A DNA stretch of 64,000 nt. It comes from Planctomycetota bacterium (GTDB lineage Bacteria > Planctomycetota > PLA2 > JAEUHO01). Below are positions 1-64,000 of this stretch, piece by piece (within the stretch, counting starts at the first letter, position 1; each line of letters starts with the position of its first letter). The position numbers and the translations under genes were made by a program. The notes beneath the pieces were generated by a model that was not told the origin of the DNA, did no database searches, and saw only the letters and a program-made list of their open reading frames with translations. The stretch covers positions 192,001 to 256,000 of the forward strand of contig CBDCWP010000044.1 of NCBI GenBank assembly GCA_965223505.1, read 5' to 3'.

Positions 1-399
1 GTCGACGTCGACGCGAACCCGTGTCGAGGCCTCGTTCCAGCGCTGCAGGAGAAACGCGGCGATCTCCTCGTGCGCGCTCTCCGGCGCGGTGACGAACATG
101 CGGTTGCCCGCCATCTCGATCGAGGCAAACTCGCTCGACGCCCAGAGCTCGGGTCGGATCTGAGCCTGGAGCCACTGCTCGAGCGCCTCCTCCGAGAGGT
201 AGCGTGAGCCCTCCCGATCCCACTCGGTGATCGCCGGTGATACCAACGGGATCGGAAGCCCGATGTGGCCGGTCGGCGGTTCGGCCGCGGGTTCGATGAT
301 CGCGCCGACCTCGTAGGTCTTCGTGACGAACGGTTCGTCCGCCGCGGCGCACGGGGCCAGTGCGGCGCCGAGCAGGAAGACGAGTGCGATGCGGGTCAT
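1..399 (-). CDS. Exported protein, possibly secretin N-domain-like; runs off the window edge
   Basis: Own translation MTRIALVFLLGAALAPCAAADEPFVTKTYEV...LWASSEFASIEMAGNRMFVTAPESAHEEIAAFL; signal peptide; open to position 1. Confidence 0.6.
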   Translation of the reverse strand, partial: MTRIALVFLLGAALAPCAAADEPFVTKTYEVGAIIEPAAEPPTGHIGLPIPLVSPAITEWDREGSRYLSEEALEQWLQAQIRPELWASSEFASIEMAGNRMFVTAPESAHEEIAAFLLQRWNEASTRVRVDVD

Positions 400-504
400 C
401 GGAACACCCCCTTGGTGGCTCTTCGTGTCGCTGATCCAAACGCCCGCCCCTGCGTTTCGCTTCGCGATTCCGTACAATCGGCGGTCCGGCAAAGGAGGTC
501 GAAA

Positions 505-1461
505 ATGTTGCGCAAACTGTCTTCACGCGTCGTTGTTTGGATGGGGATGTCGTGTCTGATCGCCGGGTTGCTTGCGGCGCCGGCGTGGGCCGACGGGAAC
601 GAGCGCGAGATCGACCAAGCGCGCAAACGCGTCCAGGAGATGCTCCGCGAGGCCGAAGAGCTCCAGGATCTCGGGAAGCACGACCGCGCACGCGAGCTCA
701 TCACCAAGGCCGAGGAGCTTCAGCAGAAGATCAACGCCGCGCTGAAGCGAGAGAAGAAGTCGAAGGATCGCGCGCAGGGCGAAAAAAGTTGGGACGGAAT
801 CCTGCGTGGGCTTCGCAACGGCGTCGAGGCCCTGGTCGCGCTGGGCAAGCACGAGGAGGCGGAGCGCCTCGAGAAGATCGCCGCCGCAGTTCGGCAGCGG
901 CTCGAACACTCCCGCAAGATGAAGAACGAAGAGAGCGAGCGTCGCGCACACGCGGAGCTGAAGGAAAGTGAGGCGGCGAACAAAGAGCGCGACATCCTGA
1001 AGCGCCGTCTCGAGATCATGGGTTTGGCGAGCAAGGCGCTGCAGGAGGCCGAGCGCAAGAACGAGCACGAGCTTCTCGAGCGCGGCATGCACGCGTACGA
1101 GCTGCGCCTGAAGGGGCGCCGGGACAAGGAAGCCCTGCACGTCTACGAGAACATGCCCGACAACGAGCAGCTCGCCGAGGTGATGATCTACGCCGGCAAG
1201 CTATGGCACGAGTTCGGCCACCCGGACAAAGGCGACCTGTGCCACGAGGTGGGCCGCAGCTTCGTCGGCAAGAAGGCGCATCGCGAGCGACGCGAGCGCG
1301 ACGGTCACCGCGAGCGCGAGGGGCGTCGCGAGCGCGAGCACGAACGGGAGCGGTCCCGGGACCTGTTGGAGCGCATCGAGCAGCTTCAGGAACGCATGGC
1401 GCACCTGGAAGACATGATCAAGAAGCTCCAGAACTCGCTGCGGGAGGTCAAGGACCGGTAG
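505..1461 (+). CDS. Exported helical/coiled-coil hypothetical protein
   Basis: AAGGAGG RBS before ATG 505; signal peptide ending AWA; E/K/R-rich; R/E/H-rich tail. Confidence 0.7.
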   Translation: MLRKLSSRVVVWMGMSCLIAGLLAAPAWADGNEREIDQARKRVQEMLREAEELQDLGKHDRARELITKAEELQQKINAALKREKKSKDRAQGEKSWDGILRGLRNGVEALVALGKHEEAERLEKIAAAVRQRLEHSRKMKNEESERRAHAELKESEAANKERDILKRRLEIMGLASKALQEAERKNEHELLERGMHAYELRLKGRRDKEALHVYENMPDNEQLAEVMIYAGKLWHEFGHPDKGDLCHEVGRSFVGKKAHRERRERDGHREREGRREREHERERSRDLLERIEQLQERMAHLEDMIKKLQNSLREVKDR

Positions 1462-1470
1462 CGGGCGGGG

Positions 1471-2568
1471 CTACTGCCTCCACGCCGCTTGCAGCGACTT
1501 GGCGGCCTCGCCCGAGGGCAGACCCTTGAAGTCGCGTGCGACGCTCGCCAACAGCTTGTCGGCGGCCTTGACGTCGCCGGCCTCGCGCGCCGCCTTGGCC
1601 TCTTCGATGCGCTTCCGGCCGATCTCGTCGAGCGCATCGAGCTGCGGCTGCGCCAGTGACTCGAGCCCCTCCTTGGTCTCGAGGGCGCGGCACTTGAGCA
1701 GCTCCTTCACCGCCGCGCCGTACTTCTCGTCTTCGATCGCCGCGCGCGCCTTGGCGAGCATCTTGTCGGCCTTGTCGCCCGCCTTGAATCGCTTCTTGTT
1801 CGCCTTCAGGTACGCGCCGAACCACTCCGCCGCGATGTCCGGGCGGCTCTGGTGCTTCATTCCGGCGATCTTCTCGAACTTGACGTTTTCGTAGCCGGCG
1901 CCTGCCAGCGCGTCGCGCGCCTGGTGCGCCTGCCCGGACTCGCCGTCGTCGCCGATGATGAGCACGTGATCGCGCTCGCCGAAGAAGATGTAGATCTGGA
2001 GCTTCTTGCGTCCGGCCGAAAGCACTCTGGCGTCCGTGGGGATCTGCTGCGGGGCGAAGTTCCCGCCTCGCGTGCAGATGTGCGTGAAGACTTCCGGATG
2101 GCCCAGGCCCGAGTGGTACGACGGATTGCCGCCGCCCGAGAAACCGGTGATCATGACCGCGCGCCTGTTGACGTTGTACGTCTCACAGATCTCTTCGTAG
2201 ATCGAGAGGAGCACCTCGTCGTCTTCCTTCCACGCGGGCAGGTTCGAGCTCGTCTCGTAGTGGTTCGTCGCCGTGACCATGTTGGGGCAGGCCACGATGA
2301 ATCCGTGGTTGTTCGCCAGCGCCTGCCAGCTTCGAATCTCCTTCTCTCCGGAGCCGCCCCGACCGTGACTCGAGATCACGAGCGGCCAGGACGACTTCTT
2401 CGAGTACTTCGAGGGGACGTAGAGCGAAAAGGCGCGGTCGTGCTTGCGCGACTTGAGACTGTGCACCTTGCCGGGCTTGCGTGCCTTCTCGGCGACGACG
2501 GTGTCCGGCAACCAGGCTACGGCGGTGACGACCAGGACGAACGCGAGGACGGGGCGGGTACGGAGCAT
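1471..2568 (-). CDS. Exported alpha/beta-hydrolase (PHB depolymerase/esterase-like) with C-terminal helical region
   Basis: YVPSKY..WPLVISSHGRGG; nucleophile elbow GFSGGG; distal His (GMKHQ); signal peptide. Confidence 0.75.
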   Translation of the reverse strand: MLRTRPVLAFVLVVTAVAWLPDTVVAEKARKPGKVHSLKSRKHDRAFSLYVPSKYSKKSSWPLVISSHGRGGSGEKEIRSWQALANNHGFIVACPNMVTATNHYETSSNLPAWKEDDEVLLSIYEEICETYNVNRRAVMITGFSGGGNPSYHSGLGHPEVFTHICTRGGNFAPQQIPTDARVLSAGRKKLQIYIFFGERDHVLIIGDDGESGQAHQARDALAGAGYENVKFEKIAGMKHQSRPDIAAEWFGAYLKANKKRFKAGDKADKMLAKARAAIEDEKYGAAVKELLKCRALETKEGLESLAQPQLDALDEIGRKRIEEAKAAREAGDVKAADKLLASVARDFKGLPSGEAAKSLQAAWRQ

Positions 2569-2629
2569 GCGGGGATTGTAACGATCCGCCGTCGTGGCGG
2601 GACCGCTCTAGCGGCGTACAATCCGCTCG

Positions 2630-4090
2630 ATGGAGATCCGGCACATCCTCGGTAGGTGCGTCTTCGCGCTGTTCGTGTCGGCGCTTCTCGTCTCCGGCGC
2701 CGCGCAGGCCAAGCCGCCCTCGAAGAAGACGAGTGCGGAGTACGAGAAGCGGAAGATCCAGCTCTTGGTCGACGCGGGCGTGCAGCACATCGAGGTCGGC
2801 AAGTGGTGCCGGAACTCGGGCATGAACCCCCAGGCGACGGCGGAGTTCCTGCGCGCCGTCGAAGTGAGCGAAGACCGGCTGCAGTGGGCGAAGAACATCG
2901 TCGCGCTCATCCAGAGGCTCGACGACAAGTTCTGGAAGTTCGAGCGCAAGCGGCCGTCGCAGGTCATGCTTCGTTCCTACGAGAAGAAGCGCCGGCGGGC
3001 GTCGCTGCACATCCAGAAATCGCGCCTGAAGCTCGCGAAGTGGTGTCAGAAGAAGGAGCTCTACGACGAGGCCTTCACCGAGTACCAGGCGGTCGTCGCG
3101 CTCAGCGACCGGTCGATCGAGCTCGACGAGAAGGGCCGGGTCGTCGTCGAAGCGGGCGCGCTCCCCGAGGACATCTCCGAGAAGCTGCGCGACGCCGCCG
3201 TCGCGATCAACGACAAGCTGTACGTGAGAGACGCCTTCCTGCAGAAGGTCCCTGACGTCAGCGCGATCTACGAGGCGGAGAACGAGCGCATGCTCGTGCG
3301 CTCGCAGAACAGCGACGAAGAGGCCGAGACGCTCTTGGCCATGTGCACCGCGCTCCTGCCGTACCTGGAAGAGGACATGGGGGGGCGGCCGGACCGGCGC
3401 CTGAACATGTTCGTCTTCAAGACGAGAGCGGACTACACGACCTACTGCGAGAAGTCGGAGTTGGCGTCGCATTCGGCCGCGGGTGGACTGGCCGACAGCA
3501 AGACCTGGCAGACGCTCGTCTGCGCCGAGGGGTTGCCCGCTGAGACCGTTCGAGGCATCGCGCTGCACGAGCTGACCCACCTGTTCCAGTACGGCGTGAC
3601 CCGCGCGATCATGCCGAGCTGGCATAGCGAGGGACTTGCCGAGACGTGGGGTGGGGAGGGCACGTTCGTCTGGGACGGCGAGACGCTCACGGCCGGCGGC
3701 ATGATGGCGGCGTCGGAGCTCGAACCCCTCAAGACCGATGCGGGCTACATCGCTCTCGACAAGCTGCTCACCAGTGACGCGCTGACGCTCATCAACGAGG
3801 ACAAGGAGAAGGCGCGGTACTTCTATGCCGAGTCGTGGGCGTTCCTGACCTACATGCGCAAGCACGCCGACGAGGAGGTGCGAGAGCGCTTTCGGGCTTG
3901 GGAAGACACGTGCTTCACGGCGGCGCTGGGCGCCGAGGCGGGCAAGCACCACAGCCGCAATTTCGGACCGGCATCCGAGCTCCTCGAGAAGACGTTCGGC
4001 AAGGCTCTCGAGCGCAAGAAGGGCGAGCCGCACAAGACGGAGCTGCAGGCGATCGAAGAGGGGTTTCGCGCCTGGCTGAGCTCGCTGTAG
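2630..4090 (+). CDS. Exported zinc metallopeptidase-like protein (DUF1570 / peptidase MA-like)
   Basis: LHELTH (HExxH) followed by PSWHSEGLAE and YAESW. Confidence 0.7.
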   Translation: MEIRHILGRCVFALFVSALLVSGAAQAKPPSKKTSAEYEKRKIQLLVDAGVQHIEVGKWCRNSGMNPQATAEFLRAVEVSEDRLQWAKNIVALIQRLDDKFWKFERKRPSQVMLRSYEKKRRRASLHIQKSRLKLAKWCQKKELYDEAFTEYQAVVALSDRSIELDEKGRVVVEAGALPEDISEKLRDAAVAINDKLYVRDAFLQKVPDVSAIYEAENERMLVRSQNSDEEAETLLAMCTALLPYLEEDMGGRPDRRLNMFVFKTRADYTTYCEKSELASHSAAGGLADSKTWQTLVCAEGLPAETVRGIALHELTHLFQYGVTRAIMPSWHSEGLAETWGGEGTFVWDGETLTAGGMMAASELEPLKTDAGYIALDKLLTSDALTLINEDKEKARYFYAESWAFLTYMRKHADEEVRERFRAWEDTCFTAALGAEAGKHHSRNFGPASELLEKTFGKALERKKGEPHKTELQAIEEGFRAWLSSL

Positions 4091-4124
4091 GTCGAAGAGC
4101 GTCTAGATCGCGAAGCGCTCGGCG

Positions 4125-4787
4125 CTATTCGGGGTATCCGATCCGGTCCACCGGGTTCACGAGCGCGGAGACGAGATTGCGCGAGTGCGCGCTGATGCGT
4201 TTCAGGAAGCGCATGTACAGCGCCATCGAGGTCGCGGTCGAAGCCGGTAGCTCGACCTCGGCTGTTACCAGCTTCTTCTCGAGCTCCCGCGTACGCTTCG
4301 AGATGTCTTCCTTGTAGTCGGTCATCAGCGCGCGCGCCTCCTCTTCGTCGCCGGTCTTGAACGCCTTGACCGCGCGCCCGAAATTCTCGAGGGCCGCCGT
4401 TTCGATCTCCTGGAGGTCCTGCTCGAGCGGACCGCACTCGAGACGCGCCGGATGGTTCAACGCCAGCTCGTAGATGTTCTTCGAGTAGTCCCCGATGCGC
4501 TCGAGGTCGATGACGATTGAGATGAGCATCAGCCCGGAGCTGAGGTCGCCGGTGTGCCCGAGCGCGAGATGCGTCATGACCTTGCGCCGCACGTCGCGCT
4601 CGAACGCGTTCAGCTTCTTGTCCATCGCGAGGATGTCGATGTCCATCGACGCGTCGTCTCTGCGACGCAAGGAGTCGACGGACGCCGTCACCATCTCGTG
4701 GCACATGTCGACCATCTCGAAGCACTCGGTCATTGCCTGGACTTGGAGATTGTCTTTCGACAGCAGCTTGAGGATTTCACCGATCAT
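4125..4787 (-). CDS. PhoU-domain protein
   Basis: MIGEILKLL start; DLERIGDYSKNI and LKRISAHSRN repeats; directly downstream of the Na/Pi cotransporter. Confidence 0.85.
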   Translation of the reverse strand: MIGEILKLLSKDNLQVQAMTECFEMVDMCHEMVTASVDSLRRRDDASMDIDILAMDKKLNAFERDVRRKVMTHLALGHTGDLSSGLMLISIVIDLERIGDYSKNIYELALNHPARLECGPLEQDLQEIETAALENFGRAVKAFKTGDEEEARALMTDYKEDISKRTRELEKKLVTAEVELPASTATSMALYMRFLKRISAHSRNLVSALVNPVDRIGYPE

Positions 4788-4794
4788 GGGACGC

Positions 4795-5916
4795 CTACTT
4801 GAAGAAGAAGATGATGAGGAACGGAAGCAGATAGAAGGTGACCACAATGTATACGAGCGGGATGAGCCGGTTCCATTGCGCCAGCCGCGCGAAGTTCTCC
4901 GCCAGCCAGATGGGAACGAACCGGATCTTCCAGACGAGAACGACGCCCAGCACGTTGAAGAACACGTGGTGGAACGCAAGCGTCACTCCGAGCATCGCCT
5001 TGGTGCGGCCGGCAGCGTCGGCGGACGCCAGCGCGGCGAGTGACGCGATCATCGCGGTAATGGTCGTGCCGATGTTGGCCCCCATGGTGAAGGGGACGAC
5101 CTGATAGATGTTGAGGATGCCGGCGCCGACCAGCGGCACCGCGATCGATGTCGTGATCGAGCTGCTCTGGACGAGGACGGTGAACAGGAAGCCGAAGCAC
5201 AGCGCACGAAGCGGCGACTTGAACAGAACCTGATCGAACAAGTTCTCGAGCTTCGTGAACATGATGCTCTTGAGAATCTTGACGAGGCAGATCAGCATCG
5301 CGAAGGTCAGCAGGATCGCGACGCCTAGATGAACGCCGCCCCCCGCGCCGATCGCTTCGATGGCGTCCTGGATCGCGTTGATCGTCGGCTTCGTGATCGT
5401 CTTGATCGGGTTGGCGAGCTTGGTGCCGCCCACGTTCTCGAAGACGCTGGTCGCATGCTGTGCGATCCAGTCCAGAACGCCCGTGAAGACCTCGAGCGGG
5501 AACAGCACCAGCAAGACGATCATGTTGAAGAAGTCGTGCACCGTGGCCGCCGTGAAGGCACGCCGGAATTCCGCCGTATGCCGGATGTGACCGAGGGAGA
5601 CGACCGTGTTGGTCACCGTCGTGCCGACGTTGGCGCCCATCACCATGTAGACGGCGGAGTGGAAGCTGATGATTCCGTTGGCGACCATGCCCACGACGAC
5701 CGACGTTGTCGTCGACGAGCTCTGCACCAAGGTGGTGGCGAAGATGCCGATGAAGAGCGAGACGAACGGGCCGGCTTCCGAGCCCAAGAGCTCCTTCGTG
5801 TAGTCCGACCCCATCGACTTGAAGGCCGCGCCCATGGAACCGATGCCCACGAGGAAGAGGTACAGAGCGCCGAACGTCATCAGCACCCGTACCGGGGTGG
5901 GGATCCGGTCAAGCAA
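4795..5916 (-). CDS. Na/Pi cotransporter (NptA/SLC34-like); start uncertain (TTG 5916 or ATG 5880)
   Basis: Two QSSS repeats (LVQSSSTTTS, LVQSSSITTS) and two GANxGTT motifs; hydrophobic. Confidence 0.9.
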   Translation of the reverse strand: MLDRIPTPVRVLMTFGALYLFLVGIGSMGAAFKSMGSDYTKELLGSEAGPFVSLFIGIFATTLVQSSSTTTSVVVGMVANGIISFHSAVYMVMGANVGTTVTNTVVSLGHIRHTAEFRRAFTAATVHDFFNMIVLLVLFPLEVFTGVLDWIAQHATSVFENVGGTKLANPIKTITKPTINAIQDAIEAIGAGGGVHLGVAILLTFAMLICLVKILKSIMFTKLENLFDQVLFKSPLRALCFGFLFTVLVQSSSITTSIAVPLVGAGILNIYQVVPFTMGANIGTTITAMIASLAALASADAAGRTKAMLGVTLAFHHVFFNVLGVVLVWKIRFVPIWLAENFARLAQWNRLIPLVYIVVTFYLLPFLIIFFFK

Positions 5917-6012
5917 CTTCGGTTGAACGGACAGCGCTGATACCCCCGGTCGGAAAGCCCTTTGCCCGGCCTTATAAACAGGGGGATCCCCGTTCGTGCG
6001 CGGAATTCCGCA

Positions 6013-6650
6013 GTGTCTCGCCGTCGTCACTTCCTGCGCAGCACCGCCGTCACCGCGCTCGCATTCGGAGGATTGGCGCGTTGGTGCGGGACCGGTTGGG
6101 CGCGCGAGTCCCCGATCGGCGAGCTGGTCGAGGCCCCGGCCGGGATCCTCGATCTTCCGCGCGGTTTCCGCTACGACGTGATCGGCGAGGTCGGGTGCCC
6201 GATGTCCGACGGGCTGCGCACCCCGGGCGCCATGGACGGCATGGCCGCGTTTCCCGGTCCCGACGGCGCGACGATCCTGGCGCGCAACCACGAGCTCGAG
6301 CTGCACCAGACGACTTGGAGCGCGTTCGGTGCGGACGGCGCCGGGCTTGGAAGCGTCGATCAGCGCCGGCTCCACGACGCGGGGCGCGGGTTTCGACCCG
6401 ATCTCGGCGGCACGACCCCGGTCGTCTACGACACGAAGAAGCGCGAGGCGCGGCGGTCGTTTCTCAGCCTCGCGGGGACGCGGCGCAACTGCGCCGGCGG
6501 TCCGACGCCTTGGGGATCGTGGCTCTCGTGTGAAGAGACCATGCAGACAGCCGACGAGATCTCGGAGCGTGACTCGCCCGACGGCTCGACGCCCTTCGTC
6601 AACATCCAGTTTCCGGGGCTGACGCTGGCGATCACCGGACCGTGGCCGCG
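6013..6650 (+). pseudogene. Internally deleted PhoX/DUF839 alkaline phosphatase
   Basis: Tat motif SRRRHFL; DGMAAF, RNHEL and NCAGGPTPWGSWLSCEE joined almost directly to the C-terminal SPDGSTPFVNIQFPGLTLAITGPW; no own stop. Confidence 0.7.
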
Positions 6651-6724
6651 CCCGTTCGAAGTAGGGGGAACTCGGCTCGGAGGACTGTGTCCAATCGTGC
6701 TGAACCCGGAGAGAGGACTGTCCC

Positions 6725-7966
6725 ATGCGCACACTCGCCGTCACCTTCGCCGTCGCCGCCCTGATCTTCGTCGGCGCGCCGCCCGACGTTCGCGCCGATG
6801 CCGAGCTTCCCGGCGCCGCCGCCGCGGCGAACACCGCGTTCGCGACGGACCTGTACGGCGAGCTCTGCAAGGCGCCCGGCAACCTCTTCTTCTCGCCGTA
6901 CTCCGTGTCCGTCGCCCTGGCCATGACCATGGAGGGCGCGCGCGGCGAAACGGCGGCCGACATGGGACGCGTTCTCCATCTCGAGCGCGCCGCCGCGGCC
7001 GGCCACAACGCGCTGGCGCAGGCGCTTCGGCCCAAGCTGGTGAGCGACTACTCGTCGGGCAAGCGCAAGAAGGTCCCCGCGTACGAGCTCAACATCGCGA
7101 ACGCGATCTGGGGCCAGCACGGCTACCCGTTCCAGCAGCCCTTCCTCACGACGCTCGAGACGCAATTCGGGGCTCCGCTTGCGCGGGCCGACTTCCGCAA
7201 CGGGGAGAAGGCGCGCGCGCGCATCAACGGATGGGTCGAGGATCGAACGCGCGACAAGATCAAGGACATCATTCCGCCGGGCGCGCTCACGCCGGACACG
7301 CGCATGGTTCTGGCGAACGCCATCTACTTCAAAGCGGCCTGGGCCCATGAGTTCTACGACCGCAACACGAAGGAAGAGCCGTTTACGACCGAGGACGGCA
7401 AGACCGTCAAGGCGCGCTTGATGCATCAGCTGAAGAACTTCCAGTACGCCGAGGACGACGACGTGCAGGTGCTCTCCATGGGCTACCGCGGCAACGACAC
7501 GTCCATGGTCGTGCTCCTGCCGAAGAAGCGCGACGGGCTGAAGCAGCTCGAGAAGAAGCTGACCCACGAGACGTTGACGACCTGGCTCGGCAAGCTGAAG
7601 GGGCAACGTGTGCGGGTCAAGTTCCCGAAGTTCGAGTACACGACGCCCATCAACCTCACGAAGACGCTGTCCGACATGGGCATGCAGCGCGCGTTCTCGC
7701 CGAAGACGGCGGACTTCACGGGCATGGCCAATGTGCCCGGCGAGCCGCTCTTCATCGGGCTGGTCCTCCACAAGGCGTTCGTGGCGGTCGACGAGGCCGG
7801 CACGGAAGCCGCGGCCGCGACCGTGGTCGCCATGCGGGCGGGATCCGCGATGCGACCGGCCGAGCCCGTCGATTTCGTCGCCGACCACCCGTTCCTGTTC
7901 CTGATCCGCCACAACCGGACGAACACCGTCCTGTTCATGGGGCGGGTGACCGATCCCACGAAGTAG
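6725..7966 (+). CDS. Exported serpin (serine protease inhibitor)
   Basis: NLFFSPYS, NAIYFKAAW, hinge EAGTEAAAAT, FVADHPFLF, LFMGRVTDP. Confidence 0.95.
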   Translation: MRTLAVTFAVAALIFVGAPPDVRADAELPGAAAAANTAFATDLYGELCKAPGNLFFSPYSVSVALAMTMEGARGETAADMGRVLHLERAAAAGHNALAQALRPKLVSDYSSGKRKKVPAYELNIANAIWGQHGYPFQQPFLTTLETQFGAPLARADFRNGEKARARINGWVEDRTRDKIKDIIPPGALTPDTRMVLANAIYFKAAWAHEFYDRNTKEEPFTTEDGKTVKARLMHQLKNFQYAEDDDVQVLSMGYRGNDTSMVVLLPKKRDGLKQLEKKLTHETLTTWLGKLKGQRVRVKFPKFEYTTPINLTKTLSDMGMQRAFSPKTADFTGMANVPGEPLFIGLVLHKAFVAVDEAGTEAAAATVVAMRAGSAMRPAEPVDFVADHPFLFLIRHNRTNTVLFMGRVTDPTK

Positions 7967-8024
7967 AGGCTTCGCCGCCGCTCGGTCGTCGCACGGGCAG
8001 GCGTGCGCTATCCTCGCTGCGCGC

Positions 8025-10325
8025 ATGCCCCGTTCGTCCCTCCTGGTCTTTGCCGCCGTCCTGACCGTGGGATGGATGTGCGTCGAGCCTGCGCCGACGC
8101 CGGCTGACGCCTCGCCCACGGCGACCCAGCAGTTCCTCGCGAAATGGTGCATCGATTGCCACGGCAGCGAGGGGGCCGAAGCCGAGCTGTACCTCGAGGG
8201 GTTCGATCCCACCGCGCGCGACCTCGACACGCTCTCGACCCTGCGCAAGGTCCGCGAACGCATCGATGCGCGGCTGATGCCCCCCGCCGAGTTCCCGCAA
8301 CCCGACGCCGAAGAGCGGCGTTCCGTTCTCGCCGGTCTGGATCGACTGATCCTCGCCGGCGCCGAGGCGCTGCCCCCCGATCCGGGCCGCGTCACCGTGC
8401 GCCGCCTCAGCCGCGTCGAGTATGCGAACACGGTCCGCGACCTCTTGTCCGTGGACTTCGAGCCCTCCGACTCCTTTCCCGCGGACGACCTCGGGTACGG
8501 CTTCGACAACATCGGCGACGTGCTGTCGCTCTCGCCGCTCCTGCTCGAGAAATACGCGGCGGCCGCCGAGCAGATCGCGCTCGAAGCCGTCCACCTCGAA
8601 CCCGAGACGCCGCCCGTCCGGCGCTTCCAAGCGGAGACGATGGAGGTGTCGAACGAAGGCGCGGGGCGCGCGCAGGGGGACGTCTTCAACCTGTGGTCGA
8701 ACGGCGAGCTCTCCCAGCTGGTCACCGTGCCGCGCGACGGCGACTACGTCCTGCGCGCGTTCGTCTACGGCGAGCAGGCCGGGCCCGAGCCGGCGCGTAT
8801 GGACTTCGTCGTCGACGGGAAGACGGTCCGTACGCTCGACGTGCCCGAGACGTACGAGAAGCCGGCGACGCCCGCCGTCGAGCTACGCCTGACCCAGGGC
8901 CGCCACACGATCGGCGTGGCGTTCGTCAACGACTACTACCGGCCCGACGATCCCGATCCGGCGCAGCGCGACCGCAACATGCACTTCGACTGGGTCGAGC
9001 TCGAGGGACCGGTCGACGAGCTCCCCGTTCCCGCGTCGCATCGACGGCTCTTCGCGAACGACCCGGGCAAGGGCACGCCGGCGCGTCGCGCGAAGCCGAT
9101 TCTCGAGGATCTGTGCAGCCGCGCCTGGCGACGCCCCGTCACCGGCGCCGAGGTCAAGCGCCTGACCAGGCTGGTGGAAGGCGCGATCGAGGACGGGAGC
9201 AGCTTCGAAGCGGGCATTCAGCTGGCGCTGCGTGCCGCGCTCGTCTCGCCTCACTTCCTCTTTCGGCTCGAACCCGGGGCCGCGACGGGCAAGAAGGGCA
9301 CCACGCGCCCCCTGCGCGACTACGCGCTGGCGACGCGGCTCTCCTACTTCCTGTGGAGCAGCATGCCGGACGACGAGCTCTTCGCGCTCGCCAAGCGGCG
9401 CAAGCTGCGCGAGCCCCCGGTGCTGGCGGCGCAGGTCGAGCGGATGTTGGCGGACCCGAAGGCGTCGTCGCTCGCGACGAACTTCGCGGTGCAGTGGCTG
9501 GAGCTTCACAATCTCGACGACGCGCAGCCCGATCCGGAGCGCTTCCCCGGCTTCGACGAGGCGCTGCGCCGCGCGATGCGGCGCGAGAGCGAGCTGTTCA
9601 TCGACGCGATCGTGCGCGAGGAGCGCGATGTCCGCGAGATCGTGGACGCGGACTTCACGTTCATGAACGGACCGTTGGCGGCGCACTACGGCTACGACAA
9701 GATCCAGGGCCCCGCGTTCCGGCGCGTGGAGCTCGAGGGCAAGCGCCGGGGCGGCGTGCTGTCGCACGCCGGCGTTCTGACGGTCACGTCGAACCCGACG
9801 CGCACGTCTCCGGTCAAGCGCGGCAAGTGGGTGCTCGAGAATCTGCTGGACGCGGGAACGCCGCCGCCGCCGCCGGGCGCCGACTCCCTCGACGAAGAGC
9901 AGGTCACGCAGAGCGCACGCTCGTTGCGCGAGCAGCTCGAGCGGCACCGGGCCAAGCCGGAGTGCGCGGTTTGCCACGACCGGATGGACGCTCTCGGATT
10001 CGCGCTCGAGAACTACGACGCGGTCGGCAAGTGGCGACACATCGACGGCGGCAAGCTGATCGACGCCTCCGGCGTGCTGCCGGGGGGGCGCGAGCTGAAC
10101 GGCGCGGCGGATCTCAAGGCGGTGCTGCGCAAGGACCGCGCGTTCTTGCGGTGCCTCACGAAGAAGCTCTTCACGTTCGCGGTCGGCCGCAACCCGACGC
10201 CCGCGGACGAGCTGGCGATCTACGCCTTGGCCGCGTCGCTGCCGCACGAACGGGTTACGATGAGGCAGATCATCCTGCGCATCGTGGAGCTCCCCGCGTT
10301 CCGCCTGCGCAAGGTGCGGGAGTAG
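8025..10325 (+). CDS. DUF1592-family (PSD/PSCyt) planctomycete cytochrome c-like protein
   Basis: CIDCH and CAVCH heme motifs; RRLSRVEYANTVRDL, LATRLSYFLWSSMPD, TSPVKRGKWV. Confidence 0.9.
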   Translation: MPRSSLLVFAAVLTVGWMCVEPAPTPADASPTATQQFLAKWCIDCHGSEGAEAELYLEGFDPTARDLDTLSTLRKVRERIDARLMPPAEFPQPDAEERRSVLAGLDRLILAGAEALPPDPGRVTVRRLSRVEYANTVRDLLSVDFEPSDSFPADDLGYGFDNIGDVLSLSPLLLEKYAAAAEQIALEAVHLEPETPPVRRFQAETMEVSNEGAGRAQGDVFNLWSNGELSQLVTVPRDGDYVLRAFVYGEQAGPEPARMDFVVDGKTVRTLDVPETYEKPATPAVELRLTQGRHTIGVAFVNDYYRPDDPDPAQRDRNMHFDWVELEGPVDELPVPASHRRLFANDPGKGTPARRAKPILEDLCSRAWRRPVTGAEVKRLTRLVEGAIEDGSSFEAGIQLALRAALVSPHFLFRLEPGAATGKKGTTRPLRDYALATRLSYFLWSSMPDDELFALAKRRKLREPPVLAAQVERMLADPKASSLATNFAVQWLELHNLDDAQPDPERFPGFDEALRRAMRRESELFIDAIVREERDVREIVDADFTFMNGPLAAHYGYDKIQGPAFRRVELEGKRRGGVLSHAGVLTVTSNPTRTSPVKRGKWVLENLLDAGTPPPPPGADSLDEEQVTQSARSLREQLERHRAKPECAVCHDRMDALGFALENYDAVGKWRHIDGGKLIDASGVLPGGRELNGAADLKAVLRKDRAFLRCLTKKLFTFAVGRNPTPADELAIYALAASLPHERVTMRQIILRIVELPAFRLRKVRE

Positions 10326-10330
10326 GGCCC

Positions 10331-11665
10331 TTGGCGAACTTCGTCCAGCGCAAGCACCTCTCACGCCGAGCGTTTCTCGGCGGCGTGGGCGCCGCCGTCG
10401 CCCTGCCGTGGCTGGACGCGATGGTGCCGGCGTTCGCCGGTCCCAAGGACGAACGACGCCCGACGCGGGCCGTGTTCGTCTTCGCGCCGAACGGCAAGAA
10501 GATGGACGACTGGACCCCGCCCAACGAAGGGACCGGCTACACGCTGCCCTACCTGCTCGAGCCGCTGAAGCCGCACAAGAAGAGCGTGCTGGTGCTGACG
10601 GGCATGACCATCGACGGCGGCCGGGCCCATGGCGACGGCCCCGGCGACCACGCGCGCTCCGCGGCGTCCTTCCTGACGTGCGCGCATCCCGTGAAGACGG
10701 GCGGCGCGGACATCGAGGCGGGTGTCTCCATCGACCAGCGCATCGCTTCGCAGGTGGGCAAGGCGACCACGTTCCCGTCGCTCGAGCTCGGGATCGAAGG
10801 CGGGCGCTCGGGCGGCGTCTGCGACTCCGGCTACAGCTGCGCCTACAGCAACAACATCTCGTGGCGCACACCGAGCTTGCCGATGGCCAAGGAGACCAAG
10901 CCGCGGCTGGTGTTCGCGCGCCTCTTCGGCGACCCGAACTCCATGGAGAGCGAGAAGGAGCGGGCGAAGCGGCGCGCCGAGCAACGCAGCGTCCTCGACG
11001 CGGCGCTGGAAGACGCCAAGAAGCTCGCGGGAAAGCTCGGCAAGAAGGACCGCGCCAAGCTCGACGAGTACCTGACGGCCGTGCGCGAGCTCGAAGAGCG
11101 GCTCGGCAAGCAGACGAACGAAGAGGCCGACATCGAGGTGCCCGAAGGCCTGATGGACAGCGGTGGGTACGAGCACAAGCCGCGCTTGATGTACGACATC
11201 ATCGCGCTCGCCCTGCAGTCCGACATGACGCGCACGATCACGCTCATGCTGGGCAACGGCGGAAGCAATCGCTCGTATCGCTACATCGGCGTGCCCGAAG
11301 GCCATCACAACATCTCGCACCACGGCAACGAGACCGAGAAGCTCGAGGGCATTCGCAAGATCAACCGCTGGCACATGGAGCAGTTCGCGGCGTTCCTCGA
11401 TCGCATGGCGTCCATCGACGACGGCGGCAAGAGCCTGCTCGATCGTTCCCTCGTGCTGTACGGATCCGGGTTGAGCGACGGCAACAGGCACAACCACGAG
11501 GACCTGCCGGTGCTCGTCGCCGGAAAGGGCAACGGGAAGTGGCGGACGGGACGCCACGACAAGTTCCCCAAGGAAACACCGATGGCCAATCTCTACATGG
11601 CCATGCTGAAGCAGCTGGATCTTCCGGCCGATCCGTTCGCCGACGGCGACAAGCCGTTGTTCTAG
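10331..11665 (+). CDS. DUF1552 (HXXSHH) protein
   Basis: Tat-like SRRAFL..ALPWLDAM; CDSGYSCAYSNNISW; HHNISHH; usual partner of DUF1592. Confidence 0.9.
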   Translation: MANFVQRKHLSRRAFLGGVGAAVALPWLDAMVPAFAGPKDERRPTRAVFVFAPNGKKMDDWTPPNEGTGYTLPYLLEPLKPHKKSVLVLTGMTIDGGRAHGDGPGDHARSAASFLTCAHPVKTGGADIEAGVSIDQRIASQVGKATTFPSLELGIEGGRSGGVCDSGYSCAYSNNISWRTPSLPMAKETKPRLVFARLFGDPNSMESEKERAKRRAEQRSVLDAALEDAKKLAGKLGKKDRAKLDEYLTAVRELEERLGKQTNEEADIEVPEGLMDSGGYEHKPRLMYDIIALALQSDMTRTITLMLGNGGSNRSYRYIGVPEGHHNISHHGNETEKLEGIRKINRWHMEQFAAFLDRMASIDDGGKSLLDRSLVLYGSGLSDGNRHNHEDLPVLVAGKGNGKWRTGRHDKFPKETPMANLYMAMLKQLDLPADPFADGDKPLF

Positions 11666-11815
11666 CGATCGAAGGCCCGTAGCTCTGTTCGCATTCACGT
11701 CATGAAGAACAGCCCGGCGCTGCGGCTGTACGAGCGGCTGGGGTTTCGCGAGATCGACGACATCGGCACGCATCACTACATGGGCTGGAGCCCCGAACGT
11801 CCCGGCTCCGGTTGA
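11666..11815 (+). pseudogene. C-terminal fragment of a GNAT acetyltransferase
   Basis: Translation SVRIHVMKNSPALRLYERLGFREIDD resembles GNAT motif B; the N-terminal part is absent. Confidence 0.55.
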
Positions 11816-11874
11816 CGGCCGGTGACGCGCGATGGTGCAATGAGGATTCGTCCCCTTTGATCGGAGCGCGCACC

Positions 11875-15549
<3,675 letters not shown>

Positions 15550-15771
15550 CCAATCGTCGTTTCGTTCTGCAACGACTGCGTCGCAACTTGCAACAGCGAA
15601 CACGTGTTCGCGTCCGCGCCGATTCGACATGGTTGCCGGATATGAAGACAAAGCCATGCTCCGGTTCGTGAACGGTTCAGCTTCCACGATTGCACTTGCG
15701 CTGCACACACCCTCCCCCGGCAAGGCGACGTCCCCTCGCCTCGGAACGTGGATGTCGGGGGGCTGTGAAGC

Positions 15772-16206
15772 CTAGGCGCGCATGGCCTTGACCGCGGCGG
15801 CGACGTCCTTGCCCTCCACGGCGGCGCCCGCGCTCTTGAGGTGTTTCATCGCCACGCCCGTGGCCTGACCGTCGTTGCTGGCCGCCCTGATCGCGTCCGC
15901 AACCGGATCGAGCGCTGCGACGAGCGCGTCGCCGGACAACGTCTGCGGCAACAGCGACTTCAGGATCGCCGTCTCCTGCCGCAAGCGCTCTTTCCGCTCC
16001 TCGTCCTGGATGACGTCGAGCGACTCCTCGTTCGACTTGACCAGCTTGCGCAGGATCTTGGCGACGTCGCCGTCACTCAGGTCCTTGTTGTCGCGCGACT
16101 CCGCCGCCTGCACCTCGCCCAGCGCGACGCGCAAAATGTCCTTCTCGAGCTTCTCGCCCGCCTTCATGGCGGCGAGCATCCGGGCCTTCATCTCGTCCTT
16201 GAGCAT
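15772..16206 (-). CDS. yqeY: GatB/YqeY domain protein
   Basis: MLKDEMKARMLAAMKAGEK..ILR; ETAILKSLLPQTLS. Confidence 0.8.
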   Translation of the reverse strand: MLKDEMKARMLAAMKAGEKLEKDILRVALGEVQAAESRDNKDLSDGDVAKILRKLVKSNEESLDVIQDEERKERLRQETAILKSLLPQTLSGDALVAALDPVADAIRAASNDGQATGVAMKHLKSAGAAVEGKDVAAAVKAMRA

Positions 16207-16314
16207 GGTCCTCTCGCTTTCTGCGGCCGAAGCTAGCAACCCGGGCCGGGGCGTCCACGCTTGGACCCATCCACTGCCGATGCCGCTTCGGTACAGTGGG
16301 GGCGGGGGCCGCCC

Positions 16315-17598
16315 GTGCGTCTACTTCTCTTCGTCGTCTGTGTCTGTTGGTTGGCGTGCCGTCCCGCGACGGCCGATGACGGTGCGGAAGGGTTCCAGTT
16401 CGACGACGTCGAGCTCCTCCCGATGTCGGAGCACGAGTGGCAGCTGTTGCACAGCGAGAATCTCGAGCTCTTCGGACGTGTGGAAGCGGCCTATTACGAA
16501 CGTCAGGGGCTGCGCGAGCGACTTGCGGAAGACGGGGCGTCGGCGTGGCTACGGGCGGAGCTGAAGAACGCGGAGGCGGCCTGGCGTGAGCGCTACGCGG
16601 GCATGGTCGCGCTGCTCGCGAAGCACGGCGTCGCGGCGGACGCGTTCCGCCGGATCTGCGTCGCCCCGCGCGTCGTCGCGCGCGTCGAACGATTCGCGCA
16701 CGCACAGATCCTGGGGCTGCGTCTGACGGAAGCCCAACGCAGGCTGTTCGAGCGCGTGGTGCATGCGGTCGACGCCGCACACGTCGTGCTGAGCCGCCCG
16801 CCGCGCATCGCGGATGCGGGCACGATCGACGAGGACCGCGTCATCGAGTTGGTGCGGAACGCGAACGAGCATCGACGCTGGGAGATCGAGCACCGTATGT
16901 GGCGGCTGGTCGACTATCTGCTCGACGCCGAACAGAAACGCGCCCTGCGCGTTCGACTGCCGATGCGGTACCGCAACTGGGACGACCTCTTCGCCCACGC
17001 CGGGCAAATCCCGGGGCTCACCTTGGGGCAGGCCGCGCGGGTGCGCGCGGCGAAGGCGAGCTTCGAAGCCGACGTCGGGCCCGACGAAGCGCTCATCCCC
17101 AGGCTCGAGCGCGAGCTCGAGGGAGATGTGCCGGACGCGTCCCGGGAAGCCAAGGAGATCGAGCTGCATCAGGCGAACGTGCGGATCGCGCGGGCGCACC
17201 GGGACGCCCTGAAGCGCCTGCGCGCCATTCTGGGCGACGCGTTCTCGCGTCTGCTCGCGGTGCCGCCGCAGATCGCTCCGGAGGAACGCCGCGAGGAGCC
17301 GGCGTCGTTGTTCGCCGGCGTCGCGTTCGACGATGCGCAGATCGCGCGACTGGCGAAGATCAGCGCGGAGTTCCGCACGCTGCGCGAGCGCCACGAGCGC
17401 GCGCTTGCTGTGCTGGAGAGAGAGCTCGACGAAATCGGGCCCGACTCGCCGCAGATGCGCGCGATGGAGATGAAGCAGGCGGGAATGGCCGGTGAGCTGA
17501 ATCTGCAGATGTTGGTCCTGATGGGGGAAGTGTTCCGCGACGTGATGTCTCTCGATCAGGTCGTTGCTTGGGTCCTGCAAGCACCCGAGGAGGATTGA
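16315..17598 (+). CDS. Exported helical hypothetical protein
   Basis: Long ORF with signal peptide (VRLLLFVVCVCWLACRPATA); GC3-biased codons. Confidence 0.6.
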   Translation: MRLLLFVVCVCWLACRPATADDGAEGFQFDDVELLPMSEHEWQLLHSENLELFGRVEAAYYERQGLRERLAEDGASAWLRAELKNAEAAWRERYAGMVALLAKHGVAADAFRRICVAPRVVARVERFAHAQILGLRLTEAQRRLFERVVHAVDAAHVVLSRPPRIADAGTIDEDRVIELVRNANEHRRWEIEHRMWRLVDYLLDAEQKRALRVRLPMRYRNWDDLFAHAGQIPGLTLGQAARVRAAKASFEADVGPDEALIPRLERELEGDVPDASREAKEIELHQANVRIARAHRDALKRLRAILGDAFSRLLAVPPQIAPEERREEPASLFAGVAFDDAQIARLAKISAEFRTLRERHERALAVLERELDEIGPDSPQMRAMEMKQAGMAGELNLQMLVLMGEVFRDVMSLDQVVAWVLQAPEED

Positions 17599-17601
17599 CG
17601 G

Positions 17602-18382
17602 TTGGCACGCCTACGGCTGATTCACTGGAACGAAGCGGAGGCGAAACCGCGTATCGCGACGCTTCGCAAGGCCGGACACAGCGTGTCGCATGACGCGTCC
17701 TGGGGCGGCGCGTCGTTTCGCAAGATCCGCGAGCGGCCGCCGCAGGCGGTGGTGATCGACCTCACGCGGTTGCCGTCGCACGGTCGAGAGATCGCGATGA
17801 CGCTGCGTACGAGCAAGTCCACGCGGCACGTTCCGCTCGTGTTCGTCGACGGCGACCCGGCCAAGGTGCGGCGCATCCGTGATCTGCTGCCGGACGCGGC
17901 GTACACGACGTGGTCGCGCGTACGCGGAAGCATCACGAAGGCGATCGAGCATCCGCCGAAGAACCCCGTCGTTCCGTCGTCGAACCTGGCGGGCTACTCG
18001 GGCACGCCGCTTTCGAAGAAGCTCGGCAATCAAGTCCGGATGCGTCGTGGGGCTCGTCGGCGCCCCGCCCGGCTTCGAAGAGACGTTGGGCGCGCTCCCC
18101 CAACGACGTCACCCTGCGACGCTCGGCGCGCGGCACGCTCGACCCTCGTCATCTGGTTCGTGTCTTCCGCGTCCGAGCTGCGCAAGCGCGTGAAACGGAT
18201 GGGAGAGATCGCGGGCGGCGGCGGACTCTGGATCGCGTGGCCCAAGAAAGGCGTCGGGCGTTCGAAGCGATCTCGACGGCAACGTCGTTCGCAGGACGGG
18301 CCTCTCGTCGGGCCTCGTGGACTACAAAGTCTGTGCGATCGACGAGACGTGGTCCGGGCTGCGTTTCGCGAAGCGCAAGTAG
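17602..18382 (+). pseudogene. Receiver-like domain fused to DUF3052-like domain, broken by four +1 frameshifts (probably sequencing errors)
   Basis: AGYSGTPLSKKLG|IK, LWIAWPKK|ASGV, GLVDYKVCAIDETWSGLRF recovered by removing one base in each homopolymer near 18029, 18100, 18144 and 18249. Confidence 0.75.
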
Positions 18383-18442
18383 CGCTTGATCCTCCGAATC
18401 CGTACGCTACGCCGCTTCGACGTGCGCAACGGGAGGGGTCGC

Positions 18443-20275
18443 ATGACGGACGAGCACCGGGAGGACGAGGGCGGCATCGGCGAGGTGATCGAGGCCCCGG
18501 CGGACGGCGATCCGATCTACCGCCCGGCGCCGAACGAGCTCCAGCTCACCATTCGTGCCGTCGTGGTCGGCTGCGTGCTCGGCGCGCTCGTTTCGGCGAT
18601 GAACATCTACTTCGGTCTGCGAACGGGCTGGGGCATCGGCGGGTCGCTGATCGCCGCGATCCTCTCGTACGCCGCGTTCGCCACGTTCCGTCCGTCACGT
18701 GCGTTCACGCCGCTCGAGACCAACATCGCCCAGACGTCGGGATCGGCCGCGGGCTCCATGTCGTCCACGGCGGGCCTCATTGCCTGCATTCCGGCGCTCA
18801 CGATGCTGGGTTACGACTTCAGCTACATCGAGCTGACGCTGTGGGTGGCGTCGGTGGCTTGGCTCGGCGTGTTCTACGCCGTGCCGTTGCGCCGGCAGAT
18901 GGTCCTGTCCGAGAAGCTACGCTTCCCGACCGGGACCGCGACGGCCAACACGATCGTCGCCATGTTCGGCTCGGGCGCCGAGACGGTTCGCAAGGCCAAG
19001 GCGTTGTTGATCTGGGCGGTCATCGCGGGCCTCTACACGATCGGCGCGTACTTCATCCCGGACATGGAGTCCCCGCCGCTCGCGAAGTGGGCGCCGATGA
19101 TCTTCGCGGTTCCCGCGAGCTTCACCTTCTCGCTGATGGTGAGCCCGTTGCTTTGGGGCGCCGGCATCCTCGTCGGCATGCGCGTCTCGCTCTCGCTCGT
19201 CGGCGGCGCGATCGTCGCCTGGGCACTGCTGGTCCCGTTCGTCGAGAGCCAAGGGTGGGTTTCGTCGTCGCGGATGAGCTACGCCACCGGCGCGCGCGGT
19301 TGGATCCTCTGGCCGGGCGTCGCGATCATGGTCGCCGACGCGCTCACGAACCTCGCGTTGTCGTGGCGGAGCATCGTCGGCACGTTCAAGATGAAGCTCG
19401 GGGACGACGACGAGGGCGCGCTTGAGGATCCCGCGCAGGCCATTCCCAACAAGTGGTGGATCGGCGGGCTGACGATCGCCTCGATCCTGACGATCGTCAC
19501 GGTCTGGCTCGTGTTCGACATCTCTCCGATCCTCACGTTGATCGCGATCGTCATGTCGAGCGTGCTGGCGGCGATCGCGACACGATCCACGGGCGAGACC
19601 GACATCAACCCCATCGGCGGCATGGGCAAGGTGACCCAGCTCGTGTACGGCGGGCTCGCGCCGGGACAGATGGACACCAACCTGCTGGCCGCCGGCGTCA
19701 CCGGCGCCGGCGCGTCGCAGGCGGCCGACATGATGCAGGACTTGAAGACGGGCCATCTGCTCGGCGCATCGCCGCGCAAGCAGCTCATCGCGCAGCTTGC
19801 CGGCATCGCGTCCGGCGTCCTGTTGTGCGTGCCGATCTACCGGCTGCAGACGGATGCCTACACACTGGGCTCCGACAAGCTGCCTGCCCCCGCTGCCATG
19901 GCGTGGAAGGCGCTGGCCGAGGTGCTGGCCAAGGGCTTCGAGGCGCTACCGACCAACGCGGCGTGGGGGGTGCTCGGCGGCCTCATCGTCGGCATCGCCG
20001 TTCCGTTGCTGCGGCGCAAGTCCAAGCGGGCCCGCGCCGTCCTCCCGGTCGGGATCGCGTTCGGCATCGCGTTCATCATCCCGGCGTTCTACTCGCTGTG
20101 CTTCCTGTTCGGCGCCGTCGGGTACGCCATCTGGCGCAAGCTGAATCGTCCCGCGGCCGAGGCGCTCGGTTTCGCCGTGGCGTCGGGGCTCATTGCCGGC
20201 GAAGGACTGATGGGACTCGTCACCGCCGCAATGAAGCTGGCCGGTGTCGAGCCGCTGATTCCGCCGACGCACTGA
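18443..20275 (+). CDS. OPT-family oligopeptide transporter
   Basis: QLTIRAVVVG, ETNIAQT, LRFPTGTATA, ADMMQDLKTGHLLGASPRKQ, ASGLIAGEGL. Confidence 0.9.
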   Translation: MTDEHREDEGGIGEVIEAPADGDPIYRPAPNELQLTIRAVVVGCVLGALVSAMNIYFGLRTGWGIGGSLIAAILSYAAFATFRPSRAFTPLETNIAQTSGSAAGSMSSTAGLIACIPALTMLGYDFSYIELTLWVASVAWLGVFYAVPLRRQMVLSEKLRFPTGTATANTIVAMFGSGAETVRKAKALLIWAVIAGLYTIGAYFIPDMESPPLAKWAPMIFAVPASFTFSLMVSPLLWGAGILVGMRVSLSLVGGAIVAWALLVPFVESQGWVSSSRMSYATGARGWILWPGVAIMVADALTNLALSWRSIVGTFKMKLGDDDEGALEDPAQAIPNKWWIGGLTIASILTIVTVWLVFDISPILTLIAIVMSSVLAAIATRSTGETDINPIGGMGKVTQLVYGGLAPGQMDTNLLAAGVTGAGASQAADMMQDLKTGHLLGASPRKQLIAQLAGIASGVLLCVPIYRLQTDAYTLGSDKLPAPAAMAWKALAEVLAKGFEALPTNAAWGVLGGLIVGIAVPLLRRKSKRARAVLPVGIAFGIAFIIPAFYSLCFLFGAVGYAIWRKLNRPAAEALGFAVASGLIAGEGLMGLVTAAMKLAGVEPLIPPTH

Positions 20276-20383
20276 TCCTGCGCAACCTCCCGCAGGGTCG
20301 AGAGACCCGACTTTCGCCTCTCTCGCTGCTTTCGAGCGATCTCCGCTTGACGCGCCCATGTTTGGGATTATTTTCCCAAATAT

Positions 20384-21211
20384 ATGAGCGACCTCGGCCA
20401 GCTCCCGCATGCCGTCCGCCGGCTTCTTCGCCCGCTGGCAGGCATCCTGCTCGACCACGGCGTCCCGCACGCCGCGTTCGCGGAATGGGCCAAGCACGCG
20501 TACGTCGAGGAAGCGGAGCGGCGGGGCGGCGTGGGCGGCCGGAAGATCAGCGCGTCCCGGCTCTCCGTGGTCACGGGCCTCACGCGCAAGGACGTCGCGC
20601 GAATCCGCGCTCTTCCGGACGGAAGCGGCGGTGAAGCCGCGGCGCGCTATCACCGGGCGTCCCGGGTGGTCACCGCCTGGATACGGGAGCCGGCGTACAC
20701 GGACGGTGACGGGTGCCCGCGCGCGCTTCCGATCGAGGGGGCGGAGCCGAGCTTCGCGGCGCTCGTGCGTTCGTTCGCGGGCGACGTGCCGCACATCGCC
20801 ATGCTCGACGAGCTCGAGCGGGTCGGCACCGTGGAGCGCGTCGACGACGGCGACGTGCGCCTACTCGCGCGCGCCTACGTTCCGCGCCAGAGCGAGGACG
20901 ACAAGCTCGAGATCCTCGGCGCCGACGTCGCCGGGTTGATCGAGACGATCTCGCACAACCTCGACAACGAGGGCGCCGCGGCGCGCTTTCAGCGCAAGGT
21001 CTACTACGACAACATGCCCGAGGAGGCGCTGCCCGAGCTCAAGGCGCTCACGGCAAAGCACAGCCAGGCGCTGCTCGAGCTGCTCGATCGCTGGATGTCC
21101 AAGCACGATCGCGATGCGACCCCAAACGTGACCGGTACCGGGCGCAGGGGCGCCGGCATCGGCATCTACTACTTCGAGAACGATCTCGACGACGAGGAAT
21201 CGCAGTCATGA
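20384..21211 (+). CDS. DUF6502-family protein
   Basis: LLRPLAGILLDHGV, SRLSVVTGLTRKDV, FQRKVYY, GIGIYYFE; upstream of DUF5666 gene. Confidence 0.75.
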   Translation: MSDLGQLPHAVRRLLRPLAGILLDHGVPHAAFAEWAKHAYVEEAERRGGVGGRKISASRLSVVTGLTRKDVARIRALPDGSGGEAAARYHRASRVVTAWIREPAYTDGDGCPRALPIEGAEPSFAALVRSFAGDVPHIAMLDELERVGTVERVDDGDVRLLARAYVPRQSEDDKLEILGADVAGLIETISHNLDNEGAAARFQRKVYYDNMPEEALPELKALTAKHSQALLELLDRWMSKHDRDATPNVTGTGRRGAGIGIYYFENDLDDEESQS

Positions 21212-22638
21212 CTTACGTACGCCTTTCGAACCGGTTCTTGATCATCTGCTTCGCGCTCGTTGCCACCGCGTGCGGCGGCGGCGGCGCGGGACCGCAGCTC
21301 GGCGGCGGCGGCATCGGCGGCACCGGTCTTCGAATCGGGCCGATCGAGACACAGGGTGACGTCGTCGTCGACGGCGTGGACTTCGACGCGAGCGCCGCGG
21401 CGATCACGCTGAGCGGTCAAAGCGCGAACGCGGGCGACATGCAGCTCGGCATGATCGCGATCGTCCAAGGAACGATCAGCGGCAACGCCGGCACGGCGAC
21501 GACGGTCGCCGTCGAGGAGGTCGTCAAGGGCGAGGTCGAGGCGATCGTCGACGCCAGCACGATGACGGTGCAGGGCCAGACGGTTCACGTCGACGAGAAC
21601 ACCGTGTTCGGGCCGGGCATCAATCCCGCTTCGCTCGCGGGCATCGTCGTCACCAATTTGCTGGAGATCTACGGGTTCGTGAAGGGGCCCGGCACCGTCC
21701 TCGCCACGCGTGTCGAACGCGAGAACGCTCTCTCGGAGCTCCAGCTCGTCGGATTCGTCGAGAACCACAGCCTCGGAGCGCAGACGTTCACGGTCGGAGC
21801 GCAGGTCGTCGACTACAGCGGCGCCGACACGACGGATCTCCCGGGCGGCGTTCCGGCCAACGGGCAGCTGGTGAAGGTCGAGGGCCTCACCGCGCTCAGT
21901 CCGATGAACGAGCTCGTCGCGACCGAGGTGAAGCTCGAGGACAACGACGAGCTGAACGACGACGCAGACGACGCGGAGGTCGAGGGCGTCGTGACGCAGG
22001 TCGTCTCCCCGACGGAGTTCTTCATCGGCGCCCAGCGGGTGCAGACGACGGCGCAGACGGTCTTCGAAGGCGGCACGCCGGCGGATCTCGTCGTCGGCAT
22101 CCGAATCGACGTCGACGGCGTGCTGATGAACGGCACCCTGATCGCCGACGAGGTCGAGTTCGAAGAGGCGATCCGAATCGAGTCGGACATCGCGACGATC
22201 GTCGGCAACGACATCACCCTCGAGGGTTTTCCGGGCATCGTCGTCACGGTGGACGCATCGACGGTGTTCGAAGGAAATGCGGCCTCGTTCGGAGACGTGC
22301 AGGTGGGCGAGCACGTCGAGATTCGGGGTCGCAAGACCGGCGCGAGCAGTGTCGCGGCGGCGCGTGTCAAGGAAGAGAACGCGGACACCGATGTCGAGCT
22401 GCAAGGCCCCGTGGACGCGGCGCCGGCGCCGTCCGATCCGACGTTTTCGATTCTCGGCATCCTGATCGACACGACCGGGTTCCAGAACGACGACTTCGAG
22501 GGGGCCAACGACCAGGTCATCGGCCGCGCCGCGTTCTTCGCGGCCATCCAGGCCGGCACGCTCGTGAAGGTGCAGGGCGACCTCGTCGGCGGCAACCCGA
22601 TCTGGGACGAGGTCGAGCTGGAGGGCGAAGACGACTGA
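21208..22638 (+). CDS. DUF5666 repeat lipoprotein
   Basis: Lipobox ATAC-GGG; GGGIGGTG; repeated TVF..GxxVxVxG..AxxVE units; ATGA overlap with upstream gene. Confidence 0.8.
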   Translation: MTYVRLSNRFLIICFALVATACGGGGAGPQLGGGGIGGTGLRIGPIETQGDVVVDGVDFDASAAAITLSGQSANAGDMQLGMIAIVQGTISGNAGTATTVAVEEVVKGEVEAIVDASTMTVQGQTVHVDENTVFGPGINPASLAGIVVTNLLEIYGFVKGPGTVLATRVERENALSELQLVGFVENHSLGAQTFTVGAQVVDYSGADTTDLPGGVPANGQLVKVEGLTALSPMNELVATEVKLEDNDELNDDADDAEVEGVVTQVVSPTEFFIGAQRVQTTAQTVFEGGTPADLVVGIRIDVDGVLMNGTLIADEVEFEEAIRIESDIATIVGNDITLEGFPGIVVTVDASTVFEGNAASFGDVQVGEHVEIRGRKTGASSVAAARVKEENADTDVELQGPVDAAPAPSDPTFSILGILIDTTGFQNDDFEGANDQVIGRAAFFAAIQAGTLVKVQGDLVGGNPIWDEVELEGEDD

Positions 22639-22690
22639 TCGATGGGCGTTGCCGACGCGGATCTTCGAGCGGAGCCGTAGAATCCGGCGC

Positions 22691-23422
22691 ATGACCTGGT
22701 TCGAGGACTTCTTCCAAGGCGTCTGGTTCGACATCCAGCGGGCGCGCTACCCGGGCGACAGCGCAAAGGACATCGCGGCGAACATGTGCTCGCTTCTCGA
22801 CATCGAGGCGGGGACCGCCGTGCTCGACGTGCCCGTCGGGACCGGGATCATCGCTCTCGAGCTCGTCGCGCGCGGCGCCTCCGTGACGGGGGTCGATCTG
22901 AGTCGTGAAGCGCTCGACGTAGCGCGCGCGCAGGCCCACGAGCGCGGCCTGGCCCTCGCGCTTCACTGCCGCGACATGCGGGACCTTCCGTTCGAGTCTG
23001 CGTTCGACGTAGCGATCAACTACTGGGGCAGCTTCGGCTACTTCGACGACGAGGGCGACGATGCGTTCGCCCGCGCCGTGTACGAGGCGCTCAAGCCGGG
23101 CGGCCGGTTCCTGATCGAGGTGCCCTCCGCCGAGACGATCTACCCCGGCTTCAAGGCGTCCGACGAGTCGACCATCGGCGACATCCGCGTTCGCGAGGAA
23201 CGGACCCTGGATCTGGTGACGGGACGCGTGCGGGACGAGTGGACCTTCACGAAGGAGGGCCGCCCGCCGGAGACGCGCGTCACCGACATTCGCGTCTACA
23301 GCTGCGCCGAGCTGTGCGCGCTGCTGCGCCGCGTGGGATTCACCTCGTTCGCGCCCTACGCGACGCTGACGGGCCGTCCGTTCGAGATCGGCGCGCGCCT
23401 GAATCTCGTCGCGACCCGGTAG
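22691..23422 (+). CDS. Class I SAM-dependent methyltransferase
   Basis: VLDVPVGTG, GVDLS, DMRDL, SFGYF, LKPGGRF. Confidence 0.9.
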   Translation: MTWFEDFFQGVWFDIQRARYPGDSAKDIAANMCSLLDIEAGTAVLDVPVGTGIIALELVARGASVTGVDLSREALDVARAQAHERGLALALHCRDMRDLPFESAFDVAINYWGSFGYFDDEGDDAFARAVYEALKPGGRFLIEVPSAETIYPGFKASDESTIGDIRVREERTLDLVTGRVRDEWTFTKEGRPPETRVTDIRVYSCAELCALLRRVGFTSFAPYATLTGRPFEIGARLNLVATR

Positions 23423-23462
23423 GACCTGGCGGCCGCCCGCGAGGAACGGCGCCGGCCGCGGT

Positions 23463-24668
23463 TCACTTCGTGATCGAAGTCTCGTCGATCGTTTCGCCCG
23501 CCGCGTCGATCGTTCGGTAGGTCAGCGTGCCGCCGTCGATCTCGATCAGGACGAAATGGTGGACGGCCTTGCACGACGCGACGATCGGCCCGTCACTGAC
23601 GGGATCGATGCGCGAACCGCCGCCGCCGCCGGTGATGACGTACGTCACGCGATGGCCCTCGTCGACGACCTCGCCTTCCAGGATCGGACGGGAGCGCATG
23701 TACGTGTGCTCGTGCCCGGAAAACACCATGTCGACACCGTTCGCCTCGAAGACCGGACACAGCAGATCGACGAGCGTCTCGTTCGTGCCCCACACCGACG
23801 TCGAGTAGACCGGGTTGTGCAGCACGACGAACTTCCAGCGCGCCTGCGAACGCGCGAGGTCCTCCGTCAGCCACTCGACTTGCCCGCTGTCCTCGAGCGA
23901 GACGTTGCTGTCGAGGAACGCAAAGTGGCACGGCCCGCGGTCGATCGAGTAGAAGCGTTCCGACCCGTTGCGATCGTTCGTCGGCAGCACGAGCGCGTCG
24001 AGCAGAGGCCGCCCCCCGTCGCGTTCGACGTCGTGATTGCCCATCGCGATGAAGAACGGGATTCGGTCCACCAACGTCGCGTACGGGTAGAAGTATCGCG
24101 TTCGCACCTCGTCGGCCGTTCCGTGCTTGTAGGCGACGTCGCCGACCGACACGACGATCTCGGGCGCGGCCAGCTGCATCTGATACGCGACGCGGTACTG
24201 CGCCGCGCATCCCGATCCCGAATCACCCATGACAACGAAGCGCAGCGTGTCGCCGCCGTCCGCCGGCGTGCGGAACGGGTGCGTGCGGTCCGAGAACGCG
24301 TCGCCGACGCGAATCCGATACGTGTAGTCGGTCGCGGGCGAGAGGCCGGCCACGGCGACCTCGTGCCGATGCGCGTCGGCATCGCCCTCGAAGACACGCG
24401 TCCAGTCGTTCGGCCCCGAAACCTCGACGGCGCCGCGACAGGCGACCTTGGTCTTGTAGGCGATGACGATGCTCGTCGGCGTCGGCAGCGCGACCTGTGG
24501 TCCGTACACGATGCCCGCTTCGTACGGCGAGACGGTGTCGCACACCCGTGAGTGCACCCACACGTACTTGTAGACGTAGGCCCACCCGCCCGCGATCAGG
24601 CCGAGCGAGAGGAAGATCCACAGCCGCTTGCTGCGAAGGAGTGACCGCATCGGTCCGAAGTCTGCCAT
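23463..24668 (-). CDS. Purple acid phosphatase-like metallophosphoesterase
   Basis: GDSG, GDVAY, GNHD, SGHEH motifs; FN3-like N domain. Confidence 0.9.
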   Translation of the reverse strand: MADFGPMRSLLRSKRLWIFLSLGLIAGGWAYVYKYVWVHSRVCDTVSPYEAGIVYGPQVALPTPTSIVIAYKTKVACRGAVEVSGPNDWTRVFEGDADAHRHEVAVAGLSPATDYTYRIRVGDAFSDRTHPFRTPADGGDTLRFVVMGDSGSGCAAQYRVAYQMQLAAPEIVVSVGDVAYKHGTADEVRTRYFYPYATLVDRIPFFIAMGNHDVERDGGRPLLDALVLPTNDRNGSERFYSIDRGPCHFAFLDSNVSLEDSGQVEWLTEDLARSQARWKFVVLHNPVYSTSVWGTNETLVDLLCPVFEANGVDMVFSGHEHTYMRSRPILEGEVVDEGHRVTYVITGGGGGSRIDPVSDGPIVASCKAVHHFVLIEIDGGTLTYRTIDAAGETIDETSITK

Positions 24669-26261
24669 CTACCGGGGCGTGACGGACACGTATTCTCCGC
24701 CGGTCGTGCGTGCGATCAGCTGCATCAGCGCGCGATTGTGGCCGCGGCCGACGCCGACGGTGTGAACCACCACGCGATGCACCGAGTTCGCCGCGTGGAA
24801 CGTGGTCATGGCGCGGTCGATCGGACCCTGGCCGATCTCCGACCCGTCCTCGTCCGTGGGCGTTCCGTCGGTGAGCAGGAAGATCGTGTTGACGCCGGGA
24901 CTCTCGTACGCCTCGTCGCCTTCGAAGTCGTCCGTGTACTCGAGCGCGGTCATGAGCGCGTCGAACAACGCGGTCGTCCCGACCGGCTCGATCTCGTCTT
25001 CGACCCACTGGATCGCCGCTGCCTTGTGGGCCTTGTCGGCGGGCATCAGTGCCCGTGGCGGCTTCCAGGTGATCACCTCGTCGCTGTAGAACACGAGGTT
25101 GAACCGGACGTCGGAGGCGAGGCGCTCGATTGCACGGCGTAGCTCGTCGAGCGCCGACGCCATGCGCGTCCCACCTGGCCGGGGCTTGCCCGTGAGCGCG
25201 TCGAGACCGTTCACCGGCTTCTGCATGGAGCCGGACTGGTCAACGACGAACACGATTCGCTTCGACGGACTCGTGATGCCGTAGAACTCGGTGTCGTGGG
25301 TGTGCGTGTCGTCGTGGCGCCCGTCGTGCCGCTTTCCGGCCTTCCACGTGTCGCGGTTCTCGGTCCACCAACGGCTCCATGCCGCCGAGTCCGCGGAGAG
25401 CGACAGGCCGGTGAACCAGAAGAGCACACGCTCGATCTCCACGGCCAGCAGTCCGAACGCACGTTGCATGGCGACGACCAGCGGCTCGACGCAGCGCGGG
25501 TCGTCGAACGCGCGCAGGGTTCGAACCGCCGCGCGCCGCACCGGGAGCGACCGCGACTCGAGCGCCGTCAAGACCGCGTCGAACGCCTCGCGCATCTCCT
25601 CCTTGGCGGCGAAGTCGATCGCGCGCACGCGCGGCGCCGGCGGCGTGGGTCCGCGGATCAGCTCGATCACGGTCAGGCGTCCCCTGGCCGTGAGCAGGCG
25701 GTCCGGCTGCTCGAGCGCGGTCCGGTACAGCTCGCCGCCGTACTCGGCCTTGCGCAACGCCGCGAAACCCTCGGCGAAGAGCCAGTCCCACGCCGTTTGC
25801 ACGCGGATGCGACTCATGGCCGCCGCGAGGTGCCGGTCGACGTCGACCTCGATCTCCACGAGCTGCCTGGCAGCGCGATGCGCGTTCAGACGTTTCGTGA
25901 GCTGTTCTTCCTCCTTCTCGCTGATCTTCTTCTTCGAGCTGCGGTACTTGCGCGCCAGCTTGGTGCGGAACTCGGTCAGCTTCTTGGTCGCGGTGGCGAG
26001 GTCGCGATCGAGCTTGCCCTCACGCAGCCTTTGCGACGCGCACACCCACTCAACGATCCACTGCGCGGCCCGCGGGCTGTCGTCGTGGGCGAGGGCCTCG
26101 ATGCGCTCGCGCTTCTCCTTCGCCTCCCCGGGCGTTCGCGTGAGCCGATCGAGCCCCTTCGTGACCTTCTGCCACTCGTCCTCGGAGAGCTCGGCCCACG
26201 CGTCGCCGGCATGGCCCCACGCGAGGATCGGCAGGGCGAGCAGCAAGGCGGCGCGACGCAT
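24669..26261 (-). CDS. Exported HEAT-repeat + VWA domain protein
   Basis: HEAT-like [33 protein letters not shown]. Confidence 0.85.
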
Positions 26262-26309
26262 GGGCGTACTCTACCCGTCCTCGCCGGGCGCCCCCTATGC
26301 TTGTCGTTC

Positions 26310-27206
26310 GTGCCCGAGCTGCCCGATGTCACCGTCTACCGCGAGTGCCTCGAACGACGTCTCGTCGGCGAGACGCTGGTGTCGCTTCGTGTGCGCAGCG
26401 TCGCGTTGCTGCGTACGTACGACCCACCCGTCGAAGCGGCGGAGGGCAGGCGGGTCGAGGCGATCGAGACGATCGGCAAGCGCATCGTCTTCGTGTTCGA
26501 GGACGAGCTGTTCCTCGTGTTCCACCTGATGATCGCCGGTCGCTTCAAGTGGCGCGAGACCGGCGTGAAGGTGCCGCGCAAGTTCGGCCTCGCGGCGCTG
26601 GACTTCCCCGCGGGCTCGTTGCTGCTCACCGAGATGGGCAGCAAGCGGCGCGCGTCATTGCACGTGCTGCGAGGACGGGAGGCGCTCGCGACGCACGATC
26701 CCGGCGGCGTCGACGTGCTCATCTGCACCCACGATCAGTTCCGCGAGGCACTCTGCCGGGGCAACCACACGCTCAAGCGCGCACTGACCGACCCACGCGC
26801 GTTCTCCGGCATCGGCAACGCATACAGCGACGAGATCCTGCACCGCGCGCGGCTCTCGCCGCTCACGTGGACCTCGAAGCTCGGCGATGACGAGATCGAG
26901 AGGCTGTGGGCCGCCACGCGCGAGACGCTCGAGCTGTGGACCGAGCGGCTGCGCAGGCAGGTGGGCGACGGCTTTCCGGAGAAGGTCACCGCATTTCGGC
27001 CCGAGATGGCGGTGCACGGCAAGTACAAGGAGCCTTGCCCGGACTGTGGCGCGCCCGTTCAGCGCATCGTCTACGCGAGCAACGAGACGAACTACTGCGC
27101 ACGCTGTCAGACGAGGGGCAAGGTGCTCGCCGACCGCGGCCTCTCGCGCCTGCTCAAGGACGACTGGCCCCGGACGCTCGAGGAGTGGGAGGCGCTGCGC
27201 GGCTGA
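26310..27206 (+). CDS. Fpg/Nei family DNA glycosylase
   Basis: N-terminal [24 protein letters not shown], zinc finger CPDCG..CARCQ. Confidence 0.92.
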
Positions 27207-27274
27207 TCGGCGCGGCTTCATTCTCGCAGCCCGTCTTGCCGATGGGGGAGCGGGAGTCCCGCCGGAGAGCCGCC

Positions 27275-28171
27275 GTGAACAAGAACGTCCTCATCGCCGT
27301 CGCCATGTCCGCCCTGCTCATGACCTTCGGCGTCGTGGTCGGACGCCAGACGCTCACCGAGCAACCCGAGCCCGTGGCGCAGCCGAGGCCTCAGCTCGAG
27401 CACGAGATGCCGACGCTCGGCGCGAATCCGGATGAAGCCGAGGACCTCGACGCGATGGGGGCGCTCATCCTCGAGCGGCTGACCCGCATGGAGCAGGCGC
27501 TCGATCAGCTGCAGAAACAACAGGCCGCGCTCGCCGAACGCCTCGACGACGCCGGCGAGATCGTGGAATGGCTGAACAAGATGCGACCCGCGGCAGAGAA
27601 GTCGCGTGAGCGCGCGCATCAGACCGCGGCGATCGCGACCCTTCGCAACGTGACCTCGGCGCAGGCGCAGCTCCAGGCGAGCGCCCGCGTCGACACCGAC
27701 GCCGACGGAACGGGCGAGTACGGCGGCTTTCGCGAGATGAGCGGCGACGTACCCGGACGCATGAGCAAGAAGCTGGTGCCGCCCGTTCTCTCGAGCGCGT
27801 TCCGCAAGCTCAACGAGTTCGGCGAAGCGACGCGCAGCGGCTATCACTATCGCTTCTATCTTCCCGGCCCTGGCGGCGAGGGGATCGGTGAGCCCCAAGA
27901 CGGCTTCTCCTCGTCCTCGGGCATCGATGCGCAGCTAGCGGAGTCGACCTGGTGCTGCTACGCATGGCCCGTCGACGACAAGTCCGGCAACGACTTCGTC
28001 TTCTTCATGAACCAGGCCGGAGACGTCCTCGGAACGAATGACGCGCGCTACCGCGGCGCCGGTAATGGCCCGGAGCCCGACGCGGCGTTCCTTCAGGGCG
28101 GGTCGATCGTCGGCCGGACCGCGGTGGGGCGGCGCGGTCAGGACGGCAACACCTGGCGTCAAGTCAACTAA
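27275..28171 (+). CDS. Membrane-anchored coiled-coil protein with pilin-like/DUF2950-like C-terminal domain
   Basis: N-terminal TM; AAIATLRNVTSAQ..DTDADGTGEYG; SGYHYRFY; CYAWP; FFMNQAG. Confidence 0.6.
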   Translation: MNKNVLIAVAMSALLMTFGVVVGRQTLTEQPEPVAQPRPQLEHEMPTLGANPDEAEDLDAMGALILERLTRMEQALDQLQKQQAALAERLDDAGEIVEWLNKMRPAAEKSRERAHQTAAIATLRNVTSAQAQLQASARVDTDADGTGEYGGFREMSGDVPGRMSKKLVPPVLSSAFRKLNEFGEATRSGYHYRFYLPGPGGEGIGEPQDGFSSSSGIDAQLAESTWCCYAWPVDDKSGNDFVFFMNQAGDVLGTNDARYRGAGNGPEPDAAFLQGGSIVGRTAVGRRGQDGNTWRQVN

Positions 28172-28288
28172 CGGCCGGCAGGCCCGATCGGCGGCGGCCC
28201 CGCCGGTGAGCCCGATTCGAGCGGGGTAGCTCTCACGTTCACATGTGTGAACGTCGATAGAGCCCCTGGAACCGTCCAGGGAACAGCG

Positions 28289-28852
28289 ATGAACAAGGAA
28301 AGCGTCTTTAGGTTCTTGTTTCGGCTTTCGGCCGAGGCACGCCGCCTGCCGACCCGCGTCGTTCTGCAGCGGTTGGTGAACGGGCTGGCGAACCGCTACG
28401 GCGCCGCCGGCTGCGCGATCTATCGCTATGGGCGGCTGCGGGGCACGTGCTGGGCCGACCCATCTCCGGAGCTCACGTCGCTCTCACCCGAGGATCGCGC
28501 CAACCTCCACAACCTCGACGGCCGCCTCGTCCAGGAGGCGATGACGCGCGGCAAGATCGTCAGTGCGCTCGACCTGGACGTCGACGGCGACATCACGGAC
28601 TTCCTCGACGGCGAGCTCGAGGGGATGGACATCTTCGCCTTCCCGCTCATGGTCGGCGCGCAGCCGCGCGGCGCGCTCATCATGTACCTGACGACCGAGT
28701 CGGAGTCGCTCGGCGAGACCGACATGCAAGCCATGCTCGCGCTCGGTGAGGTGCTCGAGGTCGCGCAAGAGCGCAGGGCCGACCAAAAGGCCGCGTCCGC
28801 GCGGCGGCCCGCGAAGCGGGGCAAGAGCCCGACGACACGTCGAGCCTCGTAG
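28289..28852 (+). CDS. GAF-like domain protein
   Basis: GCAIY..FAFPLMVGAQPRGALIM..DMQAMLALGE pattern. Confidence 0.55.
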   Translation: MNKESVFRFLFRLSAEARRLPTRVVLQRLVNGLANRYGAAGCAIYRYGRLRGTCWADPSPELTSLSPEDRANLHNLDGRLVQEAMTRGKIVSALDLDVDGDITDFLDGELEGMDIFAFPLMVGAQPRGALIMYLTTESESLGETDMQAMLALGEVLEVAQERRADQKAASARRPAKRGKSPTTRRAS

Positions 28853-28865
28853 CGACGACCCCGCG

Positions 28866-29468
28866 CTACGGGATCGTGTGCGTGACCATGAGGTTCGGCC
28901 GTCCGTCCGCGTTGGCCCACTGGCTCGTCGCGATGCGCGCGAAGTCGTTCTGTCCGTCGGCGTTCGTTTCGATCGCGAAGCGGAACCGCAGCGTGGTCAC
29001 GGTGCGTCCCGCGGCGACGTCGGCCGCGACGAGGTCCGTCACGTCGAGCGTCCACGTCGGCTCGTCGGTCAGCGCGTGGGCTTCCGCCGTCAAGGCCGCC
29101 GAGGTGGCCTGGGACGCTTCGATCACGCCGTCCCCGACGATGTGATCGACGAACAGCGGCCCGAACGTCCACGGCACGCCGGTCGGCACGCCCTGTTGGA
29201 GCGTCAGCTCGGCGTGTTGCACCGTGCCGATGCCGGTGATGTCGAACGCCAGGACGCCGATGAAGTGTTTGGCCAGACTGTTGTCGCCCAACGTCATCGC
29301 CGAGTTGGCCATGCTGTCCACGACGGAGGCACCGTTGATGTACCCCTCGCCCGCGGCGATCGAAGGTGCCTGGTCGTCGAAGGGGCCGAGCGGGACGATC
29401 GGCGACGAATTGCCGCCGCAGCCGCCGACGAAGAGCGCGATGAGGGAGATGAGCGTGAGATGTCGCAT
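28866..29468 (-). CDS. Hypothetical lipoprotein (paralog of 29481-30083)
   Basis: Lipobox VGGC-GG; shares FDxTGIGxVQxAxLTxxQG, GPLxVDHI, WTLDVT, ETNADG with neighbour. Confidence 0.8.
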   Translation of the reverse strand: MRHLTLISLIALFVGGCGGNSSPIVPLGPFDDQAPSIAAGEGYINGASVVDSMANSAMTLGDNSLAKHFIGVLAFDITGIGTVQHAELTLQQGVPTGVPWTFGPLFVDHIVGDGVIEASQATSAALTAEAHALTDEPTWTLDVTDLVAADVAAGRTVTTLRFRFAIETNADGQNDFARIATSQWANADGRPNLMVTHTIP

Positions 29469-29480
29469 GGCGTTGTCCTC

Positions 29481-30083
29481 TTACGGTGCGAAGTGCTGAA
29501 TGATGAGCGTCGGGCGTGAAGCGACGTCCGCGTTCGTGCTCGCCGTGATGCGGCCTTCGTCTTCGATCCCGTCGGCGTTCGTCTCGTTCGCGAATCGGAA
29601 GCGGAAGGACGTGGTCGCCCGTCCGGCCGCGACGTCGGCCTGTAGGTAGGGCGTGACGTCGAGCGTCCAACTGGCCTCGTCGGCGAGCGCGAACGCGGCC
29701 GCTGTGAGCGTCCCGCCGGCCTCGTCCGCGGGATCGAGGGCGCCGCCGCCGTCGATGTGGTCGACGAGCAACGGGCCCAGGGAGAACGGCGCGTTCGTCG
29801 ACACCCCCTGGTGGATCGTGAGCTGCGCGTCCTGAACCGCGCCGATGCCCGTCAGATCGAACGTCAACATGCCGATGATCGGCAGGTCCGACGAGCTGTC
29901 ACCCATGACCATGTTCACGGCGTTCGGGTGCGCGACGCCGTCCAGCAGCCAACCCTCGCCGGCGGGGACCGCGGGCGCCGCAACCTCGATGGTGACCGGA
30001 ATGATCGCCGGCGAAGAGGAACCGCCGCAGGCCGTGAGCGCAAGTAACAAGAGAAGGGTGAGCGGGCTGAGTCGATGGGCCAT
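29481..30083 (-). CDS. Hypothetical lipoprotein (paralog of 28866-29468)
   Basis: Lipobox LTAC-GG; same length (200 aa) and shared motifs; GGGAG RBS. Confidence 0.8.
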   Translation of the reverse strand: MAHRLSPLTLLLLLALTACGGSSSPAIIPVTIEVAAPAVPAGEGWLLDGVAHPNAVNMVMGDSSSDLPIIGMLTFDLTGIGAVQDAQLTIHQGVSTNAPFSLGPLLVDHIDGGGALDPADEAGGTLTAAAFALADEASWTLDVTPYLQADVAAGRATTSFRFRFANETNADGIEDEGRITASTNADVASRPTLIIQHFAP

Positions 30084-30128
30084 CGTCGTTACTCCCGTAG
30101 AACGCCGTTTGGCGCGCTGCCATGAGGG

Positions 30129-30152
30129 AGTCGTGCCCGCCGCTCGAAATTG
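30129..30152 (-). promoter_or_regulatory. Putative ECF promoter CAATT-N14-CGACT upstream of the twin lipoproteins
   Basis: Same bipartite motif and spacing as at 31903-31926 upstream of the ECF sigma gene. Confidence 0.5.
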
Positions 30153-30170
30153 ACCCGCGTCTCTCAGGAA

Positions 30171-31016
30171 TCAGCGCGCGAGGCCGTCGAGGTAGCTCCG
30201 TAGTGCGTTTCGCGCTGCGACCATCTCTTCGTCGGTCGATTCGATCTCGTCGACGTAGGTGCGCGCCGTCGCGAACAGGCGTTCGCGCACCGCATAGTGG
30301 GCGGTAACGAGCGCCGCGAGTCCGTCCGGCGCCTGATCCGCGATCGAAGCGATCACATCGGCGTGTTGCGCTCGCGTCGCGTCGTCCGCGACCTCGAACA
30401 CGCGCTTGATCTCCTGGCCGGCGAGCGTGTCGATGCCGCGCAGCCGCACGACGTACCGACCGGGTTTCATCGGGGGCGCTACGGCGCGCTCGCCCGAGGC
30501 TTCGTGCCTCCAACGCAGACCTTCGCCCTCGATCGACACCTCGACCCGGGACGCGCCCAGAGGACTGCGCCACCGCAGCTCTTCCGGCGCCGCGGTGACG
30601 ATGCCGATCGGTGCGACCCACGCGGCGCCGCCGCGCTTCGCGCCGTTGGCCGTCAGCTCTTCCGCACTGAGCGGCTCGAAGCCGTGGGCCGCCGTCGCCG
30701 CGGCCAACCGCGTCGCGAGGTCGTCCGCCCGGACGTCTCCGTCGTCCGAGACCCACCAGATGCCCAGCGCCAGCAGGAACGCGGCGGCAACGGCCGCAAG
30801 GCTGAACGGCAAGCTGGGCCGGTTCGTCTGCTCCTCGCGTAGCGCGCGAACGAGCAACATCGCCTCGGGATCGGCCTTGATCCGCGCCTCGACCTCCGCA
30901 CGTTCGTCGGCGGGCAACGCGTCGTCCAAGTACGCGGCGATCACGTTGGGATCGAGCGGCTGGTTGTGCAGCTGTACCAGAGGCTGCACGCGTTCCTGGA
31001 GCTCGCGTTCATCCAT
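30171..31016 (-). CDS. Putative transmembrane anti-sigma factor
   Basis: zf-HC2-like IAAYLDDALPADERAEVEARI (Zn ligands lost); single TM; extracytoplasmic domain; overlaps the end of the sigma gene. Confidence 0.7.
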   Translation of the reverse strand: MDERELQERVQPLVQLHNQPLDPNVIAAYLDDALPADERAEVEARIKADPEAMLLVRALREEQTNRPSLPFSLAAVAAAFLLALGIWWVSDDGDVRADDLATRLAAATAAHGFEPLSAEELTANGAKRGGAAWVAPIGIVTAAPEELRWRSPLGASRVEVSIEGEGLRWRHEASGERAVAPPMKPGRYVVRLRGIDTLAGQEIKRVFEVADDATRAQHADVIASIADQAPDGLAALVTAHYAVRERLFATARTYVDEIESTDEEMVAARNALRSYLDGLAR

Positions 31017-31848
31017 GTGTGTGTCTCCCGGCGCCCGGCGTGTCCATTGCCGCCGCCGTACGGGCCAACATGCGTTCCACGGTTTCGAACAAGCTCGACC
31101 AACCCCCGCCGGACGTGCTCCAGTCGGGATGGGTCTCGAACTTCGACTCGATCGTCGCCCGCAAGCGCGTCATCGCCGACTGCAGCAGTCGCGTGACCCG
31201 TGGGGGGCTCACGTTCATCGCGCTTGCGATCTCGGTCTGCGGCAGCCGGTGGCAGTACTTCAAGACGACCGCCTGCAGCTCGCGTCGTGTCAGGCCCGAC
31301 CAGGCGTCCTCGAGGGCCGCCCCGAGTCGTTCCGCCGTCTCGGACTGCGCGACGCGGACCGCCGGATCCCGATGTTCGGGGGCCGCGTGGTGTTCCGCGA
31401 CGGCGGCATCGGTCGTGGTCGCGCGCGCACGCCAGCGATCCGTGAGCCGGCGCCAGACCACGGTCGCGAGCCACGCATACAGCGAGCCGCGGCCGTCGTA
31501 CGTGCCGATGCGGGTCGCCGCGCCGCCGCGTGGCGGCGGCGCCGCCAGCGCGCCCCACGTCTCGTCGAGCAGCTGATCGGCCTCGCCGCGTGCCGCGCCG
31601 CGCTTGCGAAGGAACGCTCGCAGCGGCCGCTGGAATCGGGCCTGCAGCCGCTCCCACGAACCCGCGAGACCGGCGTTGCATGCACGTGCGAGGTAGTAGT
31701 CGGCCGCGGCCCGCGGCGGCCGGTCGCGTCCGAACTCGACGAAGTCCTCGAACGGCAGCTCTACACGGGGATGCTCGCGGCGGCCGGCCGCGTACGCCTG
31801 GCGGAGCGGTGCGTTCTCGGGCGGTTTCACGCGCGCGACTGCTTCCAT
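31009..31848 (-). CDS. ECF-type sigma-70 factor
   Basis: DYYLARAC; region 2 YDGRGSLYAWLATVVWR; region 4 LPQTEIASAMNVSPPRVTR. Confidence 0.85.
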   Translation of the reverse strand: MEAVARVKPPENAPLRQAYAAGRREHPRVELPFEDFVEFGRDRPPRAAADYYLARACNAGLAGSWERLQARFQRPLRAFLRKRGAARGEADQLLDETWGALAAPPPRGGAATRIGTYDGRGSLYAWLATVVWRRLTDRWRARATTTDAAVAEHHAAPEHRDPAVRVAQSETAERLGAALEDAWSGLTRRELQAVVLKYCHRLPQTEIASAMNVSPPRVTRLLQSAMTRLRATIESKFETHPDWSTSGGGWSSLFETVERMLARTAAAMDTPGAGRHTHG

Positions 31849-31902
31849 TGGGGGGCCCCGGGCCGGATTGCTGCGGGCGCCGGATTGGTCGCCCTGCACT
31901 GT

Positions 31903-31926
31903 AGTCGGAGCCGATTGCCGGAATTG
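31903..31926 (-). promoter_or_regulatory. Putative autoregulatory ECF promoter CAATT-N14-CGACT
   Basis: Minus-strand gggCAATTccggcaatcggctcCGACTacag, 55-78 nt upstream of the sigma ATG. Confidence 0.5.
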
Positions 31927-31961
31927 CCCCCCCAAAATTGGCGACCGGCTACACTCGGGCC

Positions 31962-34916
31962 ATGTGGTCGAGAAGCCCTGCCCGGGTTCTCCTCGTAGCG
32001 GCCATTTTCTGGGCGCCGCAGCCGATCTCCGCCGACGCCGACCGCGTCAACGACGTCGTCGCGGCCATCCGCGAGGCCCACGAGCGGGGGGACCGCGCCA
32101 CGATCGAATATCGGGCGAAGTCCACCAAGAGCGACCTGTGGTTGGTCGTCGAGCACCTGATCGCGACCGGAGCGATCGACGCGGCGGAGGTCGCTGCCAA
32201 GGCGGTGACGGATCGGGGCCTCTACAAGAAGCTCGCCGCGTACGTCGCCTGGCGCCGCGAGCATCCGATCACCGCCGAGCAGTTCTGGGCCTTCAACAAG
32301 ACGGTCGTCCTGGCCGTGCGTGGCGAGCGGGAGGAGGCGCTCGAGCGGTTGGGTGGGCACGCCGACCTGGACGGCGTGACCGGGGCGCGCGTCGTGCACA
32401 CACGCGCCTCCATCTACGCGTCGCAGAAGCGGCCGCCGAAGGAGCTGATCGAGGCGTACGAGCGGTCGGCGGAGGCGGCGACCGAGATCGGTTGGGTCGG
32501 GGCCGCATTCCATCACCATCAAAAGGGAATCGAGATCGCGAACAAGGCGGGGCTTCACGAGACCGCCATCGAGCTGGCGCTCGCCTCGCTGAAGATCGTC
32601 GAAGAGGCGGGGATCCGTTGGTCGCGGCGGTACATGCACTGGGCCGCGTCGCGCGGGTTCCAGAAGTCGAGCAGGTACGACCTGGCCATCGCGCACGCGA
32701 AGTCGTCTCTCGAGCTGTCGCAGGGGCCGAAGGAACAGCGCTATGCGCTGCGACACCTCATCTCGCTCGAGATCGCGGCGGGGTACCGGCGCGACGCGCG
32801 CAAGCACTTGATGGCGGTGCGAGGGCTCGACGATGCGCTGAACACGCCGAGTGCGGTCGCCGCGAACGATCTGCATCTCGCCTCTCTCGACGCCATGGAA
32901 GGGCGCTTCACGTCGGCGCTCGCGAAGCTGGACACCGTACTCTCGTACTTCGAGACGCACGGCTCCAAGGGCGAGATCCGGGGCGCGAACCTCCACGCCG
33001 GGAAGGTCTGGTTGCACCTGCGCGACTGGCCGCGGGCGCGGGAACATCTGCGTCGCGCACGCGAGGCGGGGAGGGGGCTCGGATACAACGACGCGGCGCT
33101 GCTGCATTTCGAGGCGCTGGCATTTCTCCAGGAGGGCAAGCCCGTCGACGCCGAGCGGGCAATCCGCGCCTCGATTGCCGAAGCCGACACTGCGTCGGCG
33201 GACGCGCGGATCCAGGGGCGCCTCACCCTCGCGTCGGCGTTGATCGATCAGGGTCGGGCGAAAGAGGCGCTGGCGGAGATCGAAGTCGCCAAGGGACTGC
33301 TCACCGCCAAGACGTCTACGGCGACGCGCATCCACCTTCTGTCGAGCGAGTGCATGGTGCTCGTGGCGTTGGGAGCGTTCGATCGAGCGATCGAGGTCGG
33401 CGAGGGCGCGCAGAAGCTGTTCACCCCGGGGCTGGCGGGCCCGCTGGACGCGCTGCTCGAGACGCGACTCGCGACGGCGTGGCTGGCCAAGGGCGAACCC
33501 CGTCGCGCGCTGGACGCGCTGCGTCTCGCGATCAAGCTGATCGTTCGGGCATCGAGCGGCCTTCCGGACGCCGTCGGGGCGCAGCATCGCTCCGAGATGG
33601 CGGACATGTTCGCGCTCGCGGTGGCGGCGGCCGCCGCCGTCCCCGATCCGGCGATGCTGTTCGAGCTCTCCGAGACGGCGCGCGCCGTCGCGCTGAGAAC
33701 GAGGATGGACGCGGGTGAGATCGTGCACCGATCGCTTTCTCCCGAGCTGGCCGAGCGCGAGGTCGAGCTCGAAGAGGCGGAGATCCGTGCCGTCGGTTCG
33801 TACCGCGCCGCGTTGGTGACCGGCGCCGGGGGCGATGCTCGCAAGGCGTTGGCGCAGCTGAATCGTGTGCGCGAGGACCTCGAGCGTCACAAAGAGCTGA
33901 TTCGCGCGCGTGATGCGGTCGTCGGACAGGTCCTGAGTCCGAAGGTCGACAGCCTGGCGGAGACGGTATCGCGTCTCGACGCGGGCACGGCGATCGTCGT
34001 GTACGCGCGGGGCATGAAGGCCGTCCATGCCTTGGTCCTCACGAGGGCAGCGTCCCGACTCGTGTCGCTGGGCAGTCGGCAGCAGATCGAAGCGCTCATT
34101 CGCGGCAGCGCGTTCGAGGACGTCACGTCCTCGCCGCAGGAGACCCACGCCAAGATGCGTACCACCTTGATCGAGCCGCTTCGCCTCCCTGCGGATGCCA
34201 AGCAGGTTCGCATCGTCCCCGGCGGCGACATTGCGTGGGTTCCGTTCGCCGCGTTGCTGCCGGAGCGCGACGTCGTCCTCCTGCCGTCGGTCACGGTCGG
34301 GCGCATGCTGGCACAGCGGTCGGAGAAGGCCGGCGGCGTGCTGGCGGTGGGGGACGCGCGGCCCGCGCTCGGCGCCGCGTTGCCTGCAACGGAGGTCGAG
34401 GCGCACGCCATCGGACACCGCGTCCTGGTCGGCGACGGGGCGACGGAAGAGGCGTTGCGCGCCGCGCTGGAACGCGACGCCGCATGGCGGTCCGTGCACC
34501 TGGCCTGTCACGGGCTGATCGATCCCGTGCACTCGTTGCGCTCGGCGCTCTCGCTACGGCCGTCGAAAGGCTACGACGGCCTGTGGACCGTTTCCGAGAT
34601 CCTCGAGGCGTCCGTTCGATCGGAGCTCGTAGCCCTTTCCGCGTGCTCCACCGCCCGCGGCAAGGCCTTTCAGCAGGAGGGGATCGTCGGGTTCGTACAC
34701 GCGTTCCTGGTGTCGGGTGCGAAGCGCGTGCTCGTGAGCCTCTGGGACGTCGACGACGAGGCGACGGCGGAGCTCATGCGTCGGTTCTATGCCGCGTGGC
34801 AGCCCGGAACCGACGCCGCGACCGCGCTGCGCATCGCGCAGACCGCCGTGCGCGCCCAACAGCGTTGGAAGCACCCCGCGTTCTGGGCGGGTTGGCAGCT
34901 GTGGGGCGTGCCGTAG
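31962..34916 (+). CDS. Exported TPR-CHAT (caspase-like) protease
   Basis: Signal peptide; TPR-like helices; catalytic VHLACHG and LSACSTA; SLWDVDD; HPAFWAGW. Confidence 0.9.
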   Translation: MWSRSPARVLLVAAIFWAPQPISADADRVNDVVAAIREAHERGDRATIEYRAKSTKSDLWLVVEHLIATGAIDAAEVAAKAVTDRGLYKKLAAYVAWRREHPITAEQFWAFNKTVVLAVRGEREEALERLGGHADLDGVTGARVVHTRASIYASQKRPPKELIEAYERSAEAATEIGWVGAAFHHHQKGIEIANKAGLHETAIELALASLKIVEEAGIRWSRRYMHWAASRGFQKSSRYDLAIAHAKSSLELSQGPKEQRYALRHLISLEIAAGYRRDARKHLMAVRGLDDALNTPSAVAANDLHLASLDAMEGRFTSALAKLDTVLSYFETHGSKGEIRGANLHAGKVWLHLRDWPRAREHLRRAREAGRGLGYNDAALLHFEALAFLQEGKPVDAERAIRASIAEADTASADARIQGRLTLASALIDQGRAKEALAEIEVAKGLLTAKTSTATRIHLLSSECMVLVALGAFDRAIEVGEGAQKLFTPGLAGPLDALLETRLATAWLAKGEPRRALDALRLAIKLIVRASSGLPDAVGAQHRSEMADMFALAVAAAAAVPDPAMLFELSETARAVALRTRMDAGEIVHRSLSPELAEREVELEEAEIRAVGSYRAALVTGAGGDARKALAQLNRVREDLERHKELIRARDAVVGQVLSPKVDSLAETVSRLDAGTAIVVYARGMKAVHALVLTRAASRLVSLGSRQQIEALIRGSAFEDVTSSPQETHAKMRTTLIEPLRLPADAKQVRIVPGGDIAWVPFAALLPERDVVLLPSVTVGRMLAQRSEKAGGVLAVGDARPALGAALPATEVEAHAIGHRVLVGDGATEEALRAALERDAAWRSVHLACHGLIDPVHSLRSALSLRPSKGYDGLWTVSEILEASVRSELVALSACSTARGKAFQQEGIVGFVHAFLVSGAKRVLVSLWDVDDEATAELMRRFYAAWQPGTDAATALRIAQTAVRAQQRWKHPAFWAGWQLWGVP

Positions 34917-34925
34917 GCGGACCGC

Positions 34926-35735
34926 CTACTTGCCGAAGCCGATGCCCTTCAGCTTGTCGAGCGCCTTCTCTTTGAGCGCATCCGTCTCGGGCGTGCCGCC
35001 GCCGGGCAGCGCGAGCCCGTCCAACGCGTCGGCGCACGCCTGCTTCAGGCCCGTCAGCGACGTGAGCCGTCCGTCGAGCGTGCCCTGCACGAGCCCCGGC
35101 AGCTTGCCGGTTGCCGAAGCGCGCTTCAGGATCGACTCGATGAGAATGCCGGCGAGCTCGGAGAGCAATACGCCTTTGTCCGACTCCGTGCCGACGTCGT
35201 TCAGCTCGATCTTCTCGATGGGGATCTTCACCTCGCCGAGGTTGAGCTGCTTGACCGGCAACACCGACACGACCGTGTCTTCGATCACGAGCTTCTCGAT
35301 GATGAAGCGCTTGCCCTCGCTGTCGTCCTTGCTCGTGCCCTGAAATGCGGCGAGGTTCTCGAGAATCGTCCCGTAGTTCGATCGCTTCAGGTCCTGGATG
35401 AGCCGGATGCGGGGGCCGGTGAGCGTCAGCTGCGGGACCGCGACCACGTCGTCCATGAGCGACGAGAGCGAAACCTCGACCGCGCCGTTGCCCAGCTCGA
35501 AGAAGTTCGTCGCCGGATAGCCCTCGGGATTGGCAACGGCGAGATCGTCGAGCGAGACCGTGCCGCTGAAGAAGCCCACGTCGACGTCGTCGGCGGTGGT
35601 CGCCACTCCGAGCGCCTTCGATCCGGCCTTCTCGATGCCGGCTTTCGCCAGATCGTCGGCGTAGATGCCCACGACGACGAGGCCGACGATCAGGAGGACG
35701 ACGAGTCCGATGACGAGCTTGAGGAGGCGTTTCAT
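34926..35735 (-). CDS. AsmA-like/DUF748-like protein
   Basis: N-terminal TM; LAVANPEGY; SN..ILENL. Confidence 0.65.
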   Translation of the reverse strand: MKRLLKLVIGLVVLLIVGLVVVGIYADDLAKAGIEKAGSKALGVATTADDVDVGFFSGTVSLDDLAVANPEGYPATNFFELGNGAVEVSLSSLMDDVVAVPQLTLTGPRIRLIQDLKRSNYGTILENLAAFQGTSKDDSEGKRFIIEKLVIEDTVVSVLPVKQLNLGEVKIPIEKIELNDVGTESDKGVLLSELAGILIESILKRASATGKLPGLVQGTLDGRLTSLTGLKQACADALDGLALPGGGTPETDALKEKALDKLKGIGFGK

Positions 35736-35833
35736 GGGCGGCATCGTAGGGACCGGGATGACGGAGGACCCGTTCCTTCCGATCGCTCGCCCGACGGACT
35801 GGCGCCCGCGCCGCCGACGCGTATCCTCCCCGC

Positions 35834-36247
35834 ATGCGAACCCTCTCCTCCCTGGTCCTGATCGCGTGCGTCGTCGCGGCGTGCGGCGAGGCCGACAAGA
35901 CCTCCGAGCCCGAGACGCCGGCGCCGAGCGGCAAGCTCCGCGTCGAGTACTACGAGATCAGCAAGCAGTGACCTTTCTGCCAGAACATCGTGCGTGCGGT
36001 CGGCACGCTGCAGGAAGATCCTGCGTACAAGGACAAGATCGAGAGCGAGATCGTTTCGATGAGCTCGGAGAAGGGCAAGGCGTCCGACGCGCTCTACGAC
36101 TGGGGCGACCGGATGCACGGACTCGTCGTGCTCGGACCCGACGGCGACGTGCAGGCCGTGCTCAAGGGACACTCGTGGGGCGGCCGCGACGACGTGTCCA
36201 TTGCTTTGAACAAACTGAAAGAGACGATCGACCCGCTCTTGAAGTGA
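35834..36247 (+). CDS. Putative selenoprotein: thioredoxin-like lipoprotein with U-P-F-C (in-frame TGA 35969-35971)
   Basis: MRTLSSLVLIACVVAAC lipobox..RVEYYEISKQ-TGA-PFCQNIVRAV continues in frame into the 35990 ORF; SECIS-like hairpin downstream. Confidence 0.85.
35973..36017 (+). promoter_or_regulatory. SECIS-like hairpin
   Basis: Upper stem GCGTGC/GCACGC, loop GGTCG at +27; lower stem CTTTCTGC/GCAGGAAG. Confidence 0.7.
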
Positions 36248-36583
36248 AACGACCGGTGCGCTCGTGAACCGACGGATGTATCGGATTCGATGGGCTCGTC
36301 GCCGCGCCGGCCGTCTTGACGCACCTCTCTTGTTTAAAGTCTGCGGGAGAACATCGGTTACGGGGGCCACGAGAAAAGCATTGCCAACCGGGGGAGAGTT
36401 CCGGTCGTATGAGCAAGGAAGCGAGCACGGGCAGAGAGCCCTAGGTGAAGAAACATGCCCCCCCCAGCAGAATTGAAGCCGCATGACGAAGTCGGACTGG
36501 CAGGAGGACTACGAGCCTCTGAGTGAGCCAAGCCGGCGGGGAGGGCTGGCAACTCCCTCTGCCCCATTTTTCGAAGGACTTGC

Positions 36584-36931
36584 ATGGCACCGATCACGCT
36601 GACGAGACGAACGTTCATGGCCGCGACCGGCGCGACCGTGGGCGCGATCGCGCTCGTGGGATGCGGCGGCGGCTCGACGCCGACCGCGACGCCGATCGAT
36701 ACCAGCAAGGCGTGGCGGCTGTCCGGCGCGAGGCGCCGGATCTCCAACGCCGCCAAGAGCCACAACGCCAACAAGGTCTTCGCAACCCCCCTGGCGGCCC
36801 ATGTGGGCCGCGCGCACCCCGGCGACACGTCCAAGATCGTTCCGATGGACGTCAATCCGAACACGTGGTTGAAGCACTTCGGCGCCGGCGACCCTTGCGT
36901 CGACCTGCGTCAGATCGGCGACAAGCTGTAG
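36584..36931 (+). CDS. Tat-exported small lipoprotein, unknown function
   Basis: TRRTFM twin-arginine motif; lipobox LVGC-GGG; GAAGGA RBS. Confidence 0.75.
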   Translation: MAPITLTRRTFMAATGATVGAIALVGCGGGSTPTATPIDTSKAWRLSGARRRISNAAKSHNANKVFATPLAAHVGRAHPGDTSKIVPMDVNPNTWLKHFGAGDPCVDLRQIGDKL

Positions 36932-36934
36932 CCG

Positions 36935-37627
36935 CTACTTCGGGTTCGTCGCCCAGAGCGTCGCTTCCGTGATGAAGCCGCGGTCGTGCATCGCGAGCAT
37001 GTCGACGATCATCTGCGCGACGTCGATCGCCTGGAGCTTCGTCGGGTTCTCCGGCCGTTCGCGCCCGCCGAAGCCGGTCTGCACCTCGCTCGGGTTGACC
37101 TGCATGACGCGCACATCGTGCTCCCGCAGCTCCGCGCGCCAGCACTCCGTCAATGCCGTGAGCGCAAACTTGCTCGCCGCGTAGGCGCCGCCGCCCTTGA
37201 AGCCCTTGCGCGCCGCCGTCGAGGCGACATTGACGATGTGACCGCTCGACTGGCTGATGAAGTGCTTCGCCGCGGCGCGCGCGACGAAGTAGGCGCCGAG
37301 CACGTTGACGCGTAGCGTCTTCTCGAAGTCGTCTCCGTCGCTGTCGACGAGCAGACCGAAGGTGCCGATCGCGGCGTTGTTGATCAAGACGTCCAGGCCG
37401 CCGAGCTCCGCGATCGCTTCGCTGACCATCATGTTCGCGTGGTCCTCGCGACCGACGTCGGCCTGGATCGGGTGGACGCCCAACTCCTCGGCCGCTTCGC
37501 GCAGCGCGGTCTCGTCGCGGCCGCAGATCGCCACGTCGGCGCCCTTGCCGTGGAGCATGCGCGCGGTCTCCTTGCCGATGCCGCGGCTGCCGCCGGTGAT
37601 GAGTACGCGGGCGTTCGAGAGATCCAT
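36935..37627 (-). CDS. SDR family oxidoreductase
   Basis: TGGSRGIG, NNAAIG, YAASK. Confidence 0.95.
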   Translation of the reverse strand: MDLSNARVLITGGSRGIGKETARMLHGKGADVAICGRDETALREAAEELGVHPIQADVGREDHANMMVSEAIAELGGLDVLINNAAIGTFGLLVDSDGDDFEKTLRVNVLGAYFVARAAAKHFISQSSGHIVNVASTAARKGFKGGGAYAASKFALTALTECWRAELREHDVRVMQVNPSEVQTGFGGRERPENPTKLQAIDVAQMIVDMLAMHDRGFITEATLWATNPK

Positions 37628-37694
37628 GCCGTGCTCCGTGTCGTCCAGGTGCGGGATTCGCTATTCTGCGTTCGGTCGGAAGGAGGGACGAACG

Positions 37695-37952
37695 ATGGCC
37701 GGTATCGAATGGGCCGTTCTGATCCTCCAGGGCTACGTCGCGGCCGGCTTCCTCTTCGCCGTGCCGTTCGCCTTCGTCGGCGCCAAGCGCATCGACCCGG
37801 CGGCCGCCGAGGGAACGCTCGGGTTCCGACTGCTGATCATCCCCGGCGCGGCCCTGCTTTGGCCGCTGTTGATTCGACCGTGGTTGCAAGGCGCGGCGTA
37901 CCGCCCGGCGATTCGTGACGCGCACCGCGACGCGGCGGACACGGACGCATGA
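37695..37952 (+). CDS. Small membrane protein, first gene of a 4-gene operon
   Basis: AGGAGG RBS; two hydrophobic segments; FRLLIIPG..LWP. Confidence 0.7.
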   Translation: MAGIEWAVLILQGYVAAGFLFAVPFAFVGAKRIDPAAAEGTLGFRLLIIPGAALLWPLLIRPWLQGAAYRPAIRDAHRDAADTDA

Positions 37953-38368
37953 TCCGGCGGCTGCGGCGGCAACATCGCGTCACGTTCCTGATCCTGGCGG
38001 TCTTGCTTCCGGCCGTGGTCGTGGCTGCGGTCCTGGCGCGACCCGAGCTGCCGCCGGAGCCGGAACAGCTTGCGTGGCGCGACCAGCGCCCCGGGGGCCG
38101 GACGACGTTCGAGATCGCACAGGAGTCCGGCTGGATCACGCTCACCCGCACATCCGCCTGCGGTGCGCCGGACCTGCTCCTCTACTGGGCGCCCGAACCG
38201 GGCCGGACGGGAGAGGCGGGGCTGCCCGAAGGTGCTCGCCTGCTCGGGACCCTCCCGCCGCAGCCCGACATGCGCGTTCGCCTGAGCGAGACCGGGGGAC
38301 ACGTGATCCTCTACAGCCTGGGTCATCGGGTCGTTCACGCGACGCGAGCGCTGGAGGCAGGTCGATGA
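37949..38368 (+). CDS. Membrane-anchored hypothetical protein
   Basis: ATGA overlaps on both sides; TM; PDLLLYW..LLG..LYSLGH. Confidence 0.7.
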   Translation: MIRRLRRQHRVTFLILAVLLPAVVVAAVLARPELPPEPEQLAWRDQRPGGRTTFEIAQESGWITLTRTSACGAPDLLLYWAPEPGRTGEAGLPEGARLLGTLPPQPDMRVRLSETGGHVILYSLGHRVVHATRALEAGR

Positions 38369-39399
38369 GCGTGAACTACCGCGCCGTCGGCTGGAATCGC
38401 CAGAAGCGCATCTACGACCTCGTGATGCTGGCCAGCGTTGGGGTATTCCTGATCGGCTTCACCGCCCTAGGTCGCATCGTCGATCCCAATCTCACGTCGA
38501 TCACACTGATGATCAGGGCGACGGCGGTGGCGGCGTTCGTTCTGCTTCACGTCACGCTGTCGATCGGACCGCTGTGCCGCTTGGACCCCCGCTTCCTTCC
38601 GTTGCTCTACAACCGGCGCCACATGGGTGTGACCGTGTTTGCCCTGGCGGCCGTTCACGCGTTCCTGGTCTACGCGCAGTTCCACGCCAATGGCGTGCTG
38701 CATCCGCTCGTGAGCATCCTCGTGGGGAGCGACCGCTACGACAGCCTCGCATGGTTCCCCTTCCAGCCGCTCGGCCTCGGTGCCTTGATCATCTTGCTGC
38801 TCATGGCAGCGACGAGCCACGACTTCTGGCTGCGAAACCTCACCGCCCCTGTGTGGAAGGCGCTGCACATGCTCGTGTATCTGGCGTACGCGCTCGCCGT
38901 CGCGCACGTCGCACTCGGCGCGCTCCAGCCCGAGCGAAGTCCCGTGCTGCTTGCGCTCCTCGGGCTCGGCGTGGCGTGGATCGTCGGACTCCATGCCTTG
39001 TCGGCGACTCGCCATCGAGTGATCGCGCCCGATACCGGCGACGACTTCGTCGATGTAGCGGCGGTGAGCGAGATCGCCGACAAGCGCGCAAAGATCGTCG
39101 AGATCTCCGGAGAGCGGGTCGCGGTGTTTCGCGACGGCAACCGGATCAGCGCCGTTTCCAACGTCTGCCAGCACCAGAGCGGGCCGCTGGGAGAGGGGCG
39201 CATCGGGAAGAACGGGTGCATCGCCTGCCCCTGGCATGGCTACGAGTACGAGCCGGCGACGGGCGCTTCGCCACCGCCGTTCACGGAGCGTATCCCGACG
39301 TTCAACGTTCGCGTCGAAGGAGATCGGGTCCTCGTGCATCCGCGACCGAACGCACCGGGCACGCGTGTCGAGCCCGCCGTCGTGGAGGGCGTCCGATGA
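38365..39399 (+). CDS. Ferric-reductase-like (MsrQ-type) TM domain fused to Rieske [2Fe-2S] domain
   Basis: NRRHMGV, AATSHD, WKALHMLVY..H; Rieske CQHQSGPL and CPWHG. Confidence 0.88.
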   Translation: MSVNYRAVGWNRQKRIYDLVMLASVGVFLIGFTALGRIVDPNLTSITLMIRATAVAAFVLLHVTLSIGPLCRLDPRFLPLLYNRRHMGVTVFALAAVHAFLVYAQFHANGVLHPLVSILVGSDRYDSLAWFPFQPLGLGALIILLLMAATSHDFWLRNLTAPVWKALHMLVYLAYALAVAHVALGALQPERSPVLLALLGLGVAWIVGLHALSATRHRVIAPDTGDDFVDVAAVSEIADKRAKIVEISGERVAVFRDGNRISAVSNVCQHQSGPLGEGRIGKNGCIACPWHGYEYEPATGASPPPFTERIPTFNVRVEGDRVLVHPRPNAPGTRVEPAVVEGVR

Positions 39400-40148
39400 A
39401 CGACGACTTCTACGTCGGCTATCACAAGCAGGCCGCGCCGCGCGTTGCTTCCTTCCTGCGCAAGGCGGTGCCCGTCGTGGTGGTCACCGCGCTCGTCGTC
39501 GGCGTCGTTGCGCTCACGGCCCATCGAAGGGTCGAAGTGTCCGTCTACGAGGCGCGAGAGATCCGTGAGCTCGAAGGTGTCATCCAGGAAGCGCCCTACC
39601 CGATGCTCCTCGTGGAGCGCCCGGGGCAGGCGGCGTCGGCGGCGCCCTACTCACGCTATCTGATCGTTCGATCGGGGCGGTACGGCGCAGCCGAGGACGT
39701 ACGCGGCCTGAACGGTCGTCGTGCCCGAGTTCCGGCACGGCTCATCTACCGGGGCAATCACACCGTCCTCCAGCTTGCGGGACCGATCGAGCCGCTCGAC
39801 GGCCCCGTCGTCGTGCCTCCGGATCCCGTGCGTGTCCATGACGTAGCTGTCGTGGGGGAGGTCGTGGACGGCAAGTGCTACCTCGGCCGCATGAGCCCCG
39901 GCGGAACGAAGGTCCATCGCGGGTGCGCGGCGCAGTGCATTCGCGGCGGCATCCCGCCGATCCTCGCCTCGATCGACCCGAGCGGCGTGCCCATGTACTT
40001 CCTGCTGACCTCCCCTGACGGGGCGCCGGTCAAGGACGCAGTCATCCCGTTCGTTGCAGAGCGCGTCCGCGTACGTGGCAGCTGGTATCGCCATGGAGAT
40101 CTCTACGAACTTCGCGCGGATCCGTCGACGTACGAGCGCGTGCCCTAG
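39396..40148 (+). CDS. Membrane-anchored protein with Cys/His motif
   Basis: GEVVDGKCYLG..HRGCAAQCIRGGIP; ATGA overlap. Confidence 0.75.
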   Translation: MNDDFYVGYHKQAAPRVASFLRKAVPVVVVTALVVGVVALTAHRRVEVSVYEAREIRELEGVIQEAPYPMLLVERPGQAASAAPYSRYLIVRSGRYGAAEDVRGLNGRRARVPARLIYRGNHTVLQLAGPIEPLDGPVVVPPDPVRVHDVAVVGEVVDGKCYLGRMSPGGTKVHRGCAAQCIRGGIPPILASIDPSGVPMYFLLTSPDGAPVKDAVIPFVAERVRVRGSWYRHGDLYELRADPSTYERVP

Positions 40149-41185
40149 CCGCCGTCGATTACCGACATGGGCTGGACCGACAGCGAGCTGAACCGCTGCG
40201 TCTTGCCGTCGAGCTTCTGGTCGAGGATCTTCTCGAAGACCGCCTGCTTCCACTCCAGAGGCGTACGTGGACTCGTTGCCGCGATCGCGTCGTGGATCTG
40301 GATCGAATAGAGCCACAGGCCGCCGGGCTCGACGACGGTGATGGTCTCCGATGAGAGACCGATGCCGGACTTCGACAACAGCGCGACGCTCATCACGTCG
40401 TCGGCCGTCGCGCCCATGGCCAGCCGCTGCTTCAGCTTCCGATGCGCGGCGGAGACGATCGACTCCGCGAACTCGGGCGTGATCTCGTGTTGGGCCGCGA
40501 TCTCGTCTCGGCGCTTGCGGTTGTAGTCCTCGATCGCGTGATCGGGCGCGCCCTTCGAGCTCTCATAGAAGGCCGCCGCGCGCTCGATGGCCGCGAGGGT
40601 CACGGCCGGCGACTGCAGCGCCGGCAGGCAGTCGAAGACCATGCCGTCGGGACGGCAGAAATACAGCGCGATCTCGCCGCCGATCGTGCCGCGAACGCTC
40701 TTGCCGTCGCCCAGGTCGAACTCGGCGATGGCCACGGGCGAGACGGACTCCCAGACCGGGGTGAAGGACTTGCTGACCGCGTCGATGATCCGGCGATCCG
40801 AGAACGTCACGGTTCTCGCAAGCTTGCCGTTCGCTCAGCAGAACTCCTCGTCGAACTTCCCGAAGAGGTGCAAGACCATCAGCGGCTTGTCTCCGCCCTT
40901 GGCTTCCTCCACGGAGCGCCGCCAGAGCAGGCGGCCGTCGCCACCCCACTGGCCGGTGATCTTCGAGAGCGCGCGCCGGCTGTGAACCTGCACCTTCACG
41001 CTGTCGCTCTCGAGTCCCGCCTGCAGGTCGGGAATCGCGTCTGCCCCCTTGGCGGCCCACGCCTGCACGGCGGCGCGCGCAACCTCCGGGTCGCCGCGGA
41101 ACTCGGCGAACGGCTGTTCACTCTGCGCATCACCGCAGGCGGCGAGCGCGACCAAGGCGATACAGGCGAGCACGGCGTGCTTCAT
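40145..41185 (-). CDS. Putative selenoprotein: Selenoprotein-N-like lipoprotein with C-U (in-frame TGA 40835-40837)
   Basis: Lipobox LAAC; KPLMVLHLFGKFDEEFC-TGA-ANGKLARTVTFSDRRIIDAVSKSFTPVWESV joins the two ORF-track pieces in frame; SECIS-like hairpin. Confidence 0.85.
40791..40829 (-). promoter_or_regulatory. SECIS-like hairpin
   Basis: Stem CGAGAAC/GTTCTCG, loop CGTGAC at +24; lower CGGC/GCCG. Confidence 0.65.
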
Positions 41186-41269
41186 GGCGGCCTCCCAACG
41201 GGCTGAGGACTCAGCCTGCCTGTGGAAACGAGCGGCGGTCGCAAAGAGTTCGCAAAACCCCGGAAGCGA

Positions 41270-41617
41270 TCATCCGCCCGCGCGCTTGACGGTCCAGCCG
41301 CGCGCTTCGAGCACGCCGACGAGCGCGTCGCGGTGATCACCCTGGATCTCGATCGTGTCGCCTTTGACGGCCCCGCCGGCGCCGCAGCGCGCCTTGAGCT
41401 GCTTGGCAAGCTGCTTGAGATCGGCGCCCGCCAGCGGAACGCCGGTGATGACGGTCACGCCCTTGCCCTTGCGGCCCTTCGTCGATCGGGAAACGCGCAC
41501 GATGCCGTCGCTCGGCGCGCCCGTGGAGGACGCCTTCTGCTTGCACCGGCACGCCGTCACGAGCCGGTTGCAATCCGGGCACATGCGGCCGTGATCGGTC
41601 GAGTAGACGCGCCGCAT
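41270..41617 (-). CDS. yciH: SUI1/YciH translation initiation factor
   Basis: GRKGKGVTVITG, LKARCGAGGAVK, IEIQGDHRD; N-terminal CPDC..CRC. Confidence 0.92.
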   Translation of the reverse strand: MRRVYSTDHGRMCPDCNRLVTACRCKQKASSTGAPSDGIVRVSRSTKGRKGKGVTVITGVPLAGADLKQLAKQLKARCGAGGAVKGDTIEIQGDHRDALVGVLEARGWTVKRAGG

Positions 41618-41796
41618 CACTCGGCCTGGGCCCGCACGTCGGCGCGTCCCTCCGCGTCGACCTCGACGTGGAGGACGTTGGCGCGGCAGCAGACCGGACA
41701 GTCTTCGACATAGCGCTGCCGCTCGCCTTGCGAAACGTCGATCGGGACGACGATCTCCTCGCCGCAGGCGTCGCACACGTAGGCGCCTTCGTTCAT
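41617..41796 (-). CDS. CPXCG-type cysteine-rich small protein
   Basis: MNEGAYVCDACGEEI..YVEDCPVCCRAN; TGATG overlaps on both sides. Confidence 0.85.
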   Translation of the reverse strand: MNEGAYVCDACGEEIVVPIDVSQGERQRYVEDCPVCCRANVLHVEVDAEGRADVRAQAE

Positions 41797-42104
41797 CAGT
41801 CCACGTAGGAGACGAGGTCGTCGGCGGTGTGGCGCCGCCCGTCGGGACCGTACGAGCGCACGCTCAGGCGCTCGCCTTCCGTATCGAGGACGTACGCGTT
41901 GCCCCAGGGGTCGAGGTCTTCGACGCCGATGTCCTTCAGGGAGGCCGGCTTCGACTCGTGCCGCCGCACCTGCTCGGAGAGGGCGGAGAGGTCCATGAGC
42001 GCCGCGCGACGCGCGGCCTTGATCTTTCAGCCTCACGGCGGCTTGATGAACGCGACGTAGCCACCGACGAGGGCCAGCAGGACGAGGGGGACGGCGAACT
42101 TCAC
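41796..42104 (-). CDS. Putative selenoprotein: GspG-like pseudopilin with U-G-U (TGA 42033-42035 and 42027-42029)
   Basis: GTG start; KFAVPLVLLALVGGYVAFIKPP-TGA-G-TGA-KIKAARRAALMDL..DPWGNAY..SYGPDG..ADDL; hairpin downstream. Confidence 0.72.
42001..42017 (-). promoter_or_regulatory. SECIS-like hairpin
   Basis: Perfect 7-bp stem GCCGCGC/GCGCGGC, loop GTC; +23 from first TGA, +17 from second. Confidence 0.6.
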
Positions 42105-42119
42105 GACGGACAGTATCCG

Positions 42120-42746
42120 TCAGAAATCGGGGCGCGCCAGCGGCCGCCCGGTCGTGTCGTAGGCGGCCGACGGAACGGCGATCTTCCGGGCGTCGGTGAG
42201 GGCCCAGACCATGAGCTTCGTCGGCGGCGCGTCCGCGGCCGCGCTCGGTCGCTCGGTCATCGATTCGTGCACGAACCCGAGCTTCTTCGGGACGTTCCAG
42301 CTCGATTCGTTGGCGGGCGCGCACACCATTTCGACGCGCGCCACGCCGTGCAACGCGAACGCGGCCCACACCATCGCCGCGGCGGCCTCCGTCGCGTAGC
42401 CGCGGCCGGTTTGGCGCACGTCGATCCAGTAGCCGATCTCGAGCGCGTCTTCGCCGGCCCGGCCGAGCAGCATGGTCTCTCCGAGCAGCGTCGTTTCGTC
42501 CCGCGAGAAGATGCCGTAGCAGAAGTCCTCGCCGTCGTAGAAGCGGCCGCGCCGCCACTGGATCCAGCCCACGGTGCCTTCGAGCGATTGCGGCTCGTGC
42601 TTCATGAACGGGACCCACGGCCGCAGATGCGCGTCGGACGTGTCGAGCGACTCCCGCACCCTGGGCGCGTCGCCCTCTCGCCACTGGCGAAGGACCAGAC
42701 GCTCGGTCTCGATGCGGTGAGCGGGCGGATGATTGGCGGGATTCAC
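42120..42746 (-). CDS. GNAT acetyltransferase, RimJ/RimL-like; start uncertain
   Basis: IETERLVLR, EIGYWI..GRGYATEA, NESSWNVPKKLGF. Confidence 0.88.
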   Translation of the reverse strand: MNPANHPPAHRIETERLVLRQWREGDAPRVRESLDTSDAHLRPWVPFMKHEPQSLEGTVGWIQWRRGRFYDGEDFCYGIFSRDETTLLGETMLLGRAGEDALEIGYWIDVRQTGRGYATEAAAAMVWAAFALHGVARVEMVCAPANESSWNVPKKLGFVHESMTERPSAAADAPPTKLMVWALTDARKIAVPSAAYDTTGRPLARPDF

Positions 42747-42793
42747 GTCGGCATCTTCATCGAGGTCGAACGAAGCGTCGTATCTTCCCACCG

Positions 42794-44059
42794 ATGCGTG
42801 TGCTGATCCAAACCCTGGGCAGCGCGGGGGACGTTCACCCGTTCATCCCCATCGGTGCGACGTTGCGCGACATGGGACACGACGTCGTCGTGTGGGGCAA
42901 CGAGGCGTTCGAGTCGGTGATCACCGGCGCCGGCCTCGCGTTCGTCGAAGCCGGCACGAAAGCCGAGCTCGAAGCGACGATGGCCGATCCCGACTTGTGG
43001 CATCCGCGCAAGGGCCTCGACGTCGTCTTCGAGCAGGGCCTCGTCCCCAGCCTCGAGCCGACGCTGGATTCGATGCTGGAGCGGGTCGAGCACGGCAACA
43101 CGCTCGTCGTCGGCAGCACGCTCGGGCTCGCGTCGCGCATGCTGCGCGACATCGCGAAGGTGCCCATGGTCACGCTCCATCTCGCGCCGTGCGCGTTCCG
43201 ATCGACGCATCGCGCGCCGCGTCTGCCGGGCATGTGGGCGCCGGACTGGACGCCGCGCTGGTTGAAGCGCGCGTGGTGGTGGTTGAGCGACAAGGTCATC
43301 GACCCGATGCTCTGCCCGGCCCTCAACGAGCTGGGCGAGCAATACGGCCTGCCGCCGATCCGCAGCGCGATGGGGGTGTGGAACCACTCGCCGGACAAGA
43401 TCGTCGCGCTGTTCCCCGATTGGTTCGGCCCGCCGCAGCCGGACTGGCCGCCGCAGGTCGTCACGACGGGATTCCCGCTGTTCGATCAAGCCGCGGGTCG
43501 CGAGGTGGACGAGGCGCTGCACGCGTGGATCGACGACGGGGAAGCGCCGATCGTCGTCACCGCCGGATCGGCGAACGTGCACGGCGAGGCCTTCTACGAG
43601 GCGTCGATCGACGCGTGTCGCCGACTCGGCAGGCGCGCGCTGGTCATCACCAGCAATCGCGCGCTGCTGCCCGCGTCCCTGGGCGACGACGTGCGTCACG
43701 CGGCCTACGCGCCGTTCAGCCGCGTGCTCCCGAAGGCGGCGGCGCTGGTTTCGCACGCCGGTGTCGGCACCTGCGCGCAGGCCCTTGCCGCGGGTGTGCC
43801 GCACCTCGCCCGTCCGATGGCGTTCGACCAACCCGACAACGCCTCGCGACTCGAAGACCTGGGCGTCGGCGCTTCGCTGCCCGCGGCGCGCTACAACGAG
43901 CGTCGCGCCGCGAAGATGCTCGCGCGCCTGCTCGAAAGCGAGACGGTGCAGGACGCGTGCCGGCGCGTGGCCGCCCGCATGCCGTCGAACGACGAGGTTC
44001 TCCGAGAGATCTGCGAACAGATCGTGAGCGCCGCCGACGCGGCGCCTACTGCTTCTTGA
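42794..44059 (+). CDS. GT1 glycosyltransferase (RhlB/sterol GT-like)
   Basis: GSAGDVHP; HAGVGT; PMAFDQPDNA. Confidence 0.92.
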   Translation: MRVLIQTLGSAGDVHPFIPIGATLRDMGHDVVVWGNEAFESVITGAGLAFVEAGTKAELEATMADPDLWHPRKGLDVVFEQGLVPSLEPTLDSMLERVEHGNTLVVGSTLGLASRMLRDIAKVPMVTLHLAPCAFRSTHRAPRLPGMWAPDWTPRWLKRAWWWLSDKVIDPMLCPALNELGEQYGLPPIRSAMGVWNHSPDKIVALFPDWFGPPQPDWPPQVVTTGFPLFDQAAGREVDEALHAWIDDGEAPIVVTAGSANVHGEAFYEASIDACRRLGRRALVITSNRALLPASLGDDVRHAAYAPFSRVLPKAAALVSHAGVGTCAQALAAGVPHLARPMAFDQPDNASRLEDLGVGASLPAARYNERRAAKMLARLLESETVQDACRRVAARMPSNDEVLREICEQIVSAADAAPTAS

Positions 44060-44606
44060 TCCGCAACGAGTAGTCGACGGCGGTCACGACGCCTTCCTCG
44101 TCGGTCGTCACGATGTAGCCGCTGACGTCGTCGAAGAACGTCCCGCGAACGAAGATCCACTTGCTGCCCTCGTTCCGGATCGCCTTCGGCGACTCCTTGT
44201 CGCCGAACGTGTGGATCGGATAGATCGCGTCGAGCGCGGCCTCGAAGACCTTCGCGTCCGCCTCGGACGTCAGCCGGAATTCCGGGCGCAGCATCTTCAG
44301 CAGCCACGGTGTCGACTGGTTCGTCGTCGGCTTGTCCACGTCTACGAACTGGCCCCCGACCCGCGCCAGCTGCAGGCCGACGGTCTGCGAAGAGCTTCCC
44401 TGGGAGACCTTGACGTCCACCTCGTAGAACGTGGCGGCGAACGCCTTGCCGAGCGCCTCGGACTCGACTTTCTTCGCCTCGGTGGTGATGCGGCGCATGA
44501 CCTCGGCCTCGAGCGCCTTCGACTCTTCGTCGGTCAGCGGATCGGCGAACACGGTCGTGGCGATCAGGATCGCCACCGACGCACCCACGAGAGCCGGCTT
44601 GAACAT
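44046..44606 (-). CDS. Exported hypothetical protein
   Basis: GGAG RBS; signal peptide MFKPALVGASVAILIATTVFA. Confidence 0.7.
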   Translation of the reverse strand: MFKPALVGASVAILIATTVFADPLTDEESKALEAEVMRRITTEAKKVESEALGKAFAATFYEVDVKVSQGSSSQTVGLQLARVGGQFVDVDKPTTNQSTPWLLKMLRPEFRLTSEADAKVFEAALDAIYPIHTFGDKESPKAIRNEGSKWIFVRGTFFDDVSGYIVTTDEEGVVTAVDYSLRIKKQ

Positions 44607-44708
44607 GGCATGTCTCCATTGCTTTGGACCTGAGGCGCGACAGCCTACCGCGAGGCCCGGGTGCTGCGCGGTTGACGCACGGGCGCGCTTCGCGTTCCCT
44701 ACCAAGCC

Positions 44709-45584
44709 ATGGACGTCCACCTGATCGACGGTACGTACGAGCTGTTCCGGCACTTCTACGCGCTGCCTTCGCGGCGCAACGCGGACGGCGACGAGGTTGC
44801 GGCGGCTCGCGGCGTGGTCGAGTCCGTGCTACGACTCCTCGAAGACGGCGCGACCCACGTCGCCGTCGCGACGGACCACGTCATCGAGTCGTTTCGCAAC
44901 GAGCTCTGGCCCGAGTACAAGACCGGTGAGGGCATCGACCCCGAGCTGTTCGCACAATTCCCGCTGCTCGAGGACGGGCTCGAGGCGCTCGGGGTCGTCG
45001 TCTGGCCGATGGTCGAGTACGAGGCCGACGACGCCATGGCCGCCGGCGCGGCGATGGCCGCACAGGACGCGCGTGTCACGCGAGTGCTCATCTGCACGCC
45101 GGACAAGGACCTCGCGCAGTGCGTCGACGACGAGCGTGTCGTCCAGCTGGACCGGCGCAAGGGCGTCGTGATCGACCGCCAGGGCGTCATCGAGAAATTC
45201 GGGGTGCCGCCGGAGTCCATTCCCGACTACCTGGCGCTGGTCGGCGACAGCGCCGACGGGTTTCCGGGTCTGCCCGGATGGGGTGCGAAGTCGAGCGCCG
45301 CCGTGCTGTCGCGCTACGGGCACATCGACGCGATTCCGGACGAGGCGGATGTGTGGGATGTAAAGGTGCGCGGCGCCGCGCGTCTGGCGGCCACGCTGGC
45401 AGAGAACCGCGAGCGGGCGCTGTTGTTCCGGCAGATCGCCACGGTCGTTCGCGATGCGCCGGTGTCGGAGACGGTCGACGACCTGCGGTGGAAGGGGCCC
45501 GGCGAGGACTGGGCTGCAACATGCGAGGCGCTCGACGCGCCAGGCTGGGAGGGGCGGATGTCCCGCCTGCTGAGCCGGGCCTGA
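44709..45584 (+). CDS. 5'-3' exonuclease / flap endonuclease
   Basis: LIDGTYELFR, YEADD, TPDKD, ALVGDSADGFPGLPGWGAKS. Confidence 0.92.
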   Translation: MDVHLIDGTYELFRHFYALPSRRNADGDEVAAARGVVESVLRLLEDGATHVAVATDHVIESFRNELWPEYKTGEGIDPELFAQFPLLEDGLEALGVVVWPMVEYEADDAMAAGAAMAAQDARVTRVLICTPDKDLAQCVDDERVVQLDRRKGVVIDRQGVIEKFGVPPESIPDYLALVGDSADGFPGLPGWGAKSSAAVLSRYGHIDAIPDEADVWDVKVRGAARLAATLAENRERALLFRQIATVVRDAPVSETVDDLRWKGPGEDWAATCEALDAPGWEGRMSRLLSRA

Positions 45585-45603
45585 GCGGCGAAGGAGACTT
45601 CAC

Positions 45604-45705
45604 ATGCAGATCGCCGCTCGCTCGTTCCTGGTTCTCTCCCTGATGGCCTGTCTCGCTTGCGCAGACGAAGAGGCGCCTCGTCCCGGCGGCGACCTCGTCG
45701 AGTAG
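45604..45705 (+). CDS. 33-aa lipoprotein-like ORF or truncated remnant
   Basis: AAGGAG RBS; MQIAARSFLVLSLMACLACADEEAPRPGGDLVE then TAG. Confidence 0.4.
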   Translation: MQIAARSFLVLSLMACLACADEEAPRPGGDLVE

Positions 45706-45714
45706 TCGCGCTTC

Positions 45715-46596
45715 CTACTTGTCGTCGCCACCCTCGCCGGACGATTCATCGCCGCCGTCGCCGGCGCCCTCGCCGTCGTCGTCCGCGGCGTCGGCCTTCT
45801 GGAGCTCCTCGAGGGACTTGATGGAGGCCGTCTTCGCGTCCGCGACGACCTTGCGGACGTCGTCGAGCGGCAGCAGGAACGGGCGACTGCTGGATCCCTC
45901 GCCGACGCCCCGCTGGATCGCGCTCGCACCGGCAACGGCGCCGTCGGCCGTGTAGAGCGGCATGCCGACGAATTGACCGCGCCCGCTGATCACCCACATC
46001 GTGTGCGGCTTGGTGACCTTGCCGAGGACGCGAACGCTGTCGCAGAACGGGGCGTGATCGAATCCCTGATCGAGGCGCGTGACACCGTAGAGCGTCTGGC
46101 CGATGCGGGGCGGGGCGGTCTTGCTCATGTCGACGGTCGCGAGCTTCTTCCCTTCGTCGAGGCCGTCGATGAGCACGAACGCCAGCCCGAACTTGCTGTC
46201 CTTGGCACCCATGATCGCGGGGTGCTCTTTCTCGCTCCCCGGAAACACGACGCGGATGTTCGTCGGCGTCGCGGTCACGTTGAAATTGCGGCCACCTCGC
46301 CCGCCGCGTCCGCGACCGCGGCCGGGCGGGCGGGCGCGCGCCTCGAACGCGCTCGCGCGCACCATCACGAGTCCGCACGCGTCGACCACGACACCGCGCG
46401 TACTCGCATTGCGCTCCTGTTCGCGTTGTGTGCCGCCCATCTCGAACGTGATCTGCAGCACGAACTTGATCGACACAAGCGTCGGCGCCTTCGCCGCGAT
46501 GAGCTGCTTGTGGGGGCCGTCGCCGGGCTCCGCCAGGGCGGACGGGGCGAGGCACGTGAGAGCGAGGAAAGTGACAGTCGAGAGGAAGATCTTCAT
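45715..46596 (-). CDS. Exported trypsin-fold-like protein with degenerate catalytic motifs
   Basis: Signal peptide; GVVVDACGLVM, KDSKFGLAFV, GMPLYTADGAVAG. Confidence 0.6.
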   Translation of the reverse strand: MKIFLSTVTFLALTCLAPSALAEPGDGPHKQLIAAKAPTLVSIKFVLQITFEMGGTQREQERNASTRGVVVDACGLVMVRASAFEARARPPGRGRGRGGRGGRNFNVTATPTNIRVVFPGSEKEHPAIMGAKDSKFGLAFVLIDGLDEGKKLATVDMSKTAPPRIGQTLYGVTRLDQGFDHAPFCDSVRVLGKVTKPHTMWVISGRGQFVGMPLYTADGAVAGASAIQRGVGEGSSSRPFLLPLDDVRKVVADAKTASIKSLEELQKADAADDDGEGAGDGGDESSGEGGDDK

Positions 46597-46692
46597 GGGC
46601 GCTCCGCCGACATCGTGGCAGGTTGGGCGTAACGGCTCAAGCCCCTTCGGGAGTACGGTATTCGGCGCCCTCGAGCCGGATGGAGTGTGACG

Positions 46693-48006
46693 ATGAAGAT
46701 CTGCGTCGTGGGAACGGGCTACGTCGGATTGGTGACCGGCGCGGGCTTCGCGGAGATGGGCAACGACGTCGTCTGCGCGGACCTCGACGAAGGCAAGATC
46801 GCCGCGCTCGAACGCGGCGAGACGCCGATCTCGGAGCCGGGGCTCGACTCGATGATCGCGCGAAACGTCGCGGGCGGGCGCCTGACGTTCACGACCGACG
46901 TCGAGTCGGCGGTCGCGGACGCGGAGGCGATCTTCGTTGCGGTCGGCACGCCCCAGCGCTCGGACGGCGGCGCCAACCTGTCTGCCGTCGATGCGGTGGC
47001 GGAGACCGTTGCGAACGCGTCCAAGCGCGAGTGCGTGCTGGTGCTGAAGAGCACCGTGCCGGTCGGAACCAACGAGCGCGTGAGCCGCATCGTGAAGAAG
47101 GTGACCGACCATCCCATTCACGTCGTCAGCAATCCGGAGTTCCTCAAGGAGGGCGACGCCGTCGGGGACTTCCTGCGTCCCGACCGCATCGTGATCGGCT
47201 GTCAGGCCGACGACGAGTTCGCGCGCGATCTGATGAGCCGGCTCTATCACCCGGTCTCGCTTCGCCGCGACAAGACGGTCTGGATGTCGCCCCAGAGCGC
47301 GGAGATCACGAAGTACGTCGCGAACACGATGTTGGCGATGCGGATCTCGTTCATGAACGAGATCGCGGCGCTGTGCGAGCGGGTCGATGCGGACGTCAAC
47401 GACGTTCGCATGGGCGTCGGATCCGACCACCGCATCGGTCCGGAGTTCCTCTACGCGGGCCCGGGCTACGGCGGCTCGTGTTTCCCCAAGGACGTCATCG
47501 CTCTCGTTCACGTGGGCCGGGAGTACGGCATGCCGCTCGAGCTGGCGCAAGCGACCGAGAACGTGAATCAACGCCAGAAGGGCGTGATGTTGCGCAAGCT
47601 CAAGGACCATTTCGAGGGCGACCTGCGCGGCAAGAAGGTCGCGCTGTGGGGCATCGCGTTCAAGCCGCGCACCGACGACATCCGCGAGTCGCCGGCCCTG
47701 ACGCTCATCGACGGGCTGTTCGCCGAAGGCGCGACGGTGTCCGCGCACGATCCCGAGGCGGGGGACGAGGCGCGCCGTCGCTTCGGCGACGCGCTCGAGG
47801 TCGTCGACGGTCCCTACGAGGCCGTGAGAGACGCGGACGCGCTCGTTCTCGTGACGGAGTGGCGCGTCTACCAGAATCCGGACTTCGGGCGCATCAAAGA
47901 CGCGATGCGAACACCGTTCCTGCTGGACGCACGCAACATCTGGGCGACGTACGGGCTTCGCAAGCAGGGCTTCGACTACACCGGGATCGGCGTGCGCGGC
48001 AGCTGA
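46693..48006 (+). CDS. ugd: UDP-glucose 6-dehydrogenase
   Basis: GTGYVG, KSTVPVG, SNPEFLKEG, GYGGSCFPKD, FKPRTDDIRES. Confidence 0.95.
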   Translation: MKICVVGTGYVGLVTGAGFAEMGNDVVCADLDEGKIAALERGETPISEPGLDSMIARNVAGGRLTFTTDVESAVADAEAIFVAVGTPQRSDGGANLSAVDAVAETVANASKRECVLVLKSTVPVGTNERVSRIVKKVTDHPIHVVSNPEFLKEGDAVGDFLRPDRIVIGCQADDEFARDLMSRLYHPVSLRRDKTVWMSPQSAEITKYVANTMLAMRISFMNEIAALCERVDADVNDVRMGVGSDHRIGPEFLYAGPGYGGSCFPKDVIALVHVGREYGMPLELAQATENVNQRQKGVMLRKLKDHFEGDLRGKKVALWGIAFKPRTDDIRESPALTLIDGLFAEGATVSAHDPEAGDEARRRFGDALEVVDGPYEAVRDADALVLVTEWRVYQNPDFGRIKDAMRTPFLLDARNIWATYGLRKQGFDYTGIGVRGS

Positions 48007-48026
48007 CAATCGACTAGTCTCTGCCC

Positions 48027-48299
48027 ATGCCCTGTCTCGTCGTCCTGATCGCCCTCGCCGCGCCGCGCCTGGCGATCGTGCTCGTCGTCATCTTCAGCGA
48101 TTACATCGGGCAGGCGTATCAGTCAGTCTGGGTGCCGCTGCTGGGGTTCTTCTTCCTGCCGCTCTCGACGCTGACGTACGCGTGGGCCATGCACTCACGC
48201 GGGGGCCTCGAGGGCCTGCCGCTCGTCGTGTTCATCATCGCGGTGTTGGTCGATCTGGGGGTCCTCGGCGAAGGAAGCAAAAAGAAGCACCGCCGGTAG
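48027..48299 (+). CDS. Small membrane protein
   Basis: Three hydrophobic segments; PLLGFFFLP. Confidence 0.75.
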   Translation: MPCLVVLIALAAPRLAIVLVVIFSDYIGQAYQSVWVPLLGFFFLPLSTLTYAWAMHSRGGLEGLPLVVFIIAVLVDLGVLGEGSKKKHRR

Positions 48300-48393
48300 C
48301 ACGAATCCTCGAGCTCGTGTGCCGTGAATTAGCGGAAGACGATGATGCTCCGCCCTTCGACGGGCGTTTCAATGGACGTACGGAGGGCCTTGC

Positions 48394-49431
48394 GTGAGAC
48401 GGTGCGTGGGAATCGGCGTCTTCGCGGTGCTGGGGACGGTCGCGTTCCTAGCCGCCGGGCCGCCTGTGTCCGGCGATCCGGCCTGGCCGTACCCGACCGG
48501 AATCTCGGAGCAGAAGCACGAAGGTCGCGAGTTCGAGATCTACATCCCGGACGACGTCCATGATCCGAAGGCGGGCTACTCGCTCATCGTCACGATCACC
48601 GCCGAGGCCGACGATTTGGAGCACCTGGGCGTCCATCGCTACATCGTCGTCGCGCCGAAACCGAAGAGCGGTGTGAGGACCGTTTGGAGCGCGGCGGAGG
48701 TCAAGGAGCTTCACGCCCTCACCAAGTATCTGACGAAGCAGCTCGAGATCGAAGAGCACCGCGTTCATGCCGTGGGCATGAACGAGATTCAAGGCGTCTT
48801 CGGCTTGATGGTCTTCGGCAAGGGCAGCCCGTTCGTGAGCGCCACGTTCGTGGACACCGCGTTTCGCGGCGGATCCGTTTCGAGCCATCTCAAGAAGAGG
48901 CTCAACGTGCTCGCCTTCGACTTCGACGGCACGCACGCCGGCGGCATCAAGACGATCGAGGAATCGCTGCGCGGCAAGGTGAAGACGGTCGAGCTGTCTT
49001 CCGCGACGGCCGGTATCCACGGCGAGTACTTCCGATATTGGCTCGGGGTGATGGACGGGCGGTTCGAGCCCGGCCACGACCTTTCCCTCGACTGGGAGAC
49101 CGACGCCGACGCGGCGCAGGACATCCCGGGGCAGGTCAAAGCGTCGAAGAAGTGCGCGCTCGTCTACTTCTGGTCGCCGTCCGACAAGGACGACGCGGAC
49201 GCGAAGGCCTTGCAAAACGAAACCTTCTTCGATCCCGTGATTCGCGCGTACGGGAAGCGCGTGATGCCGTACATGCTGCAGCGCGAGGAGCACCCGAAGC
49301 TCTTCGAGGCGCTCGGGCTGGAGCGGACTCCGGCCGTGGCGGTCGTCGACAAGGAAGGCAGGACCAAGCTCTTCGAAGGCGCGATCAGGATGAAGGCGCT
49401 GGCCAAGGCGTTGAAACGCGCGACGAAGTAG
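48394..49431 (+). CDS. Exported protein: degenerate hydrolase-like N domain plus thioredoxin-like C domain lacking CxxC
   Basis: Signal peptide; EIYIPDD..YSLIV; ALVYFW..GLERTPAVAVVDKEG. Confidence 0.55.
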   Translation: MRRCVGIGVFAVLGTVAFLAAGPPVSGDPAWPYPTGISEQKHEGREFEIYIPDDVHDPKAGYSLIVTITAEADDLEHLGVHRYIVVAPKPKSGVRTVWSAAEVKELHALTKYLTKQLEIEEHRVHAVGMNEIQGVFGLMVFGKGSPFVSATFVDTAFRGGSVSSHLKKRLNVLAFDFDGTHAGGIKTIEESLRGKVKTVELSSATAGIHGEYFRYWLGVMDGRFEPGHDLSLDWETDADAAQDIPGQVKASKKCALVYFWSPSDKDDADAKALQNETFFDPVIRAYGKRVMPYMLQREEHPKLFEALGLERTPAVAVVDKEGRTKLFEGAIRMKALAKALKRATK

Positions 49432-49493
49432 GCGGTATGAGGGGGCGGGCGTTAGGCGTCGGTAGGATGGACGCGGTCGCCCGGAGGCCTGTC

Positions 49494-50360
49494 ATGCAGA
49501 AGATCACGCTGGTGCTCGCCGTCGTCGGCATCGGGTTCGGCGTCGTCGCGCTCATCGAGAACCGCGACCTGCGATCGGAGCTGGAGTCCCGCGAGCTGAT
49601 CGGATTCGTCGGAGACCCCGCTCAACCGCGCGAAAGCACGGAGCGAGACGTGTTGCGCCGTCTCGAGGCCGTCGAGGAAGACGTCGCGCGGGTCGATCGG
49701 GTCGTGACCGCGAAGGAGAAGGAGCCGGATGTTCCCGGTTTGGAGGGGCGGCCGAGTCTGCCGTCGATGCCGTCCCCCGATCCCGAAGGCGAAAGCGAAG
49801 CGGAGGCGGCGGCGCGGATCGCGGCGTTGGTCGACGTGGCCGTGGAGAAGCGCACCGCGCTCTACGAGGCCATGAAGAACAAGAAGCCGTCGCTGGACGC
49901 GTTCGCCAAGGCACTCGAGCTGACGGCCGAGCAACGCGCAGCAACCGAGGCCGAGGTCCTTCGCGGTCAGCGGGAGATCAAAGCGCTCTTGGAGACCGTC
50001 AGCGACGAGGGCACGAACTTCAAGGAGGAGCTGGTCGAGGTGCTGGCGACCGGCATGGCGAAGCCCGGCCAGGGGGGCGCCCGGTGGGGGAAGCTCTTCT
50101 CGAAGCTGGTCACCGAAATGGTGCCGGGCACCGATCAGACGTATGCCGAGGCGGCCAATGCGGTCAAGCAGTCCGTGCGCGAAGGATTCCGCCGGCACAT
50201 GGACGAGCGGCAGTACGCGCGCTTCGAAGCCTGGCAGATGGATCCCACCGAGGTGCAGGGCATCCCCGGAAGTCCGTGGGAGGAGCTGCAGCCGCTGATC
50301 GTCGAGCGCGCGCGTGAGCTGGGCGCGGACATTCCGGACGACGTCGGCCTCGCGAAGTAG
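49494..50360 (+). CDS. Membrane-anchored coiled-coil hypothetical protein
   Basis: GGAGG RBS; N-terminal TM; helical. Confidence 0.65.
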   Translation: MQKITLVLAVVGIGFGVVALIENRDLRSELESRELIGFVGDPAQPRESTERDVLRRLEAVEEDVARVDRVVTAKEKEPDVPGLEGRPSLPSMPSPDPEGESEAEAAARIAALVDVAVEKRTALYEAMKNKKPSLDAFAKALELTAEQRAATEAEVLRGQREIKALLETVSDEGTNFKEELVEVLATGMAKPGQGGARWGKLFSKLVTEMVPGTDQTYAEAANAVKQSVREGFRRHMDERQYARFEAWQMDPTEVQGIPGSPWEELQPLIVERARELGADIPDDVGLAK

Positions 50361-50473
50361 GCCGCAAGACGAATCGCGAATCCTAATCCGCTCCAAAGCG
50401 CGCGCTCAGCCCGGCGCAAGATCGCACGCCTACGGTCCCACGCATTGGACACGAGATCCCGAAAGGAGCTCCA

Positions 50474-52540
50474 ATGCGTACCGTCCGGTTCACTCTCCTG
50501 GTCCTCGTCCTCCTCCTCACGCACGTCGCGCTCCTGCTCGGTTGCGGAACCAGCGGAAAACCGAACGATCCAGCCGAGCCCGTCTTCTCGATGTCTCTCT
50601 TCGGCCCGAACCCGCATCTGATCACGAACCCGCACTTCCCGCTCGTGCCCGGCACCACGACGCTGTCGCAGTCGGAGACCGACGAAGGCATGGAGACCCT
50701 CGTCTCCGAGGTGCTCGCGCCCACGCGCGTCGTCGCCGGGCTCGCGTGTCGCGTCGTGCGCGTGCGGGAGTATCTAGGCGAGCTGCTGGTCGAGGACGCC
50801 CACGACTGGTACGCGCAGGACGCCGCCGGCAACGTCTGGTACATGGGCGAAGACGTCGTCAACTACGAGTACGACGACGACGACAACTTGGTCGACACCA
50901 ACGGCGACGGCTCTTGGGAGGCCGGACTCGACATCGACGGCGTCGGCACGCCCGCCGCGCCGGGCATCATCATGAAGTCCACCCTGGTGGTGGGGGACAC
51001 GTACCGGCAGGAGTTCTACCCGACCGTGGCCGAGGACATGGGCGGGATCGCCGCGCTCAACGTACCGGTTGCGCTCGCCTGCGGGACCAACTACACGTGC
51101 CTGCAGACCCGCGACTGGAACCTGCTGGAGCCCGGTGTCTTCGAGCGCAAGTTCTACGCCCCGGGCATCGGGGTCGTCGCCGAAGAGGTCGAGGGCACGG
51201 ACGAGCGCGTGGAGATGCGTGGTGTCTTCCTGCCGACACCGGTCAGCTTGCCGAATCAGGGCGACGCGACCTTCTCGAACCCCACCGAGATCACCAACCC
51301 CTACTTTCCGCTTGCCGTCGAGACCATGCGGGGGCTCGTCGTGCCGACGGAGGAAGGCGGGGAGACCGTGATCCAGGAGGTGCTCGACGAGACCCGCGTC
51401 GTGAACGGCGTCACCTGCCGCGTCTTGCGGGTGCGGGAGTACGAAGGCGACCTGCTCAAGGAGGACACCAAAGACTGGTTCGCGCAGGACGACGCGGGCA
51501 ACGTCTGGTACTTCGGCGAGGAGGTCGTGAACTACGAGTACGACGACGACGACAACCTCGTCGACACGAACGACGACGGCTCGTGGGAAGCGGGCGTCGA
51601 CGGCGCGCTGGCCGGTGTCCAGATGTGGGCGGCGCCGGCGATCGGCGTGTCCTACTACCAGGAGTTCTATGCCGGTGAGGCCGAGGACATGGCAGTGCCG
51701 ATCGCGACGGGCGTCTCGCTCACGCTTCGCAACGGGATCTCGTACGACAACTGCCTGAAGACACTCGAGTGGACGCCGCTCGAGCCGAGTGTGATCGAGT
51801 TCAAGTACTACGCGCCCGGGGTCGGCCTGATCCAGGAGCAGCCGCTCGACGGGGAGTCGGAGGGCATCGAGCTCTTGGGGGTTCTCGACACGAGCTTGGG
51901 CACGTTGCCGAACTTCGCCGCGGCGACGTTCAGCGTGCCGGAGGTCATCACGAACCCGTATCTGCCCTTCGTGCCCGGAACGACCTGGGACTACGAGGTC
52001 GAGACCGACGAGGGCACCGAGACGATCTTCGTCGAGGTCTTGGCCACGACGCGCGTCGTCAACGGGCTGACGTGCACGGTGGTGCGGGACCGCGTGTTCC
52101 TCGACGGCCTCGAGATCGAGGACACGCACGACTGGTACGCGCAGGATGACGCCGGCAACGTCTGGTACATGGGCGAGGACGTCATCAACTACGAGTACGA
52201 CGAGAACGGCGTCCTCATCGGCACCGACAACGAGGGCGCGTGGGAGGCCGGTGTCGACGGGGCGTTGCCGGGCATCATCATGTGGGCCGTTCCCACAGTC
52301 GGGACGTCGTACCGACAGGAGTTCTACGAGGACGAGGCCGAGGACATGGCGGTCGTCATTGCCACCGGCGTGAGCATCACGCTCGGCGACGGCACGATCT
52401 ACAACAACTGCGTGCAGGTCCTCGAGTGGTCGCCGCTGGGACCGGAGTCGCTGGAATACAAGTTCGCGGCGCCCGGCATCGGCGTGGTTCTGGAGCTCAA
52501 GCCGTCTTCCGAAGAGGCCGTCGAGCTCGTGGGGCCCTGA
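50474..52540 (+). CDS. Acidic lipoprotein with three tandem ~220-aa domains
   Basis: AAGGAG RBS; lipobox LLGC; three ITNPxxP..DWxAQDxAGNVWYxGE..WEAG..EDM..APGxG units. Confidence 0.85.
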   Translation: MRTVRFTLLVLVLLLTHVALLLGCGTSGKPNDPAEPVFSMSLFGPNPHLITNPHFPLVPGTTTLSQSETDEGMETLVSEVLAPTRVVAGLACRVVRVREYLGELLVEDAHDWYAQDAAGNVWYMGEDVVNYEYDDDDNLVDTNGDGSWEAGLDIDGVGTPAAPGIIMKSTLVVGDTYRQEFYPTVAEDMGGIAALNVPVALACGTNYTCLQTRDWNLLEPGVFERKFYAPGIGVVAEEVEGTDERVEMRGVFLPTPVSLPNQGDATFSNPTEITNPYFPLAVETMRGLVVPTEEGGETVIQEVLDETRVVNGVTCRVLRVREYEGDLLKEDTKDWFAQDDAGNVWYFGEEVVNYEYDDDDNLVDTNDDGSWEAGVDGALAGVQMWAAPAIGVSYYQEFYAGEAEDMAVPIATGVSLTLRNGISYDNCLKTLEWTPLEPSVIEFKYYAPGVGLIQEQPLDGESEGIELLGVLDTSLGTLPNFAAATFSVPEVITNPYLPFVPGTTWDYEVETDEGTETIFVEVLATTRVVNGLTCTVVRDRVFLDGLEIEDTHDWYAQDDAGNVWYMGEDVINYEYDENGVLIGTDNEGAWEAGVDGALPGIIMWAVPTVGTSYRQEFYEDEAEDMAVVIATGVSITLGDGTIYNNCVQVLEWSPLGPESLEYKFAAPGIGVVLELKPSSEEAVELVGP

Positions 52541-52549
52541 GCCACGCGA

Positions 52550-52987
52550 TCAGCTCGAGGCGCCCGGCTCGGTGGGCATCGACGCCAGCCACGCCGTGAC
52601 GGCGAGGCACAGCGCGATCAAGACGCCGCGCAGGATCCAGCTCTGGGTCGCGAACACGGTCGTCAGGCCGAACGACAGCAGAGTGAACACGATCGCCGCT
52701 GCCTTCGCCCGCGGCGGGAGGTAACGGCCCTCCTCGCCGCTGCGGCAGATGGGGCCGAAGAACCGGTTCGAGCGCAGCCAACGGTGCGCCGGTTCCCACG
52801 CGCGCGCATAGCAGCCTGCTGCCAGCAGCACGAACGGCGTCGTCGGGACGAGCGGCAAGATCACGCCCAACACGGCGAAGGCGAGCGACACCGTGCCACC
52901 GACGATCAAGGCCGCGCGCACGCTCCATGACGTGCGTGCACCGGCGTCGTCTTCGGGGGTGGGGGGCATGGCGCGCACATCGTCCAC
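52550..52987 (-). CDS. ybaN: YbaN/DUF454 membrane protein
   Basis: GVILPLVPTTPFVLLAA..HRWL..FGP. Confidence 0.85.
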   Translation of the reverse strand: MDDVRAMPPTPEDDAGARTSWSVRAALIVGGTVSLAFAVLGVILPLVPTTPFVLLAAGCYARAWEPAHRWLRSNRFFGPICRSGEEGRYLPPRAKAAAIVFTLLSFGLTTVFATQSWILRGVLIALCLAVTAWLASMPTEPGASS

Positions 52988-53011
52988 GGATGCAGGTGCG
53001 GTTCAAGCGGT

Positions 53012-53752
53012 TCAGCGGACGCGGCGGAACACGTCGAGAGAGAATCCCATGGTCTCGCGTCCCCACCGCTGCTGTGCGGCGTTCCACGCCCGCTTCTCGG
53101 CGATCATTGCATCGACGGCCGGATCGCCGGCGTGCGCGTCGGCATACGACTCGTGGTTCGCGAGCACGGTGCCTTCGAGTCGATCCCATGCCTCTCGGGA
53201 TGCGATCTGATGCCGCTCGCTCTCGAAGCCGCATCGCCGCGCGACATCGAGAAACGACTCGCGATCGCGCAGTGCGTCCGCGGGCAACCCCGTTGCCTCG
53301 AGGTACTCGACGGGCGGCGGCTGCATCCAGAAACCGTCGCCGTAGATCAGCCACCCGTCGCCGCGAAGCCAGCGCGCGTAGAGCCGCAGCGTCTCGTCGA
53401 GTCGGTCGTCTCGATACGGCCCGCCGTTTGCGATGACCACATCGAACGAATCGTCCGCGAACGCCAGGTCGTCGGCATCGCACGCGAGCCAGGCCGCGTC
53501 GGCGTCAGGCACTCGGGCCTGGAGGGCCGATCGCGCGAGCCCGAGCGCCGCCTCGGATCGATCGACGCCCGTGATCCGCGCGCCGAGCCGTTCTGCGAGA
53601 TCGATCAACGTCGTGCCCCGGCCGCAACCGACGTCGAGCGCCGACAACCCTGCGGGCAGCGGCAGCGACGCGAGCAGCTCCCTTACGTCCGCAGCGGAGA
53701 CCGGCCCCCACATGTCGAGGCCGGCGTAGTGATCGATGTCGCTCCGGCCCAT
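53012..53752 (-). CDS. Class I SAM-dependent methyltransferase
   Basis: ALDVGCGRG, GVDRS, SFDVV. Confidence 0.88.
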   Translation of the reverse strand: MGRSDIDHYAGLDMWGPVSAADVRELLASLPLPAGLSALDVGCGRGTTLIDLAERLGARITGVDRSEAALGLARSALQARVPDADAAWLACDADDLAFADDSFDVVIANGGPYRDDRLDETLRLYARWLRGDGWLIYGDGFWMQPPPVEYLEATGLPADALRDRESFLDVARRCGFESERHQIASREAWDRLEGTVLANHESYADAHAGDPAVDAMIAEKRAWNAAQQRWGRETMGFSLDVFRRVR

Positions 53753-53810
53753 GGCGCCGAGCCTACCGCGGCGGATCGACGCCCGGGCGAAGCGTGTCTA
53801 TACTTCGCCG

Positions 53811-55082
53811 ATGCGCAATCTGATTCTCGCGTGCGCCGTGCTGGCGCTCTCGCCCGTCGTCCTTGCCGAGGAGCTCACCGAAGCGTCCGCTCCGATCTTC
53901 TCCGAGCCGATCCAGGTCATGGCCGACGGCGTCCCGATCGCGGTCGAGGCGCCCGGATTCGCCTGCCCGACCTTCCACGACGTGGACGGAGACGGATTGC
54001 GTGACCTCGTGGTCGGGCAGTTCAAAGAGGGGAAGCTCCGACTCTTCAAGAACGTCGGCAGCGCCAAGGCGCCCAAGTTCGCGAAGGGCGAGTGGCTCAT
54101 GACCGGCGAGAAGGCCGCGGTCGTTCCCGGCGTGTGGTGATGCACCAGCTCCACGCCGCAGTTTGCGGACATGAACGGTGACGGCCGGCTCGACATCGTC
54201 TCCGGTTGCTACAGCCAACGCGGGCAAGCGATGGTGGCGCCCGTCTGGGTGCTCTACCGCAACGAGGCCGGCGACTTCGCCGAAGCGGTCGCGCTCAAGA
54301 ACGACGCCGACGAGCACATCGTCGCGCGGGACATGGAGGGCGTGGTGACGGAGCGCATCTGCACCGAGCCCTTCGCCTTCGACTGGGACGCGGACGGGGA
54401 CCTCGACTTCGTCATCGGGAACTTCAGCGGAGCGTTCCTGCTAGCGATCAACGTCGGGACGGCGAAGGAGCCGAAATTCGAGGGCAAGCCCGAGTACCTG
54501 ACCAACGCCGCGGGCGAGCGCCTGAAGGTCAACGGCAATCACAGCGCGCCCTTCCTGGTGGACTGGGACGGCGACGGCGACGTGGACCTGCTCAGCGGCA
54601 CCGGCGGGGGCGGGGTCCAGATCGCCGAGAACGATCCGGGCGAGGACGGCGCGCACCGCTTCTCCGACTTCCGCGAGCTGATCCCCGCACCCGACATGCG
54701 CGCGTCGGCGGCGATCTGTCCGCCCGACACACCGGTGACGCCCGCGTCATCGTGGCGCATCTGCGTGGCGGATTACGACGGCGACGGCAAGCTCGACATC
54801 ATCGTCGGGGACTGCTTGCGCCGCAGTCATCCCAAGGGCGAGCTGACCGTCGAAGAAGCAACGGCGGAACAGGCGAAGTGGATCGAGAAGAACAACGAGT
54901 TGCGCGACGAGATGACCGCGCTGCGCAAGCAGCTGGCCGAGGCGACCGAGAACGAGGCGCAGGAGGAGCTGGCCGCCAAGGTCAAGGAGCTCAACCAGGC
55001 GCGCAGCGACCACTACCGGGCCCGCAGCGAGTTCATCGACGCCGTGTCCACCGGCCACGTCTGGGTCTACCTTCGCAAGTAG
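53811..55082 (+). CDS. Putative selenoprotein: exported FG-GAP/VCBS repeat protein with W-U-C (in-frame TGA 54138-54140)
   Basis: Signal peptide; DVDGDGLRDL repeat before the TGA; VPGVW-TGA-CTSSTPQFADMNGDGRLDI continues with four more DxDGDG-type repeats. Confidence 0.85.
54143..54180 (+). promoter_or_regulatory. SECIS-like hairpin
   Basis: Stem CCGCA/TGCGG, loop GTT at +21; lower CACC/GGTG. Confidence 0.55.
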
Positions 55083-55097
55083 CCTTTCTCCGTCGCG

Positions 55098-55349
55098 CTA
55101 GCTCTCTTTGCGGCTTCGAAGGTAGGTTTCCCACAGCTTCGCGGCGTCGGTGACGAACACCGTGGCGTGACCGCAATCGCCGCAGATGCGCGCGCGCACC
55201 TTGCCGTAGCGGCCGCGCTTCTCGAGGGGATCGTCCGGCGCCTCGTATACCTCCACGTTGAGGTCCAGCTCGTAGCCGTCCTCGTGATCGATCACCCGCG
55301 CATTCGGGATGATCTTGTCGGAACCGCAGCTCGTGCACGTCGCGCTCAT
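55098..55349 (-). CDS. Small zinc-ribbon-like protein
   Basis: MSATCTSCGS..ARICGDCGH; GGGAG RBS. Confidence 0.75.
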   Translation of the reverse strand: MSATCTSCGSDKIIPNARVIDHEDGYELDLNVEVYEAPDDPLEKRGRYGKVRARICGDCGHATVFVTDAAKLWETYLRSRKES

Positions 55350-55500
55350 CTGGTGTTCTCCCGCATCCAGAATACGCAAGGATCGCGGCGTTGCGAGCCG
55401 CTCCGCGCCGCGCGCGACCGTTGCGACCGACGATTGCGAGACAGTCCGCGGGTTGCGTGGGGTTCCGCTCGCAAGCGGCCCTCGACGACACGGCCGTTCT

Positions 55501-57729
55501 CTACACGAGCTGCCCCGCGAAGGGTCCCGCGTTGTGGACGAGGATCGTCGGCGGCAGCGTGGCGACCAGCTGGTTGAGCCGGACGGCCGCCTCGCGTTCT
55601 TCACCTTCGTTCGGAACGCCGATGCCGAGGAAGACGACGTCCGCCGCGCTGCTCGCGGCGTGAATGGTGTCCGCGACACTGGTGTCCGGTTCCTTGACCG
55701 TCACGTGGGTGTGTGCGTGGATGCGTGTCTCGGCAACGAGCGTCTCGAGCGCCGTCTCCATGGCCGCGCGCTCGTGCTCCTTGCGAACGATCGTATGCAT
55801 GTGGATGCTCGCCGCGCTCCACTGCCGGTTGAGCTTCAGAAGGTGCGCGAGCAACAGCATCAGATCGCCGTTGTGCTCGCGGCCGCGCCACCACAGGTCG
55901 ATGCGACGCCGCCGGCGGGGTCCCTCCGCCTCGGGCAGCCGAACCAGCAGCGTGTTGAGGTTCAGGCGCGCGAGCGCCCGCGTCGTTCGCAGCAACATCT
56001 CGAGCCCTTCGTCGCCGCCCGACCAACCGAACATCATCGTGTTCGACTGCAGGCCCGCGAAGCCGTTGGCCTGCGCGATCCCGACGATGCCCGACTCGAA
56101 GTCGGGCACCACGTGGACCTCGGAGAACGCGACGAGGCGGTCGGCCTCCAAGGTCTCTTCCATCTCACGGCGCGCGCCGTCGATGTCGATGTGCTCCTTC
56201 GCCAGATCGCCGACGATCACCTGGCACACCGTCACGACACCGCGGTGCTGGTTGAACCAGTCGGCGAACCGCACGAGTCCGATGCGATTCGCCGGGTTCG
56301 CCGTGAAAACGAGGATGTTCGGCCGCCAGTTGCGGGCCTCGGTGCCGCGCTTGCGCAGCTTCATCAAGGCGAACCGGGCGAGCGCCACCCAGAGGCCTGC
56401 GCGCACGTCGCCCCATGTGCTCTTCAGCGCCTTGCGGCGCAAGAACAGGAAGATCGCCAGCTCGAGTCCGATCGCGGCGATGCAGACGAGCGGGCTTAGA
56501 AGGAACATGATCGCGACCGCGCCGAAGCTACCGAGGAGCGACAGATACCAGGGCACGTTGATGGTCGGCCGGTAGGACGGGTCCCCGACGAGCTTCTCGA
56601 GCGCGGCCGTCAGGTTGACCGTCACGTAGAGCGTCAGGAAGAAGATGGTCACCCACCGGCCGACCTCGTTGAGGTCGCCCAGCGCGACCGCCGCGAGCGC
56701 GATGGCGCCCGTCGCCCAGGTGGCGATCGTCGGCTGTCCCGTCTTGCTCATGCGTGCGAGCACGCCCGGGGCGAGCTTGTCGCTTGCAAGCGCCTGCAGC
56801 ACGCGGGGTCCGCCCAGCGCGCTGCCGAACGCGGACGAGAGAATCGCGCCCCACAAGCCCGGGTAGATCAACACCATTCCGAGCCACGCGACCTTCGACC
56901 AGATCGGCGGCGCGGTCGGATCGAGCGCCGCGAGCTGTTCCCCGTCGACCTTCGCGGTGCAACCCAGCATCACGAGGATCAGCAGGTACACGATCGCGCC
57001 GGTGAGCACGGCGAGGATCGTGCCGCGCGGAATCGACCGCTGCGAATCCTTGAGGTCTCCGCTCATGCCGATGCCCGCGGTGAATCCCGTCACGGCCGGG
57101 AAGAACACGGCGAAGACGAACCAGAACCCGCCGTTCGCCGAGCGCTCGTAGTGCGCCGTCATCTCCGGTTCGGTGAGCGGCCCGCTCAAGGCGCCGCCGA
57201 CGAGCGCGATGACGCTCAGCCCGACGGCGACCATGATCGGAAGCTGCAGCTTCAGCGCGAGATTGGCGCTCTTCCCCGCGATGGCCGTCGTCACGACGAT
57301 GATGCCCGCCGCCATGAGCTGGATGGGGGCGGCGCCCCACTCGGCCGGCCAGAACGGAGCGACCGACTCCGCCAGGCCGAACGCGTACAGCGTGAGGCTC
57401 AGGGTGCGGCACAGGAAGAGCGGAATCCCGATCGCCCCGCCCAGCTCCTTGCCGAGGCTCCGCGAGACCATGTAGTACTCACCGCCGACCCCGACCTTCA
57501 TGTTGGTGGAGATGGCGGACGCGCTCAGACCGGTGATCAGCGTGATGCCGCTCGCGAGCAGCACCGTCAACAGCGCGAGCGGCAACCCCAGATTGCCGAG
57601 CACCCACCCGAAGCGCAGGTACATCATCACGCCGAGAATCGTCAGGATGCTCGGCGTGTAGACGCCGAGGAAGGTCCCGAACTTGGTCGCAGGTTGGACC
57701 GGCACCCCGGCTGTCGTGCGGCTCGTCAC
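55501..57729 (-). CDS. Cation-chloride cotransporter (SLC12/CCC-like, APC superfamily)
   Basis: GVYTPSILTILGVMMYLR, GGEYYMVSRSLGKELGGAIG, FFPAVTGF, NWRPNILV. Confidence 0.9.
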   Translation of the reverse strand: MTSRTTAGVPVQPATKFGTFLGVYTPSILTILGVMMYLRFGWVLGNLGLPLALLTVLLASGITLITGLSASAISTNMKVGVGGEYYMVSRSLGKELGGAIGIPLFLCRTLSLTLYAFGLAESVAPFWPAEWGAAPIQLMAAGIIVVTTAIAGKSANLALKLQLPIMVAVGLSVIALVGGALSGPLTEPEMTAHYERSANGGFWFVFAVFFPAVTGFTAGIGMSGDLKDSQRSIPRGTILAVLTGAIVYLLILVMLGCTAKVDGEQLAALDPTAPPIWSKVAWLGMVLIYPGLWGAILSSAFGSALGGPRVLQALASDKLAPGVLARMSKTGQPTIATWATGAIALAAVALGDLNEVGRWVTIFFLTLYVTVNLTAALEKLVGDPSYRPTINVPWYLSLLGSFGAVAIMFLLSPLVCIAAIGLELAIFLFLRRKALKSTWGDVRAGLWVALARFALMKLRKRGTEARNWRPNILVFTANPANRIGLVRFADWFNQHRGVVTVCQVIVGDLAKEHIDIDGARREMEETLEADRLVAFSEVHVVPDFESGIVGIAQANGFAGLQSNTMMFGWSGGDEGLEMLLRTTRALARLNLNTLLVRLPEAEGPRRRRRIDLWWRGREHNGDLMLLLAHLLKLNRQWSAASIHMHTIVRKEHERAAMETALETLVAETRIHAHTHVTVKEPDTSVADTIHAASSAADVVFLGIGVPNEGEEREAAVRLNQLVATLPPTILVHNAGPFAGQLV

Positions 57730-57874
57730 GGGAGCGAAGACTACAGCCCCACTACCACGCGCCGCTACGATCGGTTTTCCGCGCGCAGCGGCCCGGCGCG
57801 CGGGTCGCCGGGCGGTGGGGGCGCCGCGCAGCGCCGCTGACGGTAGACTCTCGCTCCGACTTCAGGAGCCCTCG

Positions 57875-59524
57875 ATGTCGCTCAAGCCTCGTCACCTCAA
57901 GCGCTACAAGGACCTCTTCGTTCTGTTCCTGAAGCACCGCAAGCAGATGGCGGTCGAGGCGATGGCGAAGACGCCCGCCTTCATCAACGACGCCGTCGAC
58001 AGCTCGAAGATCCCGGACGGCAAGCCCGAGGAGCTGGCCGCCGACCTCGAGCGGATGGGGCCGACGTTCATCAAGCTCGGCCAGGTGCTCTCGACGCGCG
58101 CCGACCTGATGCCGAAACCGTATCTCGACGCGCTCGCCCGGCTCCAGGACGACGTCAAGCCGTTCGCGCTGGAGGACGTCTCGGCGATCGTCGAGGAGGA
58201 GCTCGGGATCGGCGTCGACGACGCCTTTTCGTCGTTCGATCCGGAGCCGTTGGCCGCGGCGTCCCTGGCGCAGGTCCACCGCGCCACGCTCGCCAACGGA
58301 CGCGACGTGATCGTCAAGGTGCAACGCCCCAACATCGTGCAGACGATCATGGACGATCTCGATGCGCTCGACGACCTGACCAAGTTCATCGATCGCCACA
58401 CCGACGTGGGCCGGCGCTATTCGTTCAACGACATGTTCGAGGAGTTCCGCGTCAATCTGCTCGCCGAGCTCGACTACCGCCAGGAGGCGCGCAACCTCGA
58501 GCGCATGAGCGAGATCCTCTCGGGGTACGCGCGCATCACCCTGCCGTCGTCGGTGCCCGAGTGCACTACGCGCCGCATCTTGACGATGGACTTCGTCGAA
58601 GGCCGGCCGATCGACGACGTCGGCAAGTTCGGGCGGACGGAGATCGACGGACGCGGGTTGGCGGAAGATCTGGCCGAGGCGTACCTCGATCAGATTCTCG
58701 TCGAGGGGTTCTTCCACGCCGATCCGCATCCGGGCAACGTCCTGCTCACGCCCGACAGCAAGATCGCGTTGCTCGACCTGGGCATGGTCGTGCGCGTCGA
58801 GCCCGACTTGCGCTACCAGCTGGTTCGCCTGCTGATGTCGCTCGGCGACGGCCGCGGCAACGACGTGGCGCGCATCCTGGCGGACCTGGGCACGCGCCTC
58901 GAAGACTTCGACGAGCAGGACTACACGCGCACGATCTCCAACCTGGTCGTGCGTTACAGCAACGTGGTGGTCTCGGAGGCCAATCCGGGCCGCATGCTGA
59001 TGGACATCGCCCAGGCCGCCGCGCAGACCGGGCTGCGGCCGCCCGCGAGCCTCGTCATGCTCGGCCGGACCATGGCCCATCTGGCGGACGTCACGGAGGC
59101 GCTCGATCCCAAGTTCAATCCGAACGCCCTCATGCGCCGCCGCGCGCAGAAGCTGATCCGCCAGCACATGACGCAGCGCCTGTCGCCGGCGGAGATCTTC
59201 AACACCTTCCTGGAGTCCGGTGACCTGGTCCAGCGCCTGCCAGAGCGGCTCAATCGGATTCTCGAGACCGCCTCGAACAACGACTTCAGGATCAAGCTCG
59301 GCATGGCCGACGGCAACGCGGCGACCAGCTTCCGTCGTACGGCCAACCGCATGATCCTCGGCATCTTGCTGGCGGCGCTCCTGATCGCGGCGGGGCTGTT
59401 CAGCGGCTCGGACTCCGAGGCTCGCATCTGGGGCTACCCGGCGATCTCGATGCTGCTCATCATGGCGGCCGTCGGGCTGGGGATCTTCCTCCTGCTCGGG
59501 CGCCTCCTCGGCCGGGATCAGTAG
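57875..59524 (+). CDS. ABC1/AarF/UbiB family atypical kinase
   Basis: GPTFIKLGQ, AASLAQVH, VKVQRP, FHADPHPGN, LDLGMV. Confidence 0.93.
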   Translation: MSLKPRHLKRYKDLFVLFLKHRKQMAVEAMAKTPAFINDAVDSSKIPDGKPEELAADLERMGPTFIKLGQVLSTRADLMPKPYLDALARLQDDVKPFALEDVSAIVEEELGIGVDDAFSSFDPEPLAAASLAQVHRATLANGRDVIVKVQRPNIVQTIMDDLDALDDLTKFIDRHTDVGRRYSFNDMFEEFRVNLLAELDYRQEARNLERMSEILSGYARITLPSSVPECTTRRILTMDFVEGRPIDDVGKFGRTEIDGRGLAEDLAEAYLDQILVEGFFHADPHPGNVLLTPDSKIALLDLGMVVRVEPDLRYQLVRLLMSLGDGRGNDVARILADLGTRLEDFDEQDYTRTISNLVVRYSNVVVSEANPGRMLMDIAQAAAQTGLRPPASLVMLGRTMAHLADVTEALDPKFNPNALMRRRAQKLIRQHMTQRLSPAEIFNTFLESGDLVQRLPERLNRILETASNNDFRIKLGMADGNAATSFRRTANRMILGILLAALLIAAGLFSGSDSEARIWGYPAISMLLIMAAVGLGIFLLLGRLLGRDQ

Positions 59525-59592
59525 CTCACGGCGTCGGTTCGGCGGTCGAGGGTCGAGAGTCCCGCTCGCGCCGCGTACGAGTCGATATTCTT

Positions 59593-59617
59593 GAAACGAT
59601 ATCGCCCCCGGTGTCGT
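59593..59617 (+). promoter_or_regulatory. Possible ECF promoter GAAAC-N17-CGT
   Basis: Generic ECF -35/-10 pattern 10 nt before the ATG of the sigma fusion. Confidence 0.35.
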
Positions 59618-59627
59618 GGAAGAGTTG

Positions 59628-62270
59628 ATGAGCCGATCGAGCGACCCCGTCGAAGTCGAGAGCCTGCTGTCGCATCGCCGCTGGATTCGTGGTCTGGCTC
59701 GATCGCTGCTTCGCGACGAGAACCTCGTCGACGACGTCGAACAGGAAACCTGGATGACGGCGATGCGCAGCCGGCCCGCTCAGGGCCCGCGCATCCGCGG
59801 GTGGCTTCGCCGGGTCGTACGCAGCCGCGCGATCGACCTGCGTCGGGCCCAAGCGCGACGCGAGTTGCGGGAGGAAGCCGTAGCCGCCCAGCGGCCTGCA
59901 GCCGCCGCGGCGCATCTCGTCGATCAGGCGGACATGCAACGCGCCGTCGCGCAGTCGGTGGGTGACTTGTCCGAGCCGTACCGCTCGACGGTTCTCTTGC
60001 GCTACTTCGAGGAACTCTCGCCGCGGGAGATCGCCGATCGACTCGACGTTCCCCAGGCGACCGTTCGAACGCGACTGCATCGAGCCCACGAGATGTTGCG
60101 CGTTCGGCTCGAATCCGAGTTCGGCGGCGGGCGCCGGGACTGGCGCGGCTCGCTCGCTCTGCTCGCCGTTCCGCCGTCGCGTTGGGCGACGCCCGCGGCA
60201 GCGGGGCTCTCTACGGGAGGGATCGTGATGACGTTCGTCCAGAAGTGTGTCGTGGTGGGGGCGCTGCTGCTGATCGGCGCGGCGCTCATCGGCTACGGCA
60301 TCCATGAGTGGGACTTCGCGGAGGACAGCCACGATCTCGGCGAGGCGGATCGTGGTGGCGGCGCCGACGACCTGGATCCGGACGGTGCGGCGGCCCTGGA
60401 AGGCCGCAGCGACGGCGGCGAGCTGTCGGCCGGCGACGCCGGGGGCGACAACGCCGACCGCGGATCCCCCGCCACGGAACCCGCGCAGCGCACCCCGGCG
60501 ACGCATCTGCTTCGCGGCAGCGTTCGCGGCGTCGAGAAGAACGCAGTGGCCGAAACGAAGGTCGCGGTGTTCGTCCTTCGAGAGTACGGCTGGGTCGACA
60601 CCGACATCGAGCCGTTCCGGGGTGAGGTGCGCGCGGACGGCAGCTACGAGGTGGACCTGTCCGGCGTGTTTCAGATGGAGAGCGTTCCGAACAACCTCCG
60701 CGTTCGATTCGATCACCCCGACTACGTCGTGGCGAAGCCGACGCTCCTGACGAGCAGCGGCCGAACGAAGACCGGACGTCCTACGGAGTTTCGCGTCGAT
60801 GTGACCCTGAAGCGCGCGACCGTGGTCGCGGGGCGCGTATTGCGGCCGGACGGCAATCCTGTCGTCGGCGGCACCGTCGCCCTGCTCGTGCGTCATGACG
60901 GGCGCTTCCGCTTGAACGACGTGCAGGAGCCGAAGGCCGCCGAGAAGTCGAAGACCGAAGCGGACGGTACGTTCCGTTTGCGAACGGACCGAACCGGCGA
61001 GTACGTGCTCGCGGCGCTCACGCAGGACCTCTTGCCGGCGAGCCGGATCATGGCGGTCGAGCACGGTGTCGCGCCGGACCCGGTCGAGATCGTCATGCAG
61101 GCGGGGCTCTCCATTCGCGGTCGTGTCATCGTCAACGGCAGGCCGGTCGCGGACGCGCAGGTCGAGGCCTACGCGCCCGACCCGGCGTTCGAGTTTCAGA
61201 TCGACCACCACGACCTCGTATGGCGAGACGAGCGTCTCGTGCCGGGTGATCAGAAGGCGACGACCGACGCAACGGGCGCCTACGAGATCAAGGCGCTCGA
61301 CGAGCCGTTGCGCCGGACGAAGGTCTCCAGGGTGAAAGGTCTCCCGATCTGGTATCCGTTGCTCGAGGCCAGCAAGCGCGTCGTCCAGCCCGGATCGGAC
61401 GGCGTCGACTTCGAGATCGAAGGCGCGCACGTCGAGGTGCGCGTGCAATCCGGCGAGCAACGGCTCGAGGGCGCACGTGCCACCGTTCTCTCGCCCGGGA
61501 AGGAGCACGGCGATGCGTATCAACAGTCCGATGACGAAGGGCGTGTCCGCTTCATCCTGCCGCCGGATGCGGCGTTGAGGCTCTCGGTCTCTCACGAGGG
61601 CTACAAGACGGTCGAGCGCGAGTTCCGCACGCTGGGCGTTCGTACCCAGAGCGAGGAGATCGTGGATCTCGGTCCCTCGCTCTCCGGCACGCTCGTGCTG
61701 ACGTTGCGTGATCCCAAGGGCAAGCCGATTCGCAATGCGGAGATCCGCGTTACGAAAGAAGATGACGGGTTCGGATTCGGTTTCAACGATCCCATGACGA
61801 GCGAGATCGGCGTATACCGCCTCGAGCATCTCGAGGTGGGGGAGTCCCTGCTGCTTGTGCGGCCGGGCCGGAAAGCGGGCCTGGAGTTTACGAGCCACTT
61901 CCTGCCGATCCGCGAGCGGATCCAGCTCGACCTGGGCAAGGAGACGATGCTCAGTCTCACTGCCGAGCTCGGCGGGCGGTTGCGCGTGACCGTACGCGAC
62001 GAAGCGGGACAGCTGATCGGCGCGAGCGCGACGCTGCGCGACGAGCGGGGGCAGAAGCGCCGCGTGATGTACGTGACGCAGGGCGAGGGGTTCGCGACGA
62101 TGTCGTCGGGCGGGCCGGGTACGGCGAGTGTCAGTCGGGTCGAACCGGCGCTCGAGCCGGGCGAGTACCACATGGAGCTGTCGGCGAACGACCGCGAGAC
62201 GAAGCGCGTGAGCGTGACCGTGCGCGCCGGCGAGACCCACGACATCGAGGTCACGCTGCGCAAGCTGTAG
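59628..62270 (+). CDS. ECF sigma factor fused to TM and carboxypeptidase-regulatory-like beta-sandwich repeats
   Basis: DDVEQETW, GWLRRV, LRYFEELSPREIA..TVRTRLHRA; TM; GRVLRPDGNPV, TDATGAY, SDDEGRV. Confidence 0.88.
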   Translation: MSRSSDPVEVESLLSHRRWIRGLARSLLRDENLVDDVEQETWMTAMRSRPAQGPRIRGWLRRVVRSRAIDLRRAQARRELREEAVAAQRPAAAAAHLVDQADMQRAVAQSVGDLSEPYRSTVLLRYFEELSPREIADRLDVPQATVRTRLHRAHEMLRVRLESEFGGGRRDWRGSLALLAVPPSRWATPAAAGLSTGGIVMTFVQKCVVVGALLLIGAALIGYGIHEWDFAEDSHDLGEADRGGGADDLDPDGAAALEGRSDGGELSAGDAGGDNADRGSPATEPAQRTPATHLLRGSVRGVEKNAVAETKVAVFVLREYGWVDTDIEPFRGEVRADGSYEVDLSGVFQMESVPNNLRVRFDHPDYVVAKPTLLTSSGRTKTGRPTEFRVDVTLKRATVVAGRVLRPDGNPVVGGTVALLVRHDGRFRLNDVQEPKAAEKSKTEADGTFRLRTDRTGEYVLAALTQDLLPASRIMAVEHGVAPDPVEIVMQAGLSIRGRVIVNGRPVADAQVEAYAPDPAFEFQIDHHDLVWRDERLVPGDQKATTDATGAYEIKALDEPLRRTKVSRVKGLPIWYPLLEASKRVVQPGSDGVDFEIEGAHVEVRVQSGEQRLEGARATVLSPGKEHGDAYQQSDDEGRVRFILPPDAALRLSVSHEGYKTVEREFRTLGVRTQSEEIVDLGPSLSGTLVLTLRDPKGKPIRNAEIRVTKEDDGFGFGFNDPMTSEIGVYRLEHLEVGESLLLVRPGRKAGLEFTSHFLPIRERIQLDLGKETMLSLTAELGGRLRVTVRDEAGQLIGASATLRDERGQKRRVMYVTQGEGFATMSSGGPGTASVSRVEPALEPGEYHMELSANDRETKRVSVTVRAGETHDIEVTLRKL

Positions 62271-62418
62271 ACCAGCGACCGATCCGCCGAAGTCGATCTG
62301 TCCGACCGCGCGGCGGGCTTTCACACCCGGGACCTACGCCCACCGAATCACATGGCGTCGCAGGGTGCCGGCGCGTTCGTACATGCGGGCGACGGCGGTA
62401 GGGGGGCGGAGCCAGCGA

Positions 62419-64000
62419 ATGCGCGTTCGGCGGAGTCTCACTGCGGCGTTCTTGCCGCTGCTCGTGTTCGCCTTCGCGCCCCGGTCCGTCGCTGCGGACG
62501 ACGCCAAACGTCAGATGCGTGCCTTCGAGCAGGCGCTTGCTTCCCATGACTGCGTGCAATGGGATCGCTCGCTTTCCGCGCTGTCCCGAATGGACCACCC
62601 TGCTGCCGTGTTGATGCTCGCGCGGTTCTACGTGGAGCAGGAACGCTACGAAGGCGAGTGGACGAGCTTGCACACGCGGTCGGCCGCGCGCGTGCGCAGT
62701 GCCGACCCGCTGCGCGCCTACGCCGCGCGGCTGTCGAGTCACGGCAACGTTCGATCGTTGCGCGTCATGGTGGACGCGCTCGACGACGAGGACGGCATCG
62801 AGGTCGAGCTCTTCACCGAGGCGCTGCGCGGCAATCCGGCGCTTCACCTCGTCGACGATCCGCTGCGCCAGGGGCTTCAGGTCTCGTTGCGCAAGGGCAA
62901 GGACGAGATCGCGCGGCGCTACCTGGCGTTGTTGTGGGGCCGGCTGCACGCCGGGGACGTAGCGTGGGTCGAGGCGCTGGTTGCGAATCCTCGCGTCGAC
63001 GAGGTGCTGCGTCTCGAGCTTCTGGAGACGTTTCCGTTCCACGACCTCTGGCGGCGCTTGCTAGCCCATGCCGACGAGGACCCGGTGCTCGACACCGCGG
63101 CGTTCGTCGCGGTGATCGCCGAGCAGCTGGAGCTGCCGCTGTCGAGCGCGAGAGCGGCGCGGTCCGCCCTGGAGCGCGTCCGCTCCGATGCCGATCAAGT
63201 CGAGCAGGTGCTCGCCGAGAACGAGAAGCTCGACGAGGCGATCGGCGGCGTGTCGCGCCCACGGGCACGGGCCGCGCTGCACGAGCTCGTCCAGCGCGAA
63301 TGGAAGGCGCTTTTCGAAGAGCCCGCGATGGAGGCGCTTGCGTCGTTGCACGCTTCGTTCGTGACGATCCGTTACGCGCGTTCGTTCCGACGGGATCGCT
63401 ACTTCTTCCAGAAGGAACAGCGGCAGCGCTTCGACAAGCGCATCGACGACGCGAAGATCGTCCAGCGATCGGGTTCGATCGATCTTACGCGACCGCCGTT
63501 GGCGGGGCGCGTAACGAAGCTGGCCGTTCTCGAAGAACGACTCGACGCGCTCGCAAGCGACGTGCCGACGGTGCGCGTGGGAGCGCCGTACCACCGCGAG
63601 CTACTGGCGCTGAACAGGCACGGTGCGTGCGACGTCGAGTCGATCGCGTTCACGCCCGCCGAGCGCGCGTGGCGAACGCGGCGCGACGAGGTGCTCGCCT
63701 ACAACGCGGCCGCCCGAGGACCCACGCCCGCGGAACGCGAGAACGTGGCGTTGGTGAACGCGTATCGGCTTCAGTACGACCTGCTGCCGCTACGCATCGA
63801 CGCCGACCTGACGGTCAGCGCGCGCAAGCACTCCGCGTTCCAGCGCTCGATGGGCCAGATCGCGCACGAGTTTCCGGCCGGCCGGGAGCCCGAAGGCCGA
63901 ACGGCCGTGCAGCGCATGGTGCGCGCCGGCTACCCGTTGCGGTATGCCGGAGGCGAGAACGTGCTGGTCGGCTCGAGTGACCCGGCGCGCGCGTTCCGCT
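62419..64000 (+). CDS. Exported protein with C-terminal CAP/SCP domain; runs off the window edge
   Basis: Own translation: MRVRRSLTAAFLPLLVFAFAP signal; VNAYR..LLPLRIDADLTVSARKHS..AH..GGENV. Confidence 0.75.
   Translation, partial: MRVRRSLTAAFLPLLVFAFAPRSVAADDAKRQMRAFEQALASHDCVQWDRSLSALSRMDHPAAVLMLARFYVEQERYEGEWTSLHTRSAARVRSADPLRAYAARLSSHGNVRSLRVMVDALDDEDGIEVELFTEALRGNPALHLVDDPLRQGLQVSLRKGKDEIARRYLALLWGRLHAGDVAWVEALVANPRVDEVLRLELLETFPFHDLWRRLLAHADEDPVLDTAAFVAVIAEQLELPLSSARAARSALERVRSDADQVEQVLAENEKLDEAIGGVSRPRARAALHELVQREWKALFEEPAMEALASLHASFVTIRYARSFRRDRYFFQKEQRQRFDKRIDDAKIVQRSGSIDLTRPPLAGRVTKLAVLEERLDALASDVPTVRVGAPYHRELLALNRHGACDVESIAFTPAERAWRTRRDEVLAYNAAARGPTPAERENVALVNAYRLQYDLLPLRIDADLTVSARKHSAFQRSMGQIAHEFPAGREPEGRTAVQRMVRAGYPLRYAGGENVLVGSSDPARAFR

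Follow-up and report, generated by a model that had tools for sequence, protein, structure and literature searches.

The four genes named here P1 to P4, which lie in a 64,000-nucleotide stretch (the window) of a draft Planctomycetota MAG (44 contigs, 5.15 Mb), are very probably genuine selenoprotein genes, judging from sequence comparison: their five in-frame TGA codons would be read as selenocysteine (Sec, U). The first-pass annotation had placed these codons at 35969, 40835, 42033 and 42027, and 54138, within Cys/Sec-type motifs, and we find them there, in the motifs UxxC (P1), CU (P2), UGU (P3) and UC (P4). When TGA is read as U, each gene gives one continuous protein, and each TGA is followed by a hairpin whose loop is exactly the one proposed. 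It is also the case that all four products carry a signal peptide, a lipobox or a transmembrane segment, as called by sequence inspection and a crude rule: lipoboxes in P1 (..VAAC/G) and P2 (..LAAC/G), a hydrophobic anchor in P3 and a signal peptide in P4 (..VLA/EE). The features are as follows.

35834..36247, plus strand: P1 gene, 137 aa read-through (35834-36244 coding), predicted lipoprotein of thioredoxin fold, active site U-P-F-C
35969..35971, plus strand: putative Sec codon of P1, TGA (U46), motif ..SKQ-U-PFC..
35992..36008, plus strand: SECIS-like hairpin of P1, 6-bp stem GCGUGC/GCACGC, loop GGUCG
40145..41185, minus strand: P2 gene, 346 aa read-through (41185-40148 coding), predicted lipoprotein
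40835..40837, minus strand: putative Sec codon of P2, TGA (U117), motif ..EEFC-U-ANG..
40799..40818, minus strand: SECIS-like hairpin of P2, 7-bp stem CGAGAAC/GUUCUCG, loop CGUGAC
41796..42104, minus strand: P3 gene, 102 aa from a GTG start at 42104-42102 (42104-41799 coding), predicted membrane-anchored, pseudopilin-like
42033..42035, minus strand: first putative Sec codon of P3, TGA, motif ..KPP-U-G-U-K..
42027..42029, minus strand: second putative Sec codon of P3, TGA, same motif ..KPP-U-G-U-K..
42001..42017, minus strand: hairpin of P3, 7-bp stem GCCGCGC/GCGCGGC, loop GUC
53811..55082, plus strand: P4 gene, 423 aa read-through (53811-55079 coding), FG-GAP/VCBS repeats and a coiled-coil-like C-terminal tail
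54138..54140, plus strand: putative Sec codon of P4, TGA (U110), motif ..GVW-U-CTSS.., vicinal U110-C111
54156..54168, plus strand: SECIS-like hairpin of P4, 5-bp stem CCGCA/UGCGG, loop GUU

We propose that, on each mRNA, SelB carrying Sec-tRNA(Sec) would bind the hairpin 15-20 nt past the UGA and deliver selenocysteine there, producing one full-length protein and not two fragments. All four products would then be exported, P1 and P2 as lipoproteins and P4 through its signal peptide; P3 would be held in the membrane by its anchor.

Selenocysteine machinery and the use of TGA as a stop

The first-pass annotation had suggested searching the genome for selA, selB, selD and tRNA-Sec, and all four are present: selA (507.2 bits), selB (335.7 bits) and selD (338.1 bits) score above their curated cut-offs, and the tRNA-Sec (69.2 bits) has the anticodon TCA (UCA). 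The selD gene itself contains one in-frame TGA and would therefore be Sec-containing. The view that there is no global change of code is borne out as well, as RF2 is present (496.6 bits, above its cut-off) and TGA terminates 18 of the 48 confident genes in the window and 509 of the 1329 long ORFs (38%) in the whole genome; an ordinary TGA stop closes P1 too (36245-36247).

These observations, with the complete Sec system and its tRNA-Sec(UCA), make it highly improbable that an altered code or a suppressor tRNA inserts one of the standard residues Trp, Gly or Cys at the TGAs. Such a reading could appeal to the Trp found at the Sec column in 4 of 28 full-length P1 homologs, and to the Gly in the nearest match of the FG-GAP candidates in a 2016 table (PMC4807772). 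However, the column holds Cys, not Trp, in most homologs (24 of the same 28 for P1), and the four Trp-bearing sequences, which are low-complexity and low-GC-looking, are probably a gene-calling artefact that may reflect the use of a table with TGA as Trp.

P1 and P2, two putative redox lipoproteins

The TGA of P1 occupies the identical column in 19 of 19 loci of other genomes (the best 20 loci including its own), and a search of 301 genomes of the phylum recovered it in 27 of 28 non-self rows. The AlphaFold model of P1 (pLDDT 87.1) has a β-α-β-α-β-β-α fold and thioredoxins as its top Foldseek matches; the lipobox Cys is about 90% conserved among homologs, and two His residues are invariant or nearly so. 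P1 is likely a small thiol/selenol oxidoreductase with a thioredoxin fold and a U-x-x-C centre, and its conserved His pair could bind a metal.

P2 combines HEAT-like helices, a DsbD-gamma/Thioredoxin_7-like domain with vicinal C116-U117, and a helical C-terminal domain. Its Sec column holds TGA in 17 and Cys in 2 of 19 other loci, and in the search of the 301 genomes TGA was found in 55 of 72 rows and in none of the remaining 17. In the model (pLDDT 81.5), U117 sits at the N-terminus of helix 118-125, and Foldseek returned weak matches only, to DsbD-gamma and 3f9u (E 0.015-0.1). P2 is likely a thioredoxin-fold protein of DsbD-gamma-like type, with the vicinal Cys-Sec pair as its redox centre. 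The description of the four genes as unrelated needs to be qualified accordingly for P1 and P2, the thioredoxin fold being clear in the former and probable in the latter. Neither has a significant match to a Pfam or NCBIfam family.

Thioredoxin-fold bacterial selenoproteins with UxxC or CxxU motifs, including Prx-like, thiol:disulfide oxidoreductase-like and DsbA/TlpA-like proteins, were described in the Sargasso Sea and GOS surveys (PMC1088965, PMC2398784). P1, and probably P2, resemble them in that Sec stands at the N-terminal end of the fold's first helix, and P1 and P2 both have an in-ORF SECIS downstream and Cys homologs. P2 differs in its vicinal C-U in place of CxxC/UxxC and in its extra HEAT-like and helical domains, and P1 in being a predicted lipoprotein with conserved His residues.

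P4, a putative secreted FG-GAP/VCBS protein

P4 matches Pfam FG-GAP_3 at 81.6 bits (cut-off 26.9). In the phylum search, each of the best 80 rows (E <= 1.1e-30), from at least 64 of the 301 genomes, contains one TGA, and in 19 of 19 aligned loci it lies within GVW-U-CTSSTPQ. Full-length database homologs have Cys-Cys at the U-C position in 21 of 22 cases. P4 is probably an FG-GAP beta-propeller-type protein in which the vicinal Sec-Cys, Cys-Cys in relatives, acts as a selenenylsulfide switch.

In mammalian thioredoxin reductase, a C-terminal Gly-Cys-Sec-Gly centre is carried on the flexible tail of a flavoenzyme. By analogy, the adjacent residues of P2 (C-U) and P4 (U-C) may form the same eight-membered selenenylsulfide ring, but here the pair would lie inside a thioredoxin-like domain (P2) or an FG-GAP repeat (P4).

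Kim et al. (2016, PLoS One, PMC4807772, Table S9) list, for two Planctomycetes genomes, FG-GAP / ASPIC-UnbV proteins that they class as 'hypothetical' candidates for selenoproteins, with a predicted SECIS in 3 of the 4 FG-GAP candidates listed, and give no alignment, distribution or motif for them. Like P4, these are Planctomycetes FG-GAP repeat proteins in which an in-frame TGA has produced two annotated genes. In contrast, P4 has no UnbV_ASPIC Pfam match, and the nearest match of their candidates is reported to have Gly, whereas 21 of 22 P4 homologs have Cys-Cys.

Conservation across TGA and the source of the codons

Two facts would fit the four genes being split genes or pseudogenes in which the TGAs are ordinary stops: gene callers annotate only fragments of them, and the genome often ends its ORFs with TGA. 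Yet the TGA is fixed at one column in orthologs that are 25-73% identical, across dozens of genomes, the reading frame and conserved residues continue on either side of it, relatives have Cys at that column, and a covarying hairpin follows. The homolog comparison that the first-pass annotation had called for gives TGA or Cys for P1, P2 and P4, and for these three genes ordinary stops are already contradicted; as an account of all four, they are very unlikely.

Sequencing or assembly errors, a conceivable source of TGAs in a draft of 44 contigs, are more improbable still. The same codon recurs in independent genomes, and Logan contigs from four runs span all sites with no sense codon or other differing letter at any of them; these runs come from a single study, probably include the source sample and are therefore not independent.

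Hairpins as candidate SECIS elements

The E. coli fdhF-type SECIS is a stem-loop inside the ORF that is read by SelB and has G-U at the start of its apical loop. The hairpins of P1 to P4 are similar in lying within the ORF a short way past the UGA and in having apical loops that have G-U among their first positions, but their stems are short (5-7 bp), and in P3 a single hairpin would have to serve two UGAs. The loop starts 26 (P1), 23 (P2), 22 (P3; 16 after the second TGA) and 20 nt (P4) after the TGA. A bSECISearch model for bacterial SECIS is named in PMC12013277; our own genome-wide hairpin rule was drawn up after these four hairpins had been seen.

Considered singly, none of the hairpins exceeds dinucleotide-shuffled sequence in stability (z = +0.23, -0.22, -0.56 and -0.71), and the support for the hairpins is entirely comparative, with covariation in P1 and P2. 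Among 20 P1 sequences, compensatory changes occur at 5 of 6 pairs, and the covariation score of 0.391 compares with 0.126 +/- 0.028 for shuffles (0 of 500 reach 0.391) and with 0.168 at most for slid controls. For P2, RNAalifold predicts 7 pairs, with compensatory changes in 5; all 18 TGA forms keep 6-7 of the 7 pairs, whereas in the two Cys forms just 3 and 4 remain and the hairpin is lost. In P4, 96% of cells in 20 sequences are paired, a fraction that does not exceed 52% with a slid partner, and the single compensatory change is the window's own G-C for A-U; there is only one because the encoded peptide hardly varies.

P3, a pseudopilin-like protein with two TGAs

P3 is the weakest of the four cases and the most novel. 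Its motif K-P-P-U-G-U-K directly follows the hydrophobic anchor, which would put the U-G-U on the membrane's outer face, and its hairpin, the sole strong one on offer for either TGA, would serve both UGAs, with the loop 22 and 16 nt downstream. P3 resembles GspG, the major pseudopilin of type II secretion (PF08334, TIGR01710), in its N-terminal hydrophobic helix, long helix and C-terminal DPWGN..Y....GPDG...DD. It falls under both curated cut-offs, however (20.5 bits against 21 for T2SSG, with the C-terminal part, and 16.3 against 88.85), and differs in having the U-G-U and in lacking the prepilin cleavage motif G-F-T-L-I-E that is seen in its generic relatives.

A search of 40 genomes from the order and 301 from the phylum gave just one ortholog, in genome G233 (52% identity). 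P3 and this ortholog share the GTG-AAG start, a hydrophobic segment, both TGAs and a hairpin whose stem is the same in the two sequences; the G233 loop is GGA. The block KPP-U-G-U-[KR]-x-KAAR is common to the two genera, and synonymous differences flank the TGAs (CCG/CCC, GGC/GGG, CGT/CGG). Pattern scans of genome and metagenome collections found no further copies, the 8 metagenome matches being due to chance. We found no Cys homolog; ordinary pseudopilins have other residues at both columns.

The single ortholog and the missing Cys homolog leave some room, if an unlikely one, for both TGAs of P3 being true stops, the locus then encoding a hydrophobic peptide of 23 residues and, from the ATG at 41996, a distinct protein of 66 aa, or for P3 being a decaying pseudopilin-like gene. 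An ATG follows the TGAs in both genomes (two codons past the second TGA in G233), the database entry is the 66-aa piece only, and the use of one hairpin for two UGAs 6 nt apart is without bacterial precedent in the literature searched. Against this, the downstream ATGs stand at different columns in the two genomes, and both genera, at this level of identity, retain the two TGAs, the start, the anchor and the motif block with synonymous changes adjoining the TGAs. Moreover, it would be an anomaly for a T2SSG-like domain to lack its N-terminal helix, a homolog in genome G167 is a single uninterrupted ORF over the same stretch, and the hairpin is retained at SECIS distance. Selenocysteine at both codons is the reading that we prefer for P3.

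A selenoprotein-rich genome

We count about 27 probable selenoprotein genes in the genome, an unusually large set, mostly for thioredoxin-fold and, by prediction, exported proteins; among the hand-picked TGA candidates, a Pfam domain spans the TGA in 21 of 36. Of the 26 selenoprotein genes tested, 21 have a signal-like N-terminus, compared with 401 of 981 control genes (Fisher p = 4.9e-5), in agreement with the earlier suggestion of a selenoprotein-rich organism that uses Sec mainly in envelope proteins. The contig region with P1 to P4 is the densest selenoprotein patch of the genome: when 27 genes are placed at random in 5.15 Mb, its four genes within 18.2 kb are matched in 0.2% of placements and its six within 64.3 kb in only 0.045% of them, both being post hoc tests. 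The cluster is not conserved: 2.2 Mb separate the orthologs of P2 and P4 in G167, and in G233 P3 has different neighbours.

Finally, the database entries for these families are mostly C-terminal fragments, as expected from cuts at the TGA and as anticipated in the first-pass annotation. At least three families of this large, and by prediction mostly exported, selenoprotein set are cut in two by standard annotation.

Selenocysteine machinery and genetic code of the host

The host genome (5.15 Mb in 44 contigs, 92.5% complete, ~68% G+C) contains selA, selB, selD and a tRNA-Sec; the window spans 192001-256000 of its contig C44. The best match of each protein exceeds its curated cut-off (selB 335.7 bits, selA 507.2, selD 338.1), and the tRNA-Sec, with anticodon TCA, scores 69.2 bits. 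While selA and selD adjoin each other, selB (contig C41) and tRNA-Sec (contig C43) lie apart from their contig:

C8:36851-39232, host genome: adjoining selA and selD (L009, L010), the latter a Sec-containing SelD with one in-frame TGA

The first-pass annotation had argued that TGA is not reassigned globally, and this holds: RF2 is encoded (496.6 bits; cut-off 370) and TGA is a common stop codon, terminating 18 of the 48 confident window genes and, over the whole genome, 509 of 1329 long ORFs. P1, one of the four genes described below, itself ends on TGA. The mechanism proposed for all four is the known bacterial Sec-insertion system, and selenium incorporation at their UGAs is predicted from sequence comparison.

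Four genes predicted to read through in-frame TGA codons

The five in-frame TGAs lie exactly where they had first been reported (35969, 40835, 42033 together with 42027, and 54138), and taking TGA as selenocysteine (U) does yield four continuous proteins:

35834-36244, + strand: P1, thioredoxin-fold putative lipoprotein; read-through motif ..SKQ-U-PFC..
41185-40148, - strand: P2, putative lipoprotein with HEAT-like and possibly DsbD-gamma-like parts; read-through motif ..EEFC-U-ANG..
42104-41799, - strand: P3, predicted membrane-anchored pseudopilin-like protein, GTG start; read-through motif ..KPP-U-G-U-K..
53811-55079, + strand: P4, predicted secreted FG-GAP/VCBS protein; read-through motif ..GVW-U-CTSS..

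P1, P2 and P4 score positive for codon usage both before and after the TGA; P3 was left out of this scoring because of a stop 28 codons upstream. From a search of 301 genomes of the phylum, with stops read through, we aligned the 20 best loci per family to compare the TGA column. TGA occupies the same column in every other aligned P1 and P4 locus (19/19 each) and in 17 of the 19 for P2, whose remaining two have Cys; the single other P3 locus carries both TGAs. Over the wider search, an in-frame TGA was present in 27 of 28 non-self rows for P1 and in 55 of 72 for P2 (17 had none). For P4, all 80 rows at E <= 1.1e-30, from 64 genomes, had exactly one, and the TGA-less later rows match other FG-GAP proteins only in part.

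Cysteine homologs exist for P1, P2 and P4. Among full-length relatives picked by coverage, the Sec column of P1 holds Cys in 24 and Trp in 4 (28 of 150 listed), and Cys-Cys stands opposite the Sec-Cys of P4 in 21 of 22 (22 of 120 listed); for P2 the count is the 2 of 19 aligned loci. The four P1-family library proteins with Trp (P0148, P0217, P0231, P0243) show it in ..G-W-P-x-C.. contexts and may stem from gene calling with TGA set as Trp. Most relatives in the protein libraries are C-terminal fragments, as expected for genes mis-split at TGA, and no NCBIfam model matched any of P1-P4 significantly. P1, P2 and P4 are very probably real selenoproteins.

The predicted structure of P1 (pLDDT 87.1) has the topology b-a-b-a-b-b-a with U46 opening helix 1, and Foldseek retrieves thioredoxins with probability 1.0 and a target-normalised TM of up to 0.79, so that the model is of a classical thioredoxin fold. 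Within the family C49, G96 and H113 are invariant and H95 nearly so. By inspection its N-terminus (..VAAC) is lipobox-like, and that Cys is ~90% conserved in 29 P1-family sequences. The P2 N-terminus (..LAAC) is likewise lipobox-like by inspection, a feature visible in its orthologs too. Its model (pLDDT 81.5) consists of HEAT-like helices followed by strand-U117-helix, as is usual in thioredoxin folds, with a helical domain after it; the best Foldseek matches are weak, to DsbD-gamma-type domains (E 0.015-0.1). P4 matches FG-GAP_3 (PF13517)/VCBS repeats over four stretches with 81.6 bits against a gathering cut-off of 26.9. The phylum search points to an FG-GAP family with vicinal Sec-Cys in roughly one fifth of the sampled genomes, and this P4-type family is annotated as fragments in Verrucomicrobiota as well.

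Hairpins downstream of the UGA codons

Each of the loops first proposed for a SECIS element is present: GGUCG in P1, CGUGAC in P2, GUC in P3 and GUU in P4, starting 26, 23, 22 and 20 nt after the TGA, respectively, and in P3 16 nt from the second TGA. As single hairpins they fold no better than shuffled sequences (z +0.23, -0.22, -0.56 and -0.71 for P1-P4), and we dropped single-sequence folding energy as SECIS evidence because z-scores are near zero in this G+C-rich DNA. Covariation, in contrast, backs the hairpins of P1 and P2. The 6-bp helix of P1 has five pairs altered on both sides, with a covariation score of 0.391 against 0.126 +/- 0.028 in shuffles (reached by 0 of 500) and at most 0.168 in slid controls. 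In P2, five of the seven predicted pairs show compensatory change, and 6-7 of the 7 are kept in all 18 TGA forms, against 3 and 4 in the two Cys forms.

For P4, 96% of cells are paired, compared with <=52% when the hairpin is slid. The near-invariance of the encoded peptide, STPQFVD, leaves just a single compensatory change. The 7-bp stem of P3 is identical in both genomes while the loops differ (GUC and GGA), a comparison of two sequences only. A search with Rfam over window 35000-56000 gave no SECIS family, its two matches being chance ones below threshold. In contigs of a related organism from sequencing runs, window position 54166, in the 3' arm of the P4 hairpin, is changed from C to T; a G-C pair becomes G-U and pairing is preserved.

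P3, a gene with two UGAs

P3 has one true ortholog in the 301 genomes, in G233, with 52% identity and two TGAs; the remaining 58 rows of the search are generic pseudopilin C-termini. Both orthologs have a GTG-AAG start 22 codons before PP and the block KPP-U-G-U-[KR]-x-KAAR, and their hydrophobic segments differ by conservative replacements only. Synonymous differences (CCG/CCC, GGC/GGG, CGT/CGG) flank the unchanged TGAs. An ATG lies just 3' of the second TGA in G233, and a homolog in a further genome, G167, has an uninterrupted ORF over the TGA stretch. We found no Cys homolog of P3, and other searches for it added no copy: an order-wide search of 40 genomes gave none, a protein word search returned the window's own 66-aa fragment only, and a scan of the genome collection for KPP-U-G-U gave one match, the known G233 MAG. 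Eight matches to the pattern in the metagenome collection were discarded as chance, having no coding similarity. The single ortholog, the missing Cys form, the lack of further copies and the ATG in G233 all weigh against P3. It is probably a real selenoprotein.

Its layout is pseudopilin-like, with an anchor helix, a long helix and a DPWGN...GPDG...DD motif. Membership of the type II secretion pseudopilin GspG was not supported: P3 falls below both curated cut-offs (PF08334, 20.5 against 21 bits; TIGR01710, 16.3 against 88.85 bits) and has no prepilin motif G-F-T-L-I-E, which is present in its generic relatives.

A fuller reading, which we consider evenly balanced, is that both UGAs, one codon apart, are decoded as Sec through one SECIS, giving a U-G-U site on a pseudopilin-like scaffold at the outer face of the cytoplasmic membrane, which possibly forms a diselenide or binds metal or selenium, and that P3 belongs with P1, P2 and P4 to a large, mostly exported Planctomycetota selenoproteome. 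A single SECIS for two UGAs is possibly a new feature. Should P3 prove real, a pair of adjacent UGAs would share one SECIS in a bacterium, which would constrain models of SelB recycling and UGA-to-SECIS spacing.

A probable, mostly exported selenoproteome

The host had also been proposed to be a selenoprotein-rich organism that uses Sec in its envelope, and the genome agrees with this. A codon-usage scan of all TGAs led from 30,737 with stop-free flanks to 491 coding-like on both sides, 36 of which were hand-picked for Pfam. A Pfam match spans the TGA in 21 of the 36, with two of these scoring under the gathering cut-off. Another candidate has its HMA domain in a different part of the protein, and for 14 Pfam returned nothing; some of these are clearly wrong-frame artefacts. 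The TGA-spanning families are AhpC/TSA-Redoxin, Thioredoxin_7 (including a DsbD), T4_deiodinase with EF-hands, DUF3179, CMD, ArsC, Rdx and PMSR. Examples among the candidates in the host genome, with export predicted throughout, are:

C24:62476-63720: exported EF-hand and iodothyronine-deiodinase-like protein (L113), 92.7 bits, ..SYT-U-QPF..
C7:87082-88686: a second protein of this kind (L138), 110.8 bits, ..SHT-U-GPF..
C11:5262-7664: DsbD whose C-terminal thioredoxin-like domain carries Sec (L119), ..ADW-U-ATC..
C33:25982-26527: signal-peptide protein with ..LT-U-VVC.. ahead of an HMA domain (L116)
C12:89840-92386: DUF3179 protein (L120), ..VTY-U-VIC..
C30:71795-73668: tandem paralogous exported Thioredoxin_7-like genes (L114/L115), ..KDF-U-GRC.. 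and ..KDN-U-GPC..
C44:180984-182045: exported AhpC/TSA-Redoxin protein (L117), upstream of the window, ..YQSW-U-PGC..
C44:188712-189074: ArsC-family protein (L132), upstream of the window, ..KST-U-SDC..

In total the genome has about 27 probable selenoprotein genes, the window four and selD included. By a crude hydrophobic rule, a signal-like N-terminus occurs in 21 of 26 selenoproteins against 401 of 981 controls (Fisher p = 4.9e-5), and about four fifths of the selenoproteins appear, as far as their N-termini predict, to act outside the cytoplasm. The first-pass finding is real, and its interpretation as an extracytoplasmic selenoproteome is supported.

Relation to known selenoproteins

BSepDB holds 111 families, and its top-ten organisms, with 46-63 genes, include no Planctomycetota (PMC13326102); the lineages heading this 2026 list are there given as Desulfobacterota, Nitrospinota-like and Dehalococcoidia (PMC13326102). 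The accessible sections of PMC13326102, PMC12013277, PMC13188914, PMC9312934 and the Olavius symbiont paper PMC1976440 make no mention of FG-GAP, VCBS or Planctomycetes. The deep-Sep method is described as blind to families without Cys homologs (PMC12013277). A partial precedent for P4 comes from Kim et al. 2016, whose Table S9 has four selenoprotein candidates labelled 'ASPIC UnbV; FG-Gap repeat', all from two Planctomycetes (PMC4807772). Beyond that study, literature searches pairing selenoprotein with FG-GAP gave only non-bacterial, unrelated work, and those pairing selenocysteine with VCBS gave none.

New here are the families as a set, the centres with vicinal Sec/Cys and an apparently mostly exported Planctomycetota selenoproteome, several families of which are, as far as we searched, unlisted. 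In the P4 and P1 families, hundreds of database entries cover the C-terminal part only; once TGA is read as Sec, full-length, putatively exported proteins are recovered together with their redox centres. The vicinal pairs, Cys-Sec in thioredoxin-like and Sec-Cys in FG-GAP proteins, would parallel in bacteria the selenenylsulfide of thioredoxin reductase. Since the host is not a sulfate reducer and lies outside the lineages heading BSepDB, the question of selenium in an oxidising envelope becomes testable in a new phylum.

Genomic neighbourhood

The window four form a six-gene patch with L117 and L132, which lie 3-11 kb before the window begins. Under random placement, four genes would fall within 18.2 kb in 0.2% of cases and six within 64.3 kb in 0.045%, both figures being post hoc. 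A functional operon was considered and rejected, as the neighbours have no common theme (CHAT, AsmA-like, SDR, Rieske/ferric-reductase, SUI1, CPXCG, GNAT, glycosyltransferase, exonuclease, UDP-glucose dehydrogenase, DUF454, methyltransferase, permease) and in other genomes the orthologs lie scattered. By this comparison, the patch is not a conserved unit.

Two further genes are worth recording:

38365-39399, + strand: ferric-reductase-like transmembrane domain fused to a Rieske [2Fe-2S] domain, between P1 and P2
50474-52540, + strand: 688-aa lipoprotein-like protein with three ~200-aa repeats and no Pfam match

Each repeat of the latter carries GNVWY(M/F)GE(D/E)V.NYEYDDDDNLVDTN.DGSWEAG.

Follow-up and report, generated by a model that had tools for sequence, protein, structure and literature searches.

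The window, i.e. the 64-kb stretch of DNA that was analysed, harbours a gene for a 346-residue protein that we read, with a probability of roughly three in four, as an exported selenocysteine (Sec) lipoprotein that serves as an extracytoplasmic thiol/selenol oxidoreductase and is a paralogue of a SELENON-like branch. As judged from comparative sequence data, the apparent internal stop codon of this gene almost certainly encodes Sec in an exported bacterial redox protein. The predicted protein is a member of a large, uncatalogued superfamily of putatively exported selenoproteins that is expanded in Planctomycetota. A thioredoxin-fold selenoprotein with a bacterial SECIS belongs to a known kind; new here are the C-U centre, the way the domains are arranged and how large the uncatalogued superfamily is. 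The features of the gene are compiled in Table 1.

Table 1. Features of the selenoprotein gene, with coordinates in the window
Feature	Coordinates	Strand	Basis or description
Whole gene	40145..41185	(-)	346 codons plus TAG stop, with one in-frame TGA predicted to be read as Sec; homologues found
Shine-Dalgarno-like GGGAGG, 5 nt before ATG	41191..41196	(-)	read directly from the sequence
Start codon ATG	41185-41183	(-)	read from the sequence
Predicted signal peptide with lipobox L-A-A-C, residues 1-17	41135..41185	(-)	sequence; lipobox-like Cys in orthologues
HEAT-like helical segment, residues 26-77	40955..41110	(-)	
Thioredoxin-like domain, residues 83-216, with Cys116-Sec117 at the N-terminus of helix alpha1	40538..40939	(-)	
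TGC-TGA, codons of Cys116 and predicted Sec117	40835..40840	(-)	frame and TGA/Cys column in homologues
Predicted bacterial SECIS hairpin	40799..40818	(-)	7-bp stem CGAGAAC/GUUCUCG, 6-nt loop CGUGAC; covariation and fit to the bSECIS model
C-terminal mostly helical domain, residues 217-346	40148..40537	(-)	alignment and model
TAG stop	40147-40145	(-)	read from the sequence

An in-frame TGA within a conserved gene

The reading frame is interrupted only once, by an in-frame TGA at 40837-40835 that corresponds to codon 117 and directly follows Cys116. With the standard table the locus is split into an ORF of 116 aa and another of 221 aa, the latter starting from GTG 40810. The read-through product contains the stretch ...HLFGKFDEEFC-U-ANGKLARTVTFSDRRIIDAVSKSFTPVWESV..., which, like the coordinates of the gene, is an exact match to what had been given in the original prediction.

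When 401 genomes from this phylum were searched in six frames, 100 matches turned up in 70 genomes, and 79 of these matches, counted from the rows, have an in-frame TGA. We examined 72 loci, composed of 30 from the phylum search, 2 from genome contigs and 40 of the 70 remaining rows, and a family HMM identified 78 homologous frames in 71 of them. The column of codon 117 holds TGA in 63 of these frames (seven of them one column off because of an alignment slip, and one read from a separate motif listing), Cys in 14 and Asp in one. Since the column is either TGA or Cys in 77 of the 78 homologous frames, the Sec position is conserved beyond chance, and the claim that this is a genuine C-U selenoprotein gene is borne out. 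The residue preceding Sec is Cys in 42 of the 55 exactly aligned frames and Thr, Ser or Leu in the rest; in the Cys forms, Ser precedes the Cys in 13 frames and Thr in one, and the motif opposite the TGA in aligned full-length proteins reads L-S-C-A-N-S-R-F-F-R-T. Asn119 and Arg124 are invariant, and both are located between the TGA and the GTG at which gene callers restart.

According to the original prediction, finding the two halves as separate genes in relatives would have spoken against it. Both halves constitute one gene, since each Cys form is an ORF without interruption and every Sec locus examined keeps its frame open across the TGA. Database gene calls for the Sec relatives break exactly at the TGA. 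All 67 matches from a word-indexed database search span only 55-64% of the query and comprise 192-249 aa. Among the best 150 of the 1225 matches from an exhaustive phmmer search, many begin at residue 126 or end at residue 116, and others, with 300-670 aa, run straight through the TGA position.

A SECIS hairpin in the coding sequence

A stem-loop begins 16 nt after the UGA. A distance of 23 nt separates its loop from the UGA, the second and third loop nucleotides are G-U, and the MFE is -13.3 kcal/mol. All of these values are within the limits of the published bSECIS model (UGA-to-loop distance 16-37 nt, a G within the first two nucleotides of the loop, MFE <= -7.5 kcal/mol). Stability alone does not set the hairpin above shuffled GC-rich sequence (z -0.59, with 56 of 200 folding as well; second z -0.65), and an Rfam scan that included the hairpin gave no match at the gathering threshold.

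To the covariation analysis 28 Sec-type loci among L013-L044 contributed (27 distinct rows), with four Cys-type loci left out. Across these loci the seven stem pairs are paired to 95.8%, and five of the seven show changes on both sides, including compensatory exchanges from A-U to C-G, A-U to U-A, A-U to G-C and C-G to G-C. In 500 column shuffles, no observed covariation measure was reached even once, and pairing fell to 20-55% when the 3' arm was slid by 1-3 columns. In the Cys-form loci the equivalent bases are unpaired, as judged by eye in three sequences. We regard the comparative evidence for the predicted SECIS as decisive; it upholds the 7-bp SECIS-like stem that had been proposed for this gene at the outset.

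The stem is made of the A-R-T-V-T-F-S codons. Because these codons specify conserved residues (R-T-V-T-F-S), constraints on the protein are intertwined with those on the RNA. In a paralogous clade, the Arg codon AGA is exchanged for CGU alongside a replacement of Phe-Ser (UUC UCN) by Tyr-Ala (UAC GCN); therefore, protein and RNA change together. The hairpin resembles bacterial SECIS elements of the fdhF/consensus type in being a stem-loop within the coding sequence and in its spacing, loop G-U, 7-bp stem and MFE, but its sequence is family-specific.

The source genome (44 contigs, 92.5% complete) encodes SelA (436.7 bits), SelB (335.7 bits, above its cut-off), a Sec-type SelD (338.1 bits) that has an in-frame TGA of its own and adjoins selA, and one copy of tRNA-SeC with the anticodon tca. 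Within the 64-kb window no tRNA was found. The UGA/Cys column, the bSECIS, and SelA, SelB, SelD and tRNA-Sec, by which a SelB-dependent selenoprotein is recognized, are thus all present. In the proposed decoding, SelB and tRNA-Sec would read UGA codon 117 as Sec, directed by the hairpin in the downstream coding sequence.

Domain architecture and predicted export

The N-terminus of the product, MKHAVLACIALVALAAC, features the lipobox L-A-A-C with Cys17 as the presumed lipidation site. This lipobox had been recognized in the original prediction, and a lipobox-like Cys after a hydrophobic stretch recurs in seven of the eight closest full-length orthologues inspected. In three shorter orthologues the signal peptide is an ordinary one and the HEAT segment is missing. 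Export of the product, and lipid anchoring in most of its close orthologues, are supported as predictions from these signals.

An AlphaFold2 model calculated with a 135-sequence alignment (mean pLDDT 89.7, pTM 0.87) has helices at residues 33-77, in which the HEAT-like segment noted earlier is seen, followed by strand beta1 (102-109) ahead of the TGA and helix alpha1 (118-125) behind it, then by more strands as far as residue 188 and finally by the helical C-terminal domain. Since beta1 precedes and alpha1 follows the TGA in one fold, both sides of the TGA belong to one domain. The C-terminal domain is a shortened form of the one found in Cys homologues of 400-500 aa. VIA-align against 48,161 PDB representatives placed residues ~83-216 on exported thioredoxin folds of the Thioredoxin_7/DsbH type; Foldseek against the PDB gave only weak thioredoxin-fold matches (best E 0.019, none at E <= 0.001). 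From the model we infer that Sec117 occupies the place of the attacking Cys of thioredoxin at the N-terminus of alpha1.

The protein has the thioredoxin-like fold in common with Thioredoxin_7, Thioredox_DsbH (DUF255) and DsbD-gamma (PF13899, PF03190; 3f9u, 3ira, 1vrs, 2ju5), but departs from them in two respects. The CxxC motif is absent, as C116-U117-A-N-G has no Cys at +3 and the homologues possess either a C-U dyad or a lone Cys, and there are extra N- and C-terminal domains. The protein itself matches neither PF13899 nor PF03190 above the gathering score, and Cys homologues attain 20.2 and 17.9 bits against Thioredoxin_7, for which the cut-off is 27. A match to domain V of DNA polymerase tau (E 0.053 to 1.2) covers only 19 residues and was rejected as chance.

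An uncatalogued superfamily and its SCUGSG branch

No family in Pfam or NCBIfam was matched by the protein (0 matches in NCBIfam at E <= 1), and no matching family was found in the 119-family Table 1 of the May 2026 inventory of prokaryotic selenoproteins, as far as the accessible portion of that source extends (PMC13188914). Because gene callers split this gene, like dozens of its relatives in each phylum sample, neither annotations nor NCBIfam and Pfam contain the exported superfamily, and apparently the 2026 inventory does not either. Its motif variants in Planctomycetota comprise C-U, T-U, S-U, W-U and S-C forms, with branches of the C-U-A-N-G, C-U-T-N-A and S-C-A-N-S types. A vicinal Cys-Sec at the active-site position of thioredoxin is unusual, and the natural C-U/T-U/S-U/S-C series invites direct biochemical comparison.

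A sister branch in Planctomycetota carries the pattern DDESC-U-GSGK-LR...LNxxF. Its representative G292 (...LFGTLDDESC-U-GSGKTLRAGPLS...LNEEFVNAW..., 407 residues) has an N-terminal domain of ~250 residues that is different from that of the protein described here, and the full-length Cys homologues of the branch read S-C-C-G-S-G. The profile of this SCUGSG branch matches 12 of the 401 phylum genomes at E <= 1e-10, with TGA in 11 of 13 matches; among the 12 loci retrieved from those genomes, 8 show the C-U-G-[ST]-G-K pattern (SCUGSGK). When the two families were compared by hhalign, they aligned Sec on Sec over 105 columns with 96.6% probability (E 7e-10); hmmalign of the branch to this family placed only ~60 of the 117 branch columns. 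The SCUGSG profile also recovers the present gene, across its TGA, in its own genome (E 9.5e-6). The SECIS of the branch, GAGAGCG-GGUC-CGCUCUC, is in the same register as the hairpin described above, and in both branches the element lies on codons U+6 to U+12 and is formed from the codons of the conserved Arg and of the residues after it. With its F-C-U-A-N-G motif and different flanking domains, the protein is, from the standpoint of these profile alignments, a paralogue of the SCUGSG branch.

Relationship to SELENON

In the accessible text of a 2026 SELENON review, SELENON is said to have an SCUG motif with Sec at 458/462 as well as a 'thioredoxin-like motif', and in the pathogenic variant Arg466Gln the affected Arg466 is located four residues after Sec462 (PMC12839072). 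The catalytic role of SELENON is still called enigmatic in the available part of another source (PMC12936836). Unusually for eukaryotic selenoproteins, SELENON possesses a functional hairpin (SRE) right after the UGA, which, in the passages at hand, 'resembles the bacterial SECIS' (PMC12936836, PMC8704476). The S-C-U-G-S-G-K stretch of the SCUGSG branch agrees with SCUG and the Arg at U+4 of SELENON as published in the review portion cited above (PMC12839072). We consider it probable, by an indirect link, that the SCUGSG branch is homologous to the thioredoxin-like domain of SELENON. The DDESC-U-GSGK-LR branch is likely a bacterial relative of animal selenoprotein N, although the SELENON homology itself is something we infer. 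The protein encoded in the window would be, at best, a paralogue of this SELENON-like branch, one step further away.

The original prediction had envisaged a periplasmic Sec-containing counterpart of SelN. The exported Cys-Sec protein stands; the counterpart does not, as the motif is F-C-U-A-N-G and not S-C-U-G, there is no EF-hand (none in Pfam at E <= 1), and the SCUGSG branch has other flanking domains. Since the SCUG and EF-hand features are absent, the protein is not to be filed as a SELENON orthologue. As far as the accessible descriptions of SELENON go, the two proteins are alike in their extracytoplasmic or luminal location, in a vicinal Cys-Sec within a thioredoxin-like region and in an RNA hairpin directly 3' of the UGA. 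They are unlike not only in the motif: SELENON has a type II membrane anchor, whereas the protein described here has a lipobox, a HEAT-like N-terminal segment and a helical C-terminal domain of its own.

Word-indexed searches with this protein, the SCUGSG protein and the SCUGSG alignment returned only bacterial 'hypothetical protein' entries; because the candidates in these searches were chosen by shared words, the silence on SELENON is weak evidence. Searches of the PDB by sequence, profile and Foldseek gave nothing SELENON-like, and the natural Cys homologues P0106 and P0220 found only bacterial clusters in the ESM Atlas. SCUGSG-type strings occur neither in the main texts searched nor in the supplements of PMC11227280, PMC3316567 and PMC2375036. 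In the open literature and readable supplements covered, no description of bacterial SelN relatives was found. Apparent SelN matches in BSepDB turned out to be the words 'selenoprotein name'. The 2007 supplement (PMC2375036) gives SelN for vertebrates only and lists bacterial homologues for SelW and DI.

A tentative and rather unlikely extension is that the ancestor of animal SELENON was an exported bacterial selenoprotein of this superfamily, thioredoxin-like and with a Cys-Sec dyad; the SRE would then be a fossil bacterial SECIS. If so, the Planctomycetota paralogues (C-U, T-U, S-U, W-U, S-C) would represent a tractable bacterial system for SELENON chemistry. A true link to SelN would also provide simple bacterial models for a human muscle-disease protein.

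Proposed function and alternative explanations

We propose that the protein could function as a membrane-anchored, periplasm-facing thiol/selenol oxidoreductase, with both chemistry and substrate being putative. Sec117 might act as the nucleophile on an oxidised cysteine of an envelope protein or on a peroxide. Cys116 could then resolve the intermediate as a vicinal selenenylsulfide, like the GCUG end of thioredoxin reductase, and some periplasmic reductant would regenerate the enzyme. The invariant residues Asn119, Arg124, Trp145, Tyr175, Asp185 and Pro188 probably shape the active site. Adjacent Cys and Sec residues are able to form an eight-membered selenenylsulfide ring. The GCUG centre of mammalian thioredoxin reductase likewise has adjacent Cys and Sec, but there the dyad is on the flexible C-terminal tail of a flavoenzyme, whereas the dyad of the present protein lies within a thioredoxin-like domain, at the N-terminus of a helix. 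In the accessible text of the SELENON review, SCUG is called 'reminiscent of GCUG' of thioredoxin reductase (PMC12839072). Most Cys homologues have a lone Cys (S-C), so that a two-chalcogen mechanism is not general for the family.

If the TGA were a true stop, the locus would consist of two genes, one for a lipoprotein of 116 aa and one for a protein of 221 aa that begins with GTG 40810, or would be a recent pseudogene. This is how gene callers annotate it in every database entry found, and the GTG follows nine codons after the TGA. However, the eight codons in between include the family-invariant Asn119 and Arg124, the TGA is kept in 63 of 78 frames with Cys in its stead in 14, the AlphaFold2 model puts both sides into one domain, and a covarying SECIS is accompanied by a complete Sec machinery, so that a true stop retains hardly any probability. 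Less remote, yet still quite improbable, is a role of the Cys-Sec dyad as a ligand site for metals or metalloids in a periplasmic metal-binding or metal-handling protein (e.g. for Cu, Hg, As or Se). Most C-U families in the 2026 inventory, within its accessible portion, are linked to metals or organometals, namely HgcA, the MerB-like SaoL, MbdU and a CopZ-like 2Fe-2S protein (PMC13188914). A heavy-metal P-type ATPase with HMA domains adjoins the gene at the orthologous locus L014, but such a neighbour is present at only one of the seven loci examined. An internal disulfide is impossible in the single-Cys homologues, as would suit a ligand; on the other hand, the model would have the chalcogen at the canonical nucleophile position of the thioredoxin fold, and the invariant columns contain no further conserved Cys or His ligands. 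Given the lone-Cys homologues and the metal-linked C-U selenoproteins in the catalogue, we therefore keep metal binding as an alternative to the oxidoreductase.

It is also conceivable, but unlikely, that the protein is a real selenoprotein of a bacterial superfamily whose resemblance to SELENON is convergent and implies no evolutionary link to SelN. Such convergence would be consistent with the motif F-C-U-A-N-G, which is the protein's own, with flanking domains different from those of the SCUGSG branch, with an hhalign match that spans only 105 columns, and with the failure to detect an EF-hand. It would also fit that no SELENON sequence appeared in the word-indexed searches and nothing SELENON-like in the PDB and the Atlas, although this silence counts for little given the choice of candidates by shared words. 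What argues against convergence is that the sister branch shares the extended DDESC-U-GSGK-LR...LNxxF, which goes beyond C-U. The stretch in question also agrees with the longer human SELENON sequence beyond SCUG and the Arg at U+4, as the original prediction gives it. It further agrees with SCUG and the Arg at U+4 in the published portion available (PMC12839072).

With regard to partners of the proposed oxidoreductase, the flanks of seven orthologous loci encode, respectively, a kinase and an ECF sigma factor; an FG-GAP protein; UvrA; RibD/HAD; ABC/DUF188; an S9 peptidase and the P-type ATPase; and a prepilin peptidase. As these flanks differ, no conserved neighbourhood points to a substrate or a reductant. 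In the window itself, a SUI1/YciH gene lies upstream of the selenoprotein gene, and the downstream neighbour is convergent.

Codon usage at the SECIS element

The arginine seven residues after selenocysteine (U+7) is invariant. Across window positions 40812-40818 and the aligned loci (A3), most of the Sec forms encode it by AGA, a codon that forms part of the 5' arm of the SECIS element. In the three Cys-form sequences that were compared, the U+7 arginine codon is CGC or CGU. AGA may be an uncommon codon in genomes of such high GC content.

Paralogues and Sec machinery of the host genome

The genome that the window comes from (G000) harbours two further members of the selenoprotein's superfamily (see table). 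The Cys-type paralogue, which is the top match to the family profile (436 bits), has the motif A-V-S-C-A-N-S and is not interrupted by a stop codon. The other, P0255, is the third superfamily member of this genome and represents a Trp-Sec variant: it possesses a signal peptide, and its in-frame TGA lies within ...SQDGGW-U-PAAEVLRAGPFSD... The same genome encodes selA, and the selD gene that directly follows has its own in-frame TGA (Sec-type SelD).

Features in the window and in related loci
Feature	Location	Strand	Remark
selA, directly followed by selD	G000:C8:37088-39232 (L001, L010)		
Cys-type paralogue	G000:C5:31240-32451 (L057/L089)		450-aa open frame
Third superfamily member, P0255	G000:C5:43408-43593 (L088:1201-2100)		SCUGSG profile search, E 0.0012
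ORF with Ferric_reduct transmembrane domain and C-terminal Rieske [2Fe-2S] domain	window 37915-39399	+	
TlpA-like frame adjoining SCUGSG gene	L085:3381-4316, G292:C23	+	

Gene neighbourhoods

The Ferric_reduct/Rieske ORF is located about 750 bases past position 40145, at which the selenoprotein gene terminates, and between the two lies a convergent gene that ends at 40148 and has no Pfam family. In the planctomycetal genome G292, the TlpA-like frame beside the gene of the SCUGSG sister branch contains an in-frame TGA at ...LWSVT-U-HNC..., which corresponds to a U-x-x-C motif; this frame is probably a further selenoprotein that has been split by gene callers.

In one metagenomic homologue of the SCUGSG branch (P0215, 668 aa), called as one protein, the N-terminal part is an ECF sigma factor (Sigma70_r2, r4_2); two genes have either fused or been joined in gene calling. 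An ECF sigma factor gene is also found upstream of, and divergent from, the orthologue of the window's selenoprotein gene at locus L016.

Follow-up and report, generated by a model that had tools for sequence, protein, structure and literature searches.

The open reading frame at positions 53811..55082 on the forward strand of the window, as we call the whole 64-kb stretch of planctomycete DNA that was analysed, very probably encodes a selenoprotein of a new family, to judge from its sequence and those of its relatives. The protein is predicted to be a five-bladed FG-GAP propeller, and the family is absent from the 2026 catalogue of 119 families (PMC13188914). We are highly confident that its TGA codon 110 encodes selenocysteine (Sec, U). 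The reading frame is almost certainly one whole secreted propeller protein, a member of a widespread family that is recorded in the databases as truncated. Our best explanation as a whole, a Sec-containing propeller whose adjacent Sec and Cys form a reactive centre reduced by a relay, is rather probable.

Translated with TGA as U, the single reading frame comprises 423 codons and runs from the ATG at 53811 to a TAG stop at 55080-55082. Its sole in-frame TGA occupies 54138..54140 and is directly followed by the TGC codon of Cys111 (54141..54143), the vicinal partner of Sec110. Third-position GC content (GC3) in this frame is 0.88 on the 5' side of the TGA and 0.93 on the 3' side. The encoded protein matches the Pfam repeats FG-GAP_3 (PF13517; 81.6 bits, cut-off 26.9) and FG-GAP (PF01839; 37.6 bits, cut-off 22.1), and one FG-GAP_3 match, which covers positions 1-60 of the 61 of the profile at residues 57-130, runs across the TGA codon. 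Because GC3 is high on both sides, because the Pfam match extends across the TGA and because the arrangement recurs in 41 other genomes, a repeat interrupted by TGA in this way exceeds what chance would give.

The earlier note, drawn up from the letters of the DNA, had described one Ca-type DxDGDG motif before the TGA and four after it, and these were found: DVDGDG in blade 1 (residues 57-62, 53979..53996), with D57 present in all 60 aligned sequences; DMNGDG, of the form DxNGDG, in blade 2 (residues 120-125, 54168..54185); DWDADGD in blade 3 (residues 191-197, 54381..54401) and DWDGDGD in blade 4 (residues 251-257, 54561..54581); and DYDGDG in blade 5 (residues 321-326, 54771..54788), the last three seen both in the sequence and in the 60-sequence alignment. 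The further cysteines that it had listed (SGCY, RICTEP, ICPP, ICVAD and GDCL) are likewise all present in the translation. Upstream, a promoter-like site (TCGACG, 17 nt, TATACT; 53776..53804, forward strand) ends 6 nt 5' of the ATG; it is a consensus match only, found once as against 0.1 expected in shuffled sequences. Residues 1-19 (53811..53867) form a putative signal peptide, recognised by eye, with cleavage probably after V-L-A.

The position of U110-C111 is occupied by Cys-Cys in 21 of 22 aligned full-length homologs, the exception (P0116) having Cys at neither residue; a 23rd full-length match (P0105) was left out of this alignment. At the level of the DNA, 79 related genome loci were compared. 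The aligned site reads TGA followed by a Cys codon in 41 of them and Cys-Cys, with TGY in place of TGA, in 5, while the 33 loci that carry no such motif are more distant FG-GAP proteins. Cys111 itself is conserved in 59 of 60 aligned sequences. The reading frames of the relatives have signal-like N-termini and a conserved C-terminus, and the frame is intact both 5' and 3' of the TGA. The family is mostly Sec-containing and extends across Planctomycetota, with some members in Verrucomicrobiota, and its tree (65 rows) requires at least seven exchanges between Sec and Cys.

In the public databases this family appears in another form. Among the 120 listed protein matches, 73 span just 71-72% of the query, namely the portion 3' of the TGA, and are stored as “VCBS repeat-containing” fragments of 285-335 residues. 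In all 21 short entries that were fetched, the start falls within the next repeat motif or beyond it. The ATG at 54171, in frame with the whole gene, encodes the M of D-M-N-G-D-G in the blade 2 loop and, as the earlier note had held, is not a genuine start. Gene callers nevertheless split the locus at the TGA, here and in most relatives, as would be expected if the codon were a real stop separating two genes, marking a pseudogene or, in a changed code, standing for Trp or Gly. We consider this highly improbable. The same in-frame TGA lies in 41 loci of different genomes without loss of frame on either side, the starts chosen by the gene callers lie within a DxNxDG loop, the Pfam repeat match crosses the codon, and a five-bladed fold requires blade 1. 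Moreover, the homologs carry Cys at the site and not the Trp that the earlier note had considered (nor Gly), and they were not found to end at VPGVW with a separate second gene behind.

A changed code is further contradicted by the window itself, in which TGA serves as a normal stop: many Pfam-supported genes end in it, among them those at 46633-48006 and 44676-45584. On this ground, and on that of the Cys found at the site in homologs, we reject a code with TGA as Trp or Gly. The other observation in favour of a real stop is that Sec machinery was not seen in the 64-kb window, where no tRNA was found and no SelA, SelB or SelD among the 43 reading frames scanned. Rfam returned no match at gathering scores over the whole window. 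At E values up to 10, two sub-threshold chance matches and nothing meaningful appeared in 53600-55300, one of them to tRNA-Sec on the opposite strand (17.6 bits, with the gathering score at 47). The window contains another gene, with an FCU motif, whose in-frame TGA is aligned to Cys in its homologs, and for this reason the source organism probably decodes Sec.

Downstream of the UGA lies a short SECIS-like hairpin (54156..54168, forward strand) with the core CCGC(A)/GCGG and the loop (A)GUU(U), a stem of 4-5 bp and a spacing of about 18-19 nt from the UGA. A lower stem, CACC/GGUG, surrounds the core in the minimum free energy (MFE) fold and defines an extended candidate (54143..54180). The MFE is −11.4 kcal/mol over 43 nt (54138-54180) and just −6.6 kcal/mol for the hairpin by itself. 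With the 43-nt fold supplying the energy, these values lie within the limits given for bacterial SECIS elements (bSECIS), that is a loop of 3-9 nt with G within the first two positions, a stem of at least 4 bp, a spacing of 16-37 nt and an MFE of −7.5 kcal/mol or lower (PMC13188914, section 5). The 91-nt region around the TGA folds no better than its shuffles (z = 0.89), so that support is confined to the short hairpin.

The comparison of relatives, which the earlier note had proposed for the SECIS, came out in its favour. RNAalifold on 42 Sec-form sequences returned a 5-bp hairpin with the loop AGUUY, homologous to that of the window. Its core pairs are intact in 205 of 210 cells, with all five pairs formed in 37 of the 42 sequences, as against 12 of 25 cells and none of five sequences in the Cys forms. 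Mean MFE over 21 nt is −8.8 kcal/mol in Sec forms and −1.9 kcal/mol in Cys forms. Four sequences, including the window, show a compensatory change on both sides, from A-U to G-C, and synonymous third positions are near-fixed in Sec forms (T in 40, A in 32 and G in 41 of 42). The hairpin of the window is short, with four G-C pairs and an optional A-U, and the pair that is U-A in 40 of 42 relatives is a G·A mismatch in it. The covariation score is modest, at 0.155 as against 0.118 in shuffles, 2 of 500 of which reached 0.155. Since the overlapping codons specify the conserved residues T/S-P-Q-F-V-D, conservation of the hairpin is in part a matter of the protein.

In the AlphaFold2 (AF2) model of the protein (mean pLDDT 91.7, pTM 0.89), a signal peptide precedes an FG-GAP propeller of five blades, to which are added a helical hairpin and a C-terminal beta-hairpin. 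The signal peptide region appears as a low-confidence helix at residues 2-13. U110-C111 fall within an irregular stretch of 12 residues (105-116) that links blade 1 to blade 2, in agreement with the loop position proposed in the earlier note, which had suggested modelling as a check. Going by the secondary-structure string and general propeller topology, the pair would be close to the first strand of blade 2. Two long helices (residues 347-377 and 381-407; 54849..55031; block pLDDT 97-98) stand between strands 329-341 and 409-420 and apparently form an insertion in the last blade of the model. The protein ends in a conserved beta-hairpin (strands 409-414 and 416-420; 55035..55079; GHVWVYLRK), in which W418 is kept in 58 and V417 in 55 of 60 aligned sequences. 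The signal-like N-termini of the family and the PG_binding_1 insertions in two relatives (L020 and P0054) point to a location outside the cytoplasm.

Foldseek matched the model to FG-GAP propellers and to five-bladed GH43 propellers. The best matches (E 9e-8 to 1e-4) were the FG-GAP/VCBS propellers CRTAC1 (9etn), Psathyrella velutina lectin (PVL; 2bwr), TcB of Tc toxins, integrin alpha and UmbA4 (9oee), with which the window protein shares FG-GAP_3/FG-GAP repeats above cut-off and DxDxDG loops. TM-scores to these are 0.29-0.39, as against 0.40-0.42 to the GH43 propellers. The FG-GAP/VCBS propellers just listed have seven blades, whereas the window protein is predicted to have five, in line with its five DxDGDG loops. 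Hence, of the 'Ca-binding adhesin-like propeller' of the earlier note, the FG-GAP propeller with Ca-type loops is well supported by the Pfam repeats and the five loops, and would presumably bind Ca; nothing points to adhesion, and the predicted architecture is not the seven-bladed one of integrins. Two features, the helical hairpin and the GxVWLYLRK hairpin at the C-terminus, set the window family apart, and neither Sec nor a conserved vicinal Cys pair is known to us from the FG-GAP/VCBS propellers named above.

The presence of lectins among the closest solved folds, which include the fungal GlcNAc-binding PVL and AAL2 besides other binding propellers, raises the question of whether the selenenylsulfide might be purely structural and lock a tight turn that shapes a face for a ligand such as a carbohydrate, as in FG-GAP lectins. 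Beyond U/C-C, the alignment shows no catalytic residues of clear conservation, H244 being kept in 36 and H50 in 35 of 60 aligned sequences, which would suit such a role. We nonetheless consider it quite unlikely for a genuine selenoprotein of this kind, as repeated exchange of Sec and Cys and fusion to reducing domains are unexpected for an inert cross-link, and the overwhelming majority of catalogued Sec residues belong to motifs of redox or catalytic function (PMC13188914, section 7).

The fusions just mentioned bear on function. A DsbD_N domain occurs in 5 of the 46 family loci, above the Pfam cut-off in three Sec forms (L013, L017 and L021) and one Cys form (L012) and below it in L015. One of the Sec forms, L013, also has a ResA/TlpA-like domain with WUGPC, in which a second in-frame TGA creates a classic UxxC motif. 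Given the fusion of the propeller to DsbD_N in some relatives, and in one of them to the WUGPC domain as well, the U-C pair most likely serves as an extracytoplasmic redox centre. That it is served by a periplasmic reducing relay is, on sequence grounds, somewhat probable. The likeness to DsbD, TlpA and ResA lies in these relatives and not in the window protein, which has no DsbD_N or thioredoxin domain, none being encoded by its neighbouring genes either. DsbD_N is also absent from all 120 listed longer proteins, which are generic multi-domain FG-GAP proteins (BNR/sialidase, LamG and others). No gene for a DsbD/CcdA membrane partner adjoins the propeller gene in the window or in the family loci, and an all-against-all BLASTP of 1579 flanking reading frames from the 46 family loci revealed no conserved operon partner, the best cluster being present at 6 of 46.

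Several known systems bear on how such a pair might work. In the DsbD relay, electrons pass from the membrane domain to the thioredoxin-like cDsbD, on to the immunoglobulin-like nDsbD and finally to periplasmic clients. Mammalian thioredoxin reductase carries a C-terminal vicinal pair, Gly-Cys-Sec-Gly, which closes into an eight-membered selenenylsulfide ring, receives electrons from a nearby dithiol centre and hands them on to substrates. We use it as a working model for the U-C pair, with no homology implied: the order is C-U there and U-C in the window protein, and its site sits on the flexible C-terminal tail of a cytosolic flavoenzyme whereas ours sits in an internal loop of a secreted propeller. 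PQQ methanol dehydrogenase offers a redox-relevant vicinal disulfide, Cys103-Cys104, in a loop of a periplasmic beta-propeller enzyme; this enzyme is eight-bladed, PQQ-dependent, unrelated to the window protein and contains no Sec.

According to the model that we favour, UGA codon 110 would be recoded by the standard bacterial route, with SelB and Sec-tRNA recruited by the small downstream stem-loop. The mature protein would be an extracytoplasmic five-bladed FG-GAP propeller, presumably exported and stabilised by Ca bound to the DxDGDG loops, with a helical hairpin inserted in the last blade and the conserved C-terminal beta-hairpin closing the protein. In the loop leading into blade 2, Sec110-Cys111 would act as the reactive centre and alternate between selenol/thiol and a vicinal selenenylsulfide. 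Re-reduction of the pair would proceed from a TlpA/ResA-like thioredoxin, as the presumed electron source, via a DsbD_N-like domain. The earlier note had proposed a redox switch or a soft-metal site; the fusions in relatives incline us to a redox centre supplied by a relay, which fits better than a regulatory switch.

The soft-metal site deserves consideration in its own right. The U-C pair of a genuine selenoprotein might bind Cu(I), Hg(II), As(III) or Cd for trafficking, sequestration or sensing, the fused domains just keeping the ligands reduced. In MerA and MerT the ligands of Hg are vicinal Cys pairs, and reductases of the TlpA type serve in the assembly of copper sites, both of which count in favour of this possibility. 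Likewise, several catalogued families with adjacent Cys and Sec are related to metals, namely the CopZ family with GxUC and, each with CU, the MerB-like SaoL, HgcA and MbdU (PMC13188914, Table 1). The clade of the window protein has extra cysteines in equivalent loops of blades 1, 3 and 5 (C52, C184 and C318), which would suit a metal site; across the family, however, these are poorly conserved (7, 18 and 12 of 60 sequences, respectively). Metal transporter or resistance genes are not conserved neighbours at the 46 loci, and none adjoins the gene in the window. Since the combination of DsbD_N and a thioredoxin-like domain has the architecture of an electron relay, we regard metal binding as rather unlikely and retain the relay-reduced redox centre as the preferred reading.

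Extending this reading, we tentatively suggest, as a possibility that we would not call probable, that the protein represents an unrecognised class of extracytoplasmic selenoenzymes: a Ca-stabilised propeller with Sec-Cys as the terminal centre of a DsbD_N/TlpA-type relay, which would reduce a substrate in the envelope such as a peroxide, a sulfoxide, a disulfide or an oxidised metalloid. Such a class would occur widely among Planctomycetota and Verrucomicrobiota, and it would belong to a linked set of unlisted Sec families together with the FCU family and with a KLDWLUxC family described below.

As to novelty, no family or domain identifier for FG-GAP or VCBS is found among the 119 families of the 2026 catalogue (PMC13188914, Table 1). 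Sec adjoins Cys likewise in its CopZ-family GxUC, SaoC, SaoL, HgcA, MbdU and KCU-star entries, though these adjacent Cys/Sec families differ from the window protein in their folds and domain identifiers. The portion of the BSepDB family list that was available contains no FG-GAP, VCBS or PF13517, and NCBIfam release 20 gave nothing above any cut-off for the window protein (best 17.7 bits as against 100). The nearest published candidates come from two planctomycetes and combine ASPIC/UnbV with FG-GAP around an in-frame TGA, each being annotated as two genes (PMC4807772, Table S9). We set them apart by their description, as they are given by IMG identifiers only: ASPIC/UnbV is present there and absent in the window protein, their TGA aligns to Gly and not to Cys, and one of the four is without SECIS. 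The same table has a 'hypothetical' entry, for which Rhodopirellula sallentina carries Cys and which may be a member of the window family or of another.

Reading UGA as stop leads to systematic mis-annotation of selenoproteins, and here a whole propeller family has come to be stored as fragments. Its recognition would add a fold, the beta-propeller, and a motif, the internal U-C, both missing from the 119 families catalogued in 2026; it would correct many gene models and enlarge the selenoproteomes of phyla little studied for selenium use. It would also supply an example of a compact natural SECIS that overlaps conserved codons, and tie selenium-dependent chemistry of the cell envelope to the DsbD/TlpA reducing pathway. 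The mechanism of Sec insertion is ordinary and new families of bacterial selenoproteins are still regularly reported, so that we see the find as solid and not as revolutionary.

Other genes interrupted by TGA were also noted. On the reverse strand of the window, two same-frame reading frames at 29481-31169 are split by a TGA; this was rejected as a Sec gene, the second reading frame having its own start and a lipoprotein-type signal. NCBIfam holds no family for the FCU protein and none for the L022 protein. A KLDWLUxC protein is a further Sec candidate; in L021 it forms one polypeptide with the propeller, and in L022 its gene adjoins that of the propeller.

The propeller gene was read as a single frame of 423 codons (53811–55082, +) with one break, the TGA at 54138–54140 (codon 110); a standard ORF listing cuts this frame in two (53736..54140 and 54171..55082). 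In the read-through translation one DxDGDG loop precedes the TGA (DVDGDG, residues 57–62) and four follow it (DMNGDG, 120–125; DWDADGD, 191–197; DWDGDGD, 251–257; DYDGDG, 321–326), as the earlier note had described. The ATG at 54171, which it had placed inside a repeat, is the Met of the DMNGDG loop, and the further cysteines that it listed are all present. Codon 110 is crossed by a single Pfam FG-GAP_3 match (residues 57–130, profile 1–60 of 61), and GC3 is 0.88 on its 5' side and 0.93 on its 3' side. A changed genetic code was rejected as an explanation for codon 110, because TGA is an ordinary stop in the window, where it ends the Pfam-supported genes of UDP-glucose dehydrogenase (46633–48006), 5'-3' exonuclease (44676–45584) and an OPT transporter (18383–20275). 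At 29481–31169 (−), two further ORFs share one frame with a TGA between them (30171–30173). This pair was rejected as a Sec gene and judged to be two ordinary genes, since the downstream one begins at a Met of its own and carries a signal of lipoprotein type.

The read-through product, with U entered as C, served as query for a protein search that returned 1454 matches at E ≤ 0.001. Among the best 120, which were listed, 73 cover just 71–72% of the query, i.e. the part after the TGA, and 23 cover 88–100%. Twenty-two of these 23 were aligned (P0105 was left out), and 21 carry Cys-Cys exactly at U110-C111, in agreement with the vicinal pair proposed earlier; the remaining one, P0116, has neither Cys. 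The residues around the site are conserved as …VP-x-[WY]-C-C-x-[GS]-S-x-P-x-F-x-D-x-[DN]-G-D-G. All 21 truncated database matches that were fetched start at or after the F-V-D-x-N-x-D-G motif, 20 of them inside it (at Met, or at the GTG of Val) and one later.

A family-alignment scan using one genome per species, followed by frame-aware alignment, gave 79 loci. The aligned position holds TGA followed by a Cys codon (Sec form) in 41 and two Cys codons (Cys form) in five (L012, L015, L025, L030, L033); the motif is absent from the other 33, which are more distant FG-GAP proteins. Among the 41 TGA loci, most show a start codon, a hydrophobic N-terminus resembling a signal and the family C-terminus …G-x-V-W-L-Y-L-R-K; the exceptions are L014 and L032, which are cut by contig ends, L019, which is short, and L034, whose N-terminal part is short. 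Sec-form loci are mostly labelled Planctomycetota; L010 and L019 are labelled Verrucomicrobiota, and some metagenome bins bear other names. A tree of 65 members (the window, 43 loci and 21 full-length matches; L019, L032, L034, P0105 and P0116 left out) requires at least seven Sec/Cys exchanges, six of them forced by well-supported branches, in what is a biased sample, the Cys forms having been drawn from matches picked for full length.

Sec-form loci share the sequence …UGC-(9 nt)-(A/G)(C/G)U-CCA-CAG-UUY-GUG-GA… after the UGA, which folds as UCCAC / AGUUY / GUGGA (CCGC / AGUUU / GCGG in the window). This 5-bp hairpin was predicted unprompted by RNAalifold from 42 Sec-form sequences (the window and the 41 loci). 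Alignment columns 30–44 pair as U-A in 40 of 42 sequences, columns 31–43 as C-G in 40 and U-G in two, columns 32–42 as C-G in 41 and U-A in one, columns 33–41 as A-U in 32, G-C in four (window included) and G-U in three with three unpaired, and columns 34–40 as C-G in 41 and U-A in one. When the helix is taken as seven pairs, 85.0% of cells are paired, against 27–43% with the partner slid by 1–3 columns. Pair changes on both sides number five (2.2 expected; reached by 0/500 shuffles), and the covariation score is 0.155 versus 0.118 (reached by 2/500 shuffles).

The SECIS conservation that the earlier note had asked to be tested was found: the hairpin is kept in Sec forms and lost in Cys forms. 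Core pairs are retained in 205/210 cells of the Sec forms (n=42) and 12/25 of the Cys forms (n=5), all five pairs in 37/42 versus 0/5, and the mean MFE of the 21-nt stretch is −8.8 versus −1.9 kcal/mol; this conservation is partly at the protein level, because the stem sits in conserved codons. Synonymous third positions of the stem are near-fixed in Sec forms (T 40/42, A 32/42, G 41/42), whereas they vary among the five Cys forms. Each of the four sequences with Ala (GCG) in place of Val (GUG) also has G instead of A as the third base of the Pro codon. The window hairpin falls within the bSECIS criteria of a 2026 review (PMC13188914), with a loop (A)GUU(U), a stem of 4–5 bp and a spacing of 19 nt. 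Those criteria ask for a loop of 3–9 nt that has G at one of its first two positions, a stem of 4 bp or more, 16–37 nt of spacing and an MFE no higher than −7.5 kcal/mol. Over 43 nt counted from the UGA the MFE is −11.4 kcal/mol, against −6.6 for the hairpin alone, which has a G·A mismatch where relatives pair U-A; the 91-nt region around the TGA has no stability above shuffles. The TGA at codon 110 very probably, indeed with little doubt, makes the gene a genuine selenoprotein gene.

No tRNA and no Rfam family were found within the 64-kb window, and SelA, SelB and SelD are absent among the 43 ORFs scanned. A second candidate Sec gene (41185 to 40145, −) has an in-frame TGA at 40835–40837 in the motif …D-E-E-F-C-U-A-N-G…, with a stem-loop containing G in its loop downstream of the UGA. 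The encoded protein opens with a lipoprotein-like signal and matches no family in Pfam or NCBIfam. An exhaustive phmmer search gave 1222 relatives; among the 150 listed, many stop just before the U or begin nine residues past it. Nine site-spanning proteins were aligned, eight with Cys at the U (…S-C-A-N-S-R…) and one with Asp; two N-terminal fragments in the alignment terminate at …D-E-E-F-C. With two independent TGA/Cys correspondences inside 64 kb, the source organism is likely to decode Sec. Full Sec-insertion gene sets are reported for several Planctomycetes (PMC4807772).

No NCBIfam model (release 20) matches the propeller protein. The review of prokaryotic selenoproteomes covers 119 families and subfamilies (PMC13188914), none of them with an FG-GAP or VCBS domain in its Table 1, and its text mentions neither VCBS, FG-GAP, propeller nor Planctomycetes. 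By term search, the same four are absent from the deep-Sep paper and from the main text of the BSepDB paper, and part of the supplement of the latter has no mention of FG-GAP/VCBS. Full-text literature returned nothing relevant joining FG-GAP or VCBS to selenoprotein or selenocysteine. The nearest prior mention is Table S9 of PMC4807772, which lists four in-frame-TGA candidates from two planctomycetes as 'ASPIC UnbV; FG-Gap repeat' proteins, and one 'hypothetical' with Cys at the aligned residue. By the description in that table, the four have Gly at the TGA-aligned residue, where the propeller family has Cys, and are therefore of a different architecture. Sec-form members among the matches listed are named 'VCBS repeat-containing protein' or 'hypothetical protein' in GenBank, on truncated models. 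Within the literature and databases searched, the family has no prior description as a selenoprotein family; it is new and relevant to the selenium field, the Sec system itself being of known type. It is a large family of predicted five-bladed, secreted FG-GAP propellers, most of them with Sec, whose gene models are mis-annotated.

An AlphaFold2 model was built from 60 aligned family sequences: that of the window, those of 22 full-length matches and those of 37 loci, after removal of nine loci whose ends were truncated or doubtful. The model has a mean pLDDT of 91.7 and a pTM of 0.89. It shows a low-confidence N-terminal helix, the predicted signal peptide, and five four-stranded blades, each opening with a strand that runs into the DxDGDG loop. 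Two long helices (347–377 and 381–407) are inserted past the second strand of blade 5, and the C-terminal beta-hairpin (409–420; W418 in 58/60) is the most conserved non-repeat element. U110-C111, which the earlier note had put in a loop, falls in the 12-residue loop 105–116 (block pLDDT 91–92), which joins the final strand of blade 1 to blade 2 at its first, innermost strand; by general propeller topology this loop would sit on one face near the axis. Foldseek against the PDB returned the FG-GAP propellers UmbA4, CRTAC1, fungal GlcNAc lectins, TcB and integrin alpha (E 9e-8 to 1e-4, TM 0.29–0.39), and five-bladed GH43 propellers at TM 0.40–0.42. These matches agree with an FG-GAP fold in a five-bladed variant. 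Apart from residues with an evident structural role, only the C/U-C pair is strongly conserved (59/60 each); clade-specific histidines are H244 (36/60) and H50 (35/60; Phe in the window).

The periplasmic modules of the DsbD electron relay are DsbD_N and a thioredoxin-like domain. In one subclade a DsbD_N domain follows the propeller (L013, 37.4 bits; L017, 36.7; L021, 35.8; L012, 30.1; Pfam cut-off 25), with L015 below the cut-off at 17.2 bits. L013:3941–6712 (+) encodes a double-Sec fusion in which the propeller (U131-C) is followed by DsbD_N, a helical stretch and, last, a ResA/TlpA/DsbE-like thioredoxin domain; a second in-frame TGA (codon 820) falls in the W-U-G-P-C active site of this last domain, and UxxC thioredoxin-fold proteins are catalogued selenoproteins (PMC13188914). 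Both periplasmic module types of the relay are thus covalently attached to the propeller in this relative, which suggests that the U-C/C-C pair may be the terminal redox centre of a DsbD-type relay. An extracytoplasmic location is supported by the signal-like N-termini and by the peptidoglycan-binding domain PG_binding_1 inserted in L020:3977–5428 (+) (55.1 bits) and P0054 (47.1 bits), where it separates blades 2 and 3 of a Sec-form member. From the fusions, this location and the Sec/Cys exchanges we propose that U110-C111 would cycle between selenol/thiol and selenenylsulfide. Such a cycle would resemble that of mammalian thioredoxin reductase, in which a Cys-Sec pair alternates between the same two states.

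TlpA-type reductases also act in copper-site assembly, which would suit the main rival reading of the U-C pair, a soft-metal site. Among catalogued selenoproteins with C-U or U-C, several are metal-related (PMC13188914). The best-supported mechanism, judged from the fusions in relatives, appears to be a redox centre supplied by a relay of DsbD_N/TlpA type, and we lean modestly towards it. An in-frame TGA in K-L-D-W-L-U-x-C marks a third candidate Sec family, which matches nothing in Pfam or NCBIfam; it was seen at L022:40–1554 (+), as a separate secreted protein immediately 5' of the propeller gene, and at L021:5957–6838 (+), with the TGA just upstream, joined to the C-terminus of the propeller-DsbD_N protein. 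This adjacency and fusion suggest that the two proteins may be functionally linked.

The propeller gene stands alone. On its upstream side are a methyltransferase gene, read divergently, and a DUF454 gene; on its downstream side, the genes of a small protein and of a permease are convergent with it. A promoter-like consensus match stops 6 nt short of the propeller ATG. No conserved neighbour was found across 46 family loci, the best cluster occurring in 6/46. The small convergent ORF adjoining its 3' side (55101–55361, −) has two CxxC-type pairs (…CTSCGS…CGDCGH…) and no Pfam match; it looks like a putative zinc ribbon. At 50474–52540 (+) lies a secreted 688-residue protein without a Pfam family match, with three internal repeats of ~215 residues each and a recurring …NYEYDDDDNLVDTNGDGSWEAG… segment. 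A large protein at 7950–10325 (+) combines planctomycete-type PSD2-5, PSCyt3 and PSCyt1 domains with a CBM60 module, a hint of a planctomycete-like or related source lineage, and a bacterial serpin (6704–7966, +) matches its Pfam family over the full length (E = 4.5e-120).
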